Source: an uncultured Desulfobacter sp. (GTDB lineage: Bacteria > Desulfobacterota > Desulfobacteria > Desulfobacterales > Desulfobacteraceae). From it: a stretch of DNA of 64,000 bases. The stretch covers positions 928,001 through 992,000 of the forward strand of contig OY762069.1 of the NCBI GenBank assembly GCA_963665095.1. Direction: 5' to 3'. Of the stretch, positions 1 through 64,000 are shown piece by piece. The notes under the pieces are model-generated. The model did no database searches, was not told the origin of the DNA, and was given only the letters and a program-made list of their open reading frames with translations. The position numbers were made by a program, and so were the translations under genes. Numbering within the stretch: position 1 is the first letter of the stretch; each line of letters starts with the position of its first letter.

Positions 1-203
1 ATACGCAGTGTGGCTGCACTCCAGCCAAGTTCGTTTTGACAGCTAAGCCAATATTGACGCAGCTGTTCTTCGCTGATATCTTCTAAGGGTTGATTGTAAA
101 ACCGCTGCAGCTTTAAAACTGCGCCGGTATAGGATTGAATGCTGCGGTCAGCATATCCTGCTAACTGGAGGTCTTCTTTAAAACGTTTGATTAATTTGCT
201 CGT
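1..203 (-). CDS. Tyrosine recombinase N-terminal (SAM-like) domain of the type paired with IS91-family transposases; runs off the window edge; start codon reads ACG
   Basis: Manual translation: (T)SKLIKRFKEDLQLAGYADRSIQSYTGAVLKLQRFYNQPLEDISEEQLRQYWLSCQNELGWSAATLR. An AAAGGAAG RBS-like sequence precedes the ACG at 203-201. Confidence 0.7.
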
Positions 204-328
204 GGTATCTTCCTTTCTTCTTTAACCTTGTCGGGCGGAAGATACCGACCTGCAAACCGGTAATTAGAAGATACCATGAGCAATGTAATTGAACAATGCT
301 GCGAGGCGGAGCCTGCGCGTAGCGCTTA

Positions 329-453
329 CTTGAACAAGCCGTTGCAGCCGATCCGGGGTTCTAGCGGCTTTTTGAAAGTGCTCGGTTTTCGAAAATGTTT
401 GGCTTTTACAATCTGCTCGGCACAAGCCCCGGGCGGCTGAACTACACGTTATA
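329..453 (+). other. attC site (long, ~125 nt); R' split by a group II intron
   Basis: CTTGAAC...GCCGATCCGGGG/CCCCGGGCGGC hairpin...GTTATA|intron|C. Confidence 0.85.
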
Positions 454-2707
454 GTGCGACACGATGTTGCATGATTGTATGTATAGGAGGTAAATGTAAG
501 ACACTGAATATACTCGGTGTATCCCCACCGGTTCCCTAGGTGAGCGTGCTATCGTTGCGCTGATGACGGGGTGCGAAGCCTCACCGACAATGTACCGAAT
601 CGGGTTTGAATGGCGACAGGAGAACCCCTCCGGAAATCCCATCCGGTTAAGGGCTAGGGTCGGACAATATGGCAAGATTAATCGAAGAGCTTTAAGCGCC
701 GTCAGTGAGCGCCTAACCTACTGGGATTAACAGGTTATATGTATACTTCCCTGCGTTTGTATACATGAACAGGATGCAAGTCTTCTAACTGCTTGCACGG
801 GATCTTAAGTTTCATCGGCGTAGAGGCCTGCCTAAGTTGTCCATTAAGAGCAATCATGTGGAACGTGGAAACGTTGTCACTCCCCATGTGCAATACATGG
901 AAAGCTAACCGCAAGGCAAGCCTGTGGAGGGGCAGCAGTAAGAATTCGGAAAAAAGCAAACGCCGTTTTGTAATGAAACGGATAGAGCATGAAACATGGC
1001 TCACGTAAAACCCAAAACCTTCGATTTTGGAGACATGCGTGCAGACGTCCGATTGGTGTTGACTTGCGAGAGAATTTGGAGAACCGCTTAAGATGGGAAA
1101 GCAAATGACGGCTTCGGCTGGTGCACCTGTCGACTCTGCTAAGAAATGGGCATCCATTGTTTGGAACAAAGCCCGGGCTGAAGTTAGAAGGCTGCAAATG
1201 CGTATCGCAAAGGCTGTAAAGGAAGAAAGATGGGGCAAAGTCAAAGCCCTTCAGTACTTACTTACTCATTCGTTCTACGCCAAGGCCTTGGCTGTCAAAC
1301 GAGTGACCTCAAATAAAGGGAAAAAGACTCCAGGCGTAGACGGTGTTTTATGGAAAGGCGCCCGAGCCAAATGGCAGGCTGTTTTCAGCCTGCAAAGACG
1401 AGGTTATAGACCGCAACCGCTAAGGCGGATTTATATCCCCAAAAAAAACGGTAAGAAACGTCCTTTAAGCATTCCAACAATGCTTTGCAGAGCTATGCAG
1501 GCGCTGTTCAAGTTAGCCTTGGCCCCAGTAGCGGAGACCATAGGAGATCGTAATTCTTACGGCTTCCGTGAAGGCCGCAGTTGTGCAGATGCAATTGCAG
1601 CAGCGTTCAATGCACTCTCCAAGCCTAATTCGGCTACATGGATATTGGAAGCGGACATCAAAGGGTGTTATGACAACATCAGTCAGGAATGGATGTTGGA
1701 AAATATCCCCATGGACAAAGTCGTTCTTAAAAAGTGGTTGACGGCAGGGTATGTGGAAGACGGCAAGCTATACCCTTCGCGCAAAGGAACCCCACAGGGC
1801 GGGATTATCAGTCCCACCTTGTCGAATTTAACCCTCGACGGACTGGAAAAAGCCGTTCATGATGCAGTTCCCCGCCGATGCAGGGTTAATTTTGTTCGAT
1901 ATGCAGATGACTTTATCGTCACAGGCAAGTCCAAACGCCTGCTCGAAGAACAGGTCAAACCCGCAGTCGAAGCGTTTCTAACTGAACGTGGTCTATCATT
2001 ATCTGAAGAAAAGACCATGATCACGCATATAACAGACGGATTTACGTTCCTTGGCCAAACTTTTCGAAAAACCGGAAATGTACTGCACATCACCCCGGCA
2101 AAAAAGGGAGTTCTCGCCTTTAAAGAAAAGCTCAGTGAACTGATCCATAAACATGCCGGCGGTCCATTGGAACCATTGGTCAAAAAGTTAAACCAGACCC
2201 TCCGGGGTTGGGGAAACTATCACCGGCACGTAGTCTCATCGGAAACATTTTCTCTTATTGATACGTTTGTTTACGAACAGCTGTGGAGAATGATTAAAAA
2301 GCGTCACCGGAAGAAATCCTCAAAATGGTTGAAAAACCGTTACTGGACTGACGGAAAACACAAGTGGATATTCACTGTCAAGAGCCGAAATAAAAAAGGG
2401 CCTTGCAGATATCACGTCATTCACCTAATTTCACTAGGGATAAAACGATATATCAAAATTAAAGCAGATGCAAATCCATATGATCCCGAATACAGCTATT
2501 ATTTCTGGCGTAGACGGAATCAAAAGGAGTCACGGTTACTCCCTACGCTGTCAGCCAGGGAATACCGCCAAACGCAAGCTGCATGAGGTAAACAGCCGGG
2601 GCGTCCCACAAGGTCGTCCTTTATAAACGCTTGAGCCGTATGACGGGAAACTGTCACGTACGGTTCTTAGGGGGGAAAGGGGCAGAGATGCCCCTGACCT
2701 ACCCGAT
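454..2707 (+). mobile_element. Full-length group II intron (CL/IIB-like) inserted in the attC R' box
   Basis: 5' GTGCGACACG; domain V GAGCCGTATGACGGGAAACTGTCACGTACGGTTC; 3' end ACCCGAT. Removing it restores GTTATAC, the exact complement of this cassette's R'' GTATAAC (4244-4250). Confidence 0.92.
1093..2586 (+). CDS. ltrA: Group II intron reverse transcriptase/maturase with no HNH endonuclease domain
   Basis: RVT_N-like VRRLQMRIAKA, GKKTPGVDG, GTPQGGIISP, YADD and maturase region; ends after NPYDPEY with no Cys/His En motif. Confidence 0.95.
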   Translation: MGKQMTASAGAPVDSAKKWASIVWNKARAEVRRLQMRIAKAVKEERWGKVKALQYLLTHSFYAKALAVKRVTSNKGKKTPGVDGVLWKGARAKWQAVFSLQRRGYRPQPLRRIYIPKKNGKKRPLSIPTMLCRAMQALFKLALAPVAETIGDRNSYGFREGRSCADAIAAAFNALSKPNSATWILEADIKGCYDNISQEWMLENIPMDKVVLKKWLTAGYVEDGKLYPSRKGTPQGGIISPTLSNLTLDGLEKAVHDAVPRRCRVNFVRYADDFIVTGKSKRLLEEQVKPAVEAFLTERGLSLSEEKTMITHITDGFTFLGQTFRKTGNVLHITPAKKGVLAFKEKLSELIHKHAGGPLEPLVKKLNQTLRGWGNYHRHVVSSETFSLIDTFVYEQLWRMIKKRHRKKSSKWLKNRYWTDGKHKWIFTVKSRNKKGPCRYHVIHLISLGIKRYIKIKADANPYDPEYSYYFWRRRNQKESRLLPTLSAREYRQTQAA

Positions 2708-2741
2708 CAATAGATATGTTAAATAAAATTGGAGCAAACAA

Positions 2742-4214
2742 ATGGAAGAGCAAAAAACACATAGGCTGTGGGTTCCTGTTGAATTCAGTCAAGAATGGCT
2801 TGAGTGTGATACTTCTACGATAGATGATATATCCCCTTCATGGATTGACAGAAGGGAAATCCTTCAAACTAACTCAAAAGAATATCAGGAATTTATTACC
2901 GAACTCAAACGTGAACATGCAATTGAGACCGGAATTGTAGAACGAATGTACGATCTTGAAAAAGGCATAACTGAGACATTTATCAAAAAAGGGTTTGTTG
3001 AATCATACATTAGTCATAATGATACAAACGTTCCAGTTCCGAAATTGCTTTCTCATTTATCCGATCATCTTGATGCAGTTGATTTTGTCTTTGATGTAGT
3101 TAAAGAAAATAGAGATTTAACAATTGGTTTTATAAAAGAACTTCATGCACTCGTAACTCGTAACCAGGAGTATGCCGAAGGAAGAGACCAATTTGGCAGT
3201 AGAACTAAAATAGATCTGAGAAAAGGTGCTTTCAAAATCCTTGAAAATAATCCAACTCGTGAAGATGGAACTAAAATATTATATTGTCCACCTGATCATG
3301 TTCAGGCCGAAATGGATAATCTGATTTCTATTTACAATGATGCCGAGAATAAAAACATCCATCCATTAATTTGTGCTACCTGGTTTCACCATGCATTCAC
3401 TACAATTCACCCATTTCAAGATGGCAATGGTCGTATTGCAAGACTAATTGCAAGTTTGATTTTGATTAAACATGGCCTTTTTCCTTTTACAGTTCTAAGA
3501 GAAGAGGCCAAAGCTAAATATATTGATGCTCTTGAAAAGGCCGATGCACATGAATTTCAACCTCTAATAGACTATTTTGCCGAAGTCCAAAAAAGACATA
3601 TTGAAAAGGCTCTAAATCTAAAAGAGGTTTCAAGCTCATCATTTGATGAAGTAGCAGATATATTTTCAGGCAAGATTGAGAATTGGCAAAAGAAAAAGGT
3701 TGCTGAGAGAGAGAAACTGCTTGATAAAGCCAGAATAGATGTTTTTAACTTTTGCCTCAAACATTTGAATCAGATTTCTGATCAACTTAGCGCCAAACTC
3801 AATGGAAATGCGAACATTACTATTCAAAAATGTTCCCCAGATAAGGATGAAAGACAAGATTTTTATTATGGTCAAATAATTAAATACGCTAAGAAACATG
3901 ATTACTATTTTAACAGGAATTTTCCAAAGGGTTGGTTAACTTTTAGAGTTGAATTAGCAGAAAATAAAAAATATCAACTTTGTGTTACTATCCACCACTA
4001 TGGCTATGAGGATAGCACCTTAGCTATTGGAGCATTTCTTGAATATTTGATACCTCATGAAAGCAATGATCGAATAGACGAAGCCCTTCCCTTAGAAATT
4101 AAACCTCATGTTATTTCCCTGACTGGAGATATAATGACGAAAGAAAAGAACATCGCAGTTTTTATAAAAAATGCAGTTACCTTAACTATGGCTCAAATTG
4201 CAAGTGAACTATAG
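2742..4214 (+). CDS. Fic family protein (cassette gene)
   Basis: HPFQDGNGRIAR matches the canonical Fic motif. Confidence 0.9.
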   Translation: MEEQKTHRLWVPVEFSQEWLECDTSTIDDISPSWIDRREILQTNSKEYQEFITELKREHAIETGIVERMYDLEKGITETFIKKGFVESYISHNDTNVPVPKLLSHLSDHLDAVDFVFDVVKENRDLTIGFIKELHALVTRNQEYAEGRDQFGSRTKIDLRKGAFKILENNPTREDGTKILYCPPDHVQAEMDNLISIYNDAENKNIHPLICATWFHHAFTTIHPFQDGNGRIARLIASLILIKHGLFPFTVLREEAKAKYIDALEKADAHEFQPLIDYFAEVQKRHIEKALNLKEVSSSSFDEVADIFSGKIENWQKKKVAEREKLLDKARIDVFNFCLKHLNQISDQLSAKLNGNANITIQKCSPDKDERQDFYYGQIIKYAKKHDYYFNRNFPKGWLTFRVELAENKKYQLCVTIHHYGYEDSTLAIGAFLEYLIPHESNDRIDEALPLEIKPHVISLTGDIMTKEKNIAVFIKNAVTLTMAQIASEL

Positions 4215-4243
4215 CGAACTATGAAAAGAAGAGAGCAATAAAT

Positions 4244-4250
4244 GTATAAC
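4244..4250 (+). other. attC R'' box of the Fic cassette, separated from an attC body by an IS91 remnant
   Basis: GTATAAC is complementary to GTTATAC at the cassette start. Confidence 0.7.
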
Positions 4251-5396
4251 AAGGTTATGTACGATATCGAGCACTGCCGACGCGGAGAATTTGGCACCCA
4301 CTGGGAGCTATGCGACACATGCGGCCACCTTGAAAAAGGATACAACTCCTGCCGAAACCGCCATTGTCCGGGTTGAAACAATATCGCCCGTCACAGATGG
4401 GTGACGGCCAGGATCAACGATCTGCTTCCGGTGTCCTATCACCACTGCGTTTTCACATTGCCGGATATCTTCAACCCTTTGTGCCGGTTCAACCGGCGGG
4501 TAATGTATGACCTGTTGTTTGAAAGCGCCTCCCAGACCCTGCTGGAATTCGGGGAGAATCCAAAGCGTCTTGGAGCCAAGATCGGGTTCTACGGTATCCT
4601 CCACACCTGGGGCGGCAAACTCTGGCTGCATCCCCACATCCATTTCATTGTCACTGCAGGCGGAATAAACACTTATGGGGAATGGGTGGAGCCCAAGTAC
4701 AGCTCAACATTCCTGTTTCCGGTCAAAGCGCTTTCAAATGTATTCAGGGCAAAGTTCCTTAACGGCCTTATTGCAGCCCACGGTCGAGGACGATTAAACA
4801 TCCCGGATGAACTGGCTCATTTTTCAAAACCCTGCGCATTCAGGCAATGGCTGTACCATACCGCTCCAAAAGACTGGGTGGTATATTCCAAACCACCATT
4901 CTCAGGTCCAGCCGAAGTCGTTAAATATATCGGTAGATACACCCATTCAACAGCCATCAGCAACAACAGGATTATATCCGTTAACAACGAGACTGTGGAG
5001 TTCTGGTTTAAAAACACCCGGAATAAATCCAAGTGGGAAACAACTTCTTTACCGGTAATGAGCTTCATTGATCGTTTCCTTTTGCATGTTCTTCCAAAAC
5101 ACTTTCATCGGATCAGATATTATGGGTTTCTGGCCAACGGGCAGGCAGGGCGAAATATATCGGAAATACGCCAGGCATTGAATGACCGGGATACCCCTGA
5201 TCCTGAACCCCTGAAAGAACAGACGCCTCAATGCCCGGCCTGCGGCAAAGGGAACATGATAACGATCCTGGTGCTGGACGGTCATGGCAACGTGGTGAAA
5301 GACGACTTACCAAAAACCAAGGCCAAGCAAATTCCGGCTAAATCAGGGGAACCATTAAAAGCTTTACTTTGGAAACAATTACCGATATCAAAATAG
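4251..5396 (+). pseudogene. IS91-family (HUH rolling-circle) transposase, 5'-truncated with an internal stop
   Basis: KVMYDIEHCRRG...CDTCGH...YNSCRNRHCPG* Zn-binding domain, then HCVFTLP, LHTWG...HPHIH, YIGRY, FHRIRYYGFL. Confidence 0.9.
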
Positions 5397-5613
5397 GCAG
5401 TTCCCTGTCAGGGACTCGTATCGGCAATCCGCTCCGGTACCAGGTTTTTCGGCTCTTTTTCAAGCCTGACCGGATAAAATAGAAGGAAGAATCTTAATGC
5501 TCACTCAATTTTACCAGGCAAATTTTAAAATCTGTGCTGTTAAATCTAAGTTTGAAAAAAAGGATTCCCCTGCTTTTACCCAAGAAATCAACTGCGAGGC
5601 TTCGACCCGGTTA

Positions 5614-5702
5614 ATGTAACAAAGAGTTGAAGACGGAAAAATACCCGCCGGGTTTTACGTTGTTTTTGGGTTATAATTTTTCCGCTTAACTCAACGTTGC
5701 AC
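5614..5702 (+). other. attC site directly after the IS91 element end
   Basis: ATGTAAC AAAGAGTTGAAGACGGAAAAAT...ATTTTTCCGCTTAACTCAAC GTTGCAC imperfect palindrome. Confidence 0.75.
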
Positions 5703-5737
5703 TAAAGAACACTATACCTGTATTGCTGAGAACATAT

Positions 5738-6538
5738 ATGAATGATTCTGAAATTACTTTTGAATTAAAAGGTTGGAGTGGTGTTGCAGTTGTCGTAGGT
5801 CTTATCATTTTCGGGTTGGTGGGGCATCATTATATGTACAACTACAACCCGGAATTGGAGGAATTGACCCAAGCTTTGCAGTCGGATGATCCATCAGTGA
5901 TCGGAAAGGCTTTGTACGAATCAGGTAGGTTTACGATGGGCAAGGGGCATAAGCTCATTCCCTACATTCTGCCTCACCTTAGCGACGATAGAGATTTGCC
6001 TGAAAAGTTGAAACAAAAGATTATTAAAGGGATCCAATCCACATCCGGCAGCATTCCAGGAGTAGAATCAGATTTAGGGGGAATTTTTAGCATTGGTTTC
6101 ACTGCAGCACTAACGCTTCAAAGCTTGGTAATAAAGGATGTGGAAAATAAGCGATGGATCGGCGGTAAATATCGAGCTCTAATTGTTGAATATATCCTTG
6201 ATGAGATTGGGCCATATAGCGATGAATTCATATTAAAAAATGGACTCTGGGCGGTAAATCAAATTCATGATGAGAGGTTGGTTCCATTTTGGTTTCAATG
6301 TCTGGAAATAGAGTCTGAATCCATTCGGTCACCAGCCCTTTCCGGATTATATTACTATATCTACGATAGAAACCATGGTTTATTTACATGGCATCCAGAA
6401 AAGGAAATCGACGCAAATATGATTGAAAATCTGAAATCTTGCTTATTTGATAATTCTGAGCTTGTGCGCAGATCTGCATCGCTTGTGACGAATGCGTTAG
6501 CTGAGGCCGGTTTGGATGTAATGGGTATAGACAACTAA
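5738..6538 (+). CDS. Hypothetical membrane-anchored protein with HEAT-like repeats (cassette gene)
   Basis: N-terminal hydrophobic helix; LQSDDPSVIGKAL and LFDNSELVRRSA repeats; flanked by attC sites. Confidence 0.65.
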   Translation: MNDSEITFELKGWSGVAVVVGLIIFGLVGHHYMYNYNPELEELTQALQSDDPSVIGKALYESGRFTMGKGHKLIPYILPHLSDDRDLPEKLKQKIIKGIQSTSGSIPGVESDLGGIFSIGFTAALTLQSLVIKDVENKRWIGGKYRALIVEYILDEIGPYSDEFILKNGLWAVNQIHDERLVPFWFQCLEIESESIRSPALSGLYYYIYDRNHGLFTWHPEKEIDANMIENLKSCLFDNSELVRRSASLVTNALAEAGLDVMGIDN

Positions 6539-6545
6539 AATAATT

Positions 6546-6607
6546 GCATAACCAGGGCATAAAGGGCAACGGCAAAAAACCGCCGTGCCTTATGCCTGCC
6601 GTTATAG
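6546..6607 (+). other. attC site (short, 62 nt, intact)
   Basis: GCATAAC CAGGGCATAAAGGGCAACGGC...GCCGTGCCTTATGCCTGCC GTTATAG. Confidence 0.9.
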
Positions 6608-6626
6608 CTAAAATGGAGATCGTGAC

Positions 6627-7481
6627 TTGAATAACAAAGAGATACATGTAGATTTACTGTTTCCGGATCTAAATTGGGATGAAGTTAAAATACATGTAGC
6701 TCAAAAGGCAGGTCAAACCCGTCCAATTGATGTATTCACAAAAAGTTTTGATGAATGGCAAAATAATTGGAATGGAGATTTTCATTCCAATCACTGCTGG
6801 AATAGAAAGTATATATTCTCAATTATTGAAATACCCAATGAGCCTGATCGATGGCTGTTTGGGGGCATTTTTCAGGTTCTCTCCCACGAACCAGGGACGT
6901 CTTCGGATAAAAAAGGCGTATTTTATAAAGTGAAACTGAGCCAATATGGAGACTCTCTTATTGGACGCCTAATAATCCGATGGATAAAAGATGCGAGGGC
7001 GAAAGGTCGTAAGCCTGAAGGTATGCTATCAAGTATGTCTGTGGCAGAAATTTTGCCGGAGTCCTACATAGGAGAGGATTTCCCTGGTTATGCAAACATA
7101 AATCACAATTACGCAATATTAGAAAAATTATGGAATGATTCCAAACCAGATTGGGTAGCAGCATTAATGCACTGCCAAGGAGTGTATTTAATAACGGACA
7201 CCAATACTGGTTTACGCTATGTTGGGTCCGCCTATGGTGAAGAAGGTATCTGGTCAAGGTGGGGAACCTATTTTCAGACAGGGGGTCACGGCAATAATAA
7301 ATTGTTGAAAAAGCACCTTAGTGGCGAAAATAAGGGGGTTAATTATGCAAGGGAGTATTTCCAAATTAGCCTGTTAGAGCAAGCGTCTTCGCGTGATAAT
7401 GAGCAGTATATAATAAAAAGAGAAAGTTATTGGAAAGAAGTCTTGCTTTCTCGTAGCGAGTACGGTCTTAATGACAACTGA
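6627..7481 (+). CDS. GIY-YIG nuclease family protein (cassette gene)
   Basis: GVYLITDTNTGLRYVGSAYG...RW...RESYWK...YGLNDN. Confidence 0.85.
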   Translation: MNNKEIHVDLLFPDLNWDEVKIHVAQKAGQTRPIDVFTKSFDEWQNNWNGDFHSNHCWNRKYIFSIIEIPNEPDRWLFGGIFQVLSHEPGTSSDKKGVFYKVKLSQYGDSLIGRLIIRWIKDARAKGRKPEGMLSSMSVAEILPESYIGEDFPGYANINHNYAILEKLWNDSKPDWVAALMHCQGVYLITDTNTGLRYVGSAYGEEGIWSRWGTYFQTGGHGNNKLLKKHLSGENKGVNYAREYFQISLLEQASSRDNEQYIIKRESYWKEVLLSRSEYGLNDN

Positions 7482-7486
7482 TGAGG

Positions 7487-8400
7487 CTATAACAAAACGC
7501 TGCTCGTGCCCAGATAAATCCGAATCGTTGGGATTCCACGGAATAGGAGGATGAAACTCGATATTGTTACCCAGTGGGTGAAAGTCCCACATGAGCAAAG
7601 CATAGCCGGCAGCTCATTAGTGAAATCCACAGGCAAAACTGGTAACGGAAGTCTGATGCTGGATGGAACAAGATTGCAGGCTCTGTACTGAGCCCCGAAA
7701 AATGTATAGTTGTGGTCCACTAGGATAAACCCTGCTTGCAGGGGGAAAGCCGACGCATTGTAGCGTGACGGAAGGCAGCAGACTTACAGATGCTATGGCA
7801 AGCCTGTAAGTCACCACCGGGGTCTTCGACCAGGGCATGTTCTCAAAGGGGTAGCTCAGGAACTGGGGAGAGCCGGTTGGTTCCTTGCAGAAACAGAACG
7901 GTATCAGGAGTTCCAGCCATGGGCAAAATCCCGGCATCTGTATGGAAACCCTATCCTGCAGATGAGTTCACCACTGGTGAAGACACAAACGTTAAAGCAG
8001 GGCAATACGCCACGAAAGCCTGGAAGCACTGGCTTGGCCGAAGGCACCGAAACGGTAAACTTAACTTCAAGAAGTTTAGCAGACTTCTTAATTGGTACCC
8101 ATTACCGCGGCCTCGAATTGTTCACAATATCTAAAAGGACCTGCAGGGCAGCAAAGTTATGCGCCGATCAGGGTGTCGCCTGATTGGTTGACGGCTCGGT
8201 AAAAAGAGCCTGAATCGAGGAACCGTATGAGGGAAATCTTCACGTACGGATCTGTGGGGAGGGCGTCGGGTAACCGATGCCTTTACCCGGAAGGCCGACC
8301 CGGGGTTCTATCGGCTTTTCGAAAGTCCTTGGTTTTCGAAAAACCTTGGCTTTTACAATCTGCTCGGCCAAGCCACGGGCGGCTGAACTACACGTTATGT
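7487..8400 (+). other. attC site (~126 nt when reconstituted) split by a class E-like intron
   Basis: R'' CTATAAC (complement of GTTATAG at 6601); body 8292-8400 nearly identical to attC 329-453; R' GTTATGT. Confidence 0.85.
7504..8291 (+). mobile_element. Class E-like group II intron with almost the whole ORF deleted
   Basis: (TC)GTGCCCAGATAAATCC 5' end; domain V GAGGAACCGTATGAGGGAAATCTTCACGTACGG; ends TACCCGGA; residual ORF tail AWKHWL...PLPRPRIVHNI. Confidence 0.85.
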
Positions 8401-8467
8401 GGCCTGAGATCATCAACGTAATTGAATACAAAAGCATGTAAGTAAAAATAAATTTATTGGAGGTATC

Positions 8468-8938
8468 ATGAAAAAAAAACTAACGGTATTTATTTTGATT
8501 CTTTTTACATCAGTAGCATCGGCACAGGATTTTTCATCTCTTTTTCCATTTGAAAAATTTTCGAAGTGGATGAATTCAACTCCTCTTAAGGGTTATCAGG
8601 CGGCTGGTGTAGATGATATGTCTACCGATACATCTGTTTCAGACAGAAAATATCGAGCAATTTTCACTGGTAATCAGGGAATGATTAATGTCCAACTCAG
8701 TCAAGGAAAATTTTTTGATGATTATAAGCACAGCAACGATTTCAAAAATGTAAAGCCTTTTAATAAAAAAGGATTTGAAACAGTATACCTCAGCAAGTCC
8801 CAAATGCCTATGTCTCTTATTAGGGTAAAAATTCCTAAATACAAAGCGACATTCTCGATTATGGCGTCACCCAAAAAAGATAAAAAGACAATGGAAACCT
8901 TACTTGAACAAATAGAACTTTATAGATATATAAAATAA
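8468..8938 (+). CDS. Hypothetical exported protein (cassette gene)
   Basis: Signal peptide MKKKLTVFILILFTSVASA; GGAGG RBS; bounded by GTTATGT/ACATAAC. Confidence 0.8.
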   Translation: MKKKLTVFILILFTSVASAQDFSSLFPFEKFSKWMNSTPLKGYQAAGVDDMSTDTSVSDRKYRAIFTGNQGMINVQLSQGKFFDDYKHSNDFKNVKPFNKKGFETVYLSKSQMPMSLIRVKIPKYKATFSIMASPKKDKKTMETLLEQIELYRYIK

Positions 8939-9005
8939 TTCTCTTATTTTATTATGCAACATCTAAACATATTCTATTATGGAATTTATAAAAAGAGAAC
9001 TTCAC

Positions 9006-9065
9006 ACATAACCATAAAAATCCAGCGGACGCAAAAAGACGCGCCGCTGATTTTTGGCGTTATCA
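9006..9065 (+). other. attC site (short, 60 nt, intact)
   Basis: ACATAAC CATAAAAATCCAGCGGACGC...GCGCCGCTGATTTTTGGC GTTATCA. Confidence 0.9.
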
Positions 9066-9083
9066 TTTAAAACCATCTCCATC

Positions 9084-9120
9084 TTGACTCGAATACGTCA
9101 ATGGCGTATTGCTGTATTAT
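9084..9120 (+). promoter_or_regulatory. Promoter/operator of the toxin-antitoxin cassette
   Basis: TTGACT at 9084; inverted repeat AATACG-N7-CGTATT at 9092-9110; ATG at 9119 with no RBS. Confidence 0.55.
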
Positions 9121-9432
9121 GGAATTCATTGAAACATCAATATTTACAAAGCAAGTCCTGAAGCTACTACCTGACTCAAGTTATCGAATATTGCAATCTA
9201 CTTTGATGTTAAATCCAGGTGCAGGGGCAATGATTAAAGGAAGTGGAGGGATTCGCAAAATTCGTTTGAAGTTACCTGGTTCAGGCAAAGGGGGGCGTTA
9301 CGGGTGATTTATTATTTCGATCAACCTGAAACGATTTACATGCTATTCATGTACAAGAAAAACGAACAAGAAGATTTAACCCCTGAACAAGTCAAAATCT
9401 TGAAAAAAGCATTAAAGGAGAATTTATTATGA
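9119..9432 (+). pseudogene. higB: RelE/HigB2-like toxin with a 1-nt frameshift at a G run (9290-9295)
   Basis: MEFIETSIFTK...GSGGIRKIR...GK, then in the -1 frame GALRVIYYFDQPETIYMLFMYKKNEQEDLT...; stop overlaps the antitoxin ATG (ATGA). Confidence 0.85.
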
Positions 9433-9719
9433 GAAACGAAGATTTTGATATGTTGCTTTCGAGCATAAAAGAAGCTGGCGATATAAAAAGCGGAAAAAAG
9501 AAACCAAGTAGAGTTTTTGAGATTGACCCCCCTGAAATTAAAATGGTTCGAAAAACTTTGAGTGTTTCACAATCGGAATTTGCCATGATGATAGGAGTGA
9601 GCGTAAGAACGCTTCAAAATTGGGAACAAGGAAGAAGGAAACCCGAAGGTCCTGCAAAAGCCTTGTTACGTATTGCCTCGAAAAATCCCAGAGCGGTACT
9701 TGAGGCCCTTCATGTTTGA
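9429..9719 (+). CDS. higA: HigA2-like HTH-XRE antitoxin
   Basis: SQSEFAMMIGVSVRTLQNWEQGRRKPEGPAKALL. Confidence 0.85.
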   Translation: MRNEDFDMLLSSIKEAGDIKSGKKKPSRVFEIDPPEIKMVRKTLSVSQSEFAMMIGVSVRTLQNWEQGRRKPEGPAKALLRIASKNPRAVLEALHV

Positions 9720-9746
9720 TAAAAAATTATGATAACAATACGCTCG

Positions 9747-11512
9747 TCGTGCCCAGATAAATCCGAATCGTTGGGATTCAACCGGACAGGAGGATGAAAT
9801 TCGATAATGTTACCCAGTGGGTGTAAGTCCCACATGAACAAAGCTTAGCCGGCAGTTCATTAGTGAAATCCACAGGCAAAGCCGGAGACGGAGGTCTGAA
9901 GCTGGATGGAACAAGATTGCAGGCTCTGCACTGAGCCCCGAAAAATGTATAGTTGTGGTCCATAAGGATAAACCCTGAAAGTGCGGGGGGAAAGCCGACG
10001 CATTCCAGCGTGACGGAAGGCAGCAGACTTACAGGCGCTATGGCAAGCCTGGGAGTCACCATCGGGGTCTTAGACCAGGGCATGTTCTCAAAGGGGTAGC
10101 TCGGGAACTGGGGAGGTCCGAATGCCTCCTTTTGCAGAAACGGTAAGGTGGATACCGTCCGGAAGGTAAAACACCTGAGGCAGCAGGAATCTCTCACTCC
10201 TGATGCTTGAAAAAGAAAAGTGGGAGGAAAATAAGGTACCGGGGGAGGATAGTTAATAGCGAACGAGCCTGGGAAGGACATTCGGAAGTCTTAGCTGATC
10301 ATAATACTGATGTTCAGGGGGGAATAAAACCCGAACGGCAAGGCGGGGAAGTGGTGCCCGAAGCGACCCGCTGAAGGAAAGGAGAGGCAGGGTATAACGT
10401 TTTTCCGGCAGGAACTATGGGAGACTCCCAGAGGTCACAAACCATATCAACGGACAGCCGGGAAATTGCGTCGCAGACAGCTATGAAATCCAAGGGAAAC
10501 ACAAAAGAACGGATAGCCGAACCTCTACCGATACTGGTGCCGGAGTCGTCGCTTGTCCATATCAGGACAATGGCAAAACAGGACCTACAGATGACGTTTA
10601 CATCTCTGGTCCACAAAGTTGACCTGTTCCTGCTGAATAAATCGTTTCGACAGTTGTGTAAAAACAGTGCCACCGGAGTAGACAAGGTCACGGTGGACAA
10701 GGGACCCCCCAGGGTGGAGTGATTTCGCCGGTACTCAGTAATATATTCCTGCACTATGTGCTGGACGACTGGTTTGCAAAAGTGGTTCAACCCCGGTTGA
10801 AGGGTAAAAGCTTTCTGATCAGGTTTGCCGATGACTTCATCGTCGGACTGCAGCTGGAATCAGATGCCAAAAGATTGTTGGAAGTTTTGCCAAGGCGGTT
10901 CAACCGCTACACTCTTGAACTTCATCCGAAAAAGACACGCCTGATTGCATTCGGAAAACCGGCCCGGAAGGGAAAGCCACAGGGGACGTTCGATTTCCTC
11001 GGGTTCACGTATTACTGGGGCAAAAGCCTTAAAGGCTACTGGGTGATCAAGAAGAAAACCACCCGCAAAAGGCGCAATCGGTTCATGCGGATGCTGTGGA
11101 GCTGGTGCAAGAAGCACAGGCATGACCCTATACGCGGTCAGCAGGAAACCTTGTGCAGCAAGTTGATGGGATTTTATCAATATTTCGGAGTACGGAGCAA
11201 TTTTAAGGTGCTGGAGGAGGTGTACGAATATGCTGCCACAGCCTGGAAACATTGGCTTGGCCAAAGGCATAGGAACGGGATATTGAACTACAAAAAGTTC
11301 AGCAGACTTCTAACCGGACATCCCCTGCCCAGGCCCCGGATTGTTCACAATATCTGAAAGGCTGCAAGGGCAGCAAAGTTATGCGCCAATCGGGGTGTCG
11401 CCTGATTGGTCGATGGCCCGGTAAAAGGGCCGGAGTCGAGGAACCGTACGAGGGAAATCTTCACGTACGGGTCTGTGGGGAGGGCGTCGGGTAACCGATG
11501 CCTTTACCCGGA
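9747..11512 (+). mobile_element. Class E-like group II intron with an internally deleted RT ORF
   Basis: Same termini as 7504-8291; domain V GAGGAACCGTACGAGGGAAATCTTCACGTACGG. Confidence 0.87.
10417..11357 (+). pseudogene. ltrA: Group II intron RT/maturase with central RT subdomains deleted, out of frame
   Basis: KNSATGVDKVT is joined directly to the (GTPQGG)VISPVLSNIFLHYVLD...RFADDF...FDFLGF segment. Confidence 0.88.
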
Positions 11513-11656
11513 AGAGGGGCCAGGCTTACTGCGCGGCCTTTCTAAAGTCCCTGGTTCAGGAAGATTAAACTTTTTATCGGAAGTTTTGGGGTTTAAAAAG
11601 CCTGGCCCCTCAAGTCCTCGTTATGCACCTACAAATCGAAACGAAAGAACATCATT

Positions 11657-12046
11657 GTGAAAATTGAACACATTGCACTTTGGACCGCAGACCTCGAACG
11701 TTCTCGTAGTTTTTACGTTGAATTTTTCGGTGCGAAGTCGAATGAAAAATATGAGAATAAGGAGACGGGTTTTTCTTCATACTTTCTGAGTTTTGGTTCG
11801 GGGTGTAGATTAGAAATTATGAACATGGCAGATCAAAGTAAATGTGAAGATAGTTTTGAAGAAAAGCATTTTGGGATTTCACACTTTGCCATTTCGGTTG
11901 GTTCGAAACAGGATGTTGATGAATTAACATTGTCTTTGGGTGAAAGAGGTTTCACTGTTGCGAGTCATCCTAGAAAAACGGGTGATGGTTATTATGAATC
12001 AGTAGTTCTTGATCCCGACGGTAATAGAATAGAGATAACAGAATAA
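11657..12046 (+). CDS. VOC/glyoxalase family protein (cassette gene)
   Basis: KIEHIALWTADLERSRSFY...HFAISVGS...TGDGYYESVVLDPDGNRIE. Confidence 0.9.
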   Translation: MKIEHIALWTADLERSRSFYVEFFGAKSNEKYENKETGFSSYFLSFGSGCRLEIMNMADQSKCEDSFEEKHFGISHFAISVGSKQDVDELTLSLGERGFTVASHPRKTGDGYYESVVLDPDGNRIEITE

Positions 12047-12053
12047 AAAACGC

Positions 12054-12074
12054 GCATGAAGCGCGGCGTTATAC
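12054..12074 (+). other. Collapsed (internally deleted) attC
   Basis: GCAT (start of the expected GCATAAC) joined to GAAGCGCGGC GTTATAC. Confidence 0.5.
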
Positions 12075-12132
12075 GTAAGCAAAAATTAACTCCGAATTAT
12101 TCAAAAAAAGAGCAATAAAATGATAAAAAAAA

Positions 12133-12522
12133 ATGAGCAGATGGGGTGTTGGGCCAATTTTCGCTTCGTTATCAATCAGTTACGGGTTAATAATGTTATT
12201 AATCAGTAAATATTATCAACCTTTGTTTCAATTCTGTTTTATACCGTATTGGTTACTGCGGGTAGTAGGAATTCTATTCATTATAATCGGCACATTATTT
12301 TTTATCATTTCAGTAAAAGCCGTTATGCAAGCCTACAATTCAGATAAACTTGTCACTAAAGGTGTATATCAGTTTTGTCGCCATCCACTATACACATCAT
12401 GGGGCGTTTTTATTGTTCCTGGAATTGTATTTTTGGCAAATAGTTGGTTAGGGATGACAGCTCCTATATTTATGTATTTTTTGTTACGGAAATTAGTGAC
12501 AAAAAAAGAAAATAGACCCTAA
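12133..12522 (+). pseudogene. Isoprenylcysteine/phospholipid methyltransferase-family membrane protein, C-terminally truncated
   Basis: LVTKGVYQFCRHPLY motif; the usual EE..L...FG..Y tail is absent. Confidence 0.7.
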
Positions 12523-12676
12523 CAATGGAGACGCACTTTTAAATATTGCTCAGTCTTTTTGTGAAAGAGGCGAAAACGAAAAAGCTTGGGAATATCTTAA
12601 AAAAGCTCAAAATCTGAATATTGAAATTCATCCTGAGATGTTAAAAGAAATGAAAGCTACTTGCCCAAACAATTAA
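12512..12676 (+). pseudogene. C-terminal fragment of a TPR-like protein
   Basis: Manual translation IDPNNGDALLNIAQSFCERGENEKAWEYLKKAQNL...; no start codon. Confidence 0.55.
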
Positions 12677-12683
12677 CAATGAG

Positions 12684-12771
12684 ATCCAACCTGCCTCATA
12701 ACACGGACCGCCGGGGGCGAGCTCCGGTTCCCTTCGCTGCGTTCGGCGGTCCCTGAACTCCAAGGTTATAT
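12684..12771 (+). other. attC site (88 nt)
   Basis: ATCCAAC...GGACCGCCG...CGGCGGTCC...GTTATAT. Confidence 0.7.
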
Positions 12772-12786
12772 TTCAAAGGAGAAACA

Positions 12787-13299
12787 ATGGCAGTACCAGC
12801 AAACAAAGAGGAATTATTAAAAGCAATCCAAACAAATTATAAAAAATTGAAAGATGACCTCATAAGTATCCCTTCAGAATTAACTGAAACACAGGAAATG
12901 GAAGGGCATGTTAAAAACACCCAAATGAGTATATGTAATTTGATGGCTTATCTTATTGGCTGGGGCAATCTTGTTCTTAAATGGCACAAAATTTATTCCG
13001 GTGGTTCTATGCCTGATTTACCCGAGACCGGATTCAAAATGAACGAAATGGGAAGATTGGCTCAGAAATTTTATAAAGATTACGAGAATGACAATTTTGA
13101 GTCTCTTCTCAAGCAATATGATGAAGTTGTATCAAAAATTCTTGATTTAATAGAAAGTCTTGATAACAAGTATCTTTACGAAATAGACTGGTATAAAAAG
13201 TATCCTTTTGGCAGAATGATTCAATTTAACACTTCCTCGCCGTACGCCAATGCTCGCGCAAGGATACGTAAATGGAAAAAAGCAAAAGGCATATCATAA
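12787..13299 (+). CDS. ClbS/DfsB (DUF1706) four-helix-bundle protein (cassette gene)
   Basis: MAVPANKEELL...YLIGWG.LVLKW...PETGFK.NEMG.LA..FY...NTSSPY.NAR.RIRKWKK. Confidence 0.85.
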   Translation: MAVPANKEELLKAIQTNYKKLKDDLISIPSELTETQEMEGHVKNTQMSICNLMAYLIGWGNLVLKWHKIYSGGSMPDLPETGFKMNEMGRLAQKFYKDYENDNFESLLKQYDEVVSKILDLIESLDNKYLYEIDWYKKYPFGRMIQFNTSSPYANARARIRKWKKAKGIS

Positions 13300-13322
13300 A
13301 ATAAAAGAAAACAAGGATAAAA

Positions 13323-13583
13323 ATGAATAAAACGTGTCAAAGTTGCGGAATGCCAATGAAACGAGACCCAAAATCTGGTGGTACTAACGCTGATGGAAGC
13401 AAAAATGAAATGTATTGTAGTTATTGCTATCAATCAGGAAAATTTACCCAACCTGATATTACAACACCAGAACAAATGCAGGATTTTTGTGTGGAAAAAA
13501 TGAAAGAAATGGGCTTCCCAAGAATAATTGGTAGGTTTTTCACTCGCAATGTTCCAAAACTTGAAAGATGGAAAGAAAAATAA
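13323..13583 (+). CDS. Zinc-ribbon domain protein (second gene of the cassette)
   Basis: CQSCGMPM...GTNADGS...YCSYCY...LERW. Confidence 0.85.
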   Translation: MNKTCQSCGMPMKRDPKSGGTNADGSKNEMYCSYCYQSGKFTQPDITTPEQMQDFCVEKMKEMGFPRIIGRFFTRNVPKLERWKEK

Positions 13584-13585
13584 AA

Positions 13586-13646
13586 ATATAACCAATCGTT
13601 TGATAGGGCCGCTCCTATCGTCGCGCCCTTCAACTCCGCGTTAGCC
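13586..13646 (+). other. attC site (short, 61 nt, intact)
   Basis: ATATAAC (complement of GTTATAT at 12765)...GTTAGCC. Confidence 0.85.
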
Positions 13647-13684
13647 CCCCAAACACCGAAGTGAACTAAAAAAATGGAAATACA

Positions 13685-14080
13685 ATGAAACCAAATGAAT
13701 TATCACCATGTTTTTGCACAAATGATGTAGATAACTGTCGCCAATTTTATACCAAATATTTTGCGGCAAAAATTATTTTTGATTGTGGTTGGTACGTAAA
13801 TTTAAGCTTTGGAGAAGATGGCCCAACGATCCAGTTCATGCAACCGCAAGAAGATATGCCAACATATGGCGGGACAGGCATCACGCTCAATTTTAAAGTC
13901 GAAAATGTAGATGCTGAATATAATCGGTTAATTGATGCGGGCTTTCAAATAGCAATGCCTTTGGAAGACCATCCTTGGGGCGATAGAGGATTTTCTGTAA
14001 TTGATCCCATTGGTAATTCTGTTTATATCTATTCAGACAGAGAACCAACAGAAGAGTTTAAGCAATATTATAAGGGCTAA
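13685..14080 (+). CDS. VOC/glyoxalase family protein (cassette gene)
   Basis: PLEDHPWGDRGFSVIDPIGN; stop codon lies inside R''. Confidence 0.88.
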   Translation: MKPNELSPCFCTNDVDNCRQFYTKYFAAKIIFDCGWYVNLSFGEDGPTIQFMQPQEDMPTYGGTGITLNFKVENVDAEYNRLIDAGFQIAMPLEDHPWGDRGFSVIDPIGNSVYIYSDREPTEEFKQYYKG

Positions 14081-14206
14081 CAAAGCCGCTGAACCCGACC
14101 GGGCTTATCTGCACGGCGTTTTGAAGCTGGTTGGTTAATGAAATTTTGAACTTTTTACTGGAGCTGGTGTGGTTTTAACGCCCGGCCGGTTAGCTCCCCG
14201 TTGGGG
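14075..14206 (+). other. attC site (long, ~132 nt) followed by an intron
   Basis: GGCTAAC (complement of GTTAGCC)...CCGACCGGGC/GCCCGGCCGG...GTTGGGG. Confidence 0.85.
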
Positions 14207-15211
14207 GTGCGACACGAGGTCGCATTATTGGCTGTTTGGCGGGCCAGTCGGTCCTGACCAAACCCGGCATTCTCCTGCCGGTACCCTATGTGGCATGCGG
14301 TTACCGGTGCATCCGGCAACGGTGTGAAGCCCAACCGACAAAGTACCGAATTCCGCAGGTGCGGAAGGGGTGGAAGCCGTGAGGCGGATACCCTCCTGGA
14401 AGCCTCATTCCGGGTGAGGGCAAGGGTTTGAATGATATGGTCAAATTAATTGAATGTTCCGTAAGTACCGTCAGGGAGAACAAGCTAAAGAGGCTGGTAA
14501 CCTTGGACCAAAAGGTGAGCGGTCAGGTTGCAGGTTTCTTAGCTGCCTGCACGTAGATGTTGCGCCGCCGGTGCTTAAGGACAGGCCTAAGTCATCCATT
14601 AATTGGCAATAATGTGGAACGTGGAAAGTCGGCCATGTCCCTATGGATAAGATGATCCTCACCAAATGTCTGGCTGCAGGGTTTATGGAAAATGGTAAGC
14701 TCTTTCCAACAGGTCGGGGGACACCCCAGGGAGGCATTGCCTCCCCGATACTTGCCAACATGGTTCTGGACGGCATTGAAGAAACTGCTAAATCCGTTGC
14801 ACCTGTCAGAGACCGGCGTAACGGTAAGGACATCAGTTCTAAAATCAACGTTGTCCGGTACACTGATGACTTCATCGTTACCGGTGCCACCCGGGAACTT
14901 CTTGAAGATAAGGTCAAACCGGCAATAATCAGCTTTCTTTCGGAACGGGATCTTTCCCTGTGATGCCAATCCTTTTGATCCGGAACACCAACAATACTTC
15001 CGGACAAGACGTGTGAAACCTAAGATGATCCCAGTCACAGCTGCCGAGGAAATATGTGATGGAATAACTGTAAATTTCAGTATTGGCAAGGGAAAACAGT
15101 CGGGCGGCCCCGCAAGGCTTAGTCTTAGAAATGCTTGAGCCGTATGACGGGAAACTGTCATGTACGGTTCTGAGGGGGGAAAGGAACTGTAAAGTTCCTG
15201 ACCTACCCGAT
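14207..15211 (+). mobile_element. CL/IIB-like group II intron, internally deleted; RT fragment at 14643-14963
   Basis: GTGCGACACG...domain V GAGCCGTATGACGGGAAACTGTCATGTACGGTTC...ACCCGAT; fragment has GTPQGGIASP and YTDD. Confidence 0.88.
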
Positions 15212-15280
15212 CGTTAAAAACCAACGGGATGCAAAAAAAGGCATATTGTAAATAGTATCACTCGGTGCTATATTATAGTC

Positions 15281-15649
15281 ATGCGAAAATTAATGACAAA
15301 GCACTTTGTGAAATGGGCTTCAAAGCAAAAAATACCAATCAATAATTTAGAAACAGCATTGGAAGAAGTCGGTAGCGGAAATTACGAAGCAAATTTGGGT
15401 GGTCACATTTACAAAAAAAGAATTCGTTTCCCTGGTCAAGGCAAAAGAGGTAGTGGAAGAACGATTGTTTGCTATGAAAAAGGAAGTAGAATCATTTTTA
15501 TCCATGGTTTCTCAAAAAATGAAAAATCAAACCTTTCACCCAAAGAGCTATTTGTCTTCAAGGAACTCGCTAAAATTTTACTTTCTTTTTCTGAAAGTGA
15601 AATTGATATAGCGGTCCAAAATGGTGATTTAAAAGAGGTGGCAACATGA
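15281..15649 (+). CDS. RelE/ParE-superfamily toxin (cassette gene)
   Basis: EANLGGHIYKKRI...GKRGSGRTI...FIHGFSKNEKSNL. Confidence 0.88.
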   Translation: MRKLMTKHFVKWASKQKIPINNLETALEEVGSGNYEANLGGHIYKKRIRFPGQGKRGSGRTIVCYEKGSRIIFIHGFSKNEKSNLSPKELFVFKELAKILLSFSESEIDIAVQNGDLKEVAT

Positions 15650-15951
15650 GAAAATCAATTTCAGATTCAATAACGGAAACCGTAAGGGACTTAAATAAAA
15701 GTGGCCTTGTGGATGACATCACTCTAAGAAATATAGAAAAATTATGTCTTCCGGAAGTTAAAGACTATTCCCCAAAAAAAATAACCGAAATTAGAAAAAA
15801 ATTTAATTTAAGCCAAGCCGCATTAGCAAGCGTTTTCAATATTAGCACCTCTACTGTACAGAAATGGGAACAGGGTAATAAAAAACCTACAGGAGCCTCA
15901 AGGAAATTGTTGGATATCATGGAAAGAAAAGGCTTAGAGGCTTTAATATAA
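15646..15951 (+). CDS. HTH-XRE antitoxin
   Basis: LSQAALASVFNISTSTVQKWEQGNKKPTG; ATGA overlap with the toxin. Confidence 0.88.
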   Translation: MRKSISDSITETVRDLNKSGLVDDITLRNIEKLCLPEVKDYSPKKITEIRKKFNLSQAALASVFNISTSTVQKWEQGNKKPTGASRKLLDIMERKGLEALI

Positions 15952-15955
15952 ATTC

Positions 15956-16708
15956 GCACAATAGGGGCAGGACTCCCCATTACTGAGGAGCCCTCCCACA
16001 CCATCCGGCATACGGATCTCGTACCAAGGCGGTTCGGCTGGTATGAATAAAATCAGTTGTAGGTTATCCCACCGATTTTATCGGGTTTTGGGCAAAGTCT
16101 TGCTATGGAAATTTCGGCCACTGCCGCATTATTCCCATAAAATCCTTTTACTTACTCACCACAACCATTTACCCAAGCCATTCGGCCCGGGTACCGTTCA
16201 GGCCTTCATCGGGGTGAGGCCTCCGGGTGTACTTCTCCCATGCGGTCAGGACCAGTTACCCGGCCCTCAGCCAATCCGGCACATGGGAGATCTCCCGGGG
16301 TAAACACGTGTCTTTCAGTACGTGAATGCCGGATTTACGGACATACCCTGTAATGGATAGAGGACTTCACCTTGTTGTGCAGGCTCGTCCAGGTATGTGC
16401 GCCTTATATCCGATTCCTGTACGTCATCCCGTACCTTCGTGGTACCTTGCCTCAGCAAGGCGGCTTCCTCCCGAAGCACCGTCACCGGTACCCCGTTGCA
16501 CTACCACTACACCCTTCGCCTCCATCCGGCTGGGTCTAAGACTTGCCAAAGGCATTGAAATCGTTTACGTTTGACTCACTTTTAAGAACACGTGCCGTGC
16601 CCGGCACACACAAAACGCTTCAGGTCGAAAGACCTTGGTTTCTGAAAAGAATTTAATTCGGGGAAGTCCTTGGTTTTAGTCTCCGGGCGGCTGAGCTCCC
16701 CGTTCTCG
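15956..16708 (+). other. attC site (~104 nt when reconstituted); R'' split by a IIC intron and R' followed by a CL intron
   Basis: GCACA|intron|ACAAAACGCTTCAG...GGGCGGCTGAGCTCCCC GTTCTCG. Confidence 0.75.
15961..16609 (-). mobile_element. ORF-less group IIC-attC intron (649 nt)
   Basis: Bottom strand starts GTGTGCCGGGCACGG; domain V GAACCGCCTTGGTACGAGATCCGTATGCCGG (CGC triad); ends CCCTAT; target TTGT/T. Confidence 0.88.
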
Positions 16709-17773
16709 GTGCGACACGAGGTCGCATTATTGGCTGTTTGGCGGGCCAGTCGGTCCTGACCAAACCCGGCATTCTCCTGCCGGTACCATAGGTGGCATGC
16801 GGTTCCCGGTGCATCCGGCAACGGTGTGAAGCCCAAACGACAAAGTACCGAATTCCGCAGCTGCGGAAGGGGTGGAAGCCGTGAGGCGGATACCCTCCTG
16901 GAAGCCTCAATCCGGGTGAGGGCAAGGGTTTGGATGATATGGTCAAAGTAGTTGAATGTTCCGTAAGTACCGTCAGGGAGAACAAGCTAAAGAGGCTGGT
17001 AAGCTTGGACCAAAAGGTGAGCGGTCAGGTTGCAGGTTTCGGAACTGGCTGCACGGAGATGTTGCGCCGCCGGTGCTTAAGGGCAGACCTAAGTCATCCA
17101 TAAATTGGCAATAATGCGGAACGTGGAAACCCCGTATCTTCGCCGGGAGTATTCGGCAGGTGAAACCGTAAGGCACACTGATGGAGGTGCGGGCGTAAGA
17201 TCCAGGAAAAAGCGAATGCCGTCTTGTAATGAGATGGATACGGATTGAGGCGTATATCCCCAACATTACCCGGCCCGAAAGGGAACTGACGTCCTGCGGG
17301 TGTGACTACAGACACACCCGGGCAGGTGTTTCTTTGTGAGAGAGTTTGGAGAATCTTTGAGGATGGGAAAGCAAATGACGGCAATGGCTGGTGCGCCCAT
17401 CAGCAGCTTTACGCTGTTAAAAGACTGTAGATACGTATCGCAAAGGTTGTTAAAGTAGCACACGGGATATACGCCAGAGGTTCTTTCAAAAGGATGCATT
17501 TTCTTTTGACTCGGAAAAAGAACAGTACTTTCCGAGAGAATGCTCAAGGACATATGCTATGAATTAACTGTAAATTTCATTATTGTCAGGGCCGTCTTGA
17601 AAATGCAGCCAAATCCCCGGTTTGAAAATGTATGTTCTTAGCTGGTTTTTCTTCTCTTAAAAATCAAATTTAAAAATTTCGTCTTCTTCATTTTTTTCCT
17701 TTCTTTGCCCTCTGCTTTTTTCCGTACATACTGATCTTATTCATGTCTGATTTGAATCGGAGGCAATATGTAG

Positions 17774-18340
17774 ATGGGACTACTCAAGAAAAGAAGGTGC
17801 CGAAATTGTAGAAGATTATTCGCTCCTAATCCAAGAAATATAGACTCTCAAAAATACTGTTCCAGATCTGAGTGCAGAAAAGCCAGCAAAAGGTGCAGCC
17901 AGAAAAAATGGCTGAACAAGCCTGAAAATCGAAACTACTTTTGTGGGCCTGCCCATGTTGAACGTGTTCAGGAATGGAGAAAGAAGAATCCCGGATATTG
18001 GAAGAAGACCAAAAGCCCAGATACGTTACAAGACTCGATATGTCCCCAACAGGCTGAAAATAAACAGGATTCAACGCAATTCATGGACAATGCGTTACAA
18101 GATTTCTTACGGGCGCAACCTCCTGTCATTATAGGGTTAATCGCCAACTTTACAGGCAGTGCGTTACAAGATGACATCGCTTCCACGCTCCTTCGTATGA
18201 AAAAATACGGGCAAGACATTTTATGTTCACAACCCCAAAAAGAAGGAGAGCAAAATGATTGCAAAGGCCCCCATTTTACCATCCAGGGTTCGAAAAACAC
18301 CCCAAAGCTTCAGTTGGATCGATCATCGCCTGGTGCGTGA
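17774..18340 (+). CDS. Hypothetical Cys-rich protein (IS21 passenger)
   Basis: CRNC...YCSRSEC putative Zn site; overlaps the next ORF. Confidence 0.7.
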   Translation: MGLLKKRRCRNCRRLFAPNPRNIDSQKYCSRSECRKASKRCSQKKWLNKPENRNYFCGPAHVERVQEWRKKNPGYWKKTKSPDTLQDSICPQQAENKQDSTQFMDNALQDFLRAQPPVIIGLIANFTGSALQDDIASTLLRMKKYGQDILCSQPQKEGEQNDCKGPHFTIQGSKNTPKLQLDRSSPGA

Positions 18341-18641
18341 ACGGCACATTGACAGGTGTACACACTCCCAGTCCGCCCTATATCTGTTTCTGGTGTGTGT
18401 GGCCGACAGTCAAGGCATCAGCTACTATGGAGATAAGGCGATCATGGATCGGCTGTGCATGGATTCTGATGGCCTGAAGACAGCACGTTCCGGGTTAATA
18501 CAGAATGGGCTGATTGCCTGGCAGAGACCTATTTACCAGGTGCTTGCCCTTGACCCTGCTCCTGGTAAATCAAAACGGCACGGCTCCATGCTGCGTCTTT
18601 CAGATATTCTAAAAGCAGCAGCGGAGGGCAACCATGATTGA
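18255..18641 (+). CDS. Hypothetical winged-helix-like protein (IS21 passenger)
   Basis: FSWIDHRL...ALYLFLVCVAD..G.SYY; overlaps the istA start. Confidence 0.7.
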   Translation: MIAKAPILPSRVRKTPQSFSWIDHRLVRERHIDRCTHSQSALYLFLVCVADSQGISYYGDKAIMDRLCMDSDGLKTARSGLIQNGLIAWQRPIYQVLALDPAPGKSKRHGSMLRLSDILKAAAEGNHD

Positions 18642-19608
18642 TTACGAAACCTATGTTCAAATCAGAAATTACTTTACCCGAGACGGCCTGACATACAGCC
18701 AGATTGCCAATGCCCTTGATCTGGACCCCAGGACAGTTGCCAGGTGGGCCAACCTGAAAAGGTACCAGCCCAGACAGTCAGCCCCCAGAGAAAGCAAGCT
18801 TGATCCGTATAAGAACGCCATCCTGCATATGCTTGAAAAACATCCCTACAGTTCCCGCCAGATATTTCAACGAATCACCCAGGATGGTTTTGCCGGGGGC
18901 ATCACCATTGTTGAGGATTATGTCAGGAAGGTGCGGCCGCCCAAAACAAAGGCGTATTTGAAACTGAGTTTTGCTCCGGGTGAAGCTGCCCAGGTGGACT
19001 GGGGTTCTTATAGTACAGTAAGGGTGGGCAACACGACCCGGCGGTTGAGCTTTTTTGTGATGGTGATGTGCCACAGCCGCATGATGTACGTTGAGTTCAC
19101 GGTCTCCCAGACCATGGAGCATTTTTTAGGCTGCCACCAGAATGCATTTGAGTTTTTTGGAAAGGTGCCGGAAAAGGTCATGGTGGACAATCTCAAATCC
19201 GCTGTTCTAAAAAGACTGCTGGGGAAAGCCCCGGTCTTCAACCCCAGATACCTTGATTTTGCAGATTATTACGGATTTACAATTGTTCCCTGTAATGTGC
19301 GCAAGGGTAATGAAAAAGGCCGGGTTGAAAATGCTGTGGGCTATGTCAAAAAGAATCTGCTCAACGGTCTTGAAATCCCTGATTTTAAGATCATGGAGCC
19401 CACCTGCAAACACTGGCTTGATACTGTCGCCAATGTCAGAACCCACGGAGAGACCGGTCAAAAGCCCGCATGAGAATGATCACAAAAAATCATGGAAAAA
19501 TTAAAGATAATTTGCAAGATATGCCAGGGATGAGGCAGAAGCTCCCCCGTTTATCTCGCAAATAATCAATGGAACTTCTGCCCCTATTACCCTAACAGGG
19601 CAGGAGAT

Positions 19609-20184
19609 ATGCTATCAGAACTTATTAAAAACAAAAATCTTTTTTTCCATCTTTACGAAATCGATAAAAATACAGCAAAACAGTACAGACAGTTGCCTTG
19701 TCCGCATTGTGGAGGCCCCTTATATTTCAGCAATTACATGCGCAAGCCCCGGGGAGAGCCTGAGGGCGTGCCGGAGGAATTCTTTATTCAGTTCAGCCTA
19801 TGTTGTGGAACCGAAGGGTGTCGCAAAAGATTGATGCCGCCGTCCTGCCGTTTTCTGGGGAGAAAAGTCTACTGGTTTGCAGTTATTCTGTGTGTTTTAA
19901 CAGACTGGCAAAATACCAATGAAAAAATCACCGTTTATGATTTGTCCATACGAACTGGCATTAGCCGGAACACAATAAACCGCTGGCTTGCCTTTTTTCA
20001 GGATACATTTCCAGTGAGCCGAACCTGGCGAAGGCTTCGGGGGCAGATATCCGCTGGTGTCAGTAACAGCCGTCTGCCGTCAAGTTTCATCAATTATTGC
20101 CGGGCGGTGAAATCCAACGCCGAAAACGCACTTGTATCAAGCCTGATAATCTTATCAGGCGGGTCCAAAATCAGGGCCGGATAA
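19609..20184 (+). CDS. Putative Zn-finger/HTH protein (DUF6431-like)
   Basis: CPHCGG...FSLCC...CRKR..P...RFLGRKVY...ISRNTINRW. Confidence 0.7.
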   Translation: MLSELIKNKNLFFHLYEIDKNTAKQYRQLPCPHCGGPLYFSNYMRKPRGEPEGVPEEFFIQFSLCCGTEGCRKRLMPPSCRFLGRKVYWFAVILCVLTDWQNTNEKITVYDLSIRTGISRNTINRWLAFFQDTFPVSRTWRRLRGQISAGVSNSRLPSSFINYCRAVKSNAENALVSSLIILSGGSKIRAG

Positions 20185-20290
20185 TCTCGCGCAGAGGATG
20201 AACATAGACAAATATATGCAGGCTGTTTTACCACCTGATTTCAGACGTTGATCCGAAATTTTAACCTGAAATTAAAAAGGAGCCTGATTT

Positions 20291-21736
20291 ATGAGTGGTA
20301 AAACACAGCACCCGGCAGACCTGTGGGCATTATTTCGCTTTTCGGTTATCGGCGGTTTACTGGCACGCCCTCCGGCAAAGGGAGAGTTGCAAAATGAACT
20401 GACCCGGCTCGCAGGTCAAATCTATTCTCATCCTGTGACGAACAAACCGACCTGTTTTCATTTTTCCACAATTGAGGCCTGGTATTACAGGGCAAAAAAT
20501 TGCCAGGACCCAATTCTGGCTCTGGGCCGTAAAGTTCGTTCAGATATGGGCAAATCCACAGCATTGAATGCTGAATTGATCCGCCTTCTTGGTGTCCAGT
20601 ACAACACTTATCCGCAATGGAGCTATCAGCTTCATTGCGACAACCTGGCAGCTGAAATCGCTGAACAGGGCCTGTGTGAGAATCCGCCGTCCTATGCAAG
20701 TGTGAGAAGGCGTATGGTTGAACGGGGTTGGAGAAAAAAGGCTTCCAAGAACAAAAATCAAACATCCGGACAGAAATCAGCTTTTAAGCGATTAGAAACG
20801 TATGAAGTCCGTAGTTATGAAACCGAAAACATCCATGAATTATGGCATCTGGACTTTCACGAATGCAGCAGGCGCGTGGTGGACGAAAAAGGTCAGTGGC
20901 ATACGCCCAAGGCATTGTGCATTCTTGATGATCGCTCCCGTCTGTGTTGTCATATTCAATGGTATTTGAATGAAACGGCAGAGGTTTTGATCCACGGCTT
21001 GTCCCAGGCGTTTTACAAAAGAGGGCTTCCCAGAGCCTTGATGACAGATAATGGTTCTGCCATGATTGCTCATGAAACCGGCAACGGACTTAAACGATTG
21101 GGCGTCAGTCATGAGACCACGTTGCCATACTCGCCCTATCAAAATGGGAAGCAGGAAGCCTTTTGGGGTACACTTGAAGGCCGTTTGATCGCCATGCTGA
21201 GCCGGATGGATTCTTTGACCCTGGTATATTTAAATCAGGTCTCCCAGGCCTGGATCGAGATGGAATACAACAAGTCAACCCATGATGAAATTCATATGTC
21301 GCCATTGCAATGCGCCCTTGACGGCAAGGATGTGTCACGTCCTGCACCGGAACCTGAACAGCTTCAATTTTCGTTTACAGCCTGTGAATCCAGAAAACAG
21401 CGTCTGTCCGATGGTACCATCTCTTTGATGGGCATCCGGTTTGAAATCCCTTCACGGTTTAATCATATCCAGCGTCTTCATGTCTGTTTTTGCTCCTGGG
21501 ATAAATCGGTTGCCTGGCTGATAGATAAACGAACCGGAAATAAGCTTGCCGCAATTTATCCCCAGGACAAGACAAAGAATGCTTCAGCAATCCGTCGTAT
21601 CAAATCCACTCCGGATGAAATTAACCCTGGCCATGAAACCCTGTCCGGATCAGAACCGGCCCTGCTTAAAAAGCTCTTGTCCGATTATGCAGCAACCGGA
21701 ATGCCTTGTGCCTACTTGCCAATGGAGGAAAAGTGA
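20291..21736 (+). CDS. DDE integrase-type (rve, Mu/TnsB-like) transposase
   Basis: ALFRFSVIG, WHLDFH, LDDRSR, RGLP.ALMTDNGSAM, PYSPYQNGKQE. Confidence 0.9.
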   Translation: MSGKTQHPADLWALFRFSVIGGLLARPPAKGELQNELTRLAGQIYSHPVTNKPTCFHFSTIEAWYYRAKNCQDPILALGRKVRSDMGKSTALNAELIRLLGVQYNTYPQWSYQLHCDNLAAEIAEQGLCENPPSYASVRRRMVERGWRKKASKNKNQTSGQKSAFKRLETYEVRSYETENIHELWHLDFHECSRRVVDEKGQWHTPKALCILDDRSRLCCHIQWYLNETAEVLIHGLSQAFYKRGLPRALMTDNGSAMIAHETGNGLKRLGVSHETTLPYSPYQNGKQEAFWGTLEGRLIAMLSRMDSLTLVYLNQVSQAWIEMEYNKSTHDEIHMSPLQCALDGKDVSRPAPEPEQLQFSFTACESRKQRLSDGTISLMGIRFEIPSRFNHIQRLHVCFCSWDKSVAWLIDKRTGNKLAAIYPQDKTKNASAIRRIKSTPDEINPGHETLSGSEPALLKKLLSDYAATGMPCAYLPMEEK

Positions 21737-22560
21737 TGAACAGCAAACGATTATTGGCTTATTATGGATTGAAGTACAATCCTTTTTTACCAAATATTCC
21801 TGTGGACTCATTATGGCATCCACCCCGGATGGAGGCATTTATTACACGCCTTGAAAATATGACCATGAACGGTGGATTTGCATTAATCGCCGGTGAACCC
21901 GGTCTTGGCAAATCCAAGACACTACAGGCGATTGCCCATCAGCTTGGCAAGCTTGATGAAGTCGTTGTCGGCGTTATGGAGCGCCCCCAAAGCAGCGTGG
22001 CCGATTTCTATCGGGAAATGGGGACACTGTTTGGTGTCAATTTGAGTCCGGCCAACCGTTACGGAGGGTTCAAAGATCTGCGGCAACGATGGAAAAATCA
22101 TATTAAAACAACCCTGTTCAGACCCGTCCTGCTCATTGATGAGGCTCAGGAAATGCTTACCGGATGCCTGAATGAGCTTCGGTTGCTCAACAGTATGGAT
22201 TTTGACTCCCAGAATTTATTGACCACCATTATCTGTGGTGATACCCGGCTGCCGGAACGGTTCAGAACCAGTGCATTGGTAGCCCTGGGGAGTCGACTCC
22301 GGTTCCGGTTAAAATTGGATCCTTATACCCGGGAAGAATTGTTGGATTATATAGCGCATTGCCTAAATCAGGCCGGAGCTCCTCAACTCATGACAAAACC
22401 TTTAATCACCGCTTTGGTAGAGCACTGTACAGGAAACTTACGGGTCCTCAATAATATGTCGGCAGAACTGCTTGAAGTGGGCGTTCAAAGAGAGCTGCCG
22501 CAACTGGATGAGAAACTTTTCATAGAGCTTTTTTCACTGAAACCGTCGCCAACCAGATAA
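21736..22560 (+). CDS. ExeA-like AAA ATPase (MuB/TnsC-like partner)
   Basis: YGLKYNPF; Walker A GEPGLGKS; Walker B LLIDEAQ. Confidence 0.88.
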   Translation: MNSKRLLAYYGLKYNPFLPNIPVDSLWHPPRMEAFITRLENMTMNGGFALIAGEPGLGKSKTLQAIAHQLGKLDEVVVGVMERPQSSVADFYREMGTLFGVNLSPANRYGGFKDLRQRWKNHIKTTLFRPVLLIDEAQEMLTGCLNELRLLNSMDFDSQNLLTTIICGDTRLPERFRTSALVALGSRLRFRLKLDPYTREELLDYIAHCLNQAGAPQLMTKPLITALVEHCTGNLRVLNNMSAELLEVGVQRELPQLDEKLFIELFSLKPSPTR

Positions 22561-22571
22561 GAGGTATAAAA

Positions 22572-22814
22572 ATGACAATCAATGAAACACAACTTGAAAA
22601 AACAATGGCTGAAATTGTCGACGAGCTGGGCAATCTGGTCATGGAGTTGATCCTTGTCAGTTTAAAAAAAATAAACTCGGAAAATCATCTTTTGACAGAA
22701 TTGCTGGAGATCAAACAAGAGGAACAAAGAGAAAATGAATTTTATGGTTTTGGTGAAACGGAGCCGGGACATCCTGGGGAGGAAACCCGGCAAGGGATAG
22801 CCAAAAGCAGGTAG
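22572..22814 (+). CDS. Small hypothetical protein inside the transposon
   Basis: GAGG RBS; 80 aa; 3' end overlaps the conserved structured element. Confidence 0.45.
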   Translation: MTINETQLEKTMAEIVDELGNLVMELILVSLKKINSENHLLTELLEIKQEEQRENEFYGFGETEPGHPGEETRQGIAKSR

Positions 22815-22933
22815 CATTGAATAATGCGCCGGGGGAAGCGGGGTTGACCTGCTTCCCCTTTCTGTATTATTCAAGCTTTCCTGCTCATGCCTTAAAAAAC
22901 CCAATAAAATCAGTCGGAGCGCAGCGACATCTG
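22752..22933. ncRNA. Candidate structured RNA/DNA element, copy 1
   Basis: Closely similar to 37533-37707, with compensatory changes in the hairpins. Confidence 0.5.
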
Positions 22934-23645
22934 CTAATCATTGAAAATACAGTTATGCCTTTCCCTGATTTATCCTGATTGTCGCTCCATTGATTATCGT
23001 GCTTCCTCTCAGCAGAGATGTATGCCCTGGAATTGCCCCACCTATACCCTCTGCCGTCAGAACCCTATGATATCGGTGTGGTAAAGCAGGTACGGGCTTC
23101 AAGACAGTACAGGGTAGTCATCGATACAAATGCTTACACAGTACCCGCCCAGCTGGCAGGGGTGGCTTTGACTGCCAAGCTTTACCCTGATCGGATCTGC
23201 TTTTACCATGAAGACAAGTTGGTTGCCCGCCATGTCAGATCCTATGGCCGCAAAAACGACCTTGAAGATCCTGATCACTCTAAAATCCTTTTGAGCCAGC
23301 GCAAAAAGGCCAGAGACCAGGCAATTTATATGCGTTTTTTAAGCCTCTCTGACAAGGCCCGGGAGTATTACAGGCAATTGCAGAACAGGCGGCTTAACGC
23401 CTCCCATCATGTACGGCAAATCGTGGCCTTGAGTGAAATCTACTCCCGGGAACAAGTTGCCATGGCCATTGAAGATGCCTTTAAGTTCTCTGCATTCTCA
23501 TGTGAATACATCGCCAACCTCCTTGAGCAGCGGGTTCGGTCTCCCCAGGAGCCCGGAGCCCTGCATGTTACACATAAAGCAGATTTACTGAACCTGACAA
23601 TCCAGGAGCCTGATCTTAATATTTATACCGCCATAGGAGATAAAA

Positions 23646-24380
23646 ATGCCTGATCTTGAGAAATGCCTGTCCCACTTAAAACTACCTTATATCAGGGAAA
23701 ACTATGAGTCAGTGGCTACCCTGGCTGCCCAGAAGCAATGGAGCCACGTTCAATATCTATCAGAGCTTGCCAGGCATGAATCACTACTGCGCCATGATAA
23801 AACCATCCAGCGCCGTATCCGTATGGCCAAGTTCCCGGTAATCAAAACCCTGGACCAGTTCAACTGGTCATGGCCCAGAAAAATCAATCAGGCTCAGATC
23901 CAGAATCTGTTCAGACTCAAGTTCATTGAAGAAAAGGGTAACATTATCGTGATCGGCCCGGTCGGTGTTGGGAAAACACATATTGCGACTGCTTTAGGTT
24001 ACCAGGCCTGCCTGAAAAACCATACGGTTCTGTTCTCTTCTGCCATTGATATCGTCAACAATCTGGTGGCAGCCCAGAAGGCGGGTCAGTTAAAGCAGGA
24101 ACTGAGAAAATACCTCAAGCCAACTTTGTTGATCATGGATGAACTGGGCTACCTGCCCATTGACAAGATTGGGGCAGACCTGTTGTTCCAAATTATCAGT
24201 CAGCGCTATGAGCAAGGAGCCATCATAATAACCACAAACCGGGTGTTCAAAGATTGGCCGGAGATCTTCAACAATGACATGACATTAACATCAGCTTTGC
24301 TGGACAGGCTTCTTCACCACACCGAGCCTGTGGTCATTGAGGGTAAGAGTTTTAGAATGAAAGATGTGACGGAAGAATAA
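23646..24380 (+). CDS. istB: IS21 helper ATPase IstB
   Basis: GPVGVGKT, LIMDELGY, ALLDRLLHH, IEGKSFR. Confidence 0.95.
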   Translation: MPDLEKCLSHLKLPYIRENYESVATLAAQKQWSHVQYLSELARHESLLRHDKTIQRRIRMAKFPVIKTLDQFNWSWPRKINQAQIQNLFRLKFIEEKGNIIVIGPVGVGKTHIATALGYQACLKNHTVLFSSAIDIVNNLVAAQKAGQLKQELRKYLKPTLLIMDELGYLPIDKIGADLLFQIISQRYEQGAIIITTNRVFKDWPEIFNNDMTLTSALLDRLLHHTEPVVIEGKSFRMKDVTEE

Positions 24381-24620
24381 CAAAGCCGAGGCCGGTCTAC
24401 ATGCATCTGGAGGCCGGCCCTTTAATCGCCTACATTTTTAAACCGGGAGATTTATGACATGTTCACGCCCCGCCTGACAATTATTGCTGAAACAACCGGA
24501 CGGCCCCGCAAGGCTTAGTCTTAGAAATGCTTGAGCCGTATGACGGGAAACTGTCACGTACGGTTCTGAGGGGGCCTGGGGTAGATAACTACCCCCGGCT
24601 ACCCGATCCTAAAAACACCA

Positions 24621-24654
24621 TTGACAATAGTATCAATATTAGTATCATATAGAC
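24621..24654 (+). promoter_or_regulatory. Sigma70-like promoter of the hicAB cassette
   Basis: TTGACA-N16-TATCAT, 6 nt before the ATG. Confidence 0.65.
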
Positions 24655-24915
24655 ATGGGCCAAATAGAAAAGCTATTAAATGAAATTTCCAATAATCCAG
24701 CCAATGTAAAATTTACAGATCTATGCAGGGTCTGTGAACATTATTTTGGAAAGGCTCGTCAATCTGGTAGCAGTCATCGAATATATAAAACCCCGTGGCA
24801 AGGTGACCCTCGGGTAAATATTCAGAACAACAAGGGAAAAGCAAAAGCCTATCAAGTTAAGCAAGTGATCAAGGCTATTGAAAGATTGGAGGTAGGAAGT
24901 GACACTACAAAATGA
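24655..24915 (+). CDS. hicA: HicA-like toxin (cassette gene)
   Basis: GSSHRIYKTPWQGDPRVNIQ...KAYQVKQV. Confidence 0.85.
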   Translation: MGQIEKLLNEISNNPANVKFTDLCRVCEHYFGKARQSGSSHRIYKTPWQGDPRVNIQNNKGKAKAYQVKQVIKAIERLEVGSDTTK

Positions 24916-25228
24916 TCATTATACATATAGGGTTACTTGGTCTCCCGAGGACGAAGAATATATCGGCTTATGCGTGGAATTCCCAAGTTTAAGCTGGCTG
25001 GCCAAATCTCCTGAGTCTGCATTAAAAGGTATTCGTAAGACGGTAGAGTCGGTCATTCAAGACATGAAAGACAATGATGAAAAAATTCCCCAACCAATCG
25101 CTTCAAAAAATTATAGTGGTAAATTTATGGTTCGTGTTCCACCCGAAGTTCATAGAAGTTTAGCGATCCAAGCAGCAGAATCAGGGGTAAGTATAAATAG
25201 GCTCGTTAGTTCTCGTCTCAGTCAATAA
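24899..25228 (+). CDS. hicB: HicB-like antitoxin
   Basis: YIGLCVEFPSLSW...YSGKFMVRVPPEVHR.LA..AAE.GVSIN. Confidence 0.9.
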   Translation: MTLQNDHYTYRVTWSPEDEEYIGLCVEFPSLSWLAKSPESALKGIRKTVESVIQDMKDNDEKIPQPIASKNYSGKFMVRVPPEVHRSLAIQAAESGVSINRLVSSRLSQ

Positions 25229-25462
25229 TATTGGCACAATAGGGATAGGACTCCCCATTACTGAGGAGCCCTCCTACACCACCCGGCATACGGATCTCGT
25301 ACCAAGGCGGTTCGGCTGGTATGAATTAAATCAGTTGTAGGTTATCCCACCGATTTTATCGGGTTTTGGGCAAAGTCTTGCTATAGAAATTTCGGCCACT
25401 GCCGCATTATTCGTAAGCGTTTAAAGGACCCCATCTACAAATCATTAAAATGACATGAGAAG

Positions 25463-25825
25463 ATGAGCCAACTTTTAATGGAGGCCCATCATATGTCAGA
25501 AACAGAGAAGAAAAACCAAAAACTAACCCAGTTCTGGAAGTACCACATTAAACAATGGTCTGAATCGGGTATGTCCCAAAATGCATACTGCAGGCAAAAT
25601 GATTTAAGACCCAATCAATTTACATACTGGAAAATGAAATTCAAAAGCCAGGCACTTGTTCCAGAATTCGTCCAGGTCCCTTCAACGCAGATCAGCCAGG
25701 CGCTAAGCCTTTCTGAACGAAAAGGCTTAGCGTTGAATACAGATAACGGATTTCAGATCGAAATACCGGATGGCTTTTCCCAAACAACCCTGGCCCAGGT
25801 GCTTCAAGTATTGAGGCGGTGCTGA
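25463..25825 (+). CDS. tnpA: IS66 accessory protein TnpA
   Basis: W..HI..W..SG.SQ..YC HTH; first ORF of IS66. Confidence 0.85.
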   Translation: MSQLLMEAHHMSETEKKNQKLTQFWKYHIKQWSESGMSQNAYCRQNDLRPNQFTYWKMKFKSQALVPEFVQVPSTQISQALSLSERKGLALNTDNGFQIEIPDGFSQTTLAQVLQVLRRC

Positions 25826-26178
25826 TGTTTTCTTCCACCCAGAATTTAAAAATTCATATCGCACTTGGAAACACTGATATGCGCAAGGCCATTGATGGGC
25901 TATCCATACTTGTGAGCGAAAAATTAAATTTGGATCCATTTTCGGGACACATGTTTGTATTCTGTAACCGGAAACGGAATATATTGAAAATCCTGTATTG
26001 GGATCGCAATGGATTCTGTCTTTGGCACAAGCGCTTGGAAAAGGATTATTTCCAATGGCCCAAGTCAAAAGAACAGATTTTGACCATCGGAGCAAAAGAG
26101 CTTTCCTGGCTGATGGACGGACTTTCTATTCGTCAGGAAAAAGCACATAAATCATTAAAATATTCGGCTGTTTTTTGA
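25819..26178 (+). CDS. tnpB: IS66 accessory protein TnpB
   Basis: TDMRKAIDGL...FVFCNR...KILYWDRNGFCLWHKRLE. Confidence 0.95.
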   Translation: MLMFSSTQNLKIHIALGNTDMRKAIDGLSILVSEKLNLDPFSGHMFVFCNRKRNILKILYWDRNGFCLWHKRLEKDYFQWPKSKEQILTIGAKELSWLMDGLSIRQEKAHKSLKYSAVF

Positions 26179-26190
26179 TCATAAAAACTG

Positions 26191-27816
26191 GTGAAAACCG
26201 CGTGGTTATGGTATATACAACGCATGAATAAAGAGGCTTTTGCAGACATAAATGACGTTGAGAAATTAAAAGAAATGATGGCTTGTTTTGTCAATGATTT
26301 TTCAGATAGAGAGCACAATTATAAAGCCGAAATCAAAATTCTCAACGAACAGATTAAAAGCCTTCGGGACCAACTTTTTGGTAAAAAGACAGAAAAAATC
26401 CATAAGGATGACGGTCAACTATCCCTTTTCGATACTTTTGAGCCGGAAACTCCCATATTGGACGAACCCGAAGATATCAGCGTGCCTGCCCATAATCGAA
26501 AGAAGCCAGGGTGCAGGCCTTTGCCTGAAAACCTTCCACGGGTTGAAGTGATCCACGATCTGACCGAGGAAGAAAAAATATGTGCCTGTGGCTGCATGAA
26601 ATCCCGTTGCGGCAAAGAAGAATCTGAACAGCTTGAAATTATTCCGGCACAAGTGAGAGTAATCAGAAACATTCGTTATAAATACGCTTGCAAAAACTGC
26701 GAAGGTGTTGACGATGATGGGCCAACAGTGTCCATTGCCAGAATGCCGGAACAAATGATCCCCAAGAGCATCGCAACCCCAGGGCTTTTGGCCCATATCC
26801 TGACAGCCAAATTTGCAGATGCTTTACCCTTCTACCGGCAGGAAAAACAGTTTAACCGAATTGGAGTAGACATCCACAGGTCCAATATGTGCAATTGGGC
26901 TATGAAAGTGGCCCAGGCCTGTGAGATCCTGCTGGAATATATGAGGGATGAAATCCTTAAAGGCCCAGTGATAAATATTGACGAAACAACAGTCCAGGTT
27001 CTTAAAGAACCCAAACGGTCAAAATGCTATATGTGGGTGTTCAAAGGAGGGGCACCGGATAATCCCATTATTCTGTTCCAGTATCACGCAACTCGATCCG
27101 GGGATGTTGCCCGGAATTTTTTGAACGATTATCAAGGTATTGTCCAGACGGATGGCTATGCTGGCTATGACTTTCTTGATCATATCGTGGGAATTATTCA
27201 TATTGCGTGTTGGGTACACGCACGTCGAAAGTTCATGGCTGTGTCCAAAGCTGCCGGAAATAAAAATGGCAACCCGACGGGAATCGCAGGCAAAGCCCTG
27301 AAGTACATCAGCAAGTTATATAAAATAGAGAAAGAGGCCAAAGAACTTGGTTTGTCTGCTGAGGGACTTTACCGGAAAAGACAGGAACTATCCTTGCCTA
27401 TCCTTGATGAATTTAAAAAATGGTTGGATGCTCAAGTTGAAAAGGTACCGCCCAAAAGTCTTCTTGGTAAAGCCATTAACTACACCCTTAATCAATGGCA
27501 TAGATTGGTTCTGTATACGGCAAGTGGTCTGGTAATGCCGGATAATAATGTAGTCGAAAATGCCATAAGACCCTTTGTGGTGGGCAGAAAAAATTGGTTG
27601 TTTTCATGTACACCTGCGGGCGCCGATGCCAGTGCCTGCATTTACAGCCTGATCGAAACAGCCAAGGCCAATGGACTTGAACCTTACTGGTACCTCAAAT
27701 TTCTCTTTGAAAATTTACCGGAAGCCATGACAGAGGACGAATTCAAAGCCTTGATGCCACAAAACGTAGATAAACATTTGCTGGAATCCAACTATACAAC
27801 ACCCCGTCAGGCTTAA
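26191..27816 (+). CDS. tnpC: IS66 transposase TnpC
   Basis: LPFYRQ, IDETT, QTDGYAGY, CWVHARRKF, DNNVVENAIRP. Confidence 0.95.
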   Translation: MKTAWLWYIQRMNKEAFADINDVEKLKEMMACFVNDFSDREHNYKAEIKILNEQIKSLRDQLFGKKTEKIHKDDGQLSLFDTFEPETPILDEPEDISVPAHNRKKPGCRPLPENLPRVEVIHDLTEEEKICACGCMKSRCGKEESEQLEIIPAQVRVIRNIRYKYACKNCEGVDDDGPTVSIARMPEQMIPKSIATPGLLAHILTAKFADALPFYRQEKQFNRIGVDIHRSNMCNWAMKVAQACEILLEYMRDEILKGPVINIDETTVQVLKEPKRSKCYMWVFKGGAPDNPIILFQYHATRSGDVARNFLNDYQGIVQTDGYAGYDFLDHIVGIIHIACWVHARRKFMAVSKAAGNKNGNPTGIAGKALKYISKLYKIEKEAKELGLSAEGLYRKRQELSLPILDEFKKWLDAQVEKVPPKSLLGKAINYTLNQWHRLVLYTASGLVMPDNNVVENAIRPFVVGRKNWLFSCTPAGADASACIYSLIETAKANGLEPYWYLKFLFENLPEAMTEDEFKALMPQNVDKHLLESNYTTPRQA

Positions 27817-28383
27817 AAAGGTGCGGTTGATACACCGCTTACCATTATTCCCATAAAATCCTTCTACTTACTCACCACAACCATTTACCCAAGCCATTCG
27901 GCCCGGGTACCGTTCAGGCCTTCATCGGGGTGAGGCCTCCGGGTGTACTTCTCCCATGCCAGGGAGGCCCGGCTCGTTTCCTCCGACTACTATGCCCTCT
28001 GCTGACTTCTCCCATGCGGTCAGGACCAGTTACCCGGCCCTCAGCCAATCCGGCACATGGGAGATCTCCCGGGGTAAACACGTGTCTTTCAGTACGTGAA
28101 TGCCGGATTTACGGACATACCCTGTAATGGATAGAGGACTTCACCTTGTTGTGCAGGCTCGTCCCGGTATGTGCGCCTTATATCCGATTCCTGTACGTCA
28201 CCCCGTACCTTCGTGGTACCTTGCCTCAGCAAGGCGGCTTCCTCCCGAAGCACCGTCACCGATACCCCGTTGCACTACCACTACGCCCTTCGCCTCCATC
28301 CGGCTGGGCCTAAGACTTGTCAAATGCTTTAAAATTCATTACATTTGACTCACTTTTAAGCTCACGTGCCGTGCCCGGCACAC

Positions 28384-28508
28384 ACAAATCGCTGGAGAGG
28401 GACCAGGCTTACTGCGCGGCCTTTCGGGAGGGCCTGGTTCAGGAAATTTTATCTTTTTATCGGGAGTTTTTGGGTTTAAAAGCCTGGCCCCTCAGCTCCC
28501 CGTTAACT
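28384..28508 (+). other. attC body (R'' begins at 25234; ~130 nt when reconstituted)
   Basis: ACAAATCGCTGGAGAGGGACCAGGC...GCCTGGCCCCTCAGCTCCCC GTTAACT. Confidence 0.85.
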
Positions 28509-28557
28509 CCCCTAAAAAAAACTTGCTCCCAAATCGGAAACGTCTTATATTGATTTT

Positions 28558-28851
28558 ATGAGAGTGATCTCCAGAAAAATGATAAAAGAATTTTGGGAAA
28601 TCCATCCTGATGCAGAACAGCAGCTTCGAGCATGGTATACGAAAACCAAATTGGCCAAGTGGAAGTCACCTTCTGATATTAAAAATGATTACAGAAATGC
28701 GAGTTTTGTCGCTAATAATCGTGTGGTTTTTAATATCAAGGGGAATAATTATCGGTTAATTTCGGCTATCAATTACGAGTTCGGTATTGTTTACATTCGT
28801 TTTGTTGGCACTCACAAGGAATATGATAAAATTGATGCAACATTAATATGA
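28558..28851 (+). CDS. higB: HigB toxin (cassette gene)
   Basis: MRVIS...RVVFNIKGNNYRLI...YIRFVGTHKEYDKI. Confidence 0.92.
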   Translation: MRVISRKMIKEFWEIHPDAEQQLRAWYTKTKLAKWKSPSDIKNDYRNASFVANNRVVFNIKGNNYRLISAINYEFGIVYIRFVGTHKEYDKIDATLI

Positions 28852-28860
28852 GGGCAAACA

Positions 28861-29232
28861 ATGGAAATAAAACCAATTAAAACTGAAAACGACTATCTTA
28901 ACGCATTAAATGAAATTGAAAAAATAATTGATGCAAAGAAAGACACTCCTGAAGGGGATAAACTCGACATCTTGGTTACGCTTGTTGAAGCATATGAAGA
29001 AAATAACTATCCGATTCTCCCTCCTGATCCGGTAGAGGCAATTATACATCAAATGGAAAGCCAGGGGCTATCACGAAAAGATCTTGAGCCTTTAATCGGA
29101 TCAAGAGCCAGAGTGTCTGAAATTTTAAATAGAAAAAGATCCTTGTCGCTCAACATGATAAGAAAACTGCAAAAAGGACTAGGGATATCAGCAGAAATAC
29201 TGGTCACGCCTTATCAACTTGAAGCTTCATGA
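28861..29232 (+). CDS. higA: HigA antitoxin
   Basis: LVEAYE...PDPVEAI...GSRARVSEILNRKRSLSL.MIR.L. Confidence 0.92.
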   Translation: MEIKPIKTENDYLNALNEIEKIIDAKKDTPEGDKLDILVTLVEAYEENNYPILPPDPVEAIIHQMESQGLSRKDLEPLIGSRARVSEILNRKRSLSLNMIRKLQKGLGISAEILVTPYQLEAS

Positions 29233-29246
29233 TTTTGAAAAATATG

Positions 29247-29262
29247 AATTAACACTTAGAAG
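29247..29262 (+). other. Truncated attC (R'' only), apparent end of the array
   Basis: AATTAAC nearly complements GTTAACT at 28502; no hairpin or R' follows. Confidence 0.45.
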
Positions 29263-30289
29263 GTCCCTAATTGTCAATAAATAAAATAATCGTGTCGAAA
29301 TCAAAGGGCTGCCTTTCTTTCTTTACCTTCACGTTCAAGGTGTTCCCTGTTTTTTGAACCCGGTACTGACTTGTATTTCATATCCGGAGACAGAAAAATT
29401 CTGCACCAAACACTTATTGAGGATCAACCACCGGTGGTCAAAGGGTTGCCATTGAATAATTTCAACGGTCCTTTGCCTGGCAGCTGCAGCAGTTCCAAAT
29501 TTGCTGCGTCCTAGAAACTGTAATGTTCCCTTATGCCGTCCTATTCAAAACCGGCCTGGTCATAAAAAATATGCCAGAGTTAGTTGCGGGATCGGGGGAG
29601 GAGCAGAACCTGATCAAAAAAACTATGGGTATAAGAGCCCGGCGGATGTCCAATCAAAACAGTTGGCTGTGGTAATGGCAGAGTATGGACAGTGAACATG
29701 CTCAAAGCATATAGGGTTTGTCCCCTGTATAACCATACCGGCTGCACGAACAATAACGCCAGTTAGGCTCTCGGGATCATCCGCCGCCTCTTTAGCCGAC
29801 GGCTAAAAATGCTTTCATATCAAAAACCTTTCTGGTTTTCAGCATATGATAAACGGCCCGGCCAAGTTTGTGGGCCAGGATGGACAGTGCTTTTCCCTTG
29901 CCATGTTTATTGCACAGTTTGTTGTAATATTTTTGCCCGGGTTCATTGCCCTTGAGGAACAGTTGTGCGGCTTGGGAAAAAGACCAACGCAAATGTGCAT
30001 TACCGATTTTCTTCCCGGAAGAACCATATTTTTTGCCGTTGGATTCTTTGGCGCATTTAACAAGCCTGGAGTATGAACCAAAATTCTGGACTCTGGGGAA
30101 TCGACTGATAACATTCTCCCTGTTTTTAGGCCTGTTGGAAATCCGTCCCAAAGTCTCCTGCAAATTATACTGGCTGGCTGTATTTTGAGCATGGGTAAAA
30201 AGCTCTGCACGTTTTCGCATAAAGTAGTTTCTTCTACGCATTAAATCCCTGGTTGAGCGCATGTGGGAAGGATAGGCGTATGCGGTAGG

Positions 30290-31813
30290 TATAATGGACC
30301 CCGAAATTTGAACCAGTTGCTAAGGTACATATGAGGTGATAAAAACCCGGTTCAAATTTGTACCGAAAAAGGAGGTCCATGAGAAAAAATTATACCGGAA
30401 AGTTCAAAGCTAAAGTTGTAGTTGATGTGATTCGAGAAAATGAAACTCTTGCGGAGTTGTCATCCAAATACCAGGTTCATCGAACTATGTTAAACAGATG
30501 GAAGAAAGAAGCGATAGAGGGTCTTCCGACGTTGTTTTCATCAGCGAAAAAGAAAAGCCCAAATGATACTCAGAATCTAATAGACGAATTATATAAGAAA
30601 ATCGGTCAGCTCGAAGTTGAGAATGACTGGTTAAAAAAAAAGGTTAATACAATCAATCTCTGACAGAAGGGGGTTGATAGATAAACAACATCCTTCCATC
30701 AGCATTAACCGGCAGTGTGAACTGCTTCAGGTTTCAAAAGGGGCGTTGTATTACAGGCCGGTAGCCATAAGCCCGTATACATTAACCCTTATGGATCTGC
30801 TTGATGAGCAGCATACCAAAACCCCCTTTTATGGAAGCCGTAGGCTTACAGCCTGGCTGAACAATATGGGGTATCCGGTAAGCAGGAAACGAGTACAGCG
30901 CCTGATGAAGCTGATGAGAATAGAAGCGATTTACCCAGGACCTAAAACAACAAGGAGGGATGAAAGCCATAAAGTTTACCCCTATTTGCTGAAAAATGCC
31001 GTAATTGACAGGCCAGATCAGGTATGGAGTACAGATATCACATACATTAGAATTGGAAACGGATTTATGTACTTATTGGCGGTTATGGATTGGTTTAGCA
31101 GATATGTCCTTTCATGGCGCCTCAGTAACACCCTTGAGAATACATTTTGTATTGAGGCCCTTGAGGAGGCATTGATTGTATCGACACCTGAGATTTTCAA
31201 CACTGACCAGGGTAGTCAGTTCACTTCATTAAAATTTTTGAAGATACTCCAGGCTAAAAACATCAAAATCAGCATGGATTCAAAGGGCAGAGCCTTGGAC
31301 AACGTTTTTGTGGAACGGCTGTGGAGAACGATTAAATACGAAGAAGTCTATTTGAAGGACTACAGAACGGTAAGAGAGGCTCAGCAATCGTTAAAAGCGT
31401 TTATCGGGTTTTATAATCGGGAGAGACTTCATTCAGCCCTGGGGTATAAGGTGCCGTTTTCGGTCTATCGAGCGGCTTAAAGGAAAGGCCTGATGCCTCC
31501 GGCGGCCCTACGGGGTATTGATTTCGCGCTAAGGCGCGAGGATTTAACGCATTAAGGACAAAAACATGGGGGAAGGACAGCATACATTAAACGTATACTG
31601 CCCCCATGTCTTCGTCGCCAGCCACGGCGCTCAGGTTGCTTCCCAGCATTGCCCTATCCTCCGGGTTGGCGGCGGGAGGATAACATAGCGGTATTAAATA
31701 TCAAGAAAAATATGCCGGAAAAGAGGGTCTTTAACAGGCTGATTCGAAATTAGAAACAGAGAAAATGTAGCTTAAAAAACGTTAAAATCGGTCTTGACAT
31801 GGGGTCCACTTCA
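30290..31813 (+). mobile_element. IS3-family element
   Basis: Inverted repeats TATAATGGACCCC/GGGGTCCACTTCA; 3-bp target duplication AGG; removal restores the IS110 frame. Confidence 0.92.
30379..31480 (+). CDS. IS3 transposase OrfAB (orfA 30379-30663, orfB to 31480; probable programmed -1 frameshift)
   Basis: A9G run at 30633-30642; WSTDITY, NTDQGSQF, DNVFVERLWR. Confidence 0.9.
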
Positions 31814-32137
31814 AGGAATTAATTTGCCCCGGAGCAAAGAGGCTATTTTAAGAGAATCAATCTTGTCATTTTTGCTTTTGCCGCCATGAATGGCACGCAT
31901 ATACAGCGCATGTCCCAAGATGAAAGGAATTTTTTCTTCAGCACACAAGTCTGCCAGGAGTTTAGGAGATAAGTCTCTCGGGATCGCTGAACGCCTTTAT
32001 TGATAATGATAAGCCTTTTCGGATGTGTCTTTTGTAGTACCCCTCAAATTAAACCGTCTTCTATGTTAAAAACCCTGTCAAACTGGGCTTTCTATTATTT
32101 TTTTTGATTTGTAAGACCTCACCATATACTATGAAGC

Positions 32138-32750
32138 ATGGCACATTTCCACATCAAGAAGAAAAAAGGAAGACCCTACCTTTATGTGAGGGAGATCGCT
32201 CGGGTAAACGGCAAGCCCAAGGTCATTTCTCAAACCTATATTGGTTCACCGGATCGGGTAGCGGGCCTTGTGAAGGGACAGTCTCAGGAAATAACAACCT
32301 TGAGGGCTGAAGAATTCGGTGCGCTGTGGTTGGCCCAGCAAGCAGATAAAGACTTTGATCTTTGCTCTTTGATTGATGGGATTATTCCACCTGCAGATCG
32401 AGAAAAAGGACCTACAATAGGGGAATATTTCCTTTATTGTGTCTGGAATCACATGATTGAGACCGCCAGTAAAAACAAATTGTCGGATTGGTATAAGAGA
32501 GCCACGATCCAGCATATACGCCCTGTCGATCTAAACGAACTCTCATGCAAACGATACTGGGACAAATGGGACCGGGTTGATGAAAAAACCTTAAACGCTA
32601 TCATATCCAAGTTCTTTGAACGTTTATGGCAGGTCGAAAACCCTTCTTCTGATTGCCTGCTATTTGACACCACTAATTATTATACCTTCATGGGAAGCCA
32701 AACCGAGTCAAAAATAGCGCGCAGGGGTAAAAACAAGGAAGGGATGATCA
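32138..32750 (+). pseudogene. IS1634-family transposase, N-terminal fragment
   Basis: MAHFHIKKKKGRPYLY...LLFDTTNYY...RGKNKEG, then truncated. Confidence 0.8.
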
Positions 32751-33006
32751 GGAGGCGACCGTCAATCTCGTATTGAATGTTGGATGCTTTAAACATGGGA
32801 ATCGACTGTTCATCCCAATTCCGCTTGTTGAGCTTTTTGCTTATTTTTTTCTTGCATTTTGCCAGTTTTTTGCTGATATTTTTATTCACTCGAAACGTCC
32901 TTTCAATTTGGTATATTTCGTTGTGGTAAACTTATTATACCTTTTATTGATAGGCGTTTCGAAGATTTTATCTCATTTTTATTGCTTATCTCACGCTTGT
33001 TTTGAG
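32750..33006 (-). pseudogene. Transposase N-terminal remnant with element end (IS1380-like)
   Basis: MNKNISKKLAK...PMFKASNIQYEIDGR abuts the IS1634 fragment. Confidence 0.5.
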
Positions 33007-33050
33007 ATTAAAATGACAGTTTCTTGGAGAAGCCAGGAAAGGAGACAGTA

Positions 33051-33824
33051 ATGAAAGTCACCGTTTGCGAACTACCCAATAACTGGATTAATTCTAAATC
33101 AGATCAAGAAAAATTCCTATATCATCTTGAATCTGAGAAGACTGAACTGTTGTTATTGCCTGAAATGCCTTTTTCTTCTTGGCTGGCGGGAAAGAGGCTG
33201 CCTGATAAGAAAGCGTGGGAAAAGGCTGTGGCTAATCATAACATTTGGATAGAGAGGCTGGAAGAATTCAATGTACCGGTTATAGCCGGATCCCGGCCTG
33301 TGATAAAAGAGGGGAGGCCGCTGAATGTCGGATTTGTCTGGACCCGTGAACAAGGGGTAAAAGCGGTTCATGAAAAATATTATCTTCCTGATGAAGAGGG
33401 GTTCTGGGAATCAAGCTGGTATCACCGGGGCGACGGTCGTTTTGAACTGATTACGATCAACGGCCTGAAAATCGGATTTCTGATCTGTACGGAAATCTGG
33501 TTTAATCACCATGCACGGGAGTACGGCAAAATGGGGATGCATCTGCTGCTCTGCCCCCGTGCTGTGGGGTCGGTTACAACCGAGACCTGGCTGGCTGGCG
33601 GGCGGGCCGCGGCAAATGTGTCAGGGGCCTATTGCCTCTCTTCAAACTTTAATGGAGCCATTACGCCGGAGATGAATTTCGGAGGAACCGGATGGATAAT
33701 AGAACCGGAAGAGGGATTTGTCATGGGCAGGACATCTGAAAAAGAGCCGTTTCTTACCTTGGAAATAGATATCAGTCAAGCTGAAAAGGCCAAAGTCACA
33801 TACCCAAGGTATGTTAAAGAGTGA
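33051..33824 (+). CDS. Carbon-nitrogen hydrolase (nitrilase superfamily)
   Basis: LLLPEM, HEKYYLP, GFLICTEIWF (E-K-C triad). Confidence 0.9.
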   Translation: MKVTVCELPNNWINSKSDQEKFLYHLESEKTELLLLPEMPFSSWLAGKRLPDKKAWEKAVANHNIWIERLEEFNVPVIAGSRPVIKEGRPLNVGFVWTREQGVKAVHEKYYLPDEEGFWESSWYHRGDGRFELITINGLKIGFLICTEIWFNHHAREYGKMGMHLLLCPRAVGSVTTETWLAGGRAAANVSGAYCLSSNFNGAITPEMNFGGTGWIIEPEEGFVMGRTSEKEPFLTLEIDISQAEKAKVTYPRYVKE

Positions 33825-33925
33825 TCTGTCCTGTCTTTTGGGGACAATTGATAATTGGGTTCAGCAGGATTCTTTTCATCGATGAGTCGGGTACAGTCTG
33901 TCCAAAAACTGCAGATCCATATAAT

Positions 33926-34421
33926 ATGAGAATGAATCTATCTGTTATGGAAACTAAATTTTGCACAATTCTAAATGCCCTAAAAAGCCCTGTAAATGTC
34001 GGTATGATTTTAAGAAGTCATGTAGCTTATGGCGGTGCAGAATTTATATTCACCGGTCAGGATCATTCATGGAAATTCAAAAAAGGGACACAGGTATTTT
34101 CCAGAAAGTTAGAAAATCAGTGCAACATTCTTCACATACCTGATCAGTATGACGCCTTGAGATGGTGCAGAAAAAACAATTATACGTCTATTGCTGTTGA
34201 GATTGCAAAAAAAAGCACATTTTCTGGATGAATTCTCATTTCAACATTGCTCGGCCATCATTGTTGGAAATGAAGAACATGGCCTTGATACCGGATTTAC
34301 GGAAAAGTGTGACCATATTGTGACCATAAAGCAAATTGGAAAAGTTGGCAGTTTGAATGTTGCGGTATCAGCTTCGACGGCAATGTTTGAATTCAACCGT
34401 CATTCCATTAAAGGGTGTTGA
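33926..34421 (+). pseudogene. TrmH/SpoU RNA methyltransferase, frameshifted near 34207-34223
   Basis: PVNVGMILRS in one frame; VGNEEHGL and SLNVAVS in the next. Confidence 0.8.
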
Positions 34422-34884
34422 AATCGATAACGTCTAAATATTACCAATCGCTTGAATCTGAAAGCATTTACGTCTAAAAAGGCCTCTGTTTAGTTGTAAT
34501 ATTTAATCGCCAAAAAAAAGAAAACACCACCACAGAGGCCTTATGCACGAGAAAAATATCAAGCGACTCATCACAAATCAATTGAATAAAAAAAATTCCC
34601 GAACTGGAAAAGGATGCCAAAGAAGTCCAAAAAAGAGCTGACAAAACAAATCATGATAGAAGTTGAAGGCAATTATTATTCTCAGAGCCTGGTGTAGATT
34701 CCCGAAATAATCTGAACAAAAACCCGCCAAATTTTTCATATTAAATTGACAAAGTTCCATTTTTCTCAAATTATCCTGTACAGGTTCTGATCAAAGCATT
34801 CTGACAAAAATGAAAAGGGCGAAAAGCTTTGCAGAGCCTCGCCCTTAAGACCGGGATTTATAAAATCCCAAAACAACCATAAAA

Positions 34885-35331
34885 ATGATAATAAAGGTCA
34901 AAGCTGATATCAAGCAAATTTTCAAGCAGGGCAAAAATTTTACATGGCCAAAACCGTCACGATGTCCACATTGCAACGACTCCAGGCTGTGGGGACACGG
35001 CTTTGTACTCTCCTTTTTTGATGGATTTGATCAAGGGGTGTATTTGAAGCGATATCGCTGCCCCTATTGCAAAACCGTATTCAAATTGAAGCCATATGGT
35101 TTTTTCAAGAGGTTCCAGGCCAGTATCTGGCAAATCCTTACCAGCATTATGAGTCGTCTATACACAGACCGGTATCTGCCGGAACTCTCCTGGAGTCGAC
35201 AGCATTTTTGGTTTACTGCATTGAAACGAAATATAGCGGCCTACCTGTCCAACAGTTGGGACAAAGGTGTGGTTGCTGGTTTTATCAAGCTAATCGGTAT
35301 GGGTAAAATCCCGGTTACCAGTTCAATTTAA
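34885..35331 (+). CDS. Putative Zn-finger protein (DUF6431-like)
   Basis: CPHC....WGHG...RYRCPYC. Confidence 0.75.
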   Translation: MIIKVKADIKQIFKQGKNFTWPKPSRCPHCNDSRLWGHGFVLSFFDGFDQGVYLKRYRCPYCKTVFKLKPYGFFKRFQASIWQILTSIMSRLYTDRYLPELSWSRQHFWFTALKRNIAAYLSNSWDKGVVAGFIKLIGMGKIPVTSSI

Positions 35332-35434
35332 CCATGGGGCTGGATCAGGTTTAAACCACCCTACCGAAGGCTGTGATTTACCGAAGGATCATACTGTCAT
35401 ACAAGCCCTTAGAACCAAATTTTAAGGAGGAAGT

Positions 35435-36691
35435 ATGACAGAAAATCAGAAAAAAGAGGTTGCCGTGTTCAGGTTTGGGGTCATTTGTGAATTTGTGACC
35501 GGAACAAATTTTGATTACGGTGAAAAAGAACGAATTTTACAGCAGAAGTGCGCCCGCAAATGGTCCATCCCGTATTCTGGAAGGACCAGGCTTTCCAGAA
35601 GTACGATTCTGGGATGGGTCCGGCAGTATAACGGTCGAATAGAGTCTCTTTACCCCAAAGACCGTTCAGACCAGGGAAAATCAAGGGTATTCGATGACGA
35701 GACTGCATCTCAACTAATCAAACTCCGGTTAGACCAGCCTGATGCGACAGTCGATACATTGATCTGTTCACTTCAAAAAACTACATGCCAGACATACAGT
35801 CCATCCAGTGTATACCGTTTTTTACGCGGCCGGGGGCTAATGAACACGGCCCGGCCAGAGGATAGAAGAAAGTTTGAAGCCCCGCACCCCAATGATATGT
35901 GGCAAAGCGACGTCATGCACGGCCCTACAGTCCTGGTTCAGGATAAGCAAAGAAAAACGTACCTGATTGCCATTATGGACGATCATTCCAGGCTGGTTAC
36001 GGCTGCAGGTTTTTATTTATCTGAGAATCTGAAGACCTATCTTATGGTGCTGGAGCAGGCTTTTTTGAGCCGTGGGCTTCCCCGCAAGCTGTATGTAGAT
36101 AACGGTCCTGCGTTCAGATCCCATCATTTAAAATATGTAGCAGCGTCTCTGTCCATCGCTTTAATCCATGCAAGGCCATATAAGCCCCAGGGGAAAGGTA
36201 AAATCGAGCGCTGGTTCAGAACGGTTCGGCTTCAGTTTCTGCAAAGATTTACAGGTAAGACCCTGGATGATCTGAATGGGGCATTTGAGAAGTGGCTTCA
36301 TAATGAGTACCATCAGCGTAAACACAGCTCCACAGGCGAATCACCGTTTAAAAGATTTACCTCGGCCATGGAGTGCATCCGTACCGCCCCACCGGATCTG
36401 AAAGACCACTTCCGCAAAACCGCCCGGCGCAAGGTGGCAAAGGACCGAACCATCACCCTTGACGGCAACATGTTTGAGGCCCCGGTTGCGCTGATCGGCA
36501 GACATGTGGATGTAAAGTACCATGAGGACACCCCTTTGCAGGCTGAAGTTATCTATAAAGCAAAGTCTTATGGCTTGTTAACCCCGGTGGACCTTGCTGT
36601 GAACTGTCGGGTCAAGCGGCACCGCTGGAACGAAAATGATATCCGGATTATGCCTGAACCCTCAAATTACAAGGGAGGGCAACTGTTATGA
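35435..36691 (+). CDS. DDE integrase-type (rve, Mu/TnsB-like) transposase
   Basis: AVFRFGVI, WQSDVMHG, MDDHSR, RGLPRKLYVDNG, PQGKGKIERWF. Confidence 0.92.
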   Translation: MTENQKKEVAVFRFGVICEFVTGTNFDYGEKERILQQKCARKWSIPYSGRTRLSRSTILGWVRQYNGRIESLYPKDRSDQGKSRVFDDETASQLIKLRLDQPDATVDTLICSLQKTTCQTYSPSSVYRFLRGRGLMNTARPEDRRKFEAPHPNDMWQSDVMHGPTVLVQDKQRKTYLIAIMDDHSRLVTAAGFYLSENLKTYLMVLEQAFLSRGLPRKLYVDNGPAFRSHHLKYVAASLSIALIHARPYKPQGKGKIERWFRTVRLQFLQRFTGKTLDDLNGAFEKWLHNEYHQRKHSSTGESPFKRFTSAMECIRTAPPDLKDHFRKTARRKVAKDRTITLDGNMFEAPVALIGRHVDVKYHEDTPLQAEVIYKAKSYGLLTPVDLAVNCRVKRHRWNENDIRIMPEPSNYKGGQLL

Positions 36692-37497
36692 GTGAAATGT
36701 ATCGTACCTTTTTTGGCTTATATAGGGAGGCCTTCCCGGCGCAGATAGAAATCAATGATATCCTGGTCACCCCGGAGGTCTCGGGCGTTAAAAATCGGAT
36801 TGATTATTCCTTAAGACTTGGTTGCAGTGCGGTTATCACAGGGGATGTGGGCAGCGGAAAGTCCACCGCCTTAAGGTATGCCGCCTCATCCCTACACCCT
36901 TCGGAATACAAAGTCTTTTATGTTACGGCCTCAAGCGGTTCCATCATGGAACTTTACCGGCAGATTGTTGAAGAACTGGGCATAGAGCGGACATCGACGT
37001 CCCGCGCTGTTATGATCTCCATTATTAAAAATGAAATACGTGAATTCGTCCTGGGAAAAAAGATCAAAACCGTTTTGATTATAGATGAGGCATCTCTGCT
37101 TCGCATGGAAGTCTTTGCCGAACTTCACACCCTGGTTCAATTTGAAAAAGACGCCATGCCCTGGCTGCCTGTGATCCTTGCAGGTCAGCCGACATTGATA
37201 GATAAGCTTCAGTACCGGACGTCAATCCCGTTTGCATCCAGGATTGTGGCTAAAAGCCATCTGGATGGTCTGGATGTGGCTGGAATGAAAACTTACCTGA
37301 TCCATCATTTAAAACTATGCGGTGTTGACACCAACTTTTTTTCTGACCAGGCGGTGACTGCGATTCATCAAGGCTCCGGCGGCCTTTTACGAAAGGCGAA
37401 TAATCTTGCCAGAGGCTCATTGATTGCTGCTGCGGCAGAAAAATCAATGACGGTATCTGCAGAGCATGTCCGCATTGCTTCATCGGAAATTTTTTAA
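36688..37497 (+). CDS. ExeA-like AAA ATPase
   Basis: FFGL...F; GDVGSGKS; LIIDEAS; ILAGQP. Confidence 0.9.
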   Translation: MSEMYRTFFGLYREAFPAQIEINDILVTPEVSGVKNRIDYSLRLGCSAVITGDVGSGKSTALRYAASSLHPSEYKVFYVTASSGSIMELYRQIVEELGIERTSTSRAVMISIIKNEIREFVLGKKIKTVLIIDEASLLRMEVFAELHTLVQFEKDAMPWLPVILAGQPTLIDKLQYRTSIPFASRIVAKSHLDGLDVAGMKTYLIHHLKLCGVDTNFFSDQAVTAIHQGSGGLLRKANNLARGSLIAAAAEKSMTVSAEHVRIASSEIF

Positions 37498-37532
37498 GAA
37501 AAAACAGCCATAGAGCAGAATATTACGATTTC

Positions 37533-37707
37533 GGTGAAACGGAGCCGGGCTCTGCTGAGGAGCAACCTGGTAAGGGATAGCCGGAAGCAGGCAGCATTGA
37601 ATAATGCGCCAGGGGAAGTGGGGATTACCTGCTTCCCCTTTCTGCTTTATTCAAGCTGTTCTGCCTATGCCTTAAAAACCTACTGAGAAGGAGCGCAGCG
37701 ACTTCTG
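37533..37707. ncRNA. Candidate structured RNA/DNA element, copy 2
   Basis: Homologous to 22752-22933; no ORF at this copy. Confidence 0.5.
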
Positions 37708-39354
37708 TAGCTGTCTTAAATAATATGGAAAAGATTTAATCTGTTCAAAATAATTAGAAAATTTAAGTCAGGATAAAATGCGACTCAACACTGGATGTTC
37801 CTATCGAAGAACTCATCGGGATTCAAGATCAGACATTCTCAGCTGGCATTCGTAGCCTTTCTGAGATGGCATCCTATATTGAAAGTTTTCATTCAGAAAA
37901 CTTGTTTCATTTTGATACCTTGAAAAAGTCATATCCGGAAATTGTAGACCCGGAATTGCAGTTTATTGATCAACTGATAGACAATCAGATCATCAACAGC
38001 TTGATTACACCCGACAGCTATTCCGCCCCGCACAGGGATATTCAGCCATATCAGTTGTTTCGATGGAGCTTTTAAAAATAATCAAATACCCAGAGATCAG
38101 TTACAGAAAATTTTGCAGCGACAAGTATTTTGGTAGAGAACGAAAGCAAAACCGGCGTTTTGTGAGACTGCCTTTAAAGACTAAACTTCAGGCTGACCAT
38201 ACTGAATTGTGTCATTTTCGGCGTAGCCTGAATTTCACACAACTAATGAATGTCCTGGTGTATTTTTTCCATCATTTTTATAAATCTGGTTGTCTTGAAA
38301 GCGCGGTTATTCATGGCGTTGATTCTACTGAGTTGCCATCAGAGATCAACTATCCCCTTTGCACAATTAAGATCAAAGGCAAAAAGGTACGAATCTATTC
38401 CGACATGGATTGTGATTGTGGAAAGCGCCGGAAGAAAAGAGATAAGTCGTATTATGTTATTGGCTATCGGCTTCACACCCTGACAGCTATCAATCCATTG
38501 ACTGGCCATAGCTTTCCTTTGGTATCCCTTGTGGGGGCAGCCAATCATCATGACAGCCTGTTTTTAAAACCTTTGATAAAGCTTGCTCAGGCATTAGGCA
38601 TTGATATTAAGTTGATAACGGCCGATCAGGCTTATCACGATAGTGACGGTTCTACTCTTAATGACACCGGAGTTTATATTGTCGCCCCTGCATCAGAGAA
38701 AACGAAACTACCTGAAAATGTATTAGAATCACCCTTGAGGGTTACCTGTAATGATTCATGCGAGTTCCCAATGAAGTATTTGGGGACAACACAGGACGGC
38801 CATGAATTTGGCTGCGGTACAACACCAGGTGAGTGTATGTTCGAATCAAGATCCCCCAAATCAAGAGTCCTGGCTTTTGATAGTGGTTATTTCCAGCCAA
38901 TGCCGACGTTTCATCAAGGTTCTCAAGAAGCAATCGAGATTCGGAAGAACTGTGAACGTCCTTTCAATTTGATGAAAAAAAGGGAAGGCTTCGAACAAAC
39001 AAGGGTAAGAAGCCAGCATGCTGTAGTTGTTCGATCAGCGTTGACAACAATTGTAACCTTGTTGCTTGAAATGGCTGGTACAAGGCAGAAGCCTCAGAAA
39101 AAATATAATAAACAAAGGGAGTTGTTTGCAGCCACAGGATAAATCAAAAAATTCGACATTGAATTTTTCATAAAACCGATAGCTCGGACAATACCGGTAT
39201 ATCTGAAACCTCACCAAGGCCGTTTCATAAGATGAAAACACGCGGTAAAAATCAAATTCAGATTATACGACGGTAAAAATGAACTACTGGATTTTGAAAA
39301 AGAAAAAATTCAAACCTGTGAGGCAATTATAACTCCGTTATGATTTAAATAGTG

Positions 39355-40194
39355 TTATTTTTTAAAAAAGGTGCCGGCATGGCCGGCCAGGGTGGCCATT
39401 AACGCTTTTGTGGCATGACCCGGTGTACCATTGCCGATCAGAGTGTCATCTACCTGAACCACCGGGACAATTCCTTTATTTGTTCCCGTGATGAATACTT
39501 CCGATGCTGACAGCAGGGTGGAAAGAGGCAGGGCCTGCTCTAATACGGGAAATTGCACTTTGGCCATGGTCAGAACGGTTTTACGGGTAATGCCTTTGAG
39601 CACCCCTTTTTCAGGTGTGATCAGCGTGCCGTTTACAAATGCAAACAGGTTGCTGGTCGTCCCTTCAAGAACAACCCCGTCCCGGGTAGTGTACAAGGCT
39701 TCGGCAGCCCCGGCTGCTTTGGCGCGCTTGAGCGCGAGGACTGCCGGAATATAGTTGGTCACCTTGGCATCCGGGATGGCGCGTTCCTGGGTAAATGTGA
39801 TCACTTTTATTCCGTTTGTATACCAGTGGGCGGGCAGCGCAGGGATTTCTGTGGCAAGCACAATGAGTCTCGGGTGATCTGCAGGGCTGAAAAAGTCAGG
39901 GCTGGTTCCCCCCGTAATAAGAATGCGAATATTGGCCTCGTCCATGCCGGGATTTTTCTTCAGTACCTCAAGGACAATCTGTTTTATCTGTACATGGGAC
40001 CACTCAGGATCAAGACCGATTTTTACAGCAGACGCCAGAAGTCTTTCTATGTGGTCATCCAGACAAAAAGGGGTACCCCCATAGGTTCTGATAATATCAC
40101 AAACCGCATACCCTCTGAGTACGGCAAGGTCATCCACCGGAATAACAGCCTTGTCCCAGTCCACATACTCACCGTCCACATAAACTGTTTTCAA
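39355..40194 (-). CDS. Class IV aminotransferase (D-amino-acid/branched-chain type)
   Basis: EGTTSNLF, LKGITR, EVFITGT; TTG start after a GGGAGG RBS. Confidence 0.9.
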   Translation of the reverse strand: MKTVYVDGEYVDWDKAVIPVDDLAVLRGYAVCDIIRTYGGTPFCLDDHIERLLASAVKIGLDPEWSHVQIKQIVLEVLKKNPGMDEANIRILITGGTSPDFFSPADHPRLIVLATEIPALPAHWYTNGIKVITFTQERAIPDAKVTNYIPAVLALKRAKAAGAAEALYTTRDGVVLEGTTSNLFAFVNGTLITPEKGVLKGITRKTVLTMAKVQFPVLEQALPLSTLLSASEVFITGTNKGIVPVVQVDDTLIGNGTPGHATKALMATLAGHAGTFFKK

Positions 40195-40323
40195 AGCAAT
40201 CCCTCCCAAAATTGAAAAATGCTGCCAGGTATAGTAAAAAGTGATATTTAAAATACGCACCCGCTGTCTGGTTTCAATGGGGTTGTCAAAATAAAACCGG
40301 GCTGCCCGAAAGGAGAATGACTT

Positions 40324-41064
40324 ATGGGACTGATTGCTGGTATTCGATATAACATCCGTGGTACAGCTCTGGCCTTGAAAACACCAGAACTTTTGATTCT
40401 GGGGCTTATACGGTTCGCTGTGGTCTTTCTGTTAACCATTTTACTTATCAGTATGGTGCTCTACTGGCACAATGATATTCTGTCCGCCATCTGGCAGATG
40501 CCTGAAAGTCGGTGGCTTGTCTGGTTGTGGCATGTTGTTTCCTGGTTTTTAACCGCATTTCTGGCGGCCTTAGCCATGCTGGTTTCCTATCTGTTGTCCC
40601 AGATTTTTTTCTGCGTGTTTATTATGGATTATATGTCCAGGATCACTGAGCGGATCATGCTGGGAAAAGAGGCCCCCAGTGCCCATACATCCATATTCGG
40701 GTTGTTTTTTCATTTAGTACGACAGGAGATACCCAGGGCTGTTATCCCTGTGGTGATTTCCATTGTCATTATGCTTGTAGGGCTGCTCACGCCGGTTAGC
40801 CTTGTGATTCTGGCTGTTTCATCCATTGCTGCTGCAGTGTTTCTGGCCTGGGACAATACCGACCTTGTACCGGCAAGACGCATGCAGCCCTTTAAGGAAC
40901 GGTTTCAGTTTTTAAAGAAAAATATTTTATTTCATATCGGGTTCGGGCTGTTGTTCCTGGTACCCTGGTTGAATATCCTGTTTTTGTCCTTTGCCCCGGT
41001 GGGCGCCACACTTTATTATTTAGACAGGGAAGGAGGCGGCCAGGGCAGTGGAACTCGTCTGTAA
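40324..41064 (+). CDS. EI24/CysZ-like membrane protein
   Basis: Multiple TM helices; LFLVPWLNI...P.GAT tail. Confidence 0.7.
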   Translation: MGLIAGIRYNIRGTALALKTPELLILGLIRFAVVFLLTILLISMVLYWHNDILSAIWQMPESRWLVWLWHVVSWFLTAFLAALAMLVSYLLSQIFFCVFIMDYMSRITERIMLGKEAPSAHTSIFGLFFHLVRQEIPRAVIPVVISIVIMLVGLLTPVSLVILAVSSIAAAVFLAWDNTDLVPARRMQPFKERFQFLKKNILFHIGFGLLFLVPWLNILFLSFAPVGATLYYLDREGGGQGSGTRL

Positions 41065-41440
41065 AAAAGCCGATCCGGAAACCGGGACGCGCAGTGATGC
41101 CCAGAGCATAGAACTGCCGGAGCCGGTTATTTCCTGCCGCAACTGCCTGTCCTTAATAACAAGACCGATATTTTCACTGAATACGGGCCAGGGCTTTGCC
41201 CAGACCTTTGCCAATCCGGCAGGCCATGTTTTTGAAATCGGCTGTTTCAGCAGTGCTGACGGATGCGTGCGGGCATCTGCCCCATCCAGTGAATTTTCAT
41301 GGTTCCCAGGATTTGACTGGTCCATTGGCATATGCCGAAATTGCGCAATACAACTGGGCTGGATATTTTTTCCGACCCGGGAAGGGCAGGGCAGCAGGTT
41401 TTATGGCTTAATCCTGGATATGCTGATCTTTCCATCTTAG
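41048..41440 (+). CDS. Cereblon-family (CULT domain) protein
   Basis: CRNC...FANPAG.VF...FSWFPGFDW...CRNC...LGW.F. Confidence 0.85.
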   Translation: MELVCKKADPETGTRSDAQSIELPEPVISCRNCLSLITRPIFSLNTGQGFAQTFANPAGHVFEIGCFSSADGCVRASAPSSEFSWFPGFDWSIGICRNCAIQLGWIFFPTREGQGSRFYGLILDMLIFPS

Positions 41441-41450
41441 GCAGTACACA

Positions 41451-41507
41451 AAACCGGAAAAGCCAGGTGTTATTTTGGGGTAACAGCACAAGGGGCTTTT
41501 CCGGTTT
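41451..41507. terminator. Hairpin between convergent genes
   Basis: AAACCGGAAAAGCC...GGCTTTTCCGGTTT. Confidence 0.6.
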
Positions 41508-41542
41508 CGCATGGCCGTTGTCACCAGGACAGCATCGTCTTT

Positions 41543-42982
41543 TTACATTATTGCTTTATTAAGTGCCAGATGGCACAGGATACTTAGAATATAACCCATG
41601 GCAATGACAGGGGTCCACTTCAAATGGACGCCAAAGGTATAGGTTCCCCTTGCCGTTCCCATAAGGGCCACGCCAGCAGCTGACCCGATTGCCAGCATGC
41701 TGCCGCCGGTACCTGCTGTCAGCGTGACCAGCAGCCATTGACCGTGAGACATGGATGGATCCATGGTGAGAACCGCGAACATGACTGGAATGTTATCCAC
41801 AATAGCTGACAGAACGCCCACAAAGCTGTTTGCCCAGGTAGCGCCTAAATCCAGGTACATAAATTTTGAAATCATGGCCAGATATCCGAACTGGGCAAGG
41901 CCCCCTACGCACAAAATGACCCCGTAGAAAAACAAAAGCGTATCCCATTCGGCTCTGGATATCTTTTTCATAATATCAAAAGGTATAAACTTGTCCGAAG
42001 GGTTACAGTTATGATCCCTGACACCGAGGATGGCATCATATTTGTGGCTGCGGTTTTCATGGCGCTTGATGTGATAGGAAAAAATCCCAAGATATCCCAG
42101 CCCCAGCATCATTCCGGCTGCCGGAGGCAGGTGAAGCGCGTTATGAAAGCTCACAGCTGTCACGATGGTTGCCAGAAACAGCCCCACAATGACCCAGGCA
42201 CCGTATTTCATGGAAACAGACTCTTCCAGCGCTTCAGGCACATCCCTGTCAACGAAGAGGCTCATGACCACCGCCGGAACCAGCCAGTTCACAAGGGAAG
42301 GAATAAAGATGGCAAAGAATTCCGAAAAGGCCACCTTGCCTTTCTGCCAGACCATAAGGGTTGTAATATCACCAAAAGGAGAAAATGCCCCGCCGGCATT
42401 GGCGGCCACCACAATATTGATACAGGCAAGGCTGATGAAGCGTTTGTTTTTTCCGCCCACGGCCATGGCCACAGCCCCCATGAGAAGCGCGGTTGTCAGA
42501 TTGTCTGCCACAGGCGAGATAACAAATGCCAGCAGGCCGGTAATCCAGAAAATTTTTCTGAGCGAGAAGCCGCGGGAGACCAGAAAGGCACGCAGCTTTT
42601 GAAATACATTTCGCTCCTCCATGGCATTGATATATGTCATGGCAGCCAGCAGAAATAAAAACAGTTCCGCATATTCGACCAGGCTGTGCTTGATGGCCTC
42701 ATGGGCCGTATGCGTATCACCAATGCCGTTGTAGGCAAGCGCCACCAGGAACCATATGATACCTGCCGCCAGCAACACCGGTTTGCTTTTTCTAAGATGG
42801 ATATTGTTCTCCAGCGGGACCAGTGTATAGGCCGCCACAAAAAAGAGTACGGCAAGACATCCGTAAACCGTGCCGGTAAGTTCCAGAACTTGTGCATCTG
42901 CCGTCTCGGCCAGGGCTGAACCCATGAACGGCAGTATCAGCAATCCAGTTGCCATCAACATACATTTAACTACATCTTTCAT
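41543..42982 (-). CDS. nhaD: Na+/H+ antiporter NhaD
   Basis: ADNLTTAL, ANAGGAFSPFGDITT, SAIVDNIP, GSAAGV. Confidence 0.92.
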   Translation of the reverse strand: MKDVVKCMLMATGLLILPFMGSALAETADAQVLELTGTVYGCLAVLFFVAAYTLVPLENNIHLRKSKPVLLAAGIIWFLVALAYNGIGDTHTAHEAIKHSLVEYAELFLFLLAAMTYINAMEERNVFQKLRAFLVSRGFSLRKIFWITGLLAFVISPVADNLTTALLMGAVAMAVGGKNKRFISLACINIVVAANAGGAFSPFGDITTLMVWQKGKVAFSEFFAIFIPSLVNWLVPAVVMSLFVDRDVPEALEESVSMKYGAWVIVGLFLATIVTAVSFHNALHLPPAAGMMLGLGYLGIFSYHIKRHENRSHKYDAILGVRDHNCNPSDKFIPFDIMKKISRAEWDTLLFFYGVILCVGGLAQFGYLAMISKFMYLDLGATWANSFVGVLSAIVDNIPVMFAVLTMDPSMSHGQWLLVTLTAGTGGSMLAIGSAAGVALMGTARGTYTFGVHLKWTPVIAMGYILSILCHLALNKAIM

Positions 42983-43211
42983 CTATGTAACTCCCTTCTT
43001 TTTGTTGTCACCGCATTAGATCCGGATCAAGTAATCTAACAAAGCAGCATCATTTTCACCTCAACACCGTGGACCCTTTTTCCAGCGTCATGTCAGGGGT
43101 CCACCAACTGACAATTTTAGTTGCAAACAAAAAGGAACGATGATAGAGACCCTGAATATTTCGGTCAAATAGATAATATAGTCGATACCATTCGACAAAA
43201 GCGAACGAACT

Positions 43212-44120
43212 ATGGAATGGCTTAATTACCATCATCTTTTTTATTTCTGGACTGTCATGAAAGAGGGCAGTATCACGGCGGCCAGCAGCAGGCTCAGTCT
43301 TGCCCAGTCCACTGTCAGCGCCCAGCTGACCAAATTAGAGGAGTCCTTTGGGGGCAAACTGTTCAACCGGCAGGGACGCAAACTTGAGGCCACGGATTTA
43401 GGGCAGCTGGTGTTTCAATATGCGGATAAGATATTTTCCCTGGGTCGTGAACTGATGGACCAGATTCACAGCCGGCCTGTGATCGGCCCGCTGTCATTAC
43501 GGGTGGGTATTGTGGATGTGGTGCCGAAACTTGTGGCCAGAAAACTGATTGAACCAGCCCTTAACATGGGGAAAAATATCCGCCTGGCCTGCCATGAAGG
43601 CAAAGAAACAGATCTTCTGGCAGAACTTGCCCTGCATAAACTGGATCTGGTCATTTCGGACGGACTGCCGAAACCCGGCTTAAGTGTAAAGACATATAAC
43701 CATTTTTTAGGGGAGTGCGGCATCACCTTTTTTGCGGAAAAGAAACTGGCCCAGGGCCTGTTAAAAACATTTCCCCAGTGTCTGGATAATGCGCCCATGG
43801 TCATGCCCCTGAGCATGTCCATGCTCAGGGGTGCGATAGACCAGTGGTTTGACGCCCTGTCCATTCGACCGGTCATAGTTGCAGAGTTTGAAGATAATGC
43901 GCTGTTAACTGTTTTCGGGCAGGCCGGTGACGGTGTTTTTATGGCCCCCACCATTATAGAATCAGAGGTCGCGACCCAATACCAGGTGGATATTATCGGC
44001 CGGTGCGACAATATCAAGGAAAGATTTTACGCCATCTCCGTGGAACGGATACTCAAGCATCCGGCAGTTGTCGCCATCACAGACACAGCCCGTCATTCGA
44101 TTTTCCATAGCAGCCTTTAA
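43212..44120 (+). CDS. nhaR: LysR-type transcriptional activator NhaR
   Basis: LNYHHLFYFW N-terminus; divergent from nhaD. Confidence 0.9.
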   Translation: MEWLNYHHLFYFWTVMKEGSITAASSRLSLAQSTVSAQLTKLEESFGGKLFNRQGRKLEATDLGQLVFQYADKIFSLGRELMDQIHSRPVIGPLSLRVGIVDVVPKLVARKLIEPALNMGKNIRLACHEGKETDLLAELALHKLDLVISDGLPKPGLSVKTYNHFLGECGITFFAEKKLAQGLLKTFPQCLDNAPMVMPLSMSMLRGAIDQWFDALSIRPVIVAEFEDNALLTVFGQAGDGVFMAPTIIESEVATQYQVDIIGRCDNIKERFYAISVERILKHPAVVAITDTARHSIFHSSL

Positions 44121-44454
44121 ATAACAGAGGGACGATTAATATTAGACTTATGTTAAATTGTCTGGAACTAATTGATAATTTGGTAAAAAAACTGTTAATA
44201 CAACGAACAATTACAACCGAACCTGAATATAGGGCAAAATATTTAGTTAGGGATCAGATAGAACGACAGCCGAAGTTACAAACATTTTTTTTGTTTGTGT
44301 TCAACTGGGGCTCCTTTACCGGATCCCGTTTTTTTTTGTCCCAAAGCCAGAAACAGCCAGATACTTGAATTACAACAAAATGATAAGATTCCTGTTTGAA
44401 GACAAGGAGAATGTTCAACTTAACGCTTCAAGTTGATTGGATAAATAGTGGCAC

Positions 44455-46794
44455 ATGCGGAATATGAAAATTTTAGCTTTCCTTGATGTGGATATGCTTA
44501 ATCTTGAAGAATTTCACCCGCGGTTTTTAACCAGGGGGACTATTACCTTCGGAGCAGTTCTGATTATGCTTGCCTGGGCTTTGTTTCTATTTCAGGTGGA
44601 TAAAAACAAAAATGAACTGCTGGCCGGTCTCGAACGTGAACAAAAAAATCTGGCCGGTGTGCTGGGTGAAAACCTGTTCCAGATCCTTGAACAGCGCCAC
44701 ACCATAGAGCTCTTTGCATCCAAGTGGTTTGATGGAACAAAAGAGCCTTCGAAAGATGTCACAGGGTTTCTTTATGGAGAAAGGACGTTTACCCGAATTG
44801 TTCTTTATGATCTGTCCGGCCAGGCCTTTTATGAATCTTCTCCCGGCGGCGGGAACCGGCCGGACAGGGTGAAAAAGCAGATTGAAACGATGCTGGCCAC
44901 AGGCCGGCCGGTCCTTATAATCAAGGAAAGTGATCCATCCAGCATATCCTGGCAGGTACCGTTCCTGTTCCCCATTAGAATTGGCGCCGGCATAAAGGGC
45001 GCTATGCGCCTGGAGTTGGATTTCGGATACTTTCTTAACCTCTTACAAAATATTGATATCGGTAGAACCGGAACGATAATAGTTCAATATGAGCCGGGTG
45101 AAGAGGTGGCCCGATTTGAAAGGGGAGGGCTTGTCGTTGGAGCATCGCCAATAAACAAAATGGTGGCCGGATCAATGACAGGGGATTCGGGTTTCGGCAT
45201 TTTCAGACATTCTGATTTTGGAAATTGTTATTTAACATACCTGCACGTTCATGATACCCCTTTTTCTGTGACCATCGGCATCGGTCAGGAGGAATTTCTT
45301 TCCGATTTTAATCAGTATAGAACACGGCTGCTTGGGGTTTTGATCATCCTGACCACCTTAGGCCTTTCAGGCATTGTTCTTTTGTTTAAGATAATCAAGC
45401 GAACCCAGGCGTATATGGAGGCCCTATCCCTTTCCAATCAGAAAAACGAGCAGTTAATACAACAGCTTGAAAAAGAATATAAGGCATCTGAAAAAGCAGC
45501 CTCCCTTGACCCTTTAACCGAATTGTACAACAGAAATTTGTTTGTCTCCCTGGCCGGGAAAAGTCTGCTTCAGGCAAAGCGCAACAAATTTTCTTATGCC
45601 GTGCTCTTTATCGATCTTGACCGGTTTAAAAAGATCAATGATACCCTCGGCCACCATATCGGGGATCTGCTGTTGAAAGAGGTGAGCAGACGTCTGAAAG
45701 AGTGTACCAGGGAATCAGATATTGTTGCCAGATTCGGAGGAGATGAATTTGTTGTAATGCTCACTGAGATGGCCAGGGAACAGGATATTTCCACGGTGGT
45801 AAAAAATATTACGGCCACCCTTTCCAAGCCTTGCCCGGATCTGGACGGCCATCAGATCATCACAAGTCCGAGTATCGGTATTGCTGTCTATCCCAGAGAT
45901 GGCGAGGACATTGAAGCGCTTTTGCTCAATGCGGATGCAGCAATGTATAAAGCCAAAAAATCGGGCCGGGGGCAGTACCGCTTTTTTGATCCCGGACTGA
46001 ATACTGTATCAGTTGAAAAGTTTGCCCTTGAACAGCGCATGCCTTCAGCCATCATCAGTGGAGAGTTTGTTCTTCACTATCAGCCTAAAGTGCGTATGCA
46101 TGATTACCGGGTGGTCGGGCTCGAAGCCCTCATACGTTGGCAGCATCCTGATCATGGCCTGATTTTTCCATTGGATTTTATTCAGATTGCGGAAGAGACG
46201 GGACTGATTACAGATCTTGGGGCCTGGGTCGTGGAGGCTGCCTGCCGGCAGTTGGCCGACTGGCGTGCTTCCGGGTTGGAGCTTATGCCCATTGCTGTGA
46301 ATGTGTCTCCCCTTGAACTCAAAGACGGGGAATATGCAGGCCGGTTTCAAAGAATTCTTGAACTGTATGATATCCCGCTTACATATATTGAAATTGAAGT
46401 GACTGAAAACGCATTTATTGACGACAGGGAAATAGTCATCACTAACCTCAAGGCGTTGTTTGACAGGGGCGTTAAAATTTTCCTGGATGATTTTGGTACG
46501 GGATTTTCAAGTCTGGATCATATCCGGCTGCTTCCAGTAAATTCGCTTAAAATCGACCGGAGCTTTATCCAGGATATCCGGCACAGTTACCATGACAATC
46601 CCATTGTATCTTCAACCATTATTCTGGCAAAAAAGCTGAACTTAAGCGTTGTGGCCGAAGGCGTTGAAACCAACGATCAGTTGGTCAGCCTCAGAGTGGC
46701 CGGATGCGAACAGGTTCAGGGGTACCTTTTCAGCCGCCCGGTTCCTGAAACAGAAATCCGCGAATTTCTCATTTCGCCTATAAGGAGGATATGA
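44455..46794 (+). CDS. Membrane sensor GGDEF-EAL protein (diguanylate cyclase/phosphodiesterase)
   Basis: Two TM helices with a periplasmic domain; RESD I-site, GGDEF, EAL, DDFGTG. Confidence 0.93.
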   Translation: MRNMKILAFLDVDMLNLEEFHPRFLTRGTITFGAVLIMLAWALFLFQVDKNKNELLAGLEREQKNLAGVLGENLFQILEQRHTIELFASKWFDGTKEPSKDVTGFLYGERTFTRIVLYDLSGQAFYESSPGGGNRPDRVKKQIETMLATGRPVLIIKESDPSSISWQVPFLFPIRIGAGIKGAMRLELDFGYFLNLLQNIDIGRTGTIIVQYEPGEEVARFERGGLVVGASPINKMVAGSMTGDSGFGIFRHSDFGNCYLTYLHVHDTPFSVTIGIGQEEFLSDFNQYRTRLLGVLIILTTLGLSGIVLLFKIIKRTQAYMEALSLSNQKNEQLIQQLEKEYKASEKAASLDPLTELYNRNLFVSLAGKSLLQAKRNKFSYAVLFIDLDRFKKINDTLGHHIGDLLLKEVSRRLKECTRESDIVARFGGDEFVVMLTEMAREQDISTVVKNITATLSKPCPDLDGHQIITSPSIGIAVYPRDGEDIEALLLNADAAMYKAKKSGRGQYRFFDPGLNTVSVEKFALEQRMPSAIISGEFVLHYQPKVRMHDYRVVGLEALIRWQHPDHGLIFPLDFIQIAEETGLITDLGAWVVEAACRQLADWRASGLELMPIAVNVSPLELKDGEYAGRFQRILELYDIPLTYIEIEVTENAFIDDREIVITNLKALFDRGVKIFLDDFGTGFSSLDHIRLLPVNSLKIDRSFIQDIRHSYHDNPIVSSTIILAKKLNLSVVAEGVETNDQLVSLRVAGCEQVQGYLFSRPVPETEIREFLISPIRRI

Positions 46795-46795
46795 A

Positions 46796-47692
46796 ATGAA
46801 TGTATACGTTACCAGACGCTTGATTGTATTCATCTGTCTTTTATTGTCTTTTTCTTCTGCATTTGCACAACCTTCTTCAGCGGATCCCTCTTCCGACGTT
46901 CTCTATTTTTCATTGATTCCTAAAAAAAACATTGACCAGCAGATTAGGGAATTAGCCCCTTTGATTGATCTTTTAGAAAAACAATTGCAAAAATCCATTA
47001 AGATTATCCGGCCCCAGTCCTATAATGCTGTCATGGAAGGGATACTCTCCAAAACAATTGATTTCGCCATCCTCGGCCCGGCCTCCTATGCCAAGGCAAG
47101 GGCAAGGGACAGCCGGATAGAGGCGTTTGCATCCTTTTCCAGAAAAAAGGGGTTCATTACCCCCGAAGGAAGCTATTATTATTCAGTGCTGTTTACTTTG
47201 AAAAAAAACAGATTTAAATCGATTGAGGATTTAAAGCAAAAAAAAATTGCCCTGACAGATCCGGAAAGTACGTCTGGATCTGTCATACCCAACATGGCAT
47301 TTTCAAAACATCTCGGTACCTCCCTGAAAGATTTTTTTGAAACCATTGTCTATACAGGGTCTCACGATCGTTCTATTCAATCAGTCCTGCGCGGGCATGT
47401 GGATGCGGCCTTTGTCTCTTCTTCCCGTATTGATGAGGCGGTTGAAAAAAAGGTTCTTGCTCCTGAGCAGGTAGAGATCCTGTGGCAATCCCAACCCATT
47501 CATCACGATCCTTTTGTATTCAGCAGTAAAGTGGACAATTCCTTGAAAAATCAGATAAAAAAAGTCATGTTATCGTCACAGCCCTGCCTTAACGCCATGT
47601 TGGAAAACATGCATATGGCGGGCATTGTGGCGGTTTCTGATGAAAACTATCAGGCAATTCATGAAATTGTTTCCATACAAAACCGCCAGTAA
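46796..47692 (+). CDS. phnD: Phosphate/phosphonate-type substrate-binding protein (PhnD-like)
   Basis: Signal peptide; DPESTSG, GSHD.SI..V..G.VDAA. Confidence 0.8.
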   Translation: MNVYVTRRLIVFICLLLSFSSAFAQPSSADPSSDVLYFSLIPKKNIDQQIRELAPLIDLLEKQLQKSIKIIRPQSYNAVMEGILSKTIDFAILGPASYAKARARDSRIEAFASFSRKKGFITPEGSYYYSVLFTLKKNRFKSIEDLKQKKIALTDPESTSGSVIPNMAFSKHLGTSLKDFFETIVYTGSHDRSIQSVLRGHVDAAFVSSSRIDEAVEKKVLAPEQVEILWQSQPIHHDPFVFSSKVDNSLKNQIKKVMLSSQPCLNAMLENMHMAGIVAVSDENYQAIHEIVSIQNRQ

Positions 47693-47745
47693 CAATTCAG
47701 CTCCAGTTTGACAATCCAGTTTACAGGCAGGCCCTCAAGAGAATA

Positions 47746-47928
47746 TTGTCGGCCTGCAAGGCCAAAGAGAAACCAGGCTTTATTTTTTCAGGAGAGCTGG
47801 ATAACTCAATTGAACTCCTGAATAAAGGTTTTAGCGGTGTGGCCTATAGCATTGATGCCAAGATGCTTGCTGATGCCTATAAAAACCACTTGAAACTGAT
47901 CCAGGATGGCTTGAACGAAGTCAAATAG
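47746..47928 (+). pseudogene. Possible C-terminal fragment of an HpcH/HpaI aldolase-like protein
   Basis: ACKAKEKPGFIF...KGFSGVAYSIDA; no credible start. Confidence 0.35.
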
Positions 47929-48057
47929 ATATAGCGGACAGGATGTACCTTATGTCCGGTAGGATCCCAGTTCAAGCATCCGGGTGACAGACATGGACTC
48001 CGCCAGGACCTTTTTCGTCCAGTCGTAGTCCAGCGGGTCAACGATCAGTGCCCGGAA

Positions 48058-49907
48058 CCCTAATCCACCATCAAAAAAATAAAAAACCCCGTTGTGCTTG
48101 ATGGTTCAAGCAGATAGAGTATTTGTGCGAACAAAAAACTATCACCAACGGGGTGCAACAAACTATGCCACAGGGAATCTTACCATTCAAGTACGAACAG
48201 GAAAAAACTGACGGAGGCTCAACTGCATTGGGTGGGCTGCCGCTTTATCTTGATTTGGCAAAAGTGATTGGGCTGACCAAATCGATTCAAAAGCATTTAA
48301 CCGTAAAGAAGGGCTCCCAGGGCTGGACAGACTCCCAGTTTGTATTGTCTGGTATCCTGTTGAACCTTGCAGGCGGCAACTGCGTTGACGATCTGAATAT
48401 TTTAAATGCGGATCATGGATTTTGCAGGATACTACATTCAACTGAGAACTATAAGCTGCCACGCAAAGAGAGGCGTGAGATCGAACGAAGATGGCGCAAA
48501 GAGAAACAGCGATTTGTTCCTTCTGCTTCAGCCATGTTCAGATACCTGAAGGCCTTTCATGATGTCGCCCAAGAGCAGTTACGCTCAGAGTCCTCAATCA
48601 AAGCTTTCATTCCGGCCTCTAACCGCCACCTTAAAGGTTTCGCGCATATCAACAAAGATATGTGTGATGCCATGAATGGGGCACGTCCATGCATAACAGC
48701 CACTCTGGATCAGGATGCGACCCTGGTTGAGACAGGCAAACAGGAAGCAAGCTTCTGTTATAAAGGATTCAAGGCTTATCAGCCCTTCAATACATGGTGG
48801 GCTGAACAGAATATGATCCTGCACACTGAATTTCGGGATGGGAATGTTCCGGCAGGACACGAGCAATTAAGAGTTTTCAAAGAAGCCCTGGCCTGTTTAC
48901 CCCAGGGAGTCGAAAAAGTCCGGCTCAGATCAGATACCGCCGGCTACCAACATGACCTCTTAAAGTATTGTGATTCAGCAGACAACAATCGATTCGGGAG
49001 AATTGAATTTGCTGTTGGGTGTGATGTCACTCAATCATTCAAAATTGCCGTAGCCCAAGTTCCTTCCTCTGAATGGAAGCCGATCTATAAAGAAATGAAC
49101 GGTAAAAAAATGAAGACCGGCAGTGAATGGGCAGAAGTCTGCTTTGTCCCCTCAAGAATAGGGAAAAGCAAAAAAGGGCTTGAGTACCGTTATCTTGCCA
49201 AACGTCAGGTGCTTGAACCGGTTCTTCCAGGCATGGAAGACAAACAAATGCAATTGCCGTTTCCGACCATGGAGATGGATGAGCTCCGGTATAAAGTGTT
49301 TGGTATTGTCTCCAATATTCCGGAACAGGATATGTATGGAGAGGACCTTATCCACTGGCTGCACAAAAGATGCGGCAAAAGCGAGGAGGTTCACTCCATA
49401 ATGAAAAAGGATCTGGCCGGGGGGACATTGCCTTCGGGTAACTTTGGAGAAAATGCAGCCTGGTGGTGGATGATGATCCTGGCGCTTAATCTAAACCAGA
49501 TGTTGAAACGCTTGGCATTCGAGCCCCAAATGATGGGCAGAAGGATGAAAGCCATCCGGTTTTCAATTATCAATATCCCTGGTCGAATAGTAAAAAGGTC
49601 CAGAGAGTTGATCCTTAGGCTATCCAAAGGTCATCCTTGCTTTAACGTTTTAGTAGGAGCCCGAAAACGGATCGCCTTGCTGGAAGGGCTGTCGTCAGGA
49701 TAACGGTTCTCAGGAGGTAACTGGATAATTTGTTGGAATTTTGAAAGGAATGGAAGTACAAAGGGGGACGTGCGTCTAAAATTCTGTCCGAATTGTAGCG
49801 CGGACGCCGGTTATGCCAAAAGCCACGCACGCGGCTGGAAATTTTTTAAGAAAAAGCAAAAAATCCAGCCACGGAATGCCACGTAAAAAATTGGCGGTGG
49901 ATTTGGG
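48058..49907 (+). mobile_element. IS1380-family element
   Basis: Inverted repeats CCCTAATCCACC/GGTGGATTTGGG; 5-bp target duplication CGGAA. Confidence 0.9.
48165..49703 (+). CDS. IS1380-family transposase
   Basis: TLDQDAT, FRDGNV, RSDTAGY, RCGKSEE, F.ENAAW. Confidence 0.9.
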   Translation: MPQGILPFKYEQEKTDGGSTALGGLPLYLDLAKVIGLTKSIQKHLTVKKGSQGWTDSQFVLSGILLNLAGGNCVDDLNILNADHGFCRILHSTENYKLPRKERREIERRWRKEKQRFVPSASAMFRYLKAFHDVAQEQLRSESSIKAFIPASNRHLKGFAHINKDMCDAMNGARPCITATLDQDATLVETGKQEASFCYKGFKAYQPFNTWWAEQNMILHTEFRDGNVPAGHEQLRVFKEALACLPQGVEKVRLRSDTAGYQHDLLKYCDSADNNRFGRIEFAVGCDVTQSFKIAVAQVPSSEWKPIYKEMNGKKMKTGSEWAEVCFVPSRIGKSKKGLEYRYLAKRQVLEPVLPGMEDKQMQLPFPTMEMDELRYKVFGIVSNIPEQDMYGEDLIHWLHKRCGKSEEVHSIMKKDLAGGTLPSGNFGENAAWWWMMILALNLNQMLKRLAFEPQMMGRRMKAIRFSIINIPGRIVKRSRELILRLSKGHPCFNVLVGARKRIALLEGLSSG

Positions 49908-50494
49908 CGGAAATGAAACCGTTTTCCCTCAAGAAAAACACCGTGGGAGTCGTCTATATGGAGCTTGGAATTTACCCAGCTGGGTAGCTTGGATGGCTTT
50001 TTCTTCCCCCGCAGGTTCTGTATAAGCTTTTCATGCTTATCCTGGTTGATCACCAGATCCAGCTTAAGGCCGTAAAGACTGAACAGTTTTTTGATGTATT
50101 TGGACTTGCGGTGGGAGGTGGTGTAGATTCCTATCTGCCAGCCGAGCTTTCGTAACTGCTTGAAAAGATCTACGGTTCCGTAGCGCAAGGGTTCCATGCG
50201 GAACCACCTGTGATGCCATGGCAGGGTCACAGGCTCGGTTGGGATATCCGGTTGCCAGCAGATGAGGGTGTCATCCAGGTCAAAGGTTATCAACAAAGGT
50301 CAACTCCATTTTCTATAATCTTTTCATACCTGATACTAATTATGCCAATTGTGTTAAGAAAATATTAGGACGATATTAGAAACATGTTAATTTGACCGGG
50401 ATAAAATTCAATGATTCTGTTTGGAAAGCCAATCTGAATTGACTCGCGCCCAGGTTTCGCATACATTTATACAAATCAGTTACAGGAGGATGAA

Positions 50495-51478
50495 ATGAAA
50501 AAAACGAGCATATGCTTGCTGGTTACCCTCATGCTGCTGTTTTGGATCTCTTCGGCTATCGGGAAAACCCGAACCATAAAACTTGGAACAATCGCTAAAC
50601 CTGGATCACCCAACTACATAGCATCTGAGAAATTCAAGCGTCTGGTGGAGGAAAGGTCCGGCCAGACCTGCAAAGTTGAATTATTTCACTCAGGTTCCTT
50701 TGGCAATGAAGTCCAGATACTCAACTTGCTGCAGACAGGCACCATCCATATAGCAGTGGCCACAACCGGTTCATTTGATAATTTTGATCCCATGGTTCGG
50801 GTGATTAATTTCCCCTTTTTGTTTAAAGATCATGCCCAGGCATACGAAATCCTGGATGGCCCTATAGGGCAACAGATTCTGAAAAGCCTGGAGTCCTCCG
50901 GGTTCAAGGGACTCTGTTTTTCTGAAAACGGTTTCCGGCACCTGACCAATAACGTAAGGCCAGTCATTCATCCCGATGACCTGAAAGGCCTTAAAATAAG
51001 AGTGATGGTCTCTGAAATTCACAAAGCTGTCTGGAAAGGACTCGGAGCCATTCCTGTTCCCTTGCCATGGCCCATTGACAAGGAACTTAAGCAGGGGGTT
51101 GTTGATGGAGAGGAAAACCCCTTATCAATCATTGAAGTCTATAAATTCTACGAATCTCAGAAATACCTCTCCCTGACCAAGCATGTTTATTCACCCCATA
51201 TTGATGTGGCCTGCCTCTCCTGGTTCAACCAGTTGTCCGGAGAAGAGCAGAACATGATCACTACAGCCATGAAAGATGCTGCAACATACCAGCGTAAACT
51301 ATCCAGGGAGCAGAACGCCGAACGTCTCGTTTTTCTAAAAGAAAAGGGCATGCAGATCACCATGGCTGTGGACGTTGACGCTTTCAGGAAAAAGGCAGCG
51401 GCAAAAGAGGTCATTGAGCAGTATTCAGATCCAAAGGTTCGAGCGCTCTTGTTTGACATATTAAAAGCCGTCAAGTAA
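50495..51478 (+). CDS. dctP: TRAP transporter solute receptor DctP
   Basis: ENGFRHLT, DLKGLKIR, GVVDGEENP. Confidence 0.9.
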   Translation: MKKTSICLLVTLMLLFWISSAIGKTRTIKLGTIAKPGSPNYIASEKFKRLVEERSGQTCKVELFHSGSFGNEVQILNLLQTGTIHIAVATTGSFDNFDPMVRVINFPFLFKDHAQAYEILDGPIGQQILKSLESSGFKGLCFSENGFRHLTNNVRPVIHPDDLKGLKIRVMVSEIHKAVWKGLGAIPVPLPWPIDKELKQGVVDGEENPLSIIEVYKFYESQKYLSLTKHVYSPHIDVACLSWFNQLSGEEQNMITTAMKDAATYQRKLSREQNAERLVFLKEKGMQITMAVDVDAFRKKAAAKEVIEQYSDPKVRALLFDILKAVK

Positions 51479-51483
51479 TTTTT

Positions 51484-51519
51484 AAAGGTGTTCCTCCAAG
51501 GCAGAGGAACACCTTTTTT
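51484..51519. terminator. Intrinsic (probably bidirectional) terminator
   Basis: AAAGGTGTTCCT...AGGAACACCTTTTTT between convergent genes. Confidence 0.75.
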
Positions 51520-51525
51520 AATCTC

Positions 51526-52371
51526 TCAGTACTCTTTGGGTGTCTGGTTCAGCTCTTCCAGAGTGAAAACCGGACCGTCCTTGCAGACCAGCTCTTTGCC
51601 GATATTGCACCGGCCGCACATGCCGATGCCGCATTTCATCCTGTTTTCAAGGGACATGATGATCTGGTCGTCCCGGTAGCCCAGGCTTTTCAGGGCGGGC
51701 TGGGTAAACTTGATCATGATGGGCGGCCCGCACACAATGGCATAACTGTCCGGTCCTGCTTCAGGAATTTTTTGCTCCACAATGGCCGGGACAAAACCGG
51801 TATTGTATTTCCAGTCCGGGTCATCCGTGCCGTCCACCGTGATGTTCATGTTGATATCGTCTCTTTGTTCCCATTCATAAAGCTCATCCCGGTACAGCAG
51901 CATTCCGGGCGACCTGGCACCGTAGACCACATTGATGTTGCCAAATCTGGATCGGTTGGCAGTATCGAGAAGGAAGACAATGGATGAGCGCAGCGTGGTA
52001 AAGGCAAATCCGCCGCCAATGATGGCAATATTTTTGCCCTCAAGACGTTCCCAGGGAAATCCATTGCCCAAGGGGCCGCGGATTCCCATGATGTCACCTG
52101 TTTTCATCTTATGAAGGTGGGCGGTTACCTTGCCTGTTTTAAACACAGTGAATTTGACAAAGCCTTGTTCCACTGGTGAAGATGCGATGCCTATGGGGAT
52201 TTCTCCCACACCCGGAATGGACAGTTCTGCAAACTGGCCGGCAGTATAGGCGAAATTTTTTTCATCCTCTGGATCCAGGAAAACAAATTTAAAGGTCTTC
52301 AAAGATTTATCAACCGTGGCAACCTCAATATCATCAATTCTCACAGGGTAGGGGGTATAGGGATTTCTCAT
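51526..52371 (-). CDS. flxA: FAD/NAD(P)-binding flavin oxidoreductase subunit FlxA
   Basis: RGPLGNGF, CGPPIMIK, MKCGIGMCGRC...CKDGPVF. Confidence 0.85.
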   Translation of the reverse strand: MRNPYTPYPVRIDDIEVATVDKSLKTFKFVFLDPEDEKNFAYTAGQFAELSIPGVGEIPIGIASSPVEQGFVKFTVFKTGKVTAHLHKMKTGDIMGIRGPLGNGFPWERLEGKNIAIIGGGFAFTTLRSSIVFLLDTANRSRFGNINVVYGARSPGMLLYRDELYEWEQRDDINMNITVDGTDDPDWKYNTGFVPAIVEQKIPEAGPDSYAIVCGPPIMIKFTQPALKSLGYRDDQIIMSLENRMKCGIGMCGRCNIGKELVCKDGPVFTLEELNQTPKEY

Positions 52372-53444
52372 ATTGTTTCTCCTGCCTTTGCTTCGAGTTG
52401 TGGCTCGTATGCATTCATCACATTACCGATGTGGCGGATGTCGATGTTTGCCGGACATTTTTCCACACACCGTCCGCACCCGATGCACATGATTCCCATG
52501 TCATATTTTTCTTCAAAATATTTGAGCTTGTGCATGAACCGCTGTCTGAACCGGGTCACTTTGTCCTGTCTGGGATTGTGTCCGGATGCATGTTTGGTGA
52601 AAAGTGCGGGCATGCAGGAGTCCCAGTTTCTGATTCTGGCTACGGCTGTGCCATGGGTTTCATCCTGAATGTCAAAACACCAGCAGGTGGGGCAGACATA
52701 GGCGCAGGTGCTGCAGCTGATACATGAAAATGACAAATCTTCCCAGAATGGGGCGTTATACAGCTCAAGCACGGTTTTTTTCTTAATATTTTCCGTGTTG
52801 ATGCTGCAGGAGACTGCCTCATGGGCCTTTGTTTTCATCTCCTTTATGGTTTGATCTGCTGCATCCTGATCAGCCAGGTCATTAAACCCTGCAGTATCCA
52901 GAAAGGCTTTTCCTTTATCTGTAATAACTTTGGCAAGGTAATGGTCTTTGCAGTCCACCAGCAGCACATCCAGATCCTCTTCTTCAAATGGGCCGGACCC
53001 GGCGCTGGTGGAAAAATCAAAGATGGAAGGGGTGTTCACCGCAAGGCCCACAAAGGTGGTTGCCGTATAGGCATCACACCAGTACGGATCGCGGTACTCG
53101 TTGGTGTCGAAATTAAGTTTCACAAGCTGAACCGCTTTGGCATCACAGGGGTGAATGCCGATCACAGCCCGTGGGGAAAGGTCCTGTTCCGGCGGTGTCA
53201 AGATATGATGATCTGTGACAGATTCATCCAGAGAGGTCTCAAGAATCTTTTGGGTTTGCGGGAAAAGAATTGATTTCGGGGAAAGCGTTGAAAGGGTGTA
53301 ATCCATGTCAGGATATACATCCGTACCAAGCAACTTGAATATGTGATGACTTTTATCTTTAACTGGGCCGAAAAGATTATAGTCCTCTCTGGCTTTATCT
53401 ATTCCGCCGGCCCAGGATGCCTTGTCTATTTTTATTATTTCCAT
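52368..53444 (-). CDS. flxB: 4Fe-4S protein FlxB (AsrA-like)
   Basis: CISCSTCAYVCPTCWCF, CIGCGRCVEKCP. Confidence 0.82.
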   Translation of the reverse strand: MEIIKIDKASWAGGIDKAREDYNLFGPVKDKSHHIFKLLGTDVYPDMDYTLSTLSPKSILFPQTQKILETSLDESVTDHHILTPPEQDLSPRAVIGIHPCDAKAVQLVKLNFDTNEYRDPYWCDAYTATTFVGLAVNTPSIFDFSTSAGSGPFEEEDLDVLLVDCKDHYLAKVITDKGKAFLDTAGFNDLADQDAADQTIKEMKTKAHEAVSCSINTENIKKKTVLELYNAPFWEDLSFSCISCSTCAYVCPTCWCFDIQDETHGTAVARIRNWDSCMPALFTKHASGHNPRQDKVTRFRQRFMHKLKYFEEKYDMGIMCIGCGRCVEKCPANIDIRHIGNVMNAYEPQLEAKAGETI

Positions 53445-53495
53445 ACTGATATCCTTAAGAGATTTCGTTGTTTGTATACATAAAAAGCGGGTCGG

Positions 53496-54443
53496 CTATT
53501 TGATATATTCATTGGAATCATCCGGATTAAACGTATCCAGAGGGGGCCGCTTCTCAATATCACAACCTGCTTCCCACCCATACATCTGGAAAACATCCTT
53601 ATTTAGCTTTCGTGTAAAAGCTCTGACATCGATATCCATGGGACAGGCCTCCACGCAAGCCCCGCAGTCGGTACAGCGGCCGGCGCAATGGTATGCCCGC
53701 AGAAAATGAAAGGTCCTGATATCGGTGGCATCCTGTCCCTTGCCCACCCACTGGGGATTGGATTCATCCACAAAACAGGTGGGGCAAAAGCACAATGGAC
53801 AGGCATTACGACAGGCGTAACACCGGATGCAGTTTTCAAACAGGTTATCAAACAGCTGCCATTTTTCATCCCGGTCCAGGGCTTCAATTTTGTCCACATC
53901 ACTGAACCGGTTTTCAATGGCAGGTTCAGTAACCAGCTCTGCTGCCAGCTGATCATAAATGACCGGATTTCTGTGTGTGCAAAGCGCACAGTTGGATTTT
54001 AGGAAATCATGCTTATTCAGGGTCTTTTGGTCATATTTCGTTTTAATGGCCATGGCATCACCGTCTTCGCTGAATTCTGTGATTTCATCGGGACATTCAG
54101 CGGTAATGAGCGCCTTGTCCACCATGCCTGTACAGGGCACTCCGATAATATGGAGCTGGTCCCGGGCAATTTTATTTTCAACGATATGACTGACAATATT
54201 TCTGGAATCACAGCCTTTGGCAACGATGCCAAGCTTTTCTTTCCGGTTGGTCAGGTAATTGGCCAGATTCAGACGACAGTTGCTGTCCCAGATCAAATCT
54301 TGTGCCTGTTCAGGGGTTTTTACCATGACAGGTACCGCAGACATGGGGATGGATCCGGCTTTAAATCCGATTACGGCATCCACCGTACCGTTTTCAAGCA
54401 GGGTGGCAGCAATTTCCCGGATTTTGGCGGTTATATTGTTCAT
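53496..54443 (-). CDS. flxC: 4Fe-4S protein FlxC (FdhB-like)
   Basis: CIRCYACRNACPLCFC, HCAGRCTDCGACVEACP. Confidence 0.82.
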   Translation of the reverse strand: MNNITAKIREIAATLLENGTVDAVIGFKAGSIPMSAVPVMVKTPEQAQDLIWDSNCRLNLANYLTNRKEKLGIVAKGCDSRNIVSHIVENKIARDQLHIIGVPCTGMVDKALITAECPDEITEFSEDGDAMAIKTKYDQKTLNKHDFLKSNCALCTHRNPVIYDQLAAELVTEPAIENRFSDVDKIEALDRDEKWQLFDNLFENCIRCYACRNACPLCFCPTCFVDESNPQWVGKGQDATDIRTFHFLRAYHCAGRCTDCGACVEACPMDIDVRAFTRKLNKDVFQMYGWEAGCDIEKRPPLDTFNPDDSNEYIK

Positions 54444-54454
54444 ATAGGGTCTCC

Positions 54455-54877
54455 TTAAACAGCTTTTTTCACAAATCGGTCATTGGGTCCTAGCGGCACG
54501 ATGGTCTCTGCAACTTCCCTTGCCACCTTGGCAAACTTGGTGGCCTCGGCAGAAGAGATCCATGAGAAGTGCAGTCGTCTTTTATCAATACCCATATATT
54601 CCAGCAGATTGCCCATGAGCAGGAACTTGCGCCTGGCATAGTAGTTGCCCTCAATGTAATGACACTCCCCGGGGTGACATCCTGAAATCCACACCCCGTC
54701 CGCCCCTTCCCTGAAGGCGGAGAGGATGAGTTTGGCGTCAATTCGTCCACTGCACGGCACCCGGATCACCCGGATATCGGTGGGGTACTGCATCCGGCTG
54801 ACACCGGCAAGGTCGGCGGCCCCGTAACTGCACCAGTTGCACAGAAAGGCCACGATTTTTATCTTTTTTTCAGCCAT
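54455..54877 (-). CDS. flxD: MvhD/FlxD [2Fe-2S] subunit
   Basis: FLCNWCSY.AADLAG, RVPCSGR, GCHPGECHY. Confidence 0.88.
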   Translation of the reverse strand: MAEKKIKIVAFLCNWCSYGAADLAGVSRMQYPTDIRVIRVPCSGRIDAKLILSAFREGADGVWISGCHPGECHYIEGNYYARRKFLLMGNLLEYMGIDKRRLHFSWISSAEATKFAKVAREVAETIVPLGPNDRFVKKAV

Positions 54878-54901
54878 TATATGAATCTCCTTATTGTCTT
54901 T

Positions 54902-57900
54902 TTACGCATTAACCGCCGTAATCTGAGAGTACAGTTGATTAAAATCAAATCCATTGAGGTGAATGGCCCCGGAGCGGCAGGAGGCCATGCACAGCCCGCA
55001 GCCTTTGCACAGAAGCGAGTTCACTGTGGCCTTGCCCTGGTTTCTGCCTTCCTCTTCAAAATGAGGCGCTGAATAGGGGCACACGGAGACACACACACCG
55101 CAGGAGCTGCAGATGGCCTGGTTGACATAGGCCACATTGCCGCTGGTATGGATCTGCTCTCTGGCAATCAGGGTCACGGCACGTGACGCAGCAGCCTGTC
55201 CATGGGCAATGGCTTCATCAATGGGTTTGGGATAGTGGGCCATCCCGCACAGGAACACCCCGTCTGTGGCAAACTCGGCAGGACCAAGCTTGGCATGACG
55301 TTCAACAAAGAAGCCGTCTTCGTTCAGGGGCACTTTGAAGAAATTGGCAAGCTGTTCATCTTTATTGGGTACAATGGCTGTGGCAAGGGTTAAAAGATCG
55401 GCCGTGATTTCGATATTCATATCCAGAACATGATCTTTTACCTTTACGACAACCTCCCCGTCGTTAAGCTGGACCACAGGTTTATTGTCCACCTCGTAGC
55501 GGATAAAAAGAATTCCCTGTTCACGGGCCTTCTGGTAGAGGTATTCCCGTTCTCCATATGTCCTGATATCCCTGTAAAGGATGTAGATATTCATTTCAGG
55601 ATTACGTTTTTTCAGCTCCAGGGCATTGTCCATGGAGTGCGTGCAGCAGACCCTTGAACAATAGGGACGGTCCGGTTCCCTTGATCCCACGCACTGGATG
55701 AATACCGCAGACTTCAGCTCTTTTAACGAGGGGTCATCAGATATGAACTTGCCATCCAGTTCCAGGCTGGTGATGATCCTGTCATCTTCGCCATAAGCGT
55801 ACTCTTCGGGTTTCAAGGGCAGGGCCCCTGTGGCAATGACAGCCACACCGTGTTCGATGGTGGCACTTTTGCCGTCAGATACAAGATCTGATTTAAAACT
55901 GCCCACAAAGCCTTCCACATTTTCAAGGGTGGTGTTCAGGTGAACATGGATATTTTCCTTGCTTTCAACCGCCTCAATCATGGCGGATGTCTCTTTCAGG
56001 ATATTTTCTCCCTTAAAGGTCTGGTACAGATTGTTGGCCTGGCCGCCCAAGCTGGCTGCACGTTCAACAATGTGTACGGTGTAGCCCTGGTCGGAAAGGG
56101 TCTGGGCCGCGGCCATGCCGGACAGTCCGCCGCCCACCACCATGGCGGTCGGGTTGATGGTGAGCTCGCCTTCCTGCAGGGGTTCCATAAGCGCCACCTT
56201 GGCCACGGACATGCGAACCAGATCCTTGGCTTTCTGGGTGGCAAGCTCAGGTGCCTCCTTGTGTACCCATGAGGCATGGTTCCGGATATTGGTCATTTCA
56301 AAGAGATATTTGTTCAATCCTGCATTGATCAGGGTCTCCTGGAACAGCGGCTCGTGGGTCTTGGGCGTACAGGCCGCCACCACGATGCGGTTGAGCTGTT
56401 TTTCCTTGATAATGCGGGTCATGGTGTCCTGGGTATCCTGGGAACAGGTATACAGGTTGTCGCAGGAGTACTCCACATAGGGCAGGTCAGCAGCATAGGC
56501 GGAAACTGCCGGCACATCGACGACGCCGTTGATGTTGGAGCCGCATTTGCAGACAAATACGCCGATCCTTGGCCGGTCACCCTGCACATCAATCTGGGGT
56601 ACAGGTTCGGGCTGGCGGGTCAGGGTGTTTCTGGCCGAACTGAGAAGTGCCCCTGCCTCACCGGCTGCTGCACTGGAATCCACAACGCTTTGGGGAATAT
56701 CCTTGGGTCCCTGGAACGCGCCGCAGACAAAGAAACCGGGGCGGCTGGTATGGACCGGAGAAAAGCTTGCGGTATCGGCAAAATGACCTTCGGTCAGGGA
56801 GATACCCAGTTTATCTGCCAGTTCCATATTCTGGGCCGTAATTTCAAGACCCACAGAGAGTACCACAATATCAAAAAGCTCTGTCTGCAGGGTACCTGTG
56901 TCATCCACATACCGGACTTTCAGTTCATCAGAATCCTGCAGGGGTTCGACACTGTGAATTCTTGAGCGGACCAGCCGTACCCCTTGTTTGGTGGCATTAT
57001 TCAAGGAGTGTTCAAAGTCCTTGCCATGGGTCCGCATGTCCATATAAAAAATGGTGCACTCAAGATCAGCTCCGGCATGTTCCTTGGCAATAACCGCCTC
57101 TTTCAGCGCATACATACAGCAGACAGATGAGCAGTATTTATGGTCGCACTGGTTGTTGTCCCTTGAGCCCACACATTGGAACCAGGCCACTTTCTTAGGT
57201 TCCTTGTGGTCGGACAGGCGCACCAGGTGACCCTGGGTGGGGCCGGATGCCGACAGCAGGCGTTCAAACTCCATGGCAGTCATGACATTGGCATGCTTGC
57301 CATATTGAAAGTGGGTGTAGCTGGACGGATCAAAGGGTTTAAAACCCGGTGCCATGATCACAGAGCCCACGTTAACCACTTTCTGGCCTGGTGTCTGCCG
57401 GTGGGTCTCCAGGGTAACCGCTTCAGCCAGGCAGGCATTGACACATTCATAACATTCACAACAGATCATGCAGTCAAGGCATCTGCCGGCTTCAGCCAGG
57501 GCCTGCTCTTCGGTAAATCCCAGTTCCACTTCGGCGAATCCGCCCAAGCGCTGGTCCATATCGATCCGTGCCATTATCTGCCGCGGGCTTTGGGTGATCT
57601 TTTCAGGAATTTTATTGAAATCTTTCTGGGCATACTCAATGGGCTCACGCCCCGCCTTGAGATCTTCCCCGTCCAGGAATCTGATCATAGAGACGGCAGC
57701 TTCTTTACCGGCCGCCACTGCGTTGATGGCAATGGAGGCCCCGGTCTGGGCATCACCACCGGCAAATACGCCTTTGCGGGAAGTCTCAAAGGAGATGGGA
57801 TCTGCTTCGATGTTGGCCCATTTGTTTATCTCAATACCAGTGGAGGTTTCAAGACATTTGGCGTTAGTTCTCTGACCAATGGCCGGGATGATATAATCCA

Positions 57901-59347
57901 CATCAAGAACGAAATCACTGCCGTCCACCGGTACAGGGCGGCGTCTGCCAGAAGCATCGGGTTCCCCTAATTCCATTCTGATGCACTTGATACCAACAGT
58001 TCTTCCATTTTCCACCACCACCTCTTTGGGCGCGGTAAGGAACTGGATATCCACGTTTTCTTCCCGGGCATCTTCAATTTCATCATCCCGGGCCGGCATT
58101 TCAGCCTCAGTGCGTCTGTAAAGGATGCTGACTTTGTCCGCACCGATTCTAAGCGCTGTTCTGGCCGCATCAATGGCCACATCACCGCCGCCAATGACTG
58201 CCACATGGCCTTTGAGCCCCTCAAAAGTGCCTAATGCCACATCCTTTAACAGGGTAACACCTGAGATAACGCCTTGGGCATCTTCACCGGCAATCCCAAG
58301 CTTCATTCCTTCATGACAACCAATGGCCAGATATACGGATTTATATCCGTCCGCCATGAGTGAATCCACAGTGAAATCACGTCCCAGGGCGGTATTAAAT
58401 TTAATCTCCACACCGGGTCTGCCGGTAATAAAATCAACTTCAGCGTCCAGTACTTTGGGGGGTAACCGGTAATCGGGGATGCCCACCTTGAGCATGCCGC
58501 CGGCCTTGGGAAGCGCCTCGAAAATGGTGACCTGAACCCCCTCGTTGGCCAGGAACCAGGCCGCGGTGAGGCCCGCAGGACCGGCACCGACTATCGCGAC
58601 TTTTTCATCCCGTGGGGTTACTTCCGGCAGTTCCAGGGAGCTTAAGTCCACCTGATCTGCAATGAAGCGCTTCAGGGTGCATATGGAAAGAGGTGCCTCC
58701 ACCTCCTGACGCCGGCAGGCATCTTCACAGGGGTGTGGACAGATACGGCCAATGGAGCCGGGCATGGGAAGGTTCCGGGTGATCACCTCCAAAGCCTGTT
58801 TGTATTTTTTCTGGGTCACCATTTTTACATAACCATGGGCATTGACCTCATTGGGACAGGCATTGGTACAGGGTGACCGGTCTTTTTTGGAGATGGAAAA
58901 AGCCCCGGGAACTGCCTGGGCATATGGTTTGTAGGTGGCTTCCCGCAGCCCCAGACCCTGTTCAAATACGCTGGGCAGCGTCACGGGACAGGCTTCGGCA
59001 CACTCCCCGCATCCCGTACACTTGCCGGCATCAATAAACCGTGGGGTCTGGTTCAGGGTGACTTCAAAATTGCCTGCGTCACCGGTAATATTTTCGATTT
59101 CGGACAGGGTTAGAAGTTCAATGTTCAAGTGGCGGCCAACCTCCACCAGTTTGGGCGACATGATACACATGGAGCAGTCATTGGTGGGAAAGGTCTTGTC
59201 CAGCTGAGACATGCCCCCGCCAATGGACGGGGTCTGTTCCACCATATAGACGTAGTATCCTGAATCCGCCAGATCCAGAGCCGCCTGAATGCCTGAAACA
59301 CCGCCGCCGGCTACAAGAACGGATCCAATGGTCTTTTGTTCATTCAT
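54902..59347 (-). CDS. hdrL: Large HdrA-like flavoprotein with an inserted NAD(P)H-binding GltD-like module (HdrL)
   Basis: LDKTFPTNDC, GRICPHPCE, GIPDYRLP, QCVGSR twice, CSSVCC and CSRVCC. Confidence 0.88.
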   Translation of the reverse strand: MNEQKTIGSVLVAGGGVSGIQAALDLADSGYYVYMVEQTPSIGGGMSQLDKTFPTNDCSMCIMSPKLVEVGRHLNIELLTLSEIENITGDAGNFEVTLNQTPRFIDAGKCTGCGECAEACPVTLPSVFEQGLGLREATYKPYAQAVPGAFSISKKDRSPCTNACPNEVNAHGYVKMVTQKKYKQALEVITRNLPMPGSIGRICPHPCEDACRRQEVEAPLSICTLKRFIADQVDLSSLELPEVTPRDEKVAIVGAGPAGLTAAWFLANEGVQVTIFEALPKAGGMLKVGIPDYRLPPKVLDAEVDFITGRPGVEIKFNTALGRDFTVDSLMADGYKSVYLAIGCHEGMKLGIAGEDAQGVISGVTLLKDVALGTFEGLKGHVAVIGGGDVAIDAARTALRIGADKVSILYRRTEAEMPARDDEIEDAREENVDIQFLTAPKEVVVENGRTVGIKCIRMELGEPDASGRRRPVPVDGSDFVLDVDYIIPAIGQRTNAKCLETSTGIEINKWANIEADPISFETSRKGVFAGGDAQTGASIAINAVAAGKEAAVSMIRFLDGEDLKAGREPIEYAQKDFNKIPEKITQSPRQIMARIDMDQRLGGFAEVELGFTEEQALAEAGRCLDCMICCECYECVNACLAEAVTLETHRQTPGQKVVNVGSVIMAPGFKPFDPSSYTHFQYGKHANVMTAMEFERLLSASGPTQGHLVRLSDHKEPKKVAWFQCVGSRDNNQCDHKYCSSVCCMYALKEAVIAKEHAGADLECTIFYMDMRTHGKDFEHSLNNATKQGVRLVRSRIHSVEPLQDSDELKVRYVDDTGTLQTELFDIVVLSVGLEITAQNMELADKLGISLTEGHFADTASFSPVHTSRPGFFVCGAFQGPKDIPQSVVDSSAAAGEAGALLSSARNTLTRQPEPVPQIDVQGDRPRIGVFVCKCGSNINGVVDVPAVSAYAADLPYVEYSCDNLYTCSQDTQDTMTRIIKEKQLNRIVVAACTPKTHEPLFQETLINAGLNKYLFEMTNIRNHASWVHKEAPELATQKAKDLVRMSVAKVALMEPLQEGELTINPTAMVVGGGLSGMAAAQTLSDQGYTVHIVERAASLGGQANNLYQTFKGENILKETSAMIEAVESKENIHVHLNTTLENVEGFVGSFKSDLVSDGKSATIEHGVAVIATGALPLKPEEYAYGEDDRIITSLELDGKFISDDPSLKELKSAVFIQCVGSREPDRPYCSRVCCTHSMDNALELKKRNPEMNIYILYRDIRTYGEREYLYQKAREQGILFIRYEVDNKPVVQLNDGEVVVKVKDHVLDMNIEITADLLTLATAIVPNKDEQLANFFKVPLNEDGFFVERHAKLGPAEFATDGVFLCGMAHYPKPIDEAIAHGQAAASRAVTLIAREQIHTSGNVAYVNQAICSSCGVCVSVCPYSAPHFEEEGRNQGKATVNSLLCKGCGLCMASCRSGAIHLNGFDFNQLYSQITAVNA

Positions 59348-60041
59348 AAACATCTCCTTGGAATTGTTTGTCGATATCCATTTCAGATTTGTGAGGTCTG
59401 CCTTTATCCAATGGGGTCAAATTTCGAAAATTAGACAACATGCGTCTTAAATCCTGGTGAGCGGGAGCTGAAAACGCCAATACCAGGAGAAAGTGTGCAA
59501 GCACTTGATGCAAGCGCTGTACGACAGGACATAGTAATTTTCGATAGGAAGTTTCCCAGAGGCCTGTGACAGCACGGCTCCGGGACCAGGCACCATAGAC
59601 AGGGCAGGTAGTCAGATTTCCATGGGGAACCAGCACATGTATCTTTTGCCTGATTCCGTGTTTCCGATTTTCAAGGCACGGAAGGCCTTGCATAATCATC
59701 CCTCCACGGGGTGAATCATTTAAAATTACTCAGGCCCATGTGCTGGAATAGAAGAGAAGTTGCAAGTTGTCAGGGTATTAATTTATAAACTGCAGGAAAA
59801 GAATCCATGACAACAACCGTTCCCCCTATGATATCCTGCTCTGCCGACACGGGCAGGGCCTGACAGTACTCATTGTCCTCCGGGGCAAACTGGCATGTTG
59901 TCCTCCTAATCAAGGATTTCGGTCGCAGTTCTTGATATTTCAGATTAAATTTGAGTATATAAAAACCAGATGATTTTCCAATTGATAATTCACAAGCCTT
60001 TGATGAATGTTATTGGAATATGCAATATAGTCTCCGTATTA

Positions 60042-60509
60042 TCAGCGGTGTGTGGTATAAATCCCTTTATGGCGCCATGGTCCCACCCGGGCAAAGATGG
60101 CGGTTAGACCCAGCAGCATGGCAGAAGCCAGATGAGTCCAGTCCACTAACATAACCACCATGGGGCTGAAGCCATGGTCAGGCAGATTCTTTACTGTGCG
60201 CAGCATCCCGGTTACCACGATCAATATAAGAAGCACTGTACGTATCCAGCCCAGAGTGGTTGGCCGCCAGTCTTTACGGTAATTTAAATAATAAATGGTG
60301 GCCATCCAGAAAAGCAGAACCAGAAAGAGTGCCGCAGCAATGTAGTGTATTTTATGAGTGGTATAGTAGGCTGCAAGCCACCCGAGTCCCGGAATATCCG
60401 CAATGTAGTAACGCTTGAAGATAGGCATCTGGGCCATGCCGGTCAGGGCTAAAAGCGTCATAAGGGCAAGCATTACCCTGTTCAGCCATTTGGGAAACAG
60501 GCTATTCAT
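60042..60509 (-). CDS. Four-helix membrane protein, partner of the Fe-S protein (possible heme b anchor)
   Basis: TG..QMPIFKRYYIAD; His residues in TM helices. Confidence 0.7.
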   Translation of the reverse strand: MNSLFPKWLNRVMLALMTLLALTGMAQMPIFKRYYIADIPGLGWLAAYYTTHKIHYIAAALFLVLLFWMATIYYLNYRKDWRPTTLGWIRTVLLILIVVTGMLRTVKNLPDHGFSPMVVMLVDWTHLASAMLLGLTAIFARVGPWRHKGIYTTHR

Positions 60510-61515
60510 GGGTTCCCTCCTTTGCTTTTGGTCCGGATTTTTCAGAATTTAAAAATTTTGCACCCGCAGTGAGAACGCCTGCCGCCACCCCGGCCACCGG
60601 GGCGGCCAGTGCTGCCATGCCAAGAATTTCGTCTCGGGCCATCATATCCTCCACCGGGTTCATATGTGGATTTCCCGGACCTGTTTCAATCGCCCGGGCC
60701 AAAAGAGTCATGGGTACAGGAGATACGTAGATGGTATTGGTCCCACCGTTTTCAAACTCACCATAGATGAAATCATTGGCATCCGCGCCATCGGCAAATG
60801 TTTTAGCCAGGGCATGGGCTTTGGCCAGAATCTCCTGCCTGGGACCAATGGACTGCACCTCTTCCGGGCACTGACTGATACAGGCCGGCACACCCCCTTC
60901 TGCCAGAAGATCAAAGCAGCGGTCGCATTTAAACATCACACCGTTTCCGGCAAATGCGGGCATCAGTTGAAGGTAGAGGCCGACACCTGTCTGGCGCTGG
61001 GGAATACTCCAGGGACAGACCGACTTGCATTTGGAGCCACCCAGGCAGATATCGGTATTTATACGCACAACACCATTGTACTCCCGGGCACAGGCCCCCC
61101 AGGGACACAGGTTTGCACAGGGTGGATTCTGGCAGTGCATGCAGCGCCTGGGAATGTTTATTTCATGGGACTGCCCGCGCCATTCCACTTCTGCAGTCTG
61201 AATTGTCAGCCAGTTATAGGGGGTGAGCCGGTCCTCCACATCCTGACGGTCTGACCAGTCTGCCACCTTGACCCGGCCGGGGTACATCTTTGGAAAGGGT
61301 TTTTTCGGTTCCGGATATTTTGATCCGTTTTGCTCAGTACAGGCTGAAACACACTCACCACAGCCTATGCACTTTGATAAATCGTGCAGGGTGGCAAGTG
61401 CTTCACCTTTCTGAGCCGCCCTGACAGTGCCGGGCAGAAGCAGGGATGCGCCGCCGACCGCAACACCTTTTAAAAACGCCCGGCGACTTACACCTGTCCT
61501 TTGATTTTTTTGCAT
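60502..61515 (-). CDS. Tat-exported 4Fe-4S dicluster protein (HybA/FdnH-like)
   Basis: SRRAFLK Tat motif; CIGCGEC, CMHC.NPPC, KCDRC. Confidence 0.85.
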   Translation of the reverse strand: MQKNQRTGVSRRAFLKGVAVGGASLLLPGTVRAAQKGEALATLHDLSKCIGCGECVSACTEQNGSKYPEPKKPFPKMYPGRVKVADWSDRQDVEDRLTPYNWLTIQTAEVEWRGQSHEINIPRRCMHCQNPPCANLCPWGACAREYNGVVRINTDICLGGSKCKSVCPWSIPQRQTGVGLYLQLMPAFAGNGVMFKCDRCFDLLAEGGVPACISQCPEEVQSIGPRQEILAKAHALAKTFADGADANDFIYGEFENGGTNTIYVSPVPMTLLARAIETGPGNPHMNPVEDMMARDEILGMAALAAPVAGVAAGVLTAGAKFLNSEKSGPKAKEGTHE

Positions 61516-61795
61516 ATTGACCTCCTGGGTCCGCATGTTGGTCTTTGATGGTCCACATGTTTATACTAACCGTATTGTGTCATTTTTTCTCTGGTATAAC
61601 TCAGGATATAGGATAGGAATTTCCTTTTTGTCAAGCGACCCGAGCCGCATGAACATATCAGGCTGGAAATTTTTGTGGCAAAGGATAAGCCTTACCTGGC
61701 TTTAAAGAAAAACATCTGTGAATCCATTTTTAAAATACTTTTGGACCCACAGATGTCATGGGGATTGGCCTGGAAACGGCCTGAAAAGTGTATTG

Positions 61796-62122
61796 TTAAA
61801 CGCCCTGGGGCGTCTTGATCATATCAGTTTCCAGCATACCGGCAATGTCCAGTGCTGAATTCAGGGAATCATTAATCATGAAAAGCTGAATTTTCAAAGT
61901 TTTCAGGGAGGCCGGGGTTGCCGAAATTTTCTCATCAGATGAAAGGACCGACGAAAACATGTCAGCTTTTTTGGCAAACTCAGAGAGACGTTCGCTGAAC
62001 TGGGTAATTTCCTTTGCCCATTTATCCCTTTCCTCTCTGGTCAGTTCGATGTTGGCGTTATCTGTGCCGTTTATCAAATGGTCAATCTGATATTCTTCCG
62101 GGTTTGCGATGATTTCGTACAT
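61796..62122 (-). CDS. Hypothetical protein
   Basis: 108-aa ORF with an AGGAG RBS. Confidence 0.6.
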   Translation of the reverse strand: MYEIIANPEEYQIDHLINGTDNANIELTREERDKWAKEITQFSERLSEFAKKADMFSSVLSSDEKISATPASLKTLKIQLFMINDSLNSALDIAGMLETDMIKTPQGV

Positions 62123-62357
62123 AATTGGCTCCTTTGTATCTGAAATTATTCCGGAGAAAATTTAAGAGTTGCTCCGGTGCCTGGTTCGGCAAGGTTGAGT
62201 TAAGAATAAGCGGGCACAAAGGAATAGTCAAGCTTACATATTGAAAACATTATACATTCACTCTTTTCTCGCTATGCGATTTTGAAAAGAAGCCGTATCC
62301 ACGCGCGTTATAAGCGATATTCATATTTTTTTTACGCATTGAATAACTATTCAGATT

Positions 62358-63662
62358 TCAATGATTTGGAAGCAGGTTGGTCAGGATATCTCCCTGTGTA
62401 TAAATAATTTTCAATATGGAAAGATAATAGGAATACCGGGCATTGGACATACGCCTCTGGGCATCTACCAAAAGTGTGTTGGCATCCATAATGTCGATGC
62501 TGTCAGCCATTCCGTATTTAAACTGCATTTGAACCGCATTATAGTTTTCCTCGGCGGATTTGACTTCGTCGGCAAGATTGGTCAGGGTGCTTCTGGCTGT
62601 TTTAAAATCGAGAAAGGCTTGCTTTGACTGTAAAATCACCTCATTCTCAAGATTTGCCAGGGCCTGCTGTGCCTGCCGTTTCTTTGCATCTGCCTGGCGA
62701 ACCTGAGCCCTTCGCAGACCGCCGTCATAAAAGGTGAAAACCAGCTGAGCCTGAATATAGGCTTCGTGGGTATTGTATTCAACGCCCCGCCCCGCAGCAG
62801 TATCATAGGAGACATCTTTCTCCCGATACCCCCCTTCAAGATCAATGCTTGGCCAGTAATCCCCCTTTTCATAGGCAATGGTTTTATGGGCAATTTCAAC
62901 AGCTTTTCTGGCCTCTTTAATCTCATAACGGTTCTCCAGAGACCTCTTTTTTATCTGCTCAAGGGTTATATCAAAATTTTCAATGTCTTTAATATCGTCG
63001 GCGGAAATTCTGAACTGATCTTCAACTCCGGTGAGTCTTACAAGCCCTGCCTTGGCTGTTTCAACATTATTAACCGCCACAATATGGTTTGTTTTTGCCT
63101 TTGACAGCTCTGCCTGGGCTCTGTACATGGCCGTTTTTGTCACATTGCCCACATTAAGCTTTTCTTTGACCGAGTCTTTATATGTGGTGAGGCGGTCCAC
63201 CTCTGCCTGTGCCACCTCTACCAGCCGTTTGGCACTTAACGCCTGAGTAAAGATCTGCGCCACTTGAAATATATAATCAGACCTGACAGCAGATTCTGAA
63301 AATTGGGCCTTTTCAATCCCCATTTTGCTCACATCATAGGCAATGAGCTCCCGGCCGTTCAGGGTAAAGGACTGGGTCAGTTTGCCGCCAATGGCGGTGA
63401 CATCCGGGGTGTAGATATCGTCACTTTTGTAATTCAGATAACTGCCGTACAACGTGGCCCTGGGAATCAATACGGACTGTGCCCGTTTTTTATCCTGCCG
63501 GGCAATATAGGTCTCTTCCGTTGCAATCCGGATGCGTTCAGCATTTTCATTGGCTTTCAGGCACAACTGTTTAAGTGTATATAAAGGTTCCGAGGGCATG
63601 CCTGATACAATGCCTGGCATCCAGAACAATAAAGACACGACACAGATAAAAATTGGTTTCAT
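62358..63662 (-). CDS. TolC-family outer membrane efflux protein
   Basis: Signal peptide; two OEP-like repeats (LIPRATL, YWPSIDL...FYDGG). Confidence 0.88.
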   Translation of the reverse strand: MKPIFICVVSLLFWMPGIVSGMPSEPLYTLKQLCLKANENAERIRIATEETYIARQDKKRAQSVLIPRATLYGSYLNYKSDDIYTPDVTAIGGKLTQSFTLNGRELIAYDVSKMGIEKAQFSESAVRSDYIFQVAQIFTQALSAKRLVEVAQAEVDRLTTYKDSVKEKLNVGNVTKTAMYRAQAELSKAKTNHIVAVNNVETAKAGLVRLTGVEDQFRISADDIKDIENFDITLEQIKKRSLENRYEIKEARKAVEIAHKTIAYEKGDYWPSIDLEGGYREKDVSYDTAAGRGVEYNTHEAYIQAQLVFTFYDGGLRRAQVRQADAKKRQAQQALANLENEVILQSKQAFLDFKTARSTLTNLADEVKSAEENYNAVQMQFKYGMADSIDIMDANTLLVDAQRRMSNARYSYYLSILKIIYTQGDILTNLLPNH

Positions 63663-64000
63663 TGACGCCTCCCTGGGTTAAAAAAATCGCTCTATTCGGA
63701 AAAATCTGGACCGGTACAAAGCTTCTATCTCCTTCAATACGTTCAAAAGGGACCTTCTGGCTCGTCCGGTGTATGTCTGTCATTGTATACGGTTGTTGTT
63801 GCAAGCATACAAAATATTATGGGCACCGCAACAGGTCAAGCTTTTGGTGGCCGTCCTGTTAAAAAAACGTCCAGTGGCTTGCAAACCCCTGAACCTGCGC
63901 TTATTATTTCCGCTGATAGTAAATTTGATCATTATGTGATATCTATCATCAACATTTTAGAGATAAATTAAAATAACAGGAGGAAAGCTTGAGCATTATA

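Follow-up and report, generated by a model that had tools for sequence, protein, structure and literature searches.

Group II introns of several lineages at attC sites of an integron array in an uncultured Desulfobacter sp.

Insertion at attC sites is given in reviews as the trait of class C (IIC) group II introns, while all other lineages are described as homing to ordinary sites (PMC4424553, in the part of the text available). Introns outside class C have been reported from such sites as isolated cases, namely UHB.I2 (CL1/IIB1) and the class E fragments H.ha.F1/F2 of Sonbol and Siam 2021, whose exons were called poorly conserved (PMC7923331, likewise available in part). The original prediction for the DNA considered here, that non-IIC introns in cassette arrays had been noted only sporadically, agrees with these single CL1 and class E cases. 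We analysed a 64,000-nucleotide stretch of an uncultured Desulfobacter genome (contig OY762069.1, positions 928,001 to 992,000; hereafter the window), and the analysis shows that the introns aiming at attC come from several lineages, of which the textbook IIC introns are only one. Two other RT classes with at least five lineages aim at the opposite attC strand, and their aim is legible from the exon-binding loops (EBS).

Seven introns in six attC sites

An intact integron integrase gene (intI), above the NCBIfam cut-off, lies at 910169-911113 of the source genome, ~17 kb upstream of the window, and the array that goes with it carries R''/L''/L'/R' boxes with paired arms. These boxes were scored not with IntegronFinder but with our own profile-plus-pairing scorer, which was trained on 28 uninterrupted attC sites and for which 2 of 600 random genome positions reached a score of 20; heuristics based on pairing only had missed evident sites and were dropped. 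When the introns were removed in silico and the flanks scored, all seven introns of the window fell, as predicted, into attC sites, six in number and scoring 33.7-51.2 (Table 1). The source genome holds 34 uninterrupted attC sites, of which three are followed by an intron directly behind R'.

Each of the seven introns has group II intron domains recognised by Rfam (12 matches in the window), and for intron A the ribozyme domains are joined by Pfam RVT_1 and GIIM. Intron A encodes the only intact RT among the window introns; in the other six, each reduced by an internal deletion or disrupted by insertion sequences, the RT is wholly or partly gone, and the body of B2 is interrupted by ~6.9 kb of insertion-sequence genes. 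Many near-identical intron copies stand at different sites, which implies past mobility. A contig from an RNA run covers intron A at 97%, which says nothing on splicing or expression.

The predicted offsets were recovered in the window: GTT+3 for A, GTT+4 for B1 and B2, AAC+10 for E1 and E2, and A|AC, which reads TTGT/T on the bottom strand, for C1 and C2. For the two IIC introns the junctions were right, and the coordinates 15961 and 25239 given for them proved to be their 3' ends. C1 and C2 are placed as IIC-attC introns are, on the attC bottom strand, opposite to the cassettes and at the TTGT/T junction, and 10 of the 11 other IIC 5' ends in the source genome also score as attC. The site at 15956-16708 does hold two lineages, C1 and B2, and doubly occupied attC sites recur in the source genome (707 kb, 1.625 Mb) and at loci L051, L181, L206 and L231. 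We consider it probable that a sedentary integron has here been invaded by retro-mobile group II introns of at least three unrelated lineages, the position of the non-IIC introns following the complementarity between EBS and attC boxes.

Table 1. Positions of attC sites, introns and intron parts in the window
Feature	Position	Strand	Details and evidence
attC site 1, 5' exon of intron A	329..453	+	R'' AAC 333-335, R' GTT 448-450; score 40.0
Intron A, intact CL1 (IIB1-type), at R' GTT+3	454..2707	+	Rfam D1D4-7 513-654, DV-DVI 2631-2707
EBS2 of A, GUGAG	705..709	+	Alignment column covarying best with exon -8..-12
EBS1 of A, UCUAAC, complementary to R' core GTTANN	784..789	+	Stem loop in predicted fold; covariation
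RT/maturase of A, 497 aa	1093..2586	+	Pfam RVT_N, RVT_1, GIIM only; best PDB match 6me0
attC site 2, L'' split by E1	7487..8400	+	AAC 7491-7493, GTT 8394-8396; score 37.4 after removal
Intron E1, class-E-like, ORF mostly deleted, at AAC+10	7504..8291	+	Rfam D1D4-6, DV-DVI; boundaries by EBS1-IBS1 covariation
EBS2 core of E1, UGU, complementary to ACA of R''	7703..7705	+	
EBS1 of E1, GUAGCG, complementary to L'' 5' half CGCTGC	7760..7765	+	
attC site 3, split by E2	9730..11626	+	AAC 9734-9736, GTT 11620-11622; score 33.7 after removal
Intron E2, class-E-like, at AAC+10, RT split by internal deletion	9747..11512	+	Rfam, Pfam, covariation
EBS1 of E2, CCAGCG	10005-10010	+	
RT of E2, C-terminal 212 aa	10719-11357	+	
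attC site 4, 5' exon of B1	14075..14206	+	AAC 14079-14081, GTT 14200-14202; score 51.2
Intron B1, CL1, internally deleted, at GTT+4	14207..15211	+	Rfam; covariation
EBS2 of B1, GGGAG	14474-14478	+	
EBS1 of B1, CUUAGC	14538-14543	+	
RT fragment of B1	14643-14963	+	51% identical to A
attC site 5, two lineages: C1 in R'', B2 after R'	15956..16708	+	GTT 16702-16704; score 34.1, R'' restored
Intron C1, IIC, ORF-less, at TTGT/T	15961..16609	-	Rfam D1D4-3
Intron B2, CL1, ORF-less, at GTT+4	16709..24607	+	Rfam D1D4-7 16765-16923, DV-DVI 24531-24607
EBS1 of B2, CGGAAC	17040-17045	+	
attC site 6, R'' split by C2	25234..28508	+	GTT 28502-28504; score 35.0, R'' restored
Intron C2, IIC, ORF-less, at TTGT/T, IS66 element inside	25239..28383	-	Rfam D1D4-3, D1D4-1; Pfam IS66

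Reverse transcriptases and homologous insertions

The RT of intron A matches PDB 6me0 at E 3e-163 and the other RTs at 1e-40 or weaker. We take 6me0 to be a CL-type maturase, and the rank to be CL1 rather than CL2. The A and B RTs group with the chloroplast-like RTs: together with plasmid relatives they form one branch of the RT tree (SH-aLRT 100), and A and B fall into a single clade of 27 rows (SH-aLRT 99). Pfam detected no endonuclease domain in the RT of A (RVT_N, RVT_1 and GIIM only). In a tree built without a database class E reference sequence, the E-like RTs are sister (SH-aLRT 98) to a lineage inserted at GTT+1, which, judged by eye only, resembles the published class E fragment H.ha.F2. 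The full-length E-like relative L051 shows RVT_1 only by Pfam and no endonuclease domain; another full-length relative lies at NZ_CP087953.1 1728-3996. E1 begins with 5'-UCGUG and ends with ACCCGGA-3'. For an RT of the source genome related to C1 and C2, the 15 best hits include plasmid RTs at 53-56%, the tree containing no named IIC-attC reference. In the tree the RTs form three separate groups, with none of A, B or E in class C, and the top-strand insertion and EBS2 covariation of A, B and E agree with the earlier placement of these introns outside the known IIC class.

Of 35 CL junctions outside the source genome, 30 score as attC, without exception at the sub-site of their lineage, and 34 of the 35 carry GTT/GTC, with insertion at +2 (14), +3 (19) or +4 (1); the plasmid CL1 relatives lie outside attC in seven of seven cases. 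Among the E-like junctions, 28 of 61 score as attC, all at AAC+10 (22) or +11 (6), and 33 do not; in three multi-copy genomes, 1/7, 4/7 and 2/5 of the scorable E-like copies are in attC, those of the 1/7 genome being identical. Additional B and E copies in the source genome use the same sub-sites as in the window, and in contigs from further samples A and B stand at GTT+3 of different attC sites, while the attC that E2 occupies in the window is found unoccupied. Viral contigs yielded only two distant loci, neither of them attC. Occurrence beyond Desulfobacterota is represented by L015, L016, L023 and L042, and chimeric assembly is possible for some of the metagenome loci.

The suggestion of at least two more lineages specialised on attC is accordingly borne out for insertion at lineage-specific sub-sites, with related introns elsewhere, but the specialisation of the E-like introns is incomplete, as non-attC sites are also used. 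The number was too low, since three further top-strand lineages, at GTT+1, GT|T and AAC+15, exist outside the window. Likewise, the proposed fixed position per lineage holds to within one or two bases (CL +2/+3/+4; E +10/+11) and is not strict, and the offsets track the EBS register.

Exon-binding loops and the choice of attC

In 54 E-like introns, EBS1-IBS1 pairing averages 5.06/6, the next best column reaching 3.06; E-like EBS pairing exceeds that with permuted exons by 2.14 and 2.9, both EBS1 and EBS2 are present, and compensatory EBS2/R'' changes occur in L062 and L063. In the CL introns, the EBS1 register shifts with the insertion offset and EBS2 covaries too. From this covariation between EBS and exon it follows that the sub-site is set by the EBS register. 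The EBS1 stem-loop is visible in the fold of intron A, and for whole-domain intron folds stability was not above that of shuffles. The idea that the E-like introns begin 2 nt further 5' was discarded, as the EBS1-IBS1 register makes UCGYG/UUGYG the 5' boundary itself. Recasting the +4 offset of B1 and B2 as +3 plus an added G raises their EBS scores from 2.5 to 4.5 and from 3.5 to 4.5, with an only slightly better R'' match of the downstream cassette.

By itself, EBS pairing is too weak to account for the attC preference, and EBS1 plus EBS2 alone find equally good matches at 118 to 137,901 sites of the source genome. As these pairings are short and tolerate mismatches, an extra determinant must steer the non-IIC introns to attC, probably one read from the hairpin or by the protein. 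IIC introns would follow their known route on the bottom strand, at TTGT/T and with the hairpin. The two non-IIC lineages would insert in sense orientation by ordinary retrohoming chemistry, using exon-binding loops complementary to conserved attC boxes. In CL1 introns, EBS1 would read the R' core (NNUAAC leading to GTT+3, NUAACG to GTT+2) and EBS2 the preceding spacer, while in class-E-like introns EBS2 would pair with ACA of R'' and EBS1 with the 5' half of L'', which would set the cut at AAC+10, about one base beyond the extrahelical base. The extra determinant would most likely be either the folded or single-stranded attC at the replication fork, met by endonuclease-less introns, or contacts of the RT with L' or stem bases, and selection for harmless intergenic sites would help. 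Markers of the replication orientation disagree in the source genome, GC skew putting the origin near 4.68 Mb and dnaA lying at 1.34 Mb. Since different boxes are used, two lineages can share one attC; insertions at R' would spare the site core and move with the downstream cassette, and those in L'' and R'' would break the attC.

A strong competitor, to which we give somewhat less than an even chance, is that EBS pairing, together with a few distal bases touched by the RT, makes up a 20-25 base site that matches the attC consensus by chance, with the hairpin as irrelevant as for any IIA/IIB intron. A 25-base profile of homologue flanks almost isolates attC in the source genome, where it picks 1 to 15 sites with five of the six CL copies, 4 with E1 and 320 with E2, so that linear sequence may suffice without the hairpin, although the test is partly circular because the profile equals the attC consensus. 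E-like copies at non-hairpin sites still have AAC/ACC at -13 together with a well-matching IBS1, and the E copy at 1.625 Mb sits in an attC whose R'' an IIC intron had already broken. This account is, however, at odds with occupied sites that lack any invariant distal base, with a B copy at R'+3 of a hairpin that has ATT in place of GTT (profile score -12.5), and with intron A, whose EBS2 pairs with the site it occupies at 2.5/5. A comparison of 34 occupied and 50 free attC sites found no base beyond CGTT more conserved in the occupied ones (lowest p 0.007 of 25 tests). The expectation that attC would tolerate weaker EBS1 pairing failed (4.91 at attC vs 4.86 at other sites, p 0.34); E-like EBS2 pairing is slightly weaker at attC (2.71 vs 3.15, p 0.028, from related and therefore non-independent rows).

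Loose insertion, with only the copies in intergenic, dispensable and multi-copy attC sites lasting and being spread by cassette traffic, would fit the decay of six of the seven window introns and the many E-like introns at non-attC sites, but we hold it to be improbable: single-base offsets and attC-complementary EBS loops across genomes are beyond the reach of selection for intergenic sites, and each copy is flanked by different cassettes. We lend equally little credence to competition for attC having driven the lineages to separate sub-sites. The partition of attC that had been proposed stands as far as sub-sites are separate and non-overlapping, with doubly occupied sites known; division by competition and convergence on a few conserved boxes are both compatible with the data. 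However, the insertions of four lineages lie packed into four bases of the R' core (GT|T, GTT+0/+1, +2, +3) and would destroy each other's IBS1, and most attC sites of the source genome (34 uninterrupted) are still free, which argues that attC is not a limiting resource.

Taken furthest, attC would serve group II introns at large as a landing site: at least five non-IIC lineages of two RT classes would each, independently, have evolved a recognition that combines EBS-box pairing with reading of a folded top strand, could stack in one site, and would divide into hitchhikers (R') carried along by cassettes and lockers (L'', R'') that put the site out of action, a picture that we regard as possible but rather doubtful. 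If true, this sorting would influence which of an array's cassettes remain mobile. The intact element at 454-2707 makes it possible to test the use of DNA hairpins by IIB-type introns, the spread of introns between genomes inside gene cassettes and the freezing of parts of cassette arrays by intron insertion. In intron-bearing arrays, programs that look for attC will overlook sites or split them.

Relation to described introns

The following comparisons refer to the available parts of the cited papers. C1 and C2 agree with the group IIC-attC introns (S.ma.I2 and relatives) in strand, orientation and TTGT/T junction, whereas A, B1, B2, E1 and E2 fall outside class C, are inserted into the top strand in cassette sense and occupy other sub-sites; A, B and E introns show an EBS2 pairing, which is absent in IIC introns (PMC3001079, PMC7923331, PMC4424553). 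The class-E-like introns resemble class E (IIE) introns in their endonuclease-less RT, EBS1 plus EBS2 and small IIB-like ribozyme (PMC3753933, PMC3552965), but their EBS2 is almost invariably directed at the R'' core, and the term attC has 0 occurrences in the available text of PMC3753933 on class E. The Avi.groEL-type IIB1 introns are a CL1/IIB1 clade likewise tied to a conserved signal by EBS-IBS pairing, in their case start/stop codons; they differ in this target and in a large 5'-subterminal insertion that A and B lack (PMC12584367). UHB.I2 and H.ha.F1/F2 are also non-IIC, endonuclease-less, adjacent to attC and in cassette orientation, and the UHB.I2 protein has the motifs of RT A when compared by eye only (PMC7923331). 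In the accessible text, these cases come without a clade-level rule, a match between EBS and attC boxes, an intron in L'' or several lineages per site. The published non-IIC attC introns that we found are thus single cases, and what the present window adds is several lineages in one array.

Group II introns in the cassette array

Plus-strand attC sites run from about 912 kb of the host genome (G000), beyond an integron integrase (471.6 bits, above the NCBIfam cut-off), into the window, which spans G000 928001-992000, and among the cassette genes are Fic, glyoxalase, DUF1706 and toxin-antitoxin genes. All seven intron places are covered by a total of 12 Rfam group II intron matches. The attC sites were scored by arm profiles, L-box pairing and stem pairing, using a scorer built here from 28 uninterrupted sites (43 candidates, 15 dropped, including 10 CL 5' exons and 5 judged false), on which a score of 20 is attained by 2 of 600 random positions in G000.

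Coordinates of introns and associated features, with attC scores from our own scorer
Feature	Position	Strand	attC score	State
CL intron A	window 454-2707	+	40.0	only window intron with intact RT
E-like intron E1	window 7504-8291	+	37.4	deletion-bearing
E-like intron E2	window 9747-11512	+	33.7	deletion-bearing
CL intron B1	window 14207-15211	+	51.2	deletion-bearing
IIC intron C1	window 15961-16609	-	34.1 (site shared with B2)	ORF-less
CL intron B2	window 16709-24607	+	34.1 (site shared with C1)	split by insertion sequences
IIC intron C2	window 25239-28383	-	35.0	split by insertion sequences
IS genes in B2	window 17600-24480			
IS genes in C2	window 25415-27840			
IS91-family element	window 4249-5698			
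Integron integrase	G000 910169-911113	-		
CL intron at AAC+15	G000 115675-117803	-		intact
Intron at GTT+1	G000 6284691-6285525	+		ORF-less
GTT+1 lineage	G000 5207006-5207074			3' fragment
Intron, another RT group	G000 337334-339249	+		intact

The original prediction placed the CL introns 3-4 bases after the R' GTT, the E-like introns 10 bases after the R'' AAC and the IIC introns within R'' on the bottom strand, and all of these offsets agree with the mapped spans. The C1 and C2 junctions read TTGT/T on the bottom strand, identical to the IIC-attC junction in the part of PMC7923331 covered, and 10 of the 11 IIC 5' ends found in G000 lie at sites scoring as attC; the eleventh is additionally split by an E copy.

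The reverse transcriptase (RT) of intron A matches maturase 6me0 at E 3e-163, against 1e-40 or worse for the other RT structures. The separate lineages of the original prediction are likewise borne out, as CL RTs (SH-aLRT 100), E-like RTs with their sister group (98) and a G000 class C RT fall on separate branches of a 55-row quick tree, which contains no curated reference set of intron classes. The class labels of the window introns are provisional, drawn in part from by-eye likeness to proteins in the PMC7923331 supplement.

The IS genes nested in B2 and C2 are IS21-like IstA/IstB, an rve transposase with ATPase, and IS66. The IS91-family element (Y2 transposase) begins a few bases past an R''-like TAAC, and closes with a 78-base attC-like hairpin that is found several times in G000. 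At G000 3.898-3.917 Mb lies an IIC cluster in which other group II introns are nested in the copies' domain V/VI region; in one case the 5' end of an IIC copy is the insertion point of a second one. Two IIC copies (G000 3902693 and 3906485) and two CL copies (window 14206 and 16708) have an additional G ahead of the intron, which may reflect either non-templated addition or bulged EBS1 pairing. The intron with yet another RT group has flanks unlike attC.

Insertion positions among homologues

Homologues of the CL introns were drawn from 41 loci on genome contigs and from 401 genomes belonging to the class. A and B belong to a single endonuclease-less clade (27 rows, support 99), to which 35 distinct 5' junctions from outside G000 were assigned by tree or RNA likeness, 30 of them scoring as attC; RNA-similar non-attC introns without a placed RT (L197, L198, L208, L209, L255) stand outside this count. 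GTT or GTC is present in 34 of the 35, at +2 (14), +3 (19) or +4 (1), and L228 is a retargeted member of the set. Introns A and B also occur at GTT+3 of other attC sites in contigs from other samples. CL relatives outside the clade reside in transposase-like genes or elsewhere, including plasmid relatives (non-attC in 7/7).

The E-like data comprise 110 loci and 20 regions, with intron termini 5' UCGYG or UUGYG and 3' ACCYGGA. Among distinct junctions with both flanks, 28/61 score as attC, at AAC+10 (22) or AAC+11 (6), which is inside L'' and mostly one base past the extrahelical base; NZ_CP087953.1 1728-3996 (AAC+10, score 50.6) is one example. In the 18-row clade of window relatives (support 98), attC is found in 10 of the 13 rows whose 5' flank is known, the others being one AAC without 3' flank and two AAC without attC. 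On deeper branches attC users are interspersed among subclades that do not use attC, so the habit either is ancient and was lost in places or arose more than once, and in three multi-copy genomes 1/7, 4/7 and 2/5 scorable copies are in attC.

In one E-like subclade (L100, L115, L116, L141) the insertions lie not in attC but in repeats of AACATCGAACGTC type. In L092 one attC holds two E-like introns, the second of them in its L' region, and L131 has tandem copies. An attC near G000 2928842 contains an IIC 5' end in R'' and, at AAC+10, a 5-base remnant identical to the outermost bases at the two ends of an E-like intron, which probably marks an insertion that has collapsed.

The predicted three lineages stand, but their number was an undercount, as homologues and G000 contain more on the top strand. 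A fourth, class-E-type lineage occupies R' GTT+1; of its 19 homologues that have a 5' end, 12 lie at sites scoring as attC, every one at +1. The fifth lineage copy, the intact CL intron at AAC+15 of a short attC, belongs to a further CL clade (G000 117803, L024, L242), and another CL clade, which carries an endonuclease, uses GT|T or GTT| (L072, L203, L205, L206, L233, L236, L238). Holding the three CL groups together was rejected by an AU test (31 against 19 rows, p 4e-6; groups defined after tree inspection, six rows excluded), which supports, short of proof, separate origins. At L203:2909-2940 a GTT+1-type intron lies 31 bases inside a CL intron at AAC+15.

Pairing register and target choice

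The attC sub-site equals the register of EBS1 and EBS2, the intron loops pairing with exon IBS1 and IBS2. CL EBS1, the column pairing best with the last six exon bases, reaches 4.31/6 (+1.54 over permuted exons) in 37 rows selected by a loose pattern and including four non-attC rows. The insertion offset is determined by the EBS1 register, NNUAAC corresponding to +3 and NUAACG to +2, and EBS2 shows covariation with exon bases -8 to -12. E-like EBS1-IBS1 pairing is 5.06/6 over 54 introns (runner-up column 3.06); EBS2 is nearly invariant where AAC lies upstream, with its core UGU opposite R'' ACA and compensatory changes in L062 and L063, and elsewhere changes along with the exon. In the GTT+1 lineage EBS1 is UAACGN (5.18/6), and in the AAC+15 copy both pairings are perfect.

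The register does not explain the preference for attC, because the EBS1 and EBS2 of a copy pair as well with 118 to 137,901 positions of G000 as with its own site (3 for the AAC+15 copy). Recognition of the folded attC hairpin is a candidate explanation, in keeping with occupied attC sites sharing no extra conserved base and with one B copy at the +3 position of a hairpin that has no GTT, but for five of the six CL copies a 25-base sequence profile singles out 1 to 15 G000 sites, and E-like copies also reside in non-hairpin sites. Introns that lack an endonuclease take their primer from the nascent strand at the replication fork (PMC3898094, in part), and the attC bottom strand is the leading-strand template in most sedentary integrons (PMC5371416, in part), an arrangement that would expose the top strand. 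For the window array, GC skew agrees with this arrangement but the dnaA position disagrees. The G000 skew minimum (4.678 Mb), maximum (1.071 Mb) and dnaA (1.337 Mb) suggest a rearrangement or an assembly issue.

Judging from position, R' insertions would leave G|TT and the two L boxes intact, with the intron belonging to the downstream cassette, and L'' and R'' insertions would break the hairpin or its core. Partitioning of attC by competition among lineages is a less likely candidate reading.

Relation to known attC introns

The literature considered, each source in part, also includes PMC3001079, PMC3753933, PMC5894124, PMC8876359, PMC5737381, PMC12584367, PMC3552965 and PMC4028801. In the portion of PMC4424553 covered, attC insertion is described for class C only, and PMC7923331 was the sole report of non-IIC introns at attC found within this partial coverage of earlier attC-intron papers. 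The homologues give good support for attC-targeting by several intron lineages being real, and to the group II introns that target attC they add a variant whose RNA-pairing rule can be read off and whose lineages outnumber the first count. As far as PMC7923331 was covered, it describes one CL1 intron directly following attC and two class E fragments, all three without a clade rule or an EBS match, and it refers to an Enterobacter cloacae IIC intron on the top strand.

Follow-up and report, generated by a model that had tools for sequence, protein, structure and literature searches.

The window, the whole stretch of 64,000 nucleotides analyzed here from the genome of an uncultured Desulfobacter sp. 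(G000; contig OY762069.1), lies within an integron array: a complete IntI is encoded ∼17 kb upstream of it (genome positions 910169-911113; TIGR02249 above cut-off), attC sites recur on the plus strand according to the attC inventory, and the cassettes are co-oriented. Near its beginning, a group II intron is inserted between an attC site and the cassette that follows. The features of this locus are listed below (window positions; negative numbers are distances upstream of the 5′ splice site).

329..453, plus strand: upstream attC with R″ CTTGAAC (329-335), L-box hairpin, L′ T-G-A (438-440; −16 to −14), spacer, and R′ GTTATA (448-453)
441..445 (−13 to −9), plus strand: IBS2 position, poorly paired here (two of six in the register of the clade)
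448..453, plus strand: IBS1, GTTATA, the first six bases of R′
454..2707, plus strand: group IIB1-type intron, present once in the genome and in the same orientation as the cassettes
702..710, plus strand: EBS2 loop with T-C-A linker (702-704) and EBS2 (about 706-710); loop geometry after PMC8643678
781..791, plus strand: Id3 loop with delta U783 (pairs with A695), EBS1 UCUAAC (784-789), and the stem TGCAAG/CTTGCA
823..823, plus strand: EBS3 (G), pairs with C2708
1093..2586, plus strand: intron-encoded reverse transcriptase (RT)/maturase, 497 aa, with RVT_N, RVT_1, and GIIM; YADD present
2631..2707, plus strand: domains V-VI, from Rfam RF00029 and sequence, with AGC triad and bulged A
2708..4250, plus strand: downstream cassette with IBS3 (C2708), Fic-domain ORF (2742-4214), and R″ GTATAAC (4244-4250)
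4249..5698, plus strand: IS91-like (Y2_Tnp) piece, four copies in the genome, abuts R″ and ends in its own attC-like site (about 5614-5702)

The upstream attC site has an attC score of 11.5 and its crossover, G|TT, at 448/449; its top strand was also folded as DNA. The 5′ part of its R″ comes from a neighboring repeated element (genome positions 926001-928451, second copy at 3.325 Mb). The attC site of the Fic cassette itself is cut by the IS91-like piece. An excess of sigma-70 promoters was looked for in positions 1-2800 of the window, and none was found.

The preliminary description had considered the element an intact intron without endonuclease, and on both counts it was right. It starts with GTGCG, ends with ACCCGAT, matches Rfam RF02012 (513-654) and RF00029 (2631-2707), and contains a full-length RT ORF including the YADD motif. 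A search at E values up to 0.05 detected no HNH domain in the 497-aa protein; in a 570-aa relative, HNH was detected at 5e-11. Among solved chains, the closest is that of a IIB maturase (6ME0_C, 562 aa; E 3e-163, residues 10-481), which leads by more than 400 bits and thereby places the protein among the chloroplast-like RTs. The ribozyme has the GUGYG...AY ends, the domain V AGC triad, and the domain VI bulged A of IIB1/CL introns, and the empty-site joint implies GT..AT boundaries; the 6-bp EBS1-IBS1 pairing, an EBS2-IBS2 pairing from a multibranch loop, EBS3-IBS3, and delta-delta′ were found at the level of the intron or its clade. The EBS2a-IBS2a pair of nearly all RT-encoding bacterial IIB1 introns is mostly absent from the attC clade. 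The CL1 label is provisional, as it follows from the likeness to Th.e.I3 and UHB.I2 and the tree contained no named CL1/CL2 references. Ribozyme, protein, and insertion site are not those of group IIC-attC introns: EBS2 is present, the class C copy is an outgroup at 33% identity, and instead of bottom-strand insertion at TTGT|T, the intron resides in the top strand, at R′. Judged from its sequence, the intron is thus a IIB ribozyme with IIB-type pairing and does not follow a IIC strategy.

As had been predicted, removal of the intron leaves GTTATA|C, the complement of GTATAAC at 4244-4250. This joint (453 joined to 2708) was present in contigs of two of eight sequencing runs (X3 and X4, from two studies; in the X4 contig, 160 upstream bases are identical) and absent from the other six (X1, X2, X5, X9, and the RNA runs X16 and X17). 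An intron-free homologue of the Fic cassette (L158) also begins with GTTATAC. Contig depth in runs X5 and X9 was ∼7-fold and ∼17-fold higher for the intron than for the cassette, and the intron contigs broke at 454, which suggests several intron copies in related strains, although depth is not a copy number. Both RNA runs contained contigs of a 97% identical relative of the intron, and the spliced junction was found in neither.

Relatives were scanned at 41 genome loci and at the best 80 of 150 metagenome loci. The 5′ end was called for 90 entries, of which 72 were kept, either because their proteins were at least 59% identical or because they were sister copies from the genome, and 63 remained after deduplication; L013 and L041 were left out because their 5′ ends had been mis-called. 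GTT is located at −5 or −6 in 50 of the 63 introns, at −7 in two, and is missing from eleven. Relatives at 42-52% identity are inserted elsewhere, mostly in transposase codons. A quick maximum likelihood tree built from 99 proteins unites the close relatives in a single clade of 76 rows (SH-aLRT 100) that spans several phyla. Eight rows without attC are nested within it (SH-aLRT 98, the nesting being based on this measure alone), and the two registers, −5 and −6, are interspersed, with four register changes among 41 rows. L099, L100, L102, L106, L107, L110, and L113 make up a subclade that has left attC and now resides in ORFs, one of them transposase-like. No member with more than 60% identity at high coverage was found among the best 40 of 1,662 plasmid matches, one record falling into the 60-80% identity band, so that the lineage looks environmental for now.

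Outside the clade, a distant CL intron of the same genome (L123/L153; about 115.7-117.8 kb, minus strand) is 47% identical and starts with UUGCG. A separate CL intron of G211 (L149, L152, and L154; 49% identical, 570 aa, with HNH) occupies three attC sites, where it splits the GTT core at GT|T; pairing is retained by both its EBS1 (GCGUUU) and its EBS2a. This is independent convergence on R′. Some junctions within the data set are atypical. L095 is preceded by the end of another intron, and in L071 and L056 the G of attC is joined almost directly to a TT or TC intron start. The latter two had been candidates for sites defined by a hairpin only but are better read as junctions at attC sites with 8-nt spacers that suffered small deletions between repeats; use by IntI of a secondary GTT at the exon-intron border is the alternative. 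L002 and L004 share an identical intron and cassette behind different attC sites; they were dismissed as evidence of travel by IntI, as short-read assemblies can mis-pair the flanks of repeats.

Plain minimum free energy folding of 454-1010 was uninformative (z −0.13), and the EBS sites were located from covariation in the alignment of relatives; a column-by-column scan detected EBS1 only, since gaps hide EBS2. That no convincing EBS1 could be seen by eye, as noted earlier, is superseded: UCUAAC (784-789) pairs with GTTATA at five of six positions and occupies positions 4-9 of an 11-base loop closed by the Id3 stem, in which compensatory changes are visible. When GTT begins at −5, EBS1 ends with AACG (29/29 sites among the 63 introns), and when it begins at −6, with AAC (21/21, one of them a non-attC site); conversely, the ending indicates the expected register for 29 of 32 AACG-type and 21 of 24 AAC-type introns. 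Watson-Crick pairs between EBS1 and IBS1 amounted to 306 of 378 compared with 173.9 ± 12.3 after shuffling (63 introns). The excess held within register 6 alone (1 of 5000 shuffles) and was not significant within register 5 alone (154 versus 151; 256 of 5000 shuffles); all shuffle tests given here ignore kinship and overstate significance. EBS3 and IBS3 were paired in 28 of 43 rows (16.3 ± 2.8 shuffled). In register 6, EBS3 is G and the next base is C or T; in register 5, EBS3 is C and the next base mostly G. G823, thus, explains the C at 2708. For EBS2 and IBS2 (−13 to −8), 151 pairs were counted in 43 rows (92.0 ± 7.7 shuffled), on a diagonal shifted by one base, with weak pairing (2/6) at the site of the intron itself. 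Delta and delta′ form a Watson-Crick pair in 40 of 58 cases, and the EBS1 loops of non-attC sister introns are reprogrammed, with six of six positions paired. From covariation, it is EBS1 that sets the insertion 5 or 6 bases past the G of GTT. The first and penultimate intron bases also covary in the 63-intron set (G..A in 29, U..G in 17, and U..A in 1 of 47).

Two further elements of the window had been described as copies of this intron:

14207..15211, plus strand: sister-family intron, internally deleted; EBS1 CUUAGC; junction GTTGGG+G|C
16709..24607, plus strand: sister-family ORF-less intron of about 1 kb with nested IS elements inside; EBS1 CGGAAC; junction GTTCTCG|C

They are 95% identical to each other over 421 nt but share only short patches (76-87%) with 454-2707 and, hence, represent a distinct, ORF-less sister family of ∼1 kb. 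The additional nucleotide seen at their junctions (GTTGGGG|C and GTTCTCG|C) exists, yet it appears to have two origins: the G was added in 14207-15211 (the intron-free paralogue has 6 nt) and looks native in 16709-24607 (the homologue has 7 nt). Likewise, the 3′ exon starts with C at all three elements of the window, but with T at two further sister copies (genome positions 2926568-2927565 and 3907494-3914029, at 2.93 and 3.91 Mb); across the clade, this base follows EBS3. The EBS3 of the two sister elements in the window is A, so that their C is a mismatch. L136, L138, and L139 (G001) belong to the same family, whose EBS1 variants (CCUAAC, CGGAAC, CUUAGC, and CUCAAC) track purine- or pyrimidine-rich R′ boxes, and the seventh base is G at three junctions. 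The family was likely moved in trans by the intact RT. Two more introns of the window (7506-8292 and 9749-11511, plus strand; Rfam D1D4-6), which we take to be class-E-like, are inserted into the top strand immediately behind R″ (at ...AACAAAACGCTGCTC|GTGCCC and at a comparable site); with them, the array has a third intron type at a third attC position. Deleted IIC-attC introns are present at 15961-16609 and 25240-28383 (minus strand), in the bottom strand at TTGT|, the second being interrupted by an IS66 element; the genome contains at least 11 IIC-attC 5′ ends.

In EcI5, mobility depends on a pair between −14 and an intron base that precedes EBS2 by two positions (Monachello et al, 2021; PMC8643678). 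IIB1 introns use this EBS2a-IBS2a pair on double-stranded targets. According to the same source, it is missing from only five of 69 bacterial IIB1 introns, its loss is expected in introns that target single-stranded DNA, and the RT reads exon bases at −15 to −18. In the attC lineage, EBS2a pairs with −14 in three of 46 rows, as opposed to seven of 11 outgroup rows and four of seven non-attC sisters. The EBS2a base is C in 44 of the 46 and faces A; it pairs with −13 in 15. At the site of 454-2707, C703 is mismatched with both A−14 and A−13. An invariant U702 could pair with A−14 in 40 of 46 rows, as a shifted EBS2a, its invariance precluding a covariation test. By sequence, EBS2a-IBS2a appears to be mostly absent from the attC lineage, and a shifted U-A pair is possible. 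In the three rows of the endonuclease-bearing attC intron of G211, EBS2a pairs at −13, as seen by eye.

The preference for attC is not accounted for by pairing alone. A total of 18,966 genomic sites equal the occupied one in their pairing with the EBS set (5, 2, and 1 pairs), and only 11 of 1,200 sampled (about 1%) score as attC. In contrast, an attC-like fold (score of at least 4) was found at 28 of 40 testable intron flanks and at 63 of 1498 random CGTTA sites; most of the other 12 flanks, by eye, are attC sites that the scorer missed or that another intron interrupts. The L′ bases G−21, C−20, G−18, T−16, and A−14 are spaced constantly relative to the splice site, whichever the register (40 of 45 sites), with the consequence that the attC sites of register-5 introns have an 8-base spacer and those of register-6 introns a 7-base spacer. 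Measured from L′ T-N-A to GTT, the spacer is 8 nt in 22 and 7 nt in three register-5 sites, and 7 nt in 18 and 8 nt in two register-6 sites, one of 46 sites falling outside the assignment. Free attC sites in register-5 hosts had 7-nt spacers in nine and 8-nt spacers in six cases; after three of these 15 rows had been dropped (two opposite-strand readings and one inside an intron), seven and five were left (Fisher p 0.006). Free attC sites of register-6 hosts mostly have 7-nt spacers (34 versus 7) and, hence, do not discriminate. A test of the ruler by independent contrasts comprised three contrasts only, none of them opposite, and was not significant (p 0.25-1).

A second determinant on single-stranded DNA, besides the pairing, is likely because L′ is at a fixed distance in both registers and EBS2a-IBS2a is mostly absent. 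The preliminary description had proposed that a IIB-like ribozyme targets the attC hairpin in the manner of IIC introns. Its premise, the lack of EBS1, proved wrong, as EBS1, EBS2, EBS3, and delta-delta′ covary with their targets, but the equally pairing sites show that pairing does not fully explain each target, and dependence of homing on the hairpin is possible. The account held here with some confidence is that an endonuclease-less IIB1 intron pairs its RNA with the single-stranded attC top strand while the RT reads L′ at a fixed distance. Reading of L′ bases by the RT is, on the whole, preferred to reading of a folded stem, a proposal given clearly less credence, for three reasons: this region is read by CL1 RTs, five bases provide enough specificity by count, and no complementary arm is present at two of the sites. 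In the folded-stem proposal, pairing would set the exact base and the RNP would recognize the top strand in its folded form, with the L-box stem, whose end is at about −14, being read as structure, as IIC introns do with terminator or attC stems. The DNA fold predicted for the top strand is paired at −15 to −24 (0.7-0.9) and low in pairing across IBS1, and a ruler is compatible with a stem at a fixed distance; yet L074 and L010 have no complementary upstream arm, and L074, an ectopic site without hairpin, retains T−16 and A−14. Loss of EBS2a would suit a −14 that is tied up in a stem, all the more as the pair is back in four of seven non-attC sisters, and a degenerate core (GTA in L116) is still targeted at the ruler distance. 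On the other hand, adding the five L′ bases reduces the 18,966 pairing-compatible sites to 42, which is nearly all the specificity needed (about eight of the 54 L′-motif sites listed are attC by eye), and reading of distal exon bases is an established property of CL1 RTs (PMC8643678). Sonbol and Siam voiced the same speculation on a folded top strand for UHB.I2 (PMC7923331). The nested subclade of eight rows resides in ordinary ORFs with low attC scores; T−16 and A−14 are not kept there, so that the specificity of the RT must have changed. Since conservation of the L′ bases is a general feature of attC and they are predicted to be paired, sequence and fold are not separable.

That pairing of EBS1, EBS2, and EBS3 is the sole targeting signal, attC being enriched because other insertions were purged, attC is harmless, and IntI shuffling spreads the introns, appears improbable, even more so than recognition of a stem. 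All three EBS do covary with the targets, sister lineages retarget through EBS change alone, and long ORFs make up about 83% of the genome; yet 4,275 of the 18,966 compatible sites are outside long ORFs, none of the 85 sites that pair better than the occupied one is attC-like or occupied, and the coupling of register and spacer is not predicted by selection. A bolder scenario, in which a IIB1 lineage swapped both EBS2a-IBS2a and the endonuclease for recognition of folded attC, with the stem as ruler, EBS1 re-tuned by one base for two spacers, and the intron as IntI cargo, is entertained only tentatively and seems rather doubtful; if true, structure-guided homing would have evolved independently of IIC introns.

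In the preferred account, the intron likely reverse-splices into the single-stranded top strand of attC by an RmInt1-like route. Its position is set by EBS pairing, as the covariation shows: EBS1 pairs with the R′ core, EBS3 with the next base, and EBS2 loosely with the L′-R′ spacer. The RT would supply the upstream ruler by reading L′; a folded hairpin may aid but would not be required. Without endonuclease and the EBS2a-IBS2a lock, the RNP would presumably need single-stranded DNA, exposed at a fork or extruded, and a host primer. In sedentary integrons, the bottom strand is mostly on the leading-strand template (PMC5371416), in which case the top strand would be exposed; fork orientation fits this for four of five copies but only two of three arrays, which is weak support. 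Insertion behind G|TT would spare recombination, and the intron may be transcribed and spliced with the cassettes. The attC crossover has been placed 5′ of the insertion point (PMC2727003). As the intron is 3′ of the crossover and changes only the seventh base of R′, it would leave with the next cassette; from this geometry, it may be regarded as the cargo of that cassette.

One precedent was identified in the open full-text literature, as far as its sources go: UHB.I2 from a soda-lake cassette array (Sonbol & Siam, 2021; PMC7923331), likewise a IIB1/CL1 intron without endonuclease, directly behind attC and in cassette orientation. Its ends (UUGCG...GU) are those of 17 relatives of 454-2707, and its Id3 loop, by eye, has an EBS1 ending with AACG, i.e., of the register-5 type. 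The authors' speculation on a top-strand hairpin concerned this one intron, and the accessible part of their study contains no lineage, covariation, register, or spacer rule. They reported the EBS3 bulge to be absent, whereas EBS3 covaries in the lineage of 454-2707; shared ancestry was judged by eye only, outside the tree. Group IIC-attC introns (S.ma.I2; PMC3001079, PMC4424553, and PMC7923331, in part), copies of which are in the same array, are also endonuclease-less and specialized for attC, but they have a IIC ribozyme without EBS2 and a class C protein (33% identical) and insert at TTGT|T of R″ in the bottom strand, in the orientation opposite to the cassettes. EcI5 and Th.e.I3/T.el4h (IIB1 with CL1 RT; PMC8643678 and PMC2882425, in part; PDB 6ME0_C) have the closest solved RT and share the EBS2-loop geometry and the RT-read bases upstream of IBS2, yet they keep endonuclease and EBS2a-IBS2a and use single sequence sites, whereas the attC lineage lacks both and uses a variable family of sites. 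RmInt1 (class D, IIB; PMC3898094 and PMC8643678, in part), which has neither endonuclease nor EBS2a-IBS2a and inserts into single-stranded DNA at forks, is likely the appropriate working model by analogy, although it differs in protein class, targets an IS, and has no known link to integrons in these sources. No description of the lineage, the register rule, or the loss of EBS2a was found in the open full-text literature, that is, outside subscription journals. A few non-IIC introns of integrons may be listed by Leon and Roy (2009).

In reviews, to the extent covered here, targeting of attC is a habit of class C introns; a IIB1 lineage that occurs across phyla and uses the other strand means convergence on the same site, and a single array accommodates three intron types at three attC positions. 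How a IIB RNP chooses single-stranded targets can be tested cheaply and directly through the rule linking register and spacer and through the loss of EBS2a; such tests also bear on whether structured DNA can replace an RNA-DNA lock. A sense-strand intron that leaves G|TT intact could be spliced from cassette transcripts and carried along by IntI, which would bear on the joint spread of introns and cassettes.

What the first reader, a model, noticed from the sequence alone, without database searches (positions are those of the whole stretch)
7504..11512. Class E-like introns with atypical ends: extra 5' TC before GTGCC, 3' GGA, and a candidate EBS1 that tracks the attC target
Seen in sequence: comparison with the attC lacking this intron at 28384 (AAC+10 nt+AGAGGGACC) shows both inserts run TCGTGCCCAG...TACCCGGA. 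That is two nucleotides 5' of the GUGYG-like motif and no terminal AY. A loop at the EBS1-like position reads GTAGCG (7760-7765) in the copy whose 5' exon ends CGCTGC. It reads CCAGCG (10005-10010) in the copy whose exon ends CGCTCG; the sister attC has CGCTGG. The pairing stops just before the TC. Inference: the splice sites are shifted or non-canonical, and the intron retargets between attC variants.
Basis: partly seen in the sequence, partly recalled or inferred. Interest (0 to 1): 0.72.

Follow-up and report, generated by a model that had tools for sequence, protein, structure and literature searches.

The report
Core-swapped introns homing into integron attC
Two broken copies of a mobile, self-splicing-type intron sit at the same spot of two integron recombination (attC) sites; their lineage carries changed first, last and catalytic-core letters that come in matched, likely compensating pairs, and it likely picks its insertion spot by base pairing.

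Summary
The inserts are 7504-8291 and 9747-11512, TCGTG…ACCCGGA. Empty attC alleles lack the TC. The TC is not extra: UCGUG is the 5′ pentamer itself, in register with GUGYG, so the splice sites are not shifted.

Across about 80 homologues the lineage, which groups with class E, shows matched swaps: U1 with penultimate G; γ U with terminal A (G–C in rhizobial kin); catalytic triad AAC with J2/3 UUA. The U1…G swap has a precedent in mobile TeI3c. I found the AAC triad in no reference alignment or paper searched; the equivalent G359A kills the O. iheyensis intron.

EBS1 pairs with the exon only in the register ending just before TC (5.33 of 6, against 3.02 shuffled), so retargeting is supported. 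A covarying EBS2 lies opposite the attC R″ core. 30 of 45 distinct exons have AAC exactly 10 nt upstream, on the cassette-sense strand.

Both window copies are degenerate and no splicing was shown. The scan noted the core swaps before on other DNA (e1-6757030, e1-3537294). Verdict: new variant of class E; interest 0.55.

The parts
7490..7503 (+). 5′ part of attC 1: R″ core TAAC plus 10 nt; IBS1 CGCTGC at 7498-7503
   Evidence: empty allele C1:6559981(-)
7504..8291 (+). Intron copy 1 (788 nt). Domain I and DV/DVI are present; J2/3, domain III and most of the ORF are deleted, so it is a dead remnant
   Evidence: nt 1-391 and 501-788 align to full-length L007; no J2/3 motif
7504..7508 (+). 5′ pentamer UCGUG, equal to GUGYG positions 1-5
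7701..7705 (+). EBS2 AAUGU (3 of 5 pairs with exon -12..-8, over the R″ core)
7760..7765 (+). EBS1 GUAGCG (6 of 6 pairs with CGCTGC, one G-U)
7825..7825 (+). EBS3 U, opposite 3′ exon A8292
8221..8223 (+). Catalytic triad AAC in domain V
8285..8285 (+). Bulged branch A in domain VI, at -7 from the end
8292..8400 (+). 3′ part of attC 1, ending in R′ GTTATGT (8394-8400)
9733..9746 (+). 5′ part of attC 2; IBS1 CGCTCG at 9741-9746
9747..11512 (+). Intron copy 2 (1766 nt). All RNA domains are present; a deletion of about 457 nt lies inside the RT ORF near 10694
9944..9948 (+). EBS2 AAUGU (4 of 5 pairs with ACAAT)
10005..10010 (+). EBS1 CCAGCG (5 of 6 with CGCTCG; 6 of 6 with CGCTGG in five close relatives)
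10070..10070 (+). EBS3 U, opposite 3′ exon A11513
10291..10293 (+). J2/3 UUA: first U is γ (predicted to pair with terminal A11512); second U sits at the triple-helix position
10417..11357 (+). Broken RT/maturase ORF (pieces 10417-10722 and 10719-11357); intact homologue is 465 aa with no endonuclease domain found
11442..11444 (+). Catalytic triad AAC
11506..11506 (+). Bulged branch A at -7
11513..11626 (+). 3′ part of attC 2, ending in R′ GTTATGC (11620-11626)
28384..28510 (+). Sister attC without this intron (CGCTGG|AGAGGGACC); its R″ is split by a IIC-type intron on the minus strand

Best explanation
These are two degenerate copies of a group II intron sublineage that groups with class E, inserted in the cassette-sense strand of attC sites 10 nt after the R″ AAC, whose ends (UCGUG…GGA) lie in the canonical register and whose changed letters likely compensate each other: U1 with penultimate G, γ-U with terminal A, and triad AAC with J2/3 UUA. 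Intact members are predicted to splice at exactly these ends (the bulged A at -7 would allow a lariat; hydrolysis is also possible, as in tested class E introns) and to reverse-splice into the attC top strand. The variable EBS1 pairs with the six bases before the site and EBS3 with the first base after it. A nearly fixed EBS2 (AAUGU) likely touches the conserved R″ core, which would explain the constant distance. Insertion would split the attC hairpin and so likely block excision of that cassette. Shown: boundaries, register, covariation, degeneration. Inferred: splicing, the chemistry of the compensations, the role of EBS2, the effect on cassettes.
For: Empty alleles without TC. One 2144-nt intron with 0-1 differences among 8 contigs sits in 6 different 5′ exons, constant from TCGTG to CCGGA. 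Tandem junctions GGA|TCG(T/C)G in L011, L080 and L113. Register test. Of 47 homologous 5′ ends 41 are TCGTG, 3 TTGCG, 2 TCGCG, 1 TTGTG; 47 of 61 rows gave a triad, all AAC; 47 of 61 gave a J2/3, all TTA. Tree neighbours separate the swaps: L131 GTGCG/AGC/GGA/…GAC and L012 GTGTG/AGC/AGA/…AAT; L123 TTGCG/AAC/TTA/…GGA; L122, L124, L132, L133 TTGCG/AAC/GTA/…GGC; L028, a separate branch, GTGCG/AAC/TCA/…GAA. Reference Th.e.I3 is TTGCG…CCCGGC while its relative Th.e.I7 is GTGCG…CCCGAC, and TeI3c is mobile (PMC2882425, passages). A blind scan of 4550 exon/intron windows ranks the EBS1 and EBS2 diagonals on top; L148, outside that set, pairs 6 of 6 at EBS2 (read by eye). 68 of 69 full-length metagenome ORFs have no stop. 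An integron integrase lies 17 kb upstream of the window.
Against: No splicing product was seen: the RNA-run contigs showed no exon-ligation or circle joint (contigs only). G359A almost abolishes O. iheyensis intron activity (PMC3669008) and penultimate G impairs step 2 of RmInt1, which has G1 (PMC4238363), so the compensation is inferred from covariation with few independent origins. In attC members EBS2 makes only 2-4 of 5 pairs. EBS3 fits 45 of 47 rows; L086 has U against C and L064 was mis-read by the pattern. L128 has γ U with an end that reads …GAT. L141 has J2/3 TTC; L142, L152 and L157 have altered pentamers. One TCGGA scar. Metagenome contigs may join flanks of different copies (L043 and L044 share a 5′ exon but not a 3′ exon). 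The tree is the quick search with one row per outside class.
Confidence: 0.85

Rival explanations
1. One reading: GTGCC is the GUGYG motif and TC is a 5′ extension with a shifted splice site, as in C.te.I1 or fungal IIB1 introns.
For: TC does belong to the insert and lies 3′ of IBS1. Shifted 5′ sites are known (PMC4024640 and PMC4424553, passages).
Against: GTGCC lacks G5 and its CC sits in the domain I basal stem. TCGTG aligns letter for letter with GTGCG of references and kin. The branch A is kept, unlike in shifted-site introns.
Confidence: 0.04
2. The RNA intron is shorter (GTG…CCC) and TC and GGA stay in the exons or are added on insertion.
For: One allele reads CGCTGC-TCGGA-AGGCC.
Against: It would put the branch A at -4 and break the γ-γ′ covariation. 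A deletion between the CG at both ends gives the same scar. It is a single case.
Confidence: 0.03
3. The intron ends at GGAA and the last A is not exon.
For: 45 of 47 ends are followed by A.
Against: Empty sites need that A. Ends followed by C (L086, L102, L105) or T (tandems) exist. L105 has EBS3 G opposite C.
Confidence: 0.04
4. Same anatomy, but the fixed distance from R″ comes from the protein or the attC DNA hairpin rather than EBS2, and the AAC ribozyme is weak without its protein or splices only by hydrolysis.
For: EBS2 pairing is only 2-4 of 5 in attC members. EBS2-IBS2 played no role in self-splicing of class E and F introns and class E spliced only by hydrolysis in vitro (PMC3753933, parts 1-3 read).
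Against: EBS2 changes with the exon in members that left attC (L108, L093, L119, L148) and in L088 and L116.
Confidence: 0.3

Closest known systems
[quoted passage not shown] Kl.pn.I5, Co.ca.I1, Br.j.I2, Cl.be.I2; Nagy 2013 PMC3753933; Waldern 2020 PMC7306698 end alignments)
   Same: RT/maturase groups with class E anchors; IIB-type EBS1/2/3; 5′ sequence in register; non-G starts AAGCG and TAGCG and an AA end are already annotated.
   Different: None of 21 reference 5′ ends starts UYGYG; none of 18 reference 3′ ends has AAC or ends GGA/GGC.
TeI3c (Th.e.I3) of Thermosynechococcus elongatus, class CL1 (Mohr 2010 PMC2882425); UHB.I2 (UUGCG…GU; Sonbol and Siam 2021 PMC7923331)
   Same: U1 with penultimate G, annotated in register; TeI3c is mobile. 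UHB.I2 is sense-oriented in an integron.
   Different: Different protein class; AGC triad; pyrimidine last base; UHB.I2 sits right after an attC, not inside its L″ arm.
Group IIC-attC introns (as described in PMC7923331)
   Same: Target attC sites of integron arrays; they co-occur here, even in the same attC (C1:1625525).
   Different: Bottom strand, opposite orientation, at TTGT/T in R″, short EBS1 and no EBS2; this lineage uses the top strand 10 nt further on with a variable 6-nt EBS1.
Shifted-5′-site introns C.te.I1 and fungal IIB1 rRNA introns (PMC4024640, PMC4424553)
   Same: Splice site defined by EBS1-IBS1.
   Different: They have a real spacer before GUGYG and lost the branch A and EBS2; here there is no spacer and both are kept.

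Membership tests
Group II intron | Domains I-IV, V and VI with bulged branch A | tested here: met
   Rfam RF02005 at 7581-7832 and 9824-10077, RF00029 at 8218-8292; DV/DVI fold with bulged A at both copies, z about -4.3. RF00029 did not reach gathering score at copy 2.
Group II intron | RT/maturase ORF in domain IV | tested here: met
   Intact homologue L007 scores 320.8 over cut-off 300 for TIGR04416; window copies are deleted.
Group II intron | Consensus GUGYG…AY ends and AGC/CGC triad | tested here: not met
   UYGYG…GA and AAC in 47 of 47 scored rows; register canonical.
Group II intron | Self-splicing and retrohoming | not testable with these tools
   Indirect only: near-identical intron in 6 different 5′ exons; no junction in RNA contigs.
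Bacterial class E | Protein groups with class E | tested here: met
   52-row group, SH-aLRT 99, holds L124 (class E in Miura 2022 Table 3), L120 (92.5% to an intron listed as E) and Kl.pn.I5-like L130, and excludes the D, F and C anchors (quick tree, long outside branches, classes A, B and ML not included).
Bacterial class E | No endonuclease domain | tested here: met
   465 aa, only RVT_1 in Pfam.
Bacterial class E | 5-nt DV loop | tested here: inconclusive
   Centroid gives a 5-nt loop, minimum-energy fold a 4-nt loop.
Bacterial class E | α′ at the end of a stem-loop and extra bulge in DId3 | not tested
   A stem-loop lies before the EBS1 hairpin but the α-α′ pairing was not mapped.
Group IIC-attC | Class C protein; bottom-strand insertion at TTGT/T | tested here: not met
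   Top strand, AAC+10 nt; protein apart from the class C anchor.
Shifted-5′-site introns | Spacer between IBS1 and GUGYG; loss of branch A | tested here: not met

The most novel reading that the evidence does not exclude
A widespread, actively mobile class E sublineage runs its catalytic triple helix with A in place of the supposedly invariant triad G, rescued by a G-to-U change in J2/3, has rewired both intron ends, and is an undescribed attC-homing intron type that anchors on the R″ core with a fixed EBS2 while a variable EBS1 follows each attC variant, thereby locking cassettes in place.
Probability: 0.5. Interest if true: 0.72.

Novelty: new variant of a known kind. Interest (0 to 1): 0.55.

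Why it matters
The middle G of the triad is described as invariant and G-to-A is used to inactivate a model intron (PMC3669008). A natural lineage with AAC plus a matched J2/3 change, and sister introns with every intermediate combination, makes the triple-helix, first/penultimate and γ-γ′ contacts testable by simple swaps, with bearing on the matching U6 contacts of the spliceosome. Pipelines built on GUGYG…AY will misplace these ends. It also adds a sense-strand route by which introns colonise and likely disable attC sites.

Tried and rejected
5′ extension, GGAA end and TC-in-exon readings: rejected (see rivals). A canonical U·A-U triple: dropped, because the base facing the triad A in domain V is A or G, not U; only a U·A contact is proposed. 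Pairing of U1-C2 with the terminal GA: not general, since rhizobial kin end GC. Folding the EBS1 hairpin alone or the empty attCs gave no signal over shuffles; attC identity rests on R″/R′ cores and arm complementarity. Viral contigs: no relative. RNA runs held only 5-12% of words and only as contigs; no ligation or circle joint was listed, which is no evidence either way; depth differences were not used. Paper searches found no description of an AAC-triad or UCGUG…GGA lineage, nor of class E introns inside the attC L″ arm; one search returned only unrelated sequence matches. Not seen: Abebe 2013 Fig. S1 with class boundary consensus (.doc), Simon 2008 (not held), Toro 2002 and the Zimmerly database itself; these may already hold such ends. 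Rows dropped: 14 of 61 before the register test (9 missing a part, 2 tandem, 2 outgroup, plus L049; listed); three 5′ ends (L091, L092, L119) were set by hand; L098 scores 1 of 6 because its loop is offset by one base and was kept.
Full report
Setting. The window lies in a chromosomal integron array: an integron integrase over the family cut-off sits at C1:910169-911113, 17 kb before the window, and the window carries cassette-like ORFs and several group II introns. The two inserts match Rfam domain I-IV model RF02005.

Boundaries. Copy 1 is 7504-8291 and copy 2 is 9747-11512. All 12 5′ ends matching the 22-nt probe in the own genome and 8 named genome loci show TC before GT and 10 nt of exon after AAC or a IIC-split remnant of it. 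Eleven family attC sites in the own genome read …TGC|AG, …TGG|AG or …TCC|AG with no TC, one with the same 3′ exon as copy 1. DNA contigs of an independent run join AACAAAACGCTGG directly to 11513. One intron of 2144 nt, with 0-1 differences among 8 metagenome contigs, sits behind 6 different 5′ exons and is constant from TCGTG to CCGGA. Three loci have a second intron directly behind the first, GGA|TCG(T/C)G. One allele carries a TCGGA scar, best explained by a deletion between the CG at both ends (inference).

The TC is not an extension. The class E reference alignment (Waldern 2020, PMC7306698, supplement parts 1 and 8 read, rest searched) has 18 of 21 starts GTGCG and three AAGCG or TAGCG; Co.ca.I1 reads GTGCG CCCAGATAA against TCGTG CCCAGATAA here. 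In a six-row alignment of variant and canonical kin G3 and G5 are invariant (I cut five of the six windows in register beforehand). The basal stem of domain I starts at nt 6 with compensatory changes. At the 3′ end the bulged A is at -7, as in kin ending ACTCGAC. So the splice sites are in the usual places and the terminal letters are changed.

Matched swaps. In 80 metagenome loci plus genome loci, 61 rows had a scorable domain I end; 47 gave a triad, all AAC, 47 a J2/3, all TTA, and 47 an end, TACCCGGA or TACCTGGA (the end pattern required GG, but the unconstrained list shows the same). Relatives separate the changes. L131 and L012 are canonical: G1, AGC, GGA or AGA, ends AC or AT. L123 is TTGCG, AAC, TTA, GGA. 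L122, L124, L132 and L133 are TTGCG, AAC, GTA, GGC. L028, on another branch, is GTGCG, AAC, TCA, GAA. Thus U1 goes with penultimate G, the first J2/3 base pairs with the last base (G-C, A-U, U-A), and triad A goes with a pyrimidine in the middle of J2/3. These three contacts are established (PMC3669008 and PMC4238363, passages). Exceptions: L128 and L141. Independent origins are few, so compensation is an inference. The U1/penultimate-G swap is in print data already: Th.e.I3 TTGCG…CCCGGC beside Th.e.I7 GTGCG…CCCGAC, and TeI3c is mobile (PMC2882425, passages). String searches for an AAC-type domain V start or GGA/GGC ends of this type found none in the reference end alignments of nine classes (alignment gaps could hide a case).

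Targeting. EBS1 pairs 5.33 of 6 with the exon in 33 distinct hairpins, against 3.02 shuffled, 0 of 2000; the register before GTG is at chance. Among close relatives CCAGCG goes with CGCTGG in five loci and GTGGCG or GTAGCG with CGCTGC; copy 2 (CGCTCG, 5 of 6) and L138 (4 of 6) are imperfect. A blind scan of 4550 window pairs over 38 introns ranks EBS1 first (z 10.7) and a second diagonal at 9944-9948 against exon -12..-8 (z about 7); kin are not independent, so z is descriptive. This EBS2 is AAUGU in 22 of 25 members with AAC at -13, where it makes only 2-4 of 5 pairs, and changes with the exon elsewhere. EBS3 is U opposite A in 44 of 47 rows and G opposite C in L105. Of 45 distinct 5′ exons 30 have AAC at -13 and 8 at -14; many of those with a 3′ flank show a complementary arm and GTT downstream, while some members sit in short tandem repeats instead. 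Insertion is on the cassette-sense strand, inside the L″ arm.

Class. A quick maximum-likelihood tree of 56 rows places the lineage (22 rows, support 99) with class E anchors and apart from single D, F and C anchors. L124 is listed as class E by Miura 2022 (PMC8919778, passages and Table 3 rows); their profile placed its 5′ end about 40 nt inside the intron.

State of the window copies. Copy 1 lacks J2/3, domain III and most of the ORF; copy 2 has a 457-nt ORF deletion, confirmed by relatives' contigs with about 460 extra letters there. The protein search found no full-length match in the own genome. The lineage at large looks active: 68 of 69 full-length ORFs are open.

Literature. Sonbol and Siam 2021 (PMC7923331, part 1 of 7 and passages) report class E fragments without 5′ ends in an attC cluster and a CL1 intron after an attC. 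Nagy 2013 (PMC3753933, parts 1-3 of 7 and passages) shows class E splicing by hydrolysis at predicted junctions. Also seen: PMC3552965 (parts 1-2 of 4), PMC4424553, PMC4024640, PMC5894124, PMC4028801, PMC4801052 and PMC3001079 (passages only). Ten searches found no description of this lineage. The library lacks most subscription papers, and Abebe 2013 Fig. S1, Simon 2008, Toro 2002 and the intron database were not seen. The attC box names (R″, L″, R′) follow PMC7923331; the position of EBS3 after the GGGGUC stem is recalled and then checked by covariation.

Earlier scan notes. I had formed the register and swap reading (note) before looking. e1-6757030 reports the same two compensating pairs on other DNA; e1-3537294 reports an AAC triad, and a check of that claim on other DNA is marked in doubt, for reasons I could not see. 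e1-8164268, e1-4224790 and e1-8290769 describe other sense-strand attC introns.

Verdict. Observation confirmed, interpretation partly supported. New variant of class E group II introns with a swapped core and a sense-strand attC habit; untested biochemically; window copies broken. Interest 0.55.

Noticed in passing
G000:C1:~2928828 (-): attC with a 5-nt scar TCGGA at the insertion point, probably left by deletion of the intron body between CG at both ends; the same attC also holds a IIC-type intron in R″.
   Followed up: partly
window 454-2707, 14207-15211, 16709 onward, 24531-24607: A second sense-strand intron lineage starting GTGCGACACG just after the attC R′ core, and IIC-type introns on the minus strand (16304-16491, 28078-28265): three intron lineages share one array at three attC positions.
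   Followed up: no
L011:2642, L080:103, L113:2375: Head-to-tail tandem introns; in L113 both carry EBS1 TGATGC matching the same exon, consistent with re-insertion into an occupied site.
   Followed up: partly
L062, L067, L068, L070, L075-L077, L119: A subgroup targets short tandem repeats (AACATCGAACGTCG-like) instead of attC, with matching EBS1 and EBS2 changes.
   Followed up: partly
L028, L029: Separate class E branch with AAC triad and AA end; L028 has J2/3 UCA and canonical G1, an apparently independent origin of the triad change.
   Followed up: partly
L091, L092, L127: AAC-type domain V interrupted by another intron starting GTGTGTCCAG at the same spot (after CGGGT).
   Followed up: no
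L040-L119: RT active-site motif varies among 69 full-length ORFs: YADD 39, WADD 17, FADD 11, other 2.
   Followed up: no
L006, L145, L149, L157, L162: Short ORF-less derivatives of 909-990 nt keep J2/3, DV and DVI and may be mobilised in trans.
   Followed up: no
G000 copies at C1:935504, 937747, 1625525, 3917698, 5173627, 6279064: 5 of 6 copies lie on the locally G-rich strand, which fits endonuclease-free homing at the fork but may only follow attC orientation.
   Followed up: partly

Follow-up and report, generated by a model that had tools for sequence, protein, structure and literature searches.

The window, that is, the whole stretch of 64,000 nucleotides that was analysed, carries a 3541-bp transposon inserted in the istA gene of an IS21-family element (Table 1). 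The transposon begins with TGAG and ends with CTCA, as proposed in a first-pass annotation of this DNA. It contains four ORFs and no recognisable TnsA, TniQ or resolvase/recombinase gene. The three ORFs listed in that annotation were all recovered at their positions, whereas orf4, a structured module close to the right end, 12 other full copies in the genome and a left-end fragment had escaped it. Of these 12 full copies, 11 are identical to that of the window and one is at 96.7%.

Table 1 Features of the transposon, its target and the sister transposon (positions in the window)
Feature	Position	Strand	Remarks
Host IS21-family element	18634..24380	+	target, outside the transposon
Host istA and istB	istA split 19470/23015; istB 23646-24380	+	within the IS21 element
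Left copy of target duplication (GCA)	19468..19470	+	3-bp overlap in 14 empty IS21 copies
Tn6049-type transposon	19471..23011	+	3541 bp; 13 full copies in genome
Left end	19471..19574	+	TGAG terminus, imperfect ~25-bp inverted repeat
Left-end ATAATCAATGG-like repeats	19485, 19506, 19561	+	putative transposase binding sites
Inverted repeat upstream of orf1	19534..19582	+	possible operator or leader hairpin
orf1	19609..20184	+	191 aa; C4 zinc ribbon then HTH; homologue of Tn6049 orf1
TnsB-like DDE transposase	20291..21736	+	481 aa; D188, D253, E289 invariant, predicted catalytic triad
MuB/TnsC-like AAA+ ATPase (AAA_22, ExeA-type)	21736..22560	+	274 aa; Walker A/B invariant
orf4	22572..22814	+	80 aa; no Pfam/NCBIfam match
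Structured module	22745-22930		~190 nt, non-coding
Module core	22747..22807	+	60 nt; three helices round a purine-rich internal loop, plus GRGG loop
Module long hairpin	22808..22885	+	terminator-like tip 22831-22859
Module tail box (CATGCCT, A-run, CCC)	22886..22925	+	conserved; C-GNA-G mini-hairpin 22919-22925
Right end	22961..23011	-	TGAG terminus, GATAATCAATGG and GATAAATCAGGG repeats
Right copy of target duplication (GCA)	23012..23014	+	paired with 19468..19470
Sister transposon, remote	34693..37790	+	3098 bp; 14 copies, 4-5-bp duplications

Boundaries, target duplications and genes

Excision of the element and a single GCA leaves an istA frame of 491 codons, in agreement with the first reading of the locus. 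This frame survives the removal of 0, 3 or 6 extra bases alike, so the frame alone does not set the length of the duplication. At this site, the length is fixed by comparison with the host IS21 element, of which the genome has 14 empty copies; these overlap by exactly 3 bp. An identical empty joint was found in Logan contigs of all four runs examined (a skip of 3544, with 3 letters fitting both sides). The 3-bp duplication previously claimed is therefore correct here, but it is not a trait of the family, since lengths span 3 to 7 bp. A duplication was matched in 12 of the 13 genome copies, with lengths of 3 bp (three copies), 4 bp (two), 5 bp (one), 6 bp (five) and 7 bp (one); those of 3, 6 and 7 bp are supported by empty copies or paralogues. 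The 5-bp duplication expected of Tn7-like elements is thus seen in a single copy out of 13. In relatives, duplications measure 4-7 bp for Tn6049 (9 of 11 distinct sites), 3-6 bp in Desulfospira (9/9) and 3-4 bp in Spirochaetia (4/4). Cross-matched 5-bp flanks of three Isosphaeraceae copies were left out, as they may be assembly mis-joins.

No shared target sequence is evident across the 13 insertion sites, and the 13 copies show no replichore orientation bias (5 leading, 8 lagging). Insertions cluster close to other elements, with 9 of 13 within 20 kb as compared to 1.8 expected. The ATAATCAATGG-like repeat of the left end is also present at the ends of relatives, and Tn6049 has an inverted repeat at a position comparable to that found upstream of orf1.

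The Mu/TnsB-like nature of the transposase is confirmed by both profile and fold searches, in which ShTnsB is the best match (E 1.6e-12 and E 1.9e-18, respectively); IstA ranks 8 in the fold search (E 4e-14). The ATPase, rightly described as ExeA-type, is nearest to MuB/TnsC; its alignment with IstB is confined to Walker A (probability 25, versus 77 for TniB). Cysteines C31, C34, C66 and C71 of orf1 are invariant, and the gene precedes that of the transposase in 77 of 79 related loci, the two misses being short contigs. The suggestion that orf1 is TniQ-like, for which a Foldseek comparison had been recommended, found no support. Its profile does not match Tn402 TniQ (probability 0.2), no Foldseek hit reached E≤0.001, and a VIA fold search reached at best Z 4.5 with generic Zn ribbon/HTH folds, without any TniQ among the best 50 rows. 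In addition, a PDB profile search returned a single hit (E 0.67), the TniQ Pfam does not occur among the families listed for 80 homologues (25 listed out of 36), and neither orf1 nor orf4 has a Pfam/NCBIfam match. Absence from a fold list is not proof that a TniQ fold is lacking. A regulatory role of orf1, with its Zn ribbon and HTH, is plausible. The slot of orf4 is occupied in relatives by ORFs of 55-70 aa.

Relationship to Tn6049 and to other TnsB-type systems

Sequence comparison indicates that the element is almost certainly related to Tn6049 of Cupriavidus metallidurans CH34, which is likewise ~3.5 kb long (PMC2864759, PMC4739549, PMC3414803 Table S5). The order 'Mob prot' - TnpA - ATPase - small unknown ORF tabulated for Tn6049-related elements (PMC3414803 Table S5) is found here as well. 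The Tn6049 transposase is 48.6% identical over 95% to that of the element, its ATPase is a homologue by phmmer, and the two orf1 proteins match with a profile probability of 100 (E 3e-41). The ends agree with the published 12-bp inverted repeat of Tn6049. Both elements have TG...CA ends, short imperfect inverted repeats, 12-13 copies per genome and variable duplications, and both frequently lie near other mobile DNA. On the other hand, the termini are TGAG/CTCA here and TGTG/CACA in Tn6049, orf4 has no evident likeness to its counterpart, the structured module has no equivalent in Tn6049, and duplications go down to 3 bp instead of a minimum of 4 bp. Hence, the earlier view of a distinct, poorly characterised family stands only in its second half. 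The element is not undescribed, because it is related to Tn6049 and its architecture was tabulated in 2012, Desulfobacteraceae included (PMC3414803 Table S5). It is indeed poorly characterised: a literature search, which reached few subscription papers, found none on the mechanism of the Tn6049 family or on the module.

Tn7-like elements are defined by TnsB and TnsC plus TnsA and/or TniQ (PMC11406308); the element encodes TnsB- and TnsC-type proteins. The type V-K CAST core (ShTnsB/ShTnsC), Mu A/B and Tn5053/Tn402 (TniA/TniB) share with it a TnsB-fold DDE transposase, a MuB/TnsC-type AAA+ protein, TG...CA ends, repeated sites and the lack of a recognisable TnsA. Unlike this group, the element has no recognisable TniQ, Cas12k or resolvase and possesses an extra Zn-ribbon/HTH gene, its duplications are 3-7 bp rather than 5 bp, and a primase/helicase or a structured module is optional. 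It does not belong to Tn5053/Tn402, which have a resolvase gene and a res site, as none of its four ORFs is a recombinase. IS21 (IstA/IstB) also combines a DDE transposase, an AAA+ helper and TG...CA ends, and duplication length is variable in this family. In contrast to IS21, the element has four genes, its AAA_22 ATPase has no match to PF01695/NF038214, and its transposase scores 37 bits against NF033546, for a cutoff of 160. The IS481 label carried by the Tn6049 transposase in RefSeq was likewise rejected for the element, whose transposase has 89.9 bits against NF033577 (cutoff 224) and which has four genes instead of one.

A structured non-coding module near the right end

The module is a new and well-supported structured motif, the core of which overlaps the last ~22 codons of orf4. 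In the core, 96.8% of cells are paired and 235 are compensatory, a level reached in 0 of 500 shuffles; G-U pairs are common. In 31 of 115 loci, a pair of σ70-type promoter-like boxes ends 9-12 nt upstream of the core, as compared to 0-3 loci in 11 other windows and to a shuffle mean of 2.0 (maximum 6). The present copy scores poorly (6, for a threshold of 10). The positioned promoter suggests that an RNA is made. A terminator-like hairpin is found in 46 of 98 module loci, and 37 of 94 have a C-GNA-G mini-hairpin after the tail box, versus 3.4% of shuffles. Such mini-hairpins are stable as DNA and are not known to be so as RNA. By eye and in some folds, a pairing looks possible between the tail box and the 3' strand of the internal loop; the box is too invariant for covariation. 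No Rfam 15 family matched at its gathering score for the element and 20 motif loci, with only sub-threshold chance hits; element order and Rfam together led us to reject a likeness to hammerhead, TPP, SAM-I or group I intron. A 7-nt primosome-site motif in the hairpin of this copy was also discarded, as it is missing in relatives.

The sister transposon, which encodes a CxxC protein, a DDE transposase and an AAA_22 protein, also contains the module, with the core at 37528-37587 and an identity of ~80% over ~190 nt. Genome-wide, there are 27 matches, 13 in copies of the element, 14 in copies of the sister and none outside. In other loci, the module adjoins IS3, ISL3, IS110 and IS21 transposases, in either orientation, at either element end and mostly without a downstream gene. 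Outside the model-building set, two Microviridae genomes (57.4 and 53.5 bits) carry it, as does a 4-kb Mob_Pre plasmid (42.5 bits), whose RepA has no Pfam match. Since both microvirus regions agree at 99.6% identity, they count as a single event out of 50,697 phage records; these phage modules have no tail box and overlap the end of an annotated ORF. In pOR1, the inner hairpin alone matched (31.9 bits). We estimate that ~720 metagenome stretches contain the module. In viral contigs, a strict pattern gave no match and a relaxed one gave two, both at contig ends and unannotated.

The slot after the ATPase is variable. Among 14 proteins of relatives run against Pfam, four are RepB primases, two CHC2/Toprim primases and three AAA_25 helicases, and primase/helicase genes lie inside the transposon wherever its ends were defined. 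The Desulfospira element is one that has a RepB primase gene. The module is missing from all nine primase-bearing loci (59 sources searched), loci that are related, so that this exclusion is not a statistical result; it also occurs after helicase genes (L054, L106, L132). Neither module nor primase is essential, because many family members, including Tn6049, have neither.

Single-strand initiation signals are non-coding stem-loops found in mobile replicons and in ssDNA phage genomes. Compared by description, the ColE1-type ssi (PMC5935869) resembles the module as a non-coding stem-loop in a mobile replicon; the module differs in having a three-helix core of its own that covaries and, frequently, a promoter.

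Proposed movement and role of the module

With no recognisable TnsA, TniQ or resolvase, transposition is likely replicative. According to PMC11406308, TnsA-less relatives form a Shapiro intermediate and then a cointegrate, on which host recombination can act. In the element, the transposase would bind the repeated end motifs and nick 3' ends only, while the ATPase would load on target DNA unaided by any sequence-specific selector, with a possible preference for AT-richer, element-rich regions. The two strand transfers may be coupled less rigidly than in Tn7, giving duplications of 3-7 bp. Replication across the element would then produce a cointegrate, to be resolved by host recombination, and orf1 could be a DNA-binding regulator or an end-binding cofactor. 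One Tn6049 copy has a left flank known from another site and a new right flank (L217 versus L223), the pattern that adjacent rearrangement would give. The slot after the ATPase would aid replication, through a primase/helicase gene in some relatives and through the structured module here, as a priming signal or a primer RNA. We lean towards this account as a whole, a Tn6049-type replicative transposon with sequence-unspecific targets and a loose 3-7-bp stagger; the part of the module as a priming aid is put forward tentatively.

If orf1 were a TniQ-like selector in a Tn7-like element typified by 3-bp duplications, its constant place upstream of the transposase, its four invariant cysteines and HTH, its vicinity to a TnsC-like ATPase and the insertions near other elements would fit. 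The reading is nevertheless highly improbable in view of duplications that are not fixed at 3 bp, of profile and fold searches empty of TniQ, and of 13 targets with neither common sequence nor replichore bias. A copy-out/paste-in route as in IS21, where the ends are joined into a circle, the junction integrates with variable stagger and the module or primase primes the second strand, would account for variable duplications, for the IstA fold match and for the lack of a resolvase. It would also fit a module common to IS3, ISL3, IS21 and IS110 elements, which are circle-forming families. Against it, both transposase and ATPase rank closer to TnsB/MuB/TnsC than to IstA/IstB. Abutted ends were found 0 times in metagenome contigs with a Desulfobacteraceae-type ends pattern and no end-to-end junction occurs in contigs of four of the 20 runs listed, a weak argument since contigs drop rare forms. 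We regard this route as rather unlikely.

A stronger competitor, only somewhat less than evenly probable, keeps the same transposon core and makes the module a hitch-hiking regulatory or catalytic RNA (attenuator, antisense, protein-binding RNA or ribozyme) without any priming. The promoter-like pairs before the core, its frequent G-U pairs, the terminator-like hairpin and the possible pairing of the tail box with the internal loop all speak for an RNA. Against this role speak the C-GNA-G mini-hairpins, the lack of a matching Rfam family and the varied placement of the module, which occurs in both orientations and at both ends of elements, mostly without a downstream gene that it could control. 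Returning to priming, its boldest form remains doubtful: the module would be an undescribed portable priming device, working as primer RNA or as an ssDNA fold that its own promoter exposes, and swapped among IS families, ssDNA phages and plasmids, with the Tn6049-type slot holding either the module or its own primase.

Irrespective of function, the module is a well-supported structured motif outside Rfam, and the element is a compact, recently amplified, multicopy TnsB/TnsC system. With its stagger of 3-7 bp, the TnsB-type enzyme does not follow the 5-bp rule and is well suited to probing the geometry of target capture. The start of replication on transposition intermediates is usually ascribed to host restart proteins, and the alternation of primase, helicase, module or nothing in one slot makes the priming question testable by swap. 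If the priming role is true, replicative transposons would encode a step normally left to the host.

A Tn6049-type transposon inside an IS21-family element

The transposon lies in the istA gene of an IS21-family element (istA, 261 bits on NF033546; istB, 269.5 bits on NF038214). Its bounds, its TGAG…CTCA ends and the GCA found at both flanks are as the first-pass annotation described them, and empty copies of the host agree: 14 other copies of this IS21 within the genome have an uninterrupted insertion site, with an overlap of exactly 3 bp, and the same empty joint occurs in contigs of all four sequencing runs compared. Since the genome (6.9 Mb, one contig) carries 13 full copies, 12 of them identical and one at 96.7%, the element has spread recently; a 350-bp left-end fragment is also present.

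The best plasmid matches of the transposase (48.6% over 95%) come from Cupriavidus metallidurans CH34, where they belong to a multicopy element whose ends agree with the inverted repeats of 12 bp that PMC4739549 gives for Tn6049. According to PMC2864759, Tn6049 measures 3.5 kb, is present in 12 copies, encodes an ATPase like general-secretion ATPases and often lies near genomic islands. Table S5 of PMC3414803 arranges "Tn6049 related transposons" under four headings, Mob prot, TnpA, ATPase and UF, and includes Desulfobacterium autotrophicum. The gene order is common to our element, including a fourth ORF that had been overlooked beside the three ORFs correctly annotated. The orf1 profile also matches Tn6049 orf1 with probability 100. 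Within the accessible literature naming Tn6049, we found no study of its mechanism. The element adds a member to a transposon type that has been named but not studied; the earlier description of a poorly characterised family stands, that of a distinct one does not.

The Mu/TnsB-like assignment of the DDE transposase is borne out. ShTnsB is the best match of the transposase profile (26 sequences, E 1.6e-12) and ranks first by fold (model pLDDT 81, E 1.9e-18); further down the fold list come a TnsABCD transpososome chain at rank six, IstA at rank eight and MuA at rank twelve. No variation occurs at residues D188, D253 and E289. For the ATPase, a profile of 18 sequences finds 8xvb, a target activator of MuB type (E 3.7e-11), and ShTnsC (7e-6), with no IstB among the best 60 matches listed. 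orf1, modelled with confidence (pLDDT 87.5), comprises a zinc ribbon with four cysteines and, after it, an HTH. The proposal that it is TniQ-like is not supported: the profile probability against Tn402 TniQ is 0.2, and no TniQ is among the matches listed in two fold searches. No recognisable TnsA or resolvase is encoded among the ORFs of the element.

Coordinates of features in the window and, where marked G000:C1, in the contig of the same genome
Feature	Coordinates	Remarks
Tn6049-type element	19471-23011	3541 bp
orf1	19609-20184	
Fourth ORF	22572-22814	
Host IS21 (about 15 copies)	18634-24380	
Two extra ORFs upstream of istA in host IS21	17774-18641	CxxC-rich 188-aa and 128-aa; no Pfam or NCBIfam match
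Structured module	22745-22930	core 22747-22807
Sister element	34693-37790	3098 bp; 14 copies; ends TGTAG…CAACA; CxxC protein, DDE, AAA_22
Surroundings	14300-17400, 27900-29300	by eye: fragments resembling reverse transcriptases (14643-14963); non-coding segments that recur
Small toxin-antitoxin-like gene pairs	15281-15951, 24655-25228, 28558-29232	by eye
IS66-like element	25463-27816	
96.7% copy	G000:C1:3784154-3787695	differs most in orf1: 90% aa identity vs 98% for transposase and ATPase
Second copy inside a host IS21	G000:C1 near 1462587-1466127	7-bp duplication
Different ~1.5-kb insertion in a third IS21 copy	G000:C1 near 5489882-5491407	nearly same position

Variable duplications and insertion sites

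The 3-bp duplication annotated as a trait of the element holds for this site only. Across its 13 copies, the longest flanking repeat varies from 3 to 7 bp (3 bp in three, 4 in two, 5 in one, 6 in five and 7 in one), and one copy has a near match only; one of the two 4-bp repeats sits in a T-run. The 3-, 6- and 7-bp duplications are supported by empty copies or paralogues. Tn6049 itself varies likewise at 11 distinct sites (4 bp at five, 5 at one, 6 at two, 7 at one, two unmatched), as do a Desulfospira element (nine sites: 3 bp at two, 4 at one, 5 at three, 6 at three) and a Spirochaetia element (3 bp once, 4 bp at three sites). Planctomycete elements show a 5-bp duplication at 5/10 sites, the rest having no match. 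In three Isosphaeraceae copies (L056, L057, L060), the 5-bp flanks match crosswise and not within one copy, reflecting either recombination between copies or mis-assembly.

The target sites of our element show neither a consensus nor, for its copies, a replichore bias. In base composition their flanks are somewhat richer in AT than windows drawn at random (GC 0.45 vs 0.487; p 0.0035 without correction). For 9/13 copies, a host-IS21 or sister-element copy lies within 20 kb, where 1.8 would be expected; two of these nine sit inside IS21. Selection accounts for this as well as targeting does.

A structured module shared with other mobile elements

The sister transposase and ATPase are merely 27.6% and 22.6% identical to those of our element. 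Sister-element duplications measure 5 bp at seven sites and 4 bp at six, with none at one; one copy is 4417 bp long and therefore holds an insertion. A stretch near the right end of the sister element is 80% identical to positions ~22737-22933. The conserved stretch is a non-coding module comprising a core, a long variable hairpin, a conserved box (98/111) and a C-GNA-G mini-hairpin, the latter found in 37/94 loci vs 3.4% of shuffles. The exact core pattern retrieved 119 metagenome loci, about 720 being estimated. An alignment of 100 distinct cores (two come from the window and 98 from the loci, which supplied 117 distinct cores) supports three helices with 96.8% of cells paired, while sliding the helix partners pairs at most 49%. 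Changes on both sides affect 235 cells, which none of 500 shuffles attains; the number of pairs with such changes (11) is no better than in shuffles (50/500), and invariant columns are so by construction of the search pattern.

Rfam gave no match for our element or for 20 motif loci, and no description of the module was found in Rfam or in the accessible literature. All 27 covariance-model matches in the genome fall in the 13 copies of our element and the 14 of its sister. Matches occur in 3/151 genomes of the phylum and 9/41 relatives. A divergent subtype, with both inner hairpin and tail different, was seen at L045:6690-6747, L229, L230 and L236, and is multicopy in two same-genus genomes (seven and nine matches). 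The inner hairpin alone is retained, in a shorter frame, 3' of a helicase gene at L047, L049 and L082, and adjoining mobilisation genes on plasmid pOR1 (L247).

Upstream sequence of 600 bases or more is available at 65 module loci, eight of them from the 79 related family loci; at these 65 the module follows an own-type ATPase in 15, a sister-type one in 19 and neither in 31. Pfam searches of 54 adjoining ORFs identified IS3-type, ISL3, IS110 and DUF1670 genes and AAA_25 helicases, and tblastn found convergent istB genes. At L118, L125, L145 and L152, the module is directly downstream of two tandem DUF1670 genes. It lies, in either orientation, within what we take to be element ends. The model also scores 59.1 bits just 3' of an IS110 gene, 42.5 bits on a 3986-bp Mob_Pre plasmid, and 57.4 and 53.5 bits on the gene strand of two Microviridae genomes, whose regions are 99.6% identical and devoid of the tail box. 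A sigma-70-type pair ends 9-12 nt ahead of the core at 31/115 loci; 11 other windows gave 0-3 such loci, and shuffles 2.0 on average. Because the promoter of our copy scores poorly, its module may rely on read-through.

Transposition route and role of the module

Our analysis best supports a TnsB/TnsC transposon that moves replicatively, lacks a target selector and has a loose stagger. PMC11406308 describes how comparable elements without TnsA pass through a Shapiro intermediate, which is replicated into a cointegrate and then resolved by a recombinase or host recombination. As no recognisable TnsA is encoded, our element would probably follow the same steps. An IS21-like circle route would explain the variable duplications; it is nevertheless unlikely, as the proteins argue against IS21 and no circle junction appears in assembled data, a weak test.

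The slot after the ATPase contains a primase, a helicase or the module, or is left empty. Among 79 related loci on genome contigs, the three-gene core is constant and the content 3' of the ATPase varies. The 14 slot proteins tested with Pfam include four RepB-type primases, two CHC2/Toprim primases and three AAA_25 helicases, and in the multicopy elements of Desulfospira, Isosphaeraceae and Spirochaetia these primase or helicase genes lie within the ends. At L049, L056, L067 and L081, short GTTCCC…GGGAAC inverted repeats occur 3' of the helicase gene; at L056 a further short ORF follows, CHC2 zinc-finger-like by eye. Full module matches within the family number nine, eight in loci without a replication gene and one after a helicase, with none in nine primase-bearing loci searched or in Tn6049.

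IS3, ISL3, IS21, IS110 and microviruses have single-stranded or circular stages. Because the module occurs in elements and replicons with such stages, because its alternatives in the slot are replication proteins and because its orientation makes no difference, we tentatively suggest a priming role; a small RNA with a regulatory or catalytic function has a similar probability. Two features set the element apart: a TnsB-type system with a 3-7-bp duplication, and a covarying non-coding module common to several mobile-element families.

Follow-up and report, generated by a model that had tools for sequence, protein, structure and literature searches.

Two transposons with a common stretch near the right end

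The window (the whole 64,000-nt stretch of DNA analysed here) carries two three-gene transposons on the forward strand. The first, E1 (19471..23011), is inserted in an IS21 istA gene, is present in 13 copies in the genome and encodes a Zn-finger-like ORF (19609-20184), an IS481-like DDE transposase (20291-21736), an ExeA-like AAA+ ATPase (21706-22560) and a small ORF (22572-22814). The second, E2 (34693..37790), has 14 genome copies and comprises a first ORF (34885-35331), a DDE transposase (35435-36691) and an AAA+ ATPase (36688-37497). Both elements have TG...CA termini. Target duplications of 3-7 bp were found in 12 of the 13 E1 copies and of 4-5 bp in 12 of the 14 E2 copies, and the ends of E2 are corroborated by an empty site in three of four public runs. 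These runs consist of contigs; no circle junction was seen in them, a result that counts neither for nor against circles.

The original prediction had reported that 22752-22933 and 37533-37707 are closely similar, lie ~80 nt from the right ends and belong to elements with divergent proteins. This holds in every respect: in an alignment of 192 nt the stretches are 80.2% identical (E 1.4e-43, searched within the 6.9-Mb genome) and stop 83 nt (E1) and 88 nt (E2) short of the right ends, and identity falls to 27.6% over 380 aa for the transposases and 22.6% over 235 aa for the ATPases. All words quoted from the sequence were found in place, and the compensatory change TCCT-GGGG-AGGA / TGCT-GAGG-AGCA is present in the E1 and E2 copies. 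Each copy closes its transposase operon on the 3′ side, and both are more stable than all 200 shuffled sequences (z -4.9 and -3.8).

A predicted RNA and its docking site

Rather than one single unit, as had been assumed, the shared stretch is a two-part cassette, composed, as read from the sequence, of a predicted RNA of ~115 nt (5′) and a separable DNA docking site of ~40 nt (3′). In E1 the RNA is predicted to be transcribed from 22748..22865 (+). It would contain a helix P1 (22748-22754 with 22800-22806), a conserved linker (22755-22763), a P2/P3 hairpin with a GGGG loop (22776-22779), an AGGGATA anchor (22793-22799), a guide segment (22807-22827) and a terminator-like hairpin P6 (22831-22859) followed by a U tract. 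The predicted E2 RNA (37529..37646, +) has the same parts (P1, P2/P3, anchor, guide segment and P6), with a GAGG loop in P3 (37557-37560), the anchor at 37573-37579 and P6 at 37611-37639. The E1 docking site (22865..22902, +) consists of a guide complement (22865-22884), ATGCCT (22887-22892), an A run and CCC (22900-22902); in the E2 site (37646..37681, +) the guide complement is followed by ATGCCT (37667-37672), an A run and CCT (37679-37681). Of the long three-segment hairpin described in the original prediction, the hairpin stands as a terminator-like structure, but its flanking arms are an RNA segment and a separate target site.

Sequence comparison points to three contacts between RNA and site. 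The P3 loop pairs with CCN, that is with the CCC of E1, whereas the CCT of E2 is the compensatory partner of the GAG loop; AGGGAU faces ATGCCT in a contact built around a conserved purine mismatch; and the guide forms a variable contact of 10-18 bp, its loop being exposed in an alternative hairpin. In an unbiased scan which chose only non-G loop variants, the matching site base was present in 43 of 48 cis cases. A GC-GNA-GC mini-hairpin lies just 3′ of the site in E1 (22913..22928, +), recurs in E2 (37690..37702, +) and follows the docking site in 29 of 78 representatives. Words of this kind also occur in the ColE1 and phiX174 records.

Of the earlier guesses a targeting RNA comes closest, except that the sequence targeted lies within the element and is not the insertion site. 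RNA-guided insertion was considered and rejected: the flanks of the E1 copies have no common target sequence, those of the E2 copies show a weak (A/C)TGG preference only, and on inspection the flanks are not complementary to one guide. No second docking site was found in E1 or E2.

Covariation, strand and transcription signals

In the alignment of the cassette family 87% of the cells are paired and 18 of 27 pairs show two-sided changes. The covariation score of 0.43, compared with 0.16 for shuffled and at most 0.12 for slid alignments, upholds the claim of a functional folded module under strong constraint. P3 and a portion of the anchor are out of register in the MAFFT alignment, and this test undercounts both; separately made anchored counts gave 448/468 pairs for P1, 375/389 for P2, 311/312 for P3 and 231/234 for the pairs between loop and site. 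About 30 bases of the predicted RNA are unpaired and nearly invariant, and 170 of 171 sequences show an A/G-G/A tertiary covariation. A pairing between the internal loop of P2 and the conserved linker was rejected, since it is disrupted in variants. The wobbles favour the plus strand (64 G-U versus 9 A-C in P1), on which P4-P6 is more stable in 70 of 78 representatives. A simple terminator does not account for these data, as the 5′ domain and the docking site are the most conserved parts and P6 the least, and, like an antisense RNA, it would leave the plasmid arrangement described below unexplained.

Among 169 upstream regions, TAnnTTTG was found in register in 37 (0.7 expected, maximum 4), TTGAC in 19 (1.6 expected, maximum 7) and TAnnnT in 81 (31 expected, maximum 50), and the peaks of the promoter boxes lie 17 nt apart, which would put the +1 position at P1. 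In the window itself, E2 has a weak promoter-like pair, TTTAAG-17-CAGAAT (37493..37521, +), in the exact family register with 7 of 12 consensus positions. E1 has no promoter in this register, and a strict promoter scan found none at either copy; both results count against the primer function proposed below. A hairpin followed by a T-rich tract was found in 39 of 78 representatives, compared with 2 of 78 on the other side of the hairpin, and both window copies scored as terminator-like at P6.

The cassette is not an already described Rfam motif: no Rfam 15 family matched at the gathering score, the stretch had no meaningful Rfam match at E≤10, and none of 17 distant homologues had one at E≤1. 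A ribozyme had also been suggested, and there was no match to the models of known self-cleaving classes (hammerhead, HDV, twister, pistol, hatchet and glmS). No description of the cassette was found in a full-text search of article bodies, where the core words gave 0 matches; it may be listed among unnamed candidate motifs in a supplement, for example that of PMC5737381.

Distribution and exchange between elements

The cassette family was found in about ten phyla. It is not specific for these transposons or their proteins, but occurs beside unrelated transposases and in plasmids. Apart from the three-gene elements (at least 33 among the loci listed), it adjoins transposases of seven other families: IS3 (at least 20), IS256-type and IS110 (at least 11 each), IS481-like (at least 3), ISL3 (at least 2), IS21 and IS1202-type (at least 1 each). 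These counts come from pattern-selected scans without a background rate, and at many loci no transposase could be recognised beside the motif. Both orientations and several positions relative to the transposases occur. IS3, IS21, IS110, IS256 and ISL3 elements move through circles. A model search of a sample of 151 Bacteroidota genomes, with 19 candidates scored per genome, was positive in at least two. None of the 120 loci from a first, loose viral pattern matched the profile, and blastn against phages gave only chance matches to T4-like fibritin.

A third element of the window, an IS3-family element (about 30290-31813, about 10 copies), carries a probable divergent sibling cassette (31540..31680, -) with the same P1/P2/P3 and a different anchor; its GGGA loop is matched by TCC after an A run. 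In pOR1 a sibling 5′ domain is present and no clear site was seen.

The suggestion that the module is exchanged between elements is well borne out: in 528 pairs from 33 three-gene elements, RNA and ATPase identity are nearly uncorrelated (rho 0.10), and the RNAs can be as much as 95% identical where the proteins share 26%. The cassette is also optional, which speaks against the primer function: only 3 of 14 relatives picked by their proteins carry it, 8 of the 11 others have a complete right end with a plain hairpin, and three Bacillota relatives of the three-gene transposon have no cassette. Optionality and exchange would be expected if a plasmid replication cassette were carried passively by ISs and had no role in transposition. 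We regard this as highly improbable, as IS copies from many families and phyla retain the whole set of promoter, RNA, terminator and site, compensatory changes included, for which selection inside the IS is needed.

Detached sites in small plasmids

Among 20 small RepL-type plasmid contigs, 17 carry the docking site apart from the RNA, with one copy on each strand. These sites lie ~60-1400 nt from the RNA gene, and 19 of the 20 contigs have a RepL-like gene. By chance such sites turn up at a rate of about one per Mb (7 orphans in 6.9 Mb), and none of the orphans found in the genome has a matching guide. Compensatory changes are kept between the plasmid RNA and the sites on the opposite strand. 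In a second Tunicatimonas plasmid the RNA is altered in both anchors, and two sites that flank repL on opposite strands are altered to match. Pairing between guide and site beats shuffled sequences at p≤0.05 in 13 of 17 rows; it is modest, the cognate is not always the best partner and many of the plasmids are related, all of which weakens the case for a primer. A Pfam analysis of 64 plasmid ORFs found RepL and Mob_Pre and no primase, though the contigs may be incomplete. Predicted RNA and site both lie, further, on the coding strand of a Zot/pI-bearing, filamentous-phage-like viral contig of 5.4 kb.

Detached sites, one per strand and with matched changes, imply that the 5′ part acts in trans, as an RNA, and the earlier cis-only pseudoknot reading was given up for this one. 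A single cis-folded RNA of ~160 nt (a riboswitch, attenuator, self-cleaving ribozyme or antisense regulator) controlling the transposase or neighbouring transcripts would fit the double-pseudoknot-like fold of the IS copies, the internal terminator-like hairpin and the location at the 3′ end of the E1 and E2 transposase operons. Such an RNA is nevertheless very improbable, given the varied orientations and positions relative to the transposases, the 3′ halves that are detached, duplicated and on the opposite strand in plasmids, and the lack of any Rfam ribozyme or riboswitch match. We also consider it quite improbable that the cassette acts only as folded single-stranded DNA, that is as a single-strand origin read by a host enzyme without any RNA. 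In ISs and the phage-like contig a cis fold is indeed possible, both halves being on the same strand, folded ssoA origins of ~160 nt are described in the available text of PMC5703833, and, according to that of PMC5737381, G-T wobbles and covariation cannot tell DNA from RNA. A cis DNA fold cannot, however, explain that opposite-strand plasmid sites up to 1.4 kb away stay complementary to the 5′ half; the terminator that separates the halves and the promoter boxes, which are lineage-specific and keep the register, also argue against it.

A proposed portable primer RNA

Our preferred reading, to which we assign a probability of about 0.6, is that the predicted RNA is a preformed, trans-acting primer by which displaced single strands are made double-stranded. 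If transcribed from the upstream promoter and terminated at P6, the RNA would be open and active, whereas a read-through transcript would fold onto the site that it contains itself and be closed. The open RNA would clamp onto a single-stranded docking site in trans, with the short broken anchors keeping the 5′ domain on the DNA, and RNase H would cut the longer distal hybrid to leave a 3′-OH for polymerase I, as for ColE1 RNA II. In small RepL plasmids one strand would be primed at each of the two sites, and in a filamentous-phage-like genome the minus strand would be primed by the RNA. For ISs that copy out as circles, the cassette might be an optional helper making the displaced single-stranded circle double-stranded. 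Several observations run against this. The 3′ end of the predicted RNA is a terminator hairpin ~40 nt past the hybrid, so that processing must be assumed; single-stranded IS DNA could fold onto its own site and compete with the RNA (-33 to -37 kcal/mol for the DNA fold); four other RepL plasmids (pSN2, pONE430, pBM-Cp-1-9 and pRGI01449) were tested and have no such RNA; and staphylococcal RepL plasmids are described as rolling-circle plasmids in the available text of PMC5703833.

The same evidence for pairing in trans would serve an RNA that docks as an adaptor or catalyst, either opening or flagging the site so that a host enzyme (RNA polymerase, primase or the PriA primosome) can act there, or nicking the strand for a 3′-OH. 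The near-invariant unpaired bases and the A/G-G/A covariation suggest a binding or catalytic pocket, the mini-hairpin following 29 of 78 sites resembles one in the ColE1 and phiX174 priming regions, and the docking site is similar to a word present in the pT181 and pSN2 records which we take to be RS_B, the conserved part of the RNA-polymerase-primed ssoA. In this ssoA-type comparison, IS copies can form a long single-stranded DNA hairpin with the RS_B-like word at its base, and plasmid sites have no such partner arm on their strand. We nonetheless think this explanation unlikely, because a variable, covarying guide duplex leading away from fixed anchors is laid out as a primer end would be, an internal nick would be of no help to a DDE or DEDD transposase, and the unrelated host transposases indicate that no element protein is needed.

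Comparison with known systems

The closest parallel to a primer RNA is RNA II of ColE1/pMB1, a structured, host-transcribed RNA that hybridises to origin DNA and is processed to a primer (available text of PMC3167613). The cassette RNA is likewise predicted to hybridise near an A run and to be processed, and in some copies a similar mini-hairpin comes after the site. In ColE1/pMB1, RNase H and polymerase I are followed by n′-pas/ssiA. RNA II is several hundred nt long, whereas the cassette RNA has ~115 nt, ends at its own terminator and occurs in ISs. RNA II primes in cis, but cassette sites are separable, duplicated, on either strand and far from the RNA gene; no counterpart of the antisense RNA I was seen in the promoter scans of the window copies. 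The cassette model R1 had no match in ColE1, and blastn of the cassette against 5,426 E. coli genomes gave none.

RSF1010/IncQ, a small mobilisable plasmid, has two priming sites, ssiA and ssiB, one per strand, which resembles the one candidate site per strand of 17 of the 20 contigs and of the second Tunicatimonas plasmid. At oriV a plasmid primase acts (available text of PMC4595007), but no primase gene was seen in the cassette plasmids, where specificity would lie in covarying RNA-DNA base pairs. The same text names RNA polymerase, host primase and plasmid primase as the three means by which single-stranded DNA is primed. A preformed RNA acting in trans does not figure there, which would set the cassette apart from ssoA/ssoU with RS_B, Frpo, G-sites and pas. 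The MRB plasmid RNAs (pB1067), ARRPOF, GEBRO and PAGEV are, like the cassette, structured and tied to plasmid replication, by a mechanism given as unknown in the available parts of PMC3035462 and PMC5737381. The cassette has no Rfam match to any of them, these parts report none of them with ISs, and MRB, unlike the cassette, has two complementary RNAs and no Rep. Like the IS110 bridge or seekRNAs and OMEGA RNAs, the cassette has a non-coding RNA, here a predicted one, that lies in an IS and would pair with DNA, and at least 11 loci lie beside IS110 transposases. In contrast to the IS110 RNAs, it also occurs beside unrelated DDE transposases and in recombinase-free plasmids, and its guide matches an internal site and not the insertion target.

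Implications

The RNA family and its cross-strand RNA-to-DNA pairing, as deduced from sequence, appear to be new even if the priming step is wrong. With slightly better than even confidence we propose an undescribed, widespread class of programmable primer RNAs of ~115 nt, whose core grips DNA and is fixed, whose guide can be rewritten, and which would prime in trans at separate single-stranded sites. Such RNAs would act as initiator in a family of small RepL plasmids, provide the minus-strand origin in some filamentous phages and be a second-strand primer captured by at least eight IS families for copy-out. The cassette offers exact, testable sequences for two questions: how the displaced strand is primed in copy-out transposition, and how replication starts in small RepL plasmids that have only an initiator of 18-20 kDa with a helix-turn-helix. 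If true, this would add a fourth route of single-stranded DNA priming to those by RNA polymerase, host primase and plasmid primase, and compatible RNA-addressed replicons could naturally be developed from it in Bacteroidota, Planctomycetota and sulfate reducers.

The two window copies and their elements

The original prediction of a stretch that is closely similar in two transposons with divergent proteins was borne out. The copies near the right ends of the elements E1 (19471-23011) and E2 (34693-37790) are homologues with 80.2% identity over 192 nt, whereas the transposases share only 27.6% and the ATPases 22.6% identity. Both elements have TG...CA ends and short target duplications and encode a small upstream ORF, a DDE transposase, IS481-like with a family score below threshold, and an ExeA-like AAA+ ATPase; named relatives in Bacillota carry the annotation DUF6431-integrase-AAA. 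E1 is present in 13 and E2 in 14 genome copies, the latter showing mosaic combinations of common substitution blocks, as expected of gene conversion between copies. The E1 insertion splits istA of an IS21 element (18634-24380, 3-bp duplication); about 14 intact copies of the interrupted stretch exist in the genome, and a further E1 copy occupies a different position of the same IS21. In the region 513-28265, IS21, IS66, IS3 and other elements are densely nested, alongside many fragments of group II introns (12 Rfam hits).

Structure and covariation

The shared stretch, here called the cassette, comprises a predicted RNA (5′ part) and a DNA docking site (3′ part). In 78 representatives of less than 85% identity, the order is helix P1 (7-8 bp), a conserved linker, the helices P2 and P3 (4 bp with a 4-nt loop) and the anchor AGGGATA, with P1 closing all of these, followed by a variable guide and the GC-rich P6 hairpin with its T tract; downstream of these come the complement of the guide, ATGCCT, an A run and CCN. 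The expected constraint on folding is reflected in a covariation of 0.43, far above both controls (0.16 and at most 0.12). In the anchored count, 448 of 468 cells were paired for P1, 375 of 389 for P2, 311 of 312 for P3 and 231 of 234 for the pairing of the P3 loop with CCN, and wobbles favour the + strand. The loop-CCN pairing was also examined by scanning metagenomes for non-G loop variants with the 3′ side unselected, which gave 125 loci (123 distinct matches), of which a crude filter set aside 32 as chance and contig ends cut 10; of the 48 cis cases, 43 had at the site the base matching the variant loop. In 170 of 171 sequences, one base of the linker and one of the anchor change together, which suggests a tertiary contact.

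Upstream promoter boxes fall in one sharp register with an implied +1 at P1. TAnnTTTG, the Bacteroidota -7 box, was found in 37, TTGAC in 19 and TAnnnT in 81 of 169 regions, all three above 300 shuffles. In 39 of the 78 representatives a hairpin has a T-rich tract after it, against two with such a tract on the other side, and P6 scored terminator-like in both window copies. A strict promoter scan yielded none for either window copy; in the family register, E2 has a weak promoter-like pair and E1 has none. E1 may therefore rely on processing of an operon transcript or on the nearly interchangeable RNA of E2. A small acidic ORF after the E1 ATPase gene (22572-22814), kept in relatives whether or not they have the cassette, overlaps with its 3′ end the 5′ domain of the predicted RNA.

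Detached sites on small plasmids

Small plasmids supply evidence, decisive at the level of sequence comparison, that the cassette consists of a predicted RNA gene and a site separate from it. Among 20 contigs of the RepL type (RepL being a small plasmid initiator), 17 carry a detached 3′ half, one copy per strand, separated from the RNA by about 60 to 1400 nt; of the remaining three, one has a single site, one has two same-strand sites and one ends just past the RNA. A RepL-like gene is present in 19 of the 20, a MobV relaxase in most. The sites of each plasmid are complementary to the guide encoded there, and the register equals that of the IS copies. This pairing beats shuffles (p<=0.05) in 13 of 17 rows, with some dependence between related plasmids; the best partner is at times not the cognate one. 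In a named Tunicatimonas plasmid, both anchors of the RNA are changed, and the two sites, which flank repL on opposite strands, have matching changes. Since folding in cis could not maintain complementarity to a site on the opposite strand, the 5′ half very probably acts in trans, and comparison gives good support for trans pairing of RNA with DNA. Two small RNA-bearing plasmids (L310, L311) encode an Hcp-fused nuclease, followed in L311 by an SMI1/KNR4 immunity-like gene.

Distribution and exchange

Of 401 genomes from the class to which the window belongs, 63 have the stretch, and scanning 185,579 genomes with a three-word pattern gave at least 115 loci, 105 of which passed a simple filter; two of the ten failing it later scored as real. 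The record titles of the matches listed include Desulfobacterota, Bacteroidota, Planctomycetota, Magnetococcales, Cloacimonadota, Marinimicrobia, Delongbacteria, a Sphaerochaeta, a Dehalococcoidia and an Oscillospiraceae bin. The cassette also occurs on an Acidobacteriota plasmid, and blastn of 5,426 E. coli genomes gave no match.

Adjoining transposases, counted irrespective of kinship between loci, belong to IS3 (at least 20 loci), IS256-type and IS110 (at least 11 each), IS481-like (at least three), ISL3 (at least two), IS21 and IS1202-type (at least one each); at many loci no transposase could be recognised next to the motif. At least 33 distinct three-gene elements bear it. No IS4, IS630 or IS1 transposase was seen adjoining the motif among the matches listed, and one IS5-like fragment lies 849 nt away. 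Multicopy comparison shows that the motif is part of the element in two groups of IS110, in one IS3 and in several three-gene elements. Relative to the transposase, the motif is met with in either orientation; in the IS21 case it sits between istA and istB. In a subgroup of three-gene transposons (L340, L343, L352), an AAA_25 (RepA-helicase-like) ATPase is the fourth gene, directly upstream of the RNA. Two cassette-bearing IS110 elements (L191, L180) have about 360-380 more non-coding bases after the cassette, leaving room for a bridge/seekRNA of their own.

Only three of 14 three-gene elements picked by protein carry the cassette, and in eight of the 11 others the right end is complete and a plain hairpin occupies the position of the cassette. 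RNA and ATPase identity are nearly decoupled (rho 0.10, 33 elements), and 21 element pairs combine more than 88% RNA identity with less than 35% protein identity. The cassette is therefore a helper and not a core part of this transposon family. Constraint or recent exchange had been offered as alternative explanations for the likeness of E1 and E2; judged from covariation and these identities, it reflects both.

A divergent sibling lies on the - strand at 31540-31680, inside an IS3-family element (about 30290-31813), with P1/P2/P3 as in the main class, a different anchor word, a matching loop-site pair and a -10-like box in register. A second variant with P1 changes is located elsewhere in the genome. 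The sibling's anchor variant is present on plasmid pOR1, where no clear docking site was found, and a viral scan gave four candidate loci.

Proposed mechanism and relation to known systems

Comparison established two parts, three pairings, and sites that are separable and duplicated. We consider it probable (about 0.6) that the RNA serves as a primer. Termination at P6 would give an open RNA with the guide in a small hairpin with exposed loop, while a read-through RNA would close on itself. On single-stranded DNA, two fixed anchors and the guide would clamp the RNA; RNase H would then cut the distal hybrid and polymerase I extend, as described for ColE1 (PMC3167613). A single case, a viral contig of 5.4 kb that encodes a Zot/pI ATPase, has RNA and site on the coding strand, where the minus-strand origin of a filamentous phage would be expected. 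Paired sites on opposite strands would prime both plasmid strands, as the IncQ ssi pair does. IS3, IS21, IS110, IS256 and ISL3 elements move via circles and copy-out requires second-strand synthesis; on a circle, a priming cassette would work in either orientation.

The main rival keeps the RNA-DNA docking and regards the RNA as an adaptor for a host enzyme or as a nicking catalyst. It draws on the likeness of the docking site to a word, presumably RS_B of ssoA, in the staphylococcal plasmids pT181 (L443:3773) and pSN2 (L430:1224), and on a mini-hairpin 3′ of the site in 29 of 78 representatives that resembles those in the ColE1 and phiX174 records; we regard it as rather unlikely. The RNA 5′ domain was not found in pT181 or pSN2. 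The pSN2 word is inverted and downstream of repL, as in RNA-bearing plasmids.

As a primer system, the cassette would work similarly to ColE1 RNA II and shares its two-site layout with IncQ, but belongs to neither class. It is likewise not a bridge RNA and probably not an sso as defined, and no Rfam family matches, so it is not an already described Rfam motif. The portion of one account dealing with second-strand priming lists three routes, a preformed RNA not among them (PMC4595007). Plasmid motifs of unknown mechanism (ARRPOF, GEBRO, PAGEV; PMC5737381) and MRB RNAs (PMC3035462) have been described, and RepL plasmids are called rolling-circle and little studied in PMC5703833. That label sits uneasily with the cassette and may indicate that more than one scheme operates among RepL plasmids, four others of which lack the RNA. 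Full-text literature searches yielded no description of the cassette, which supplements of motif catalogues could list unnamed. The RNA-plus-site system is real and apparently undescribed.
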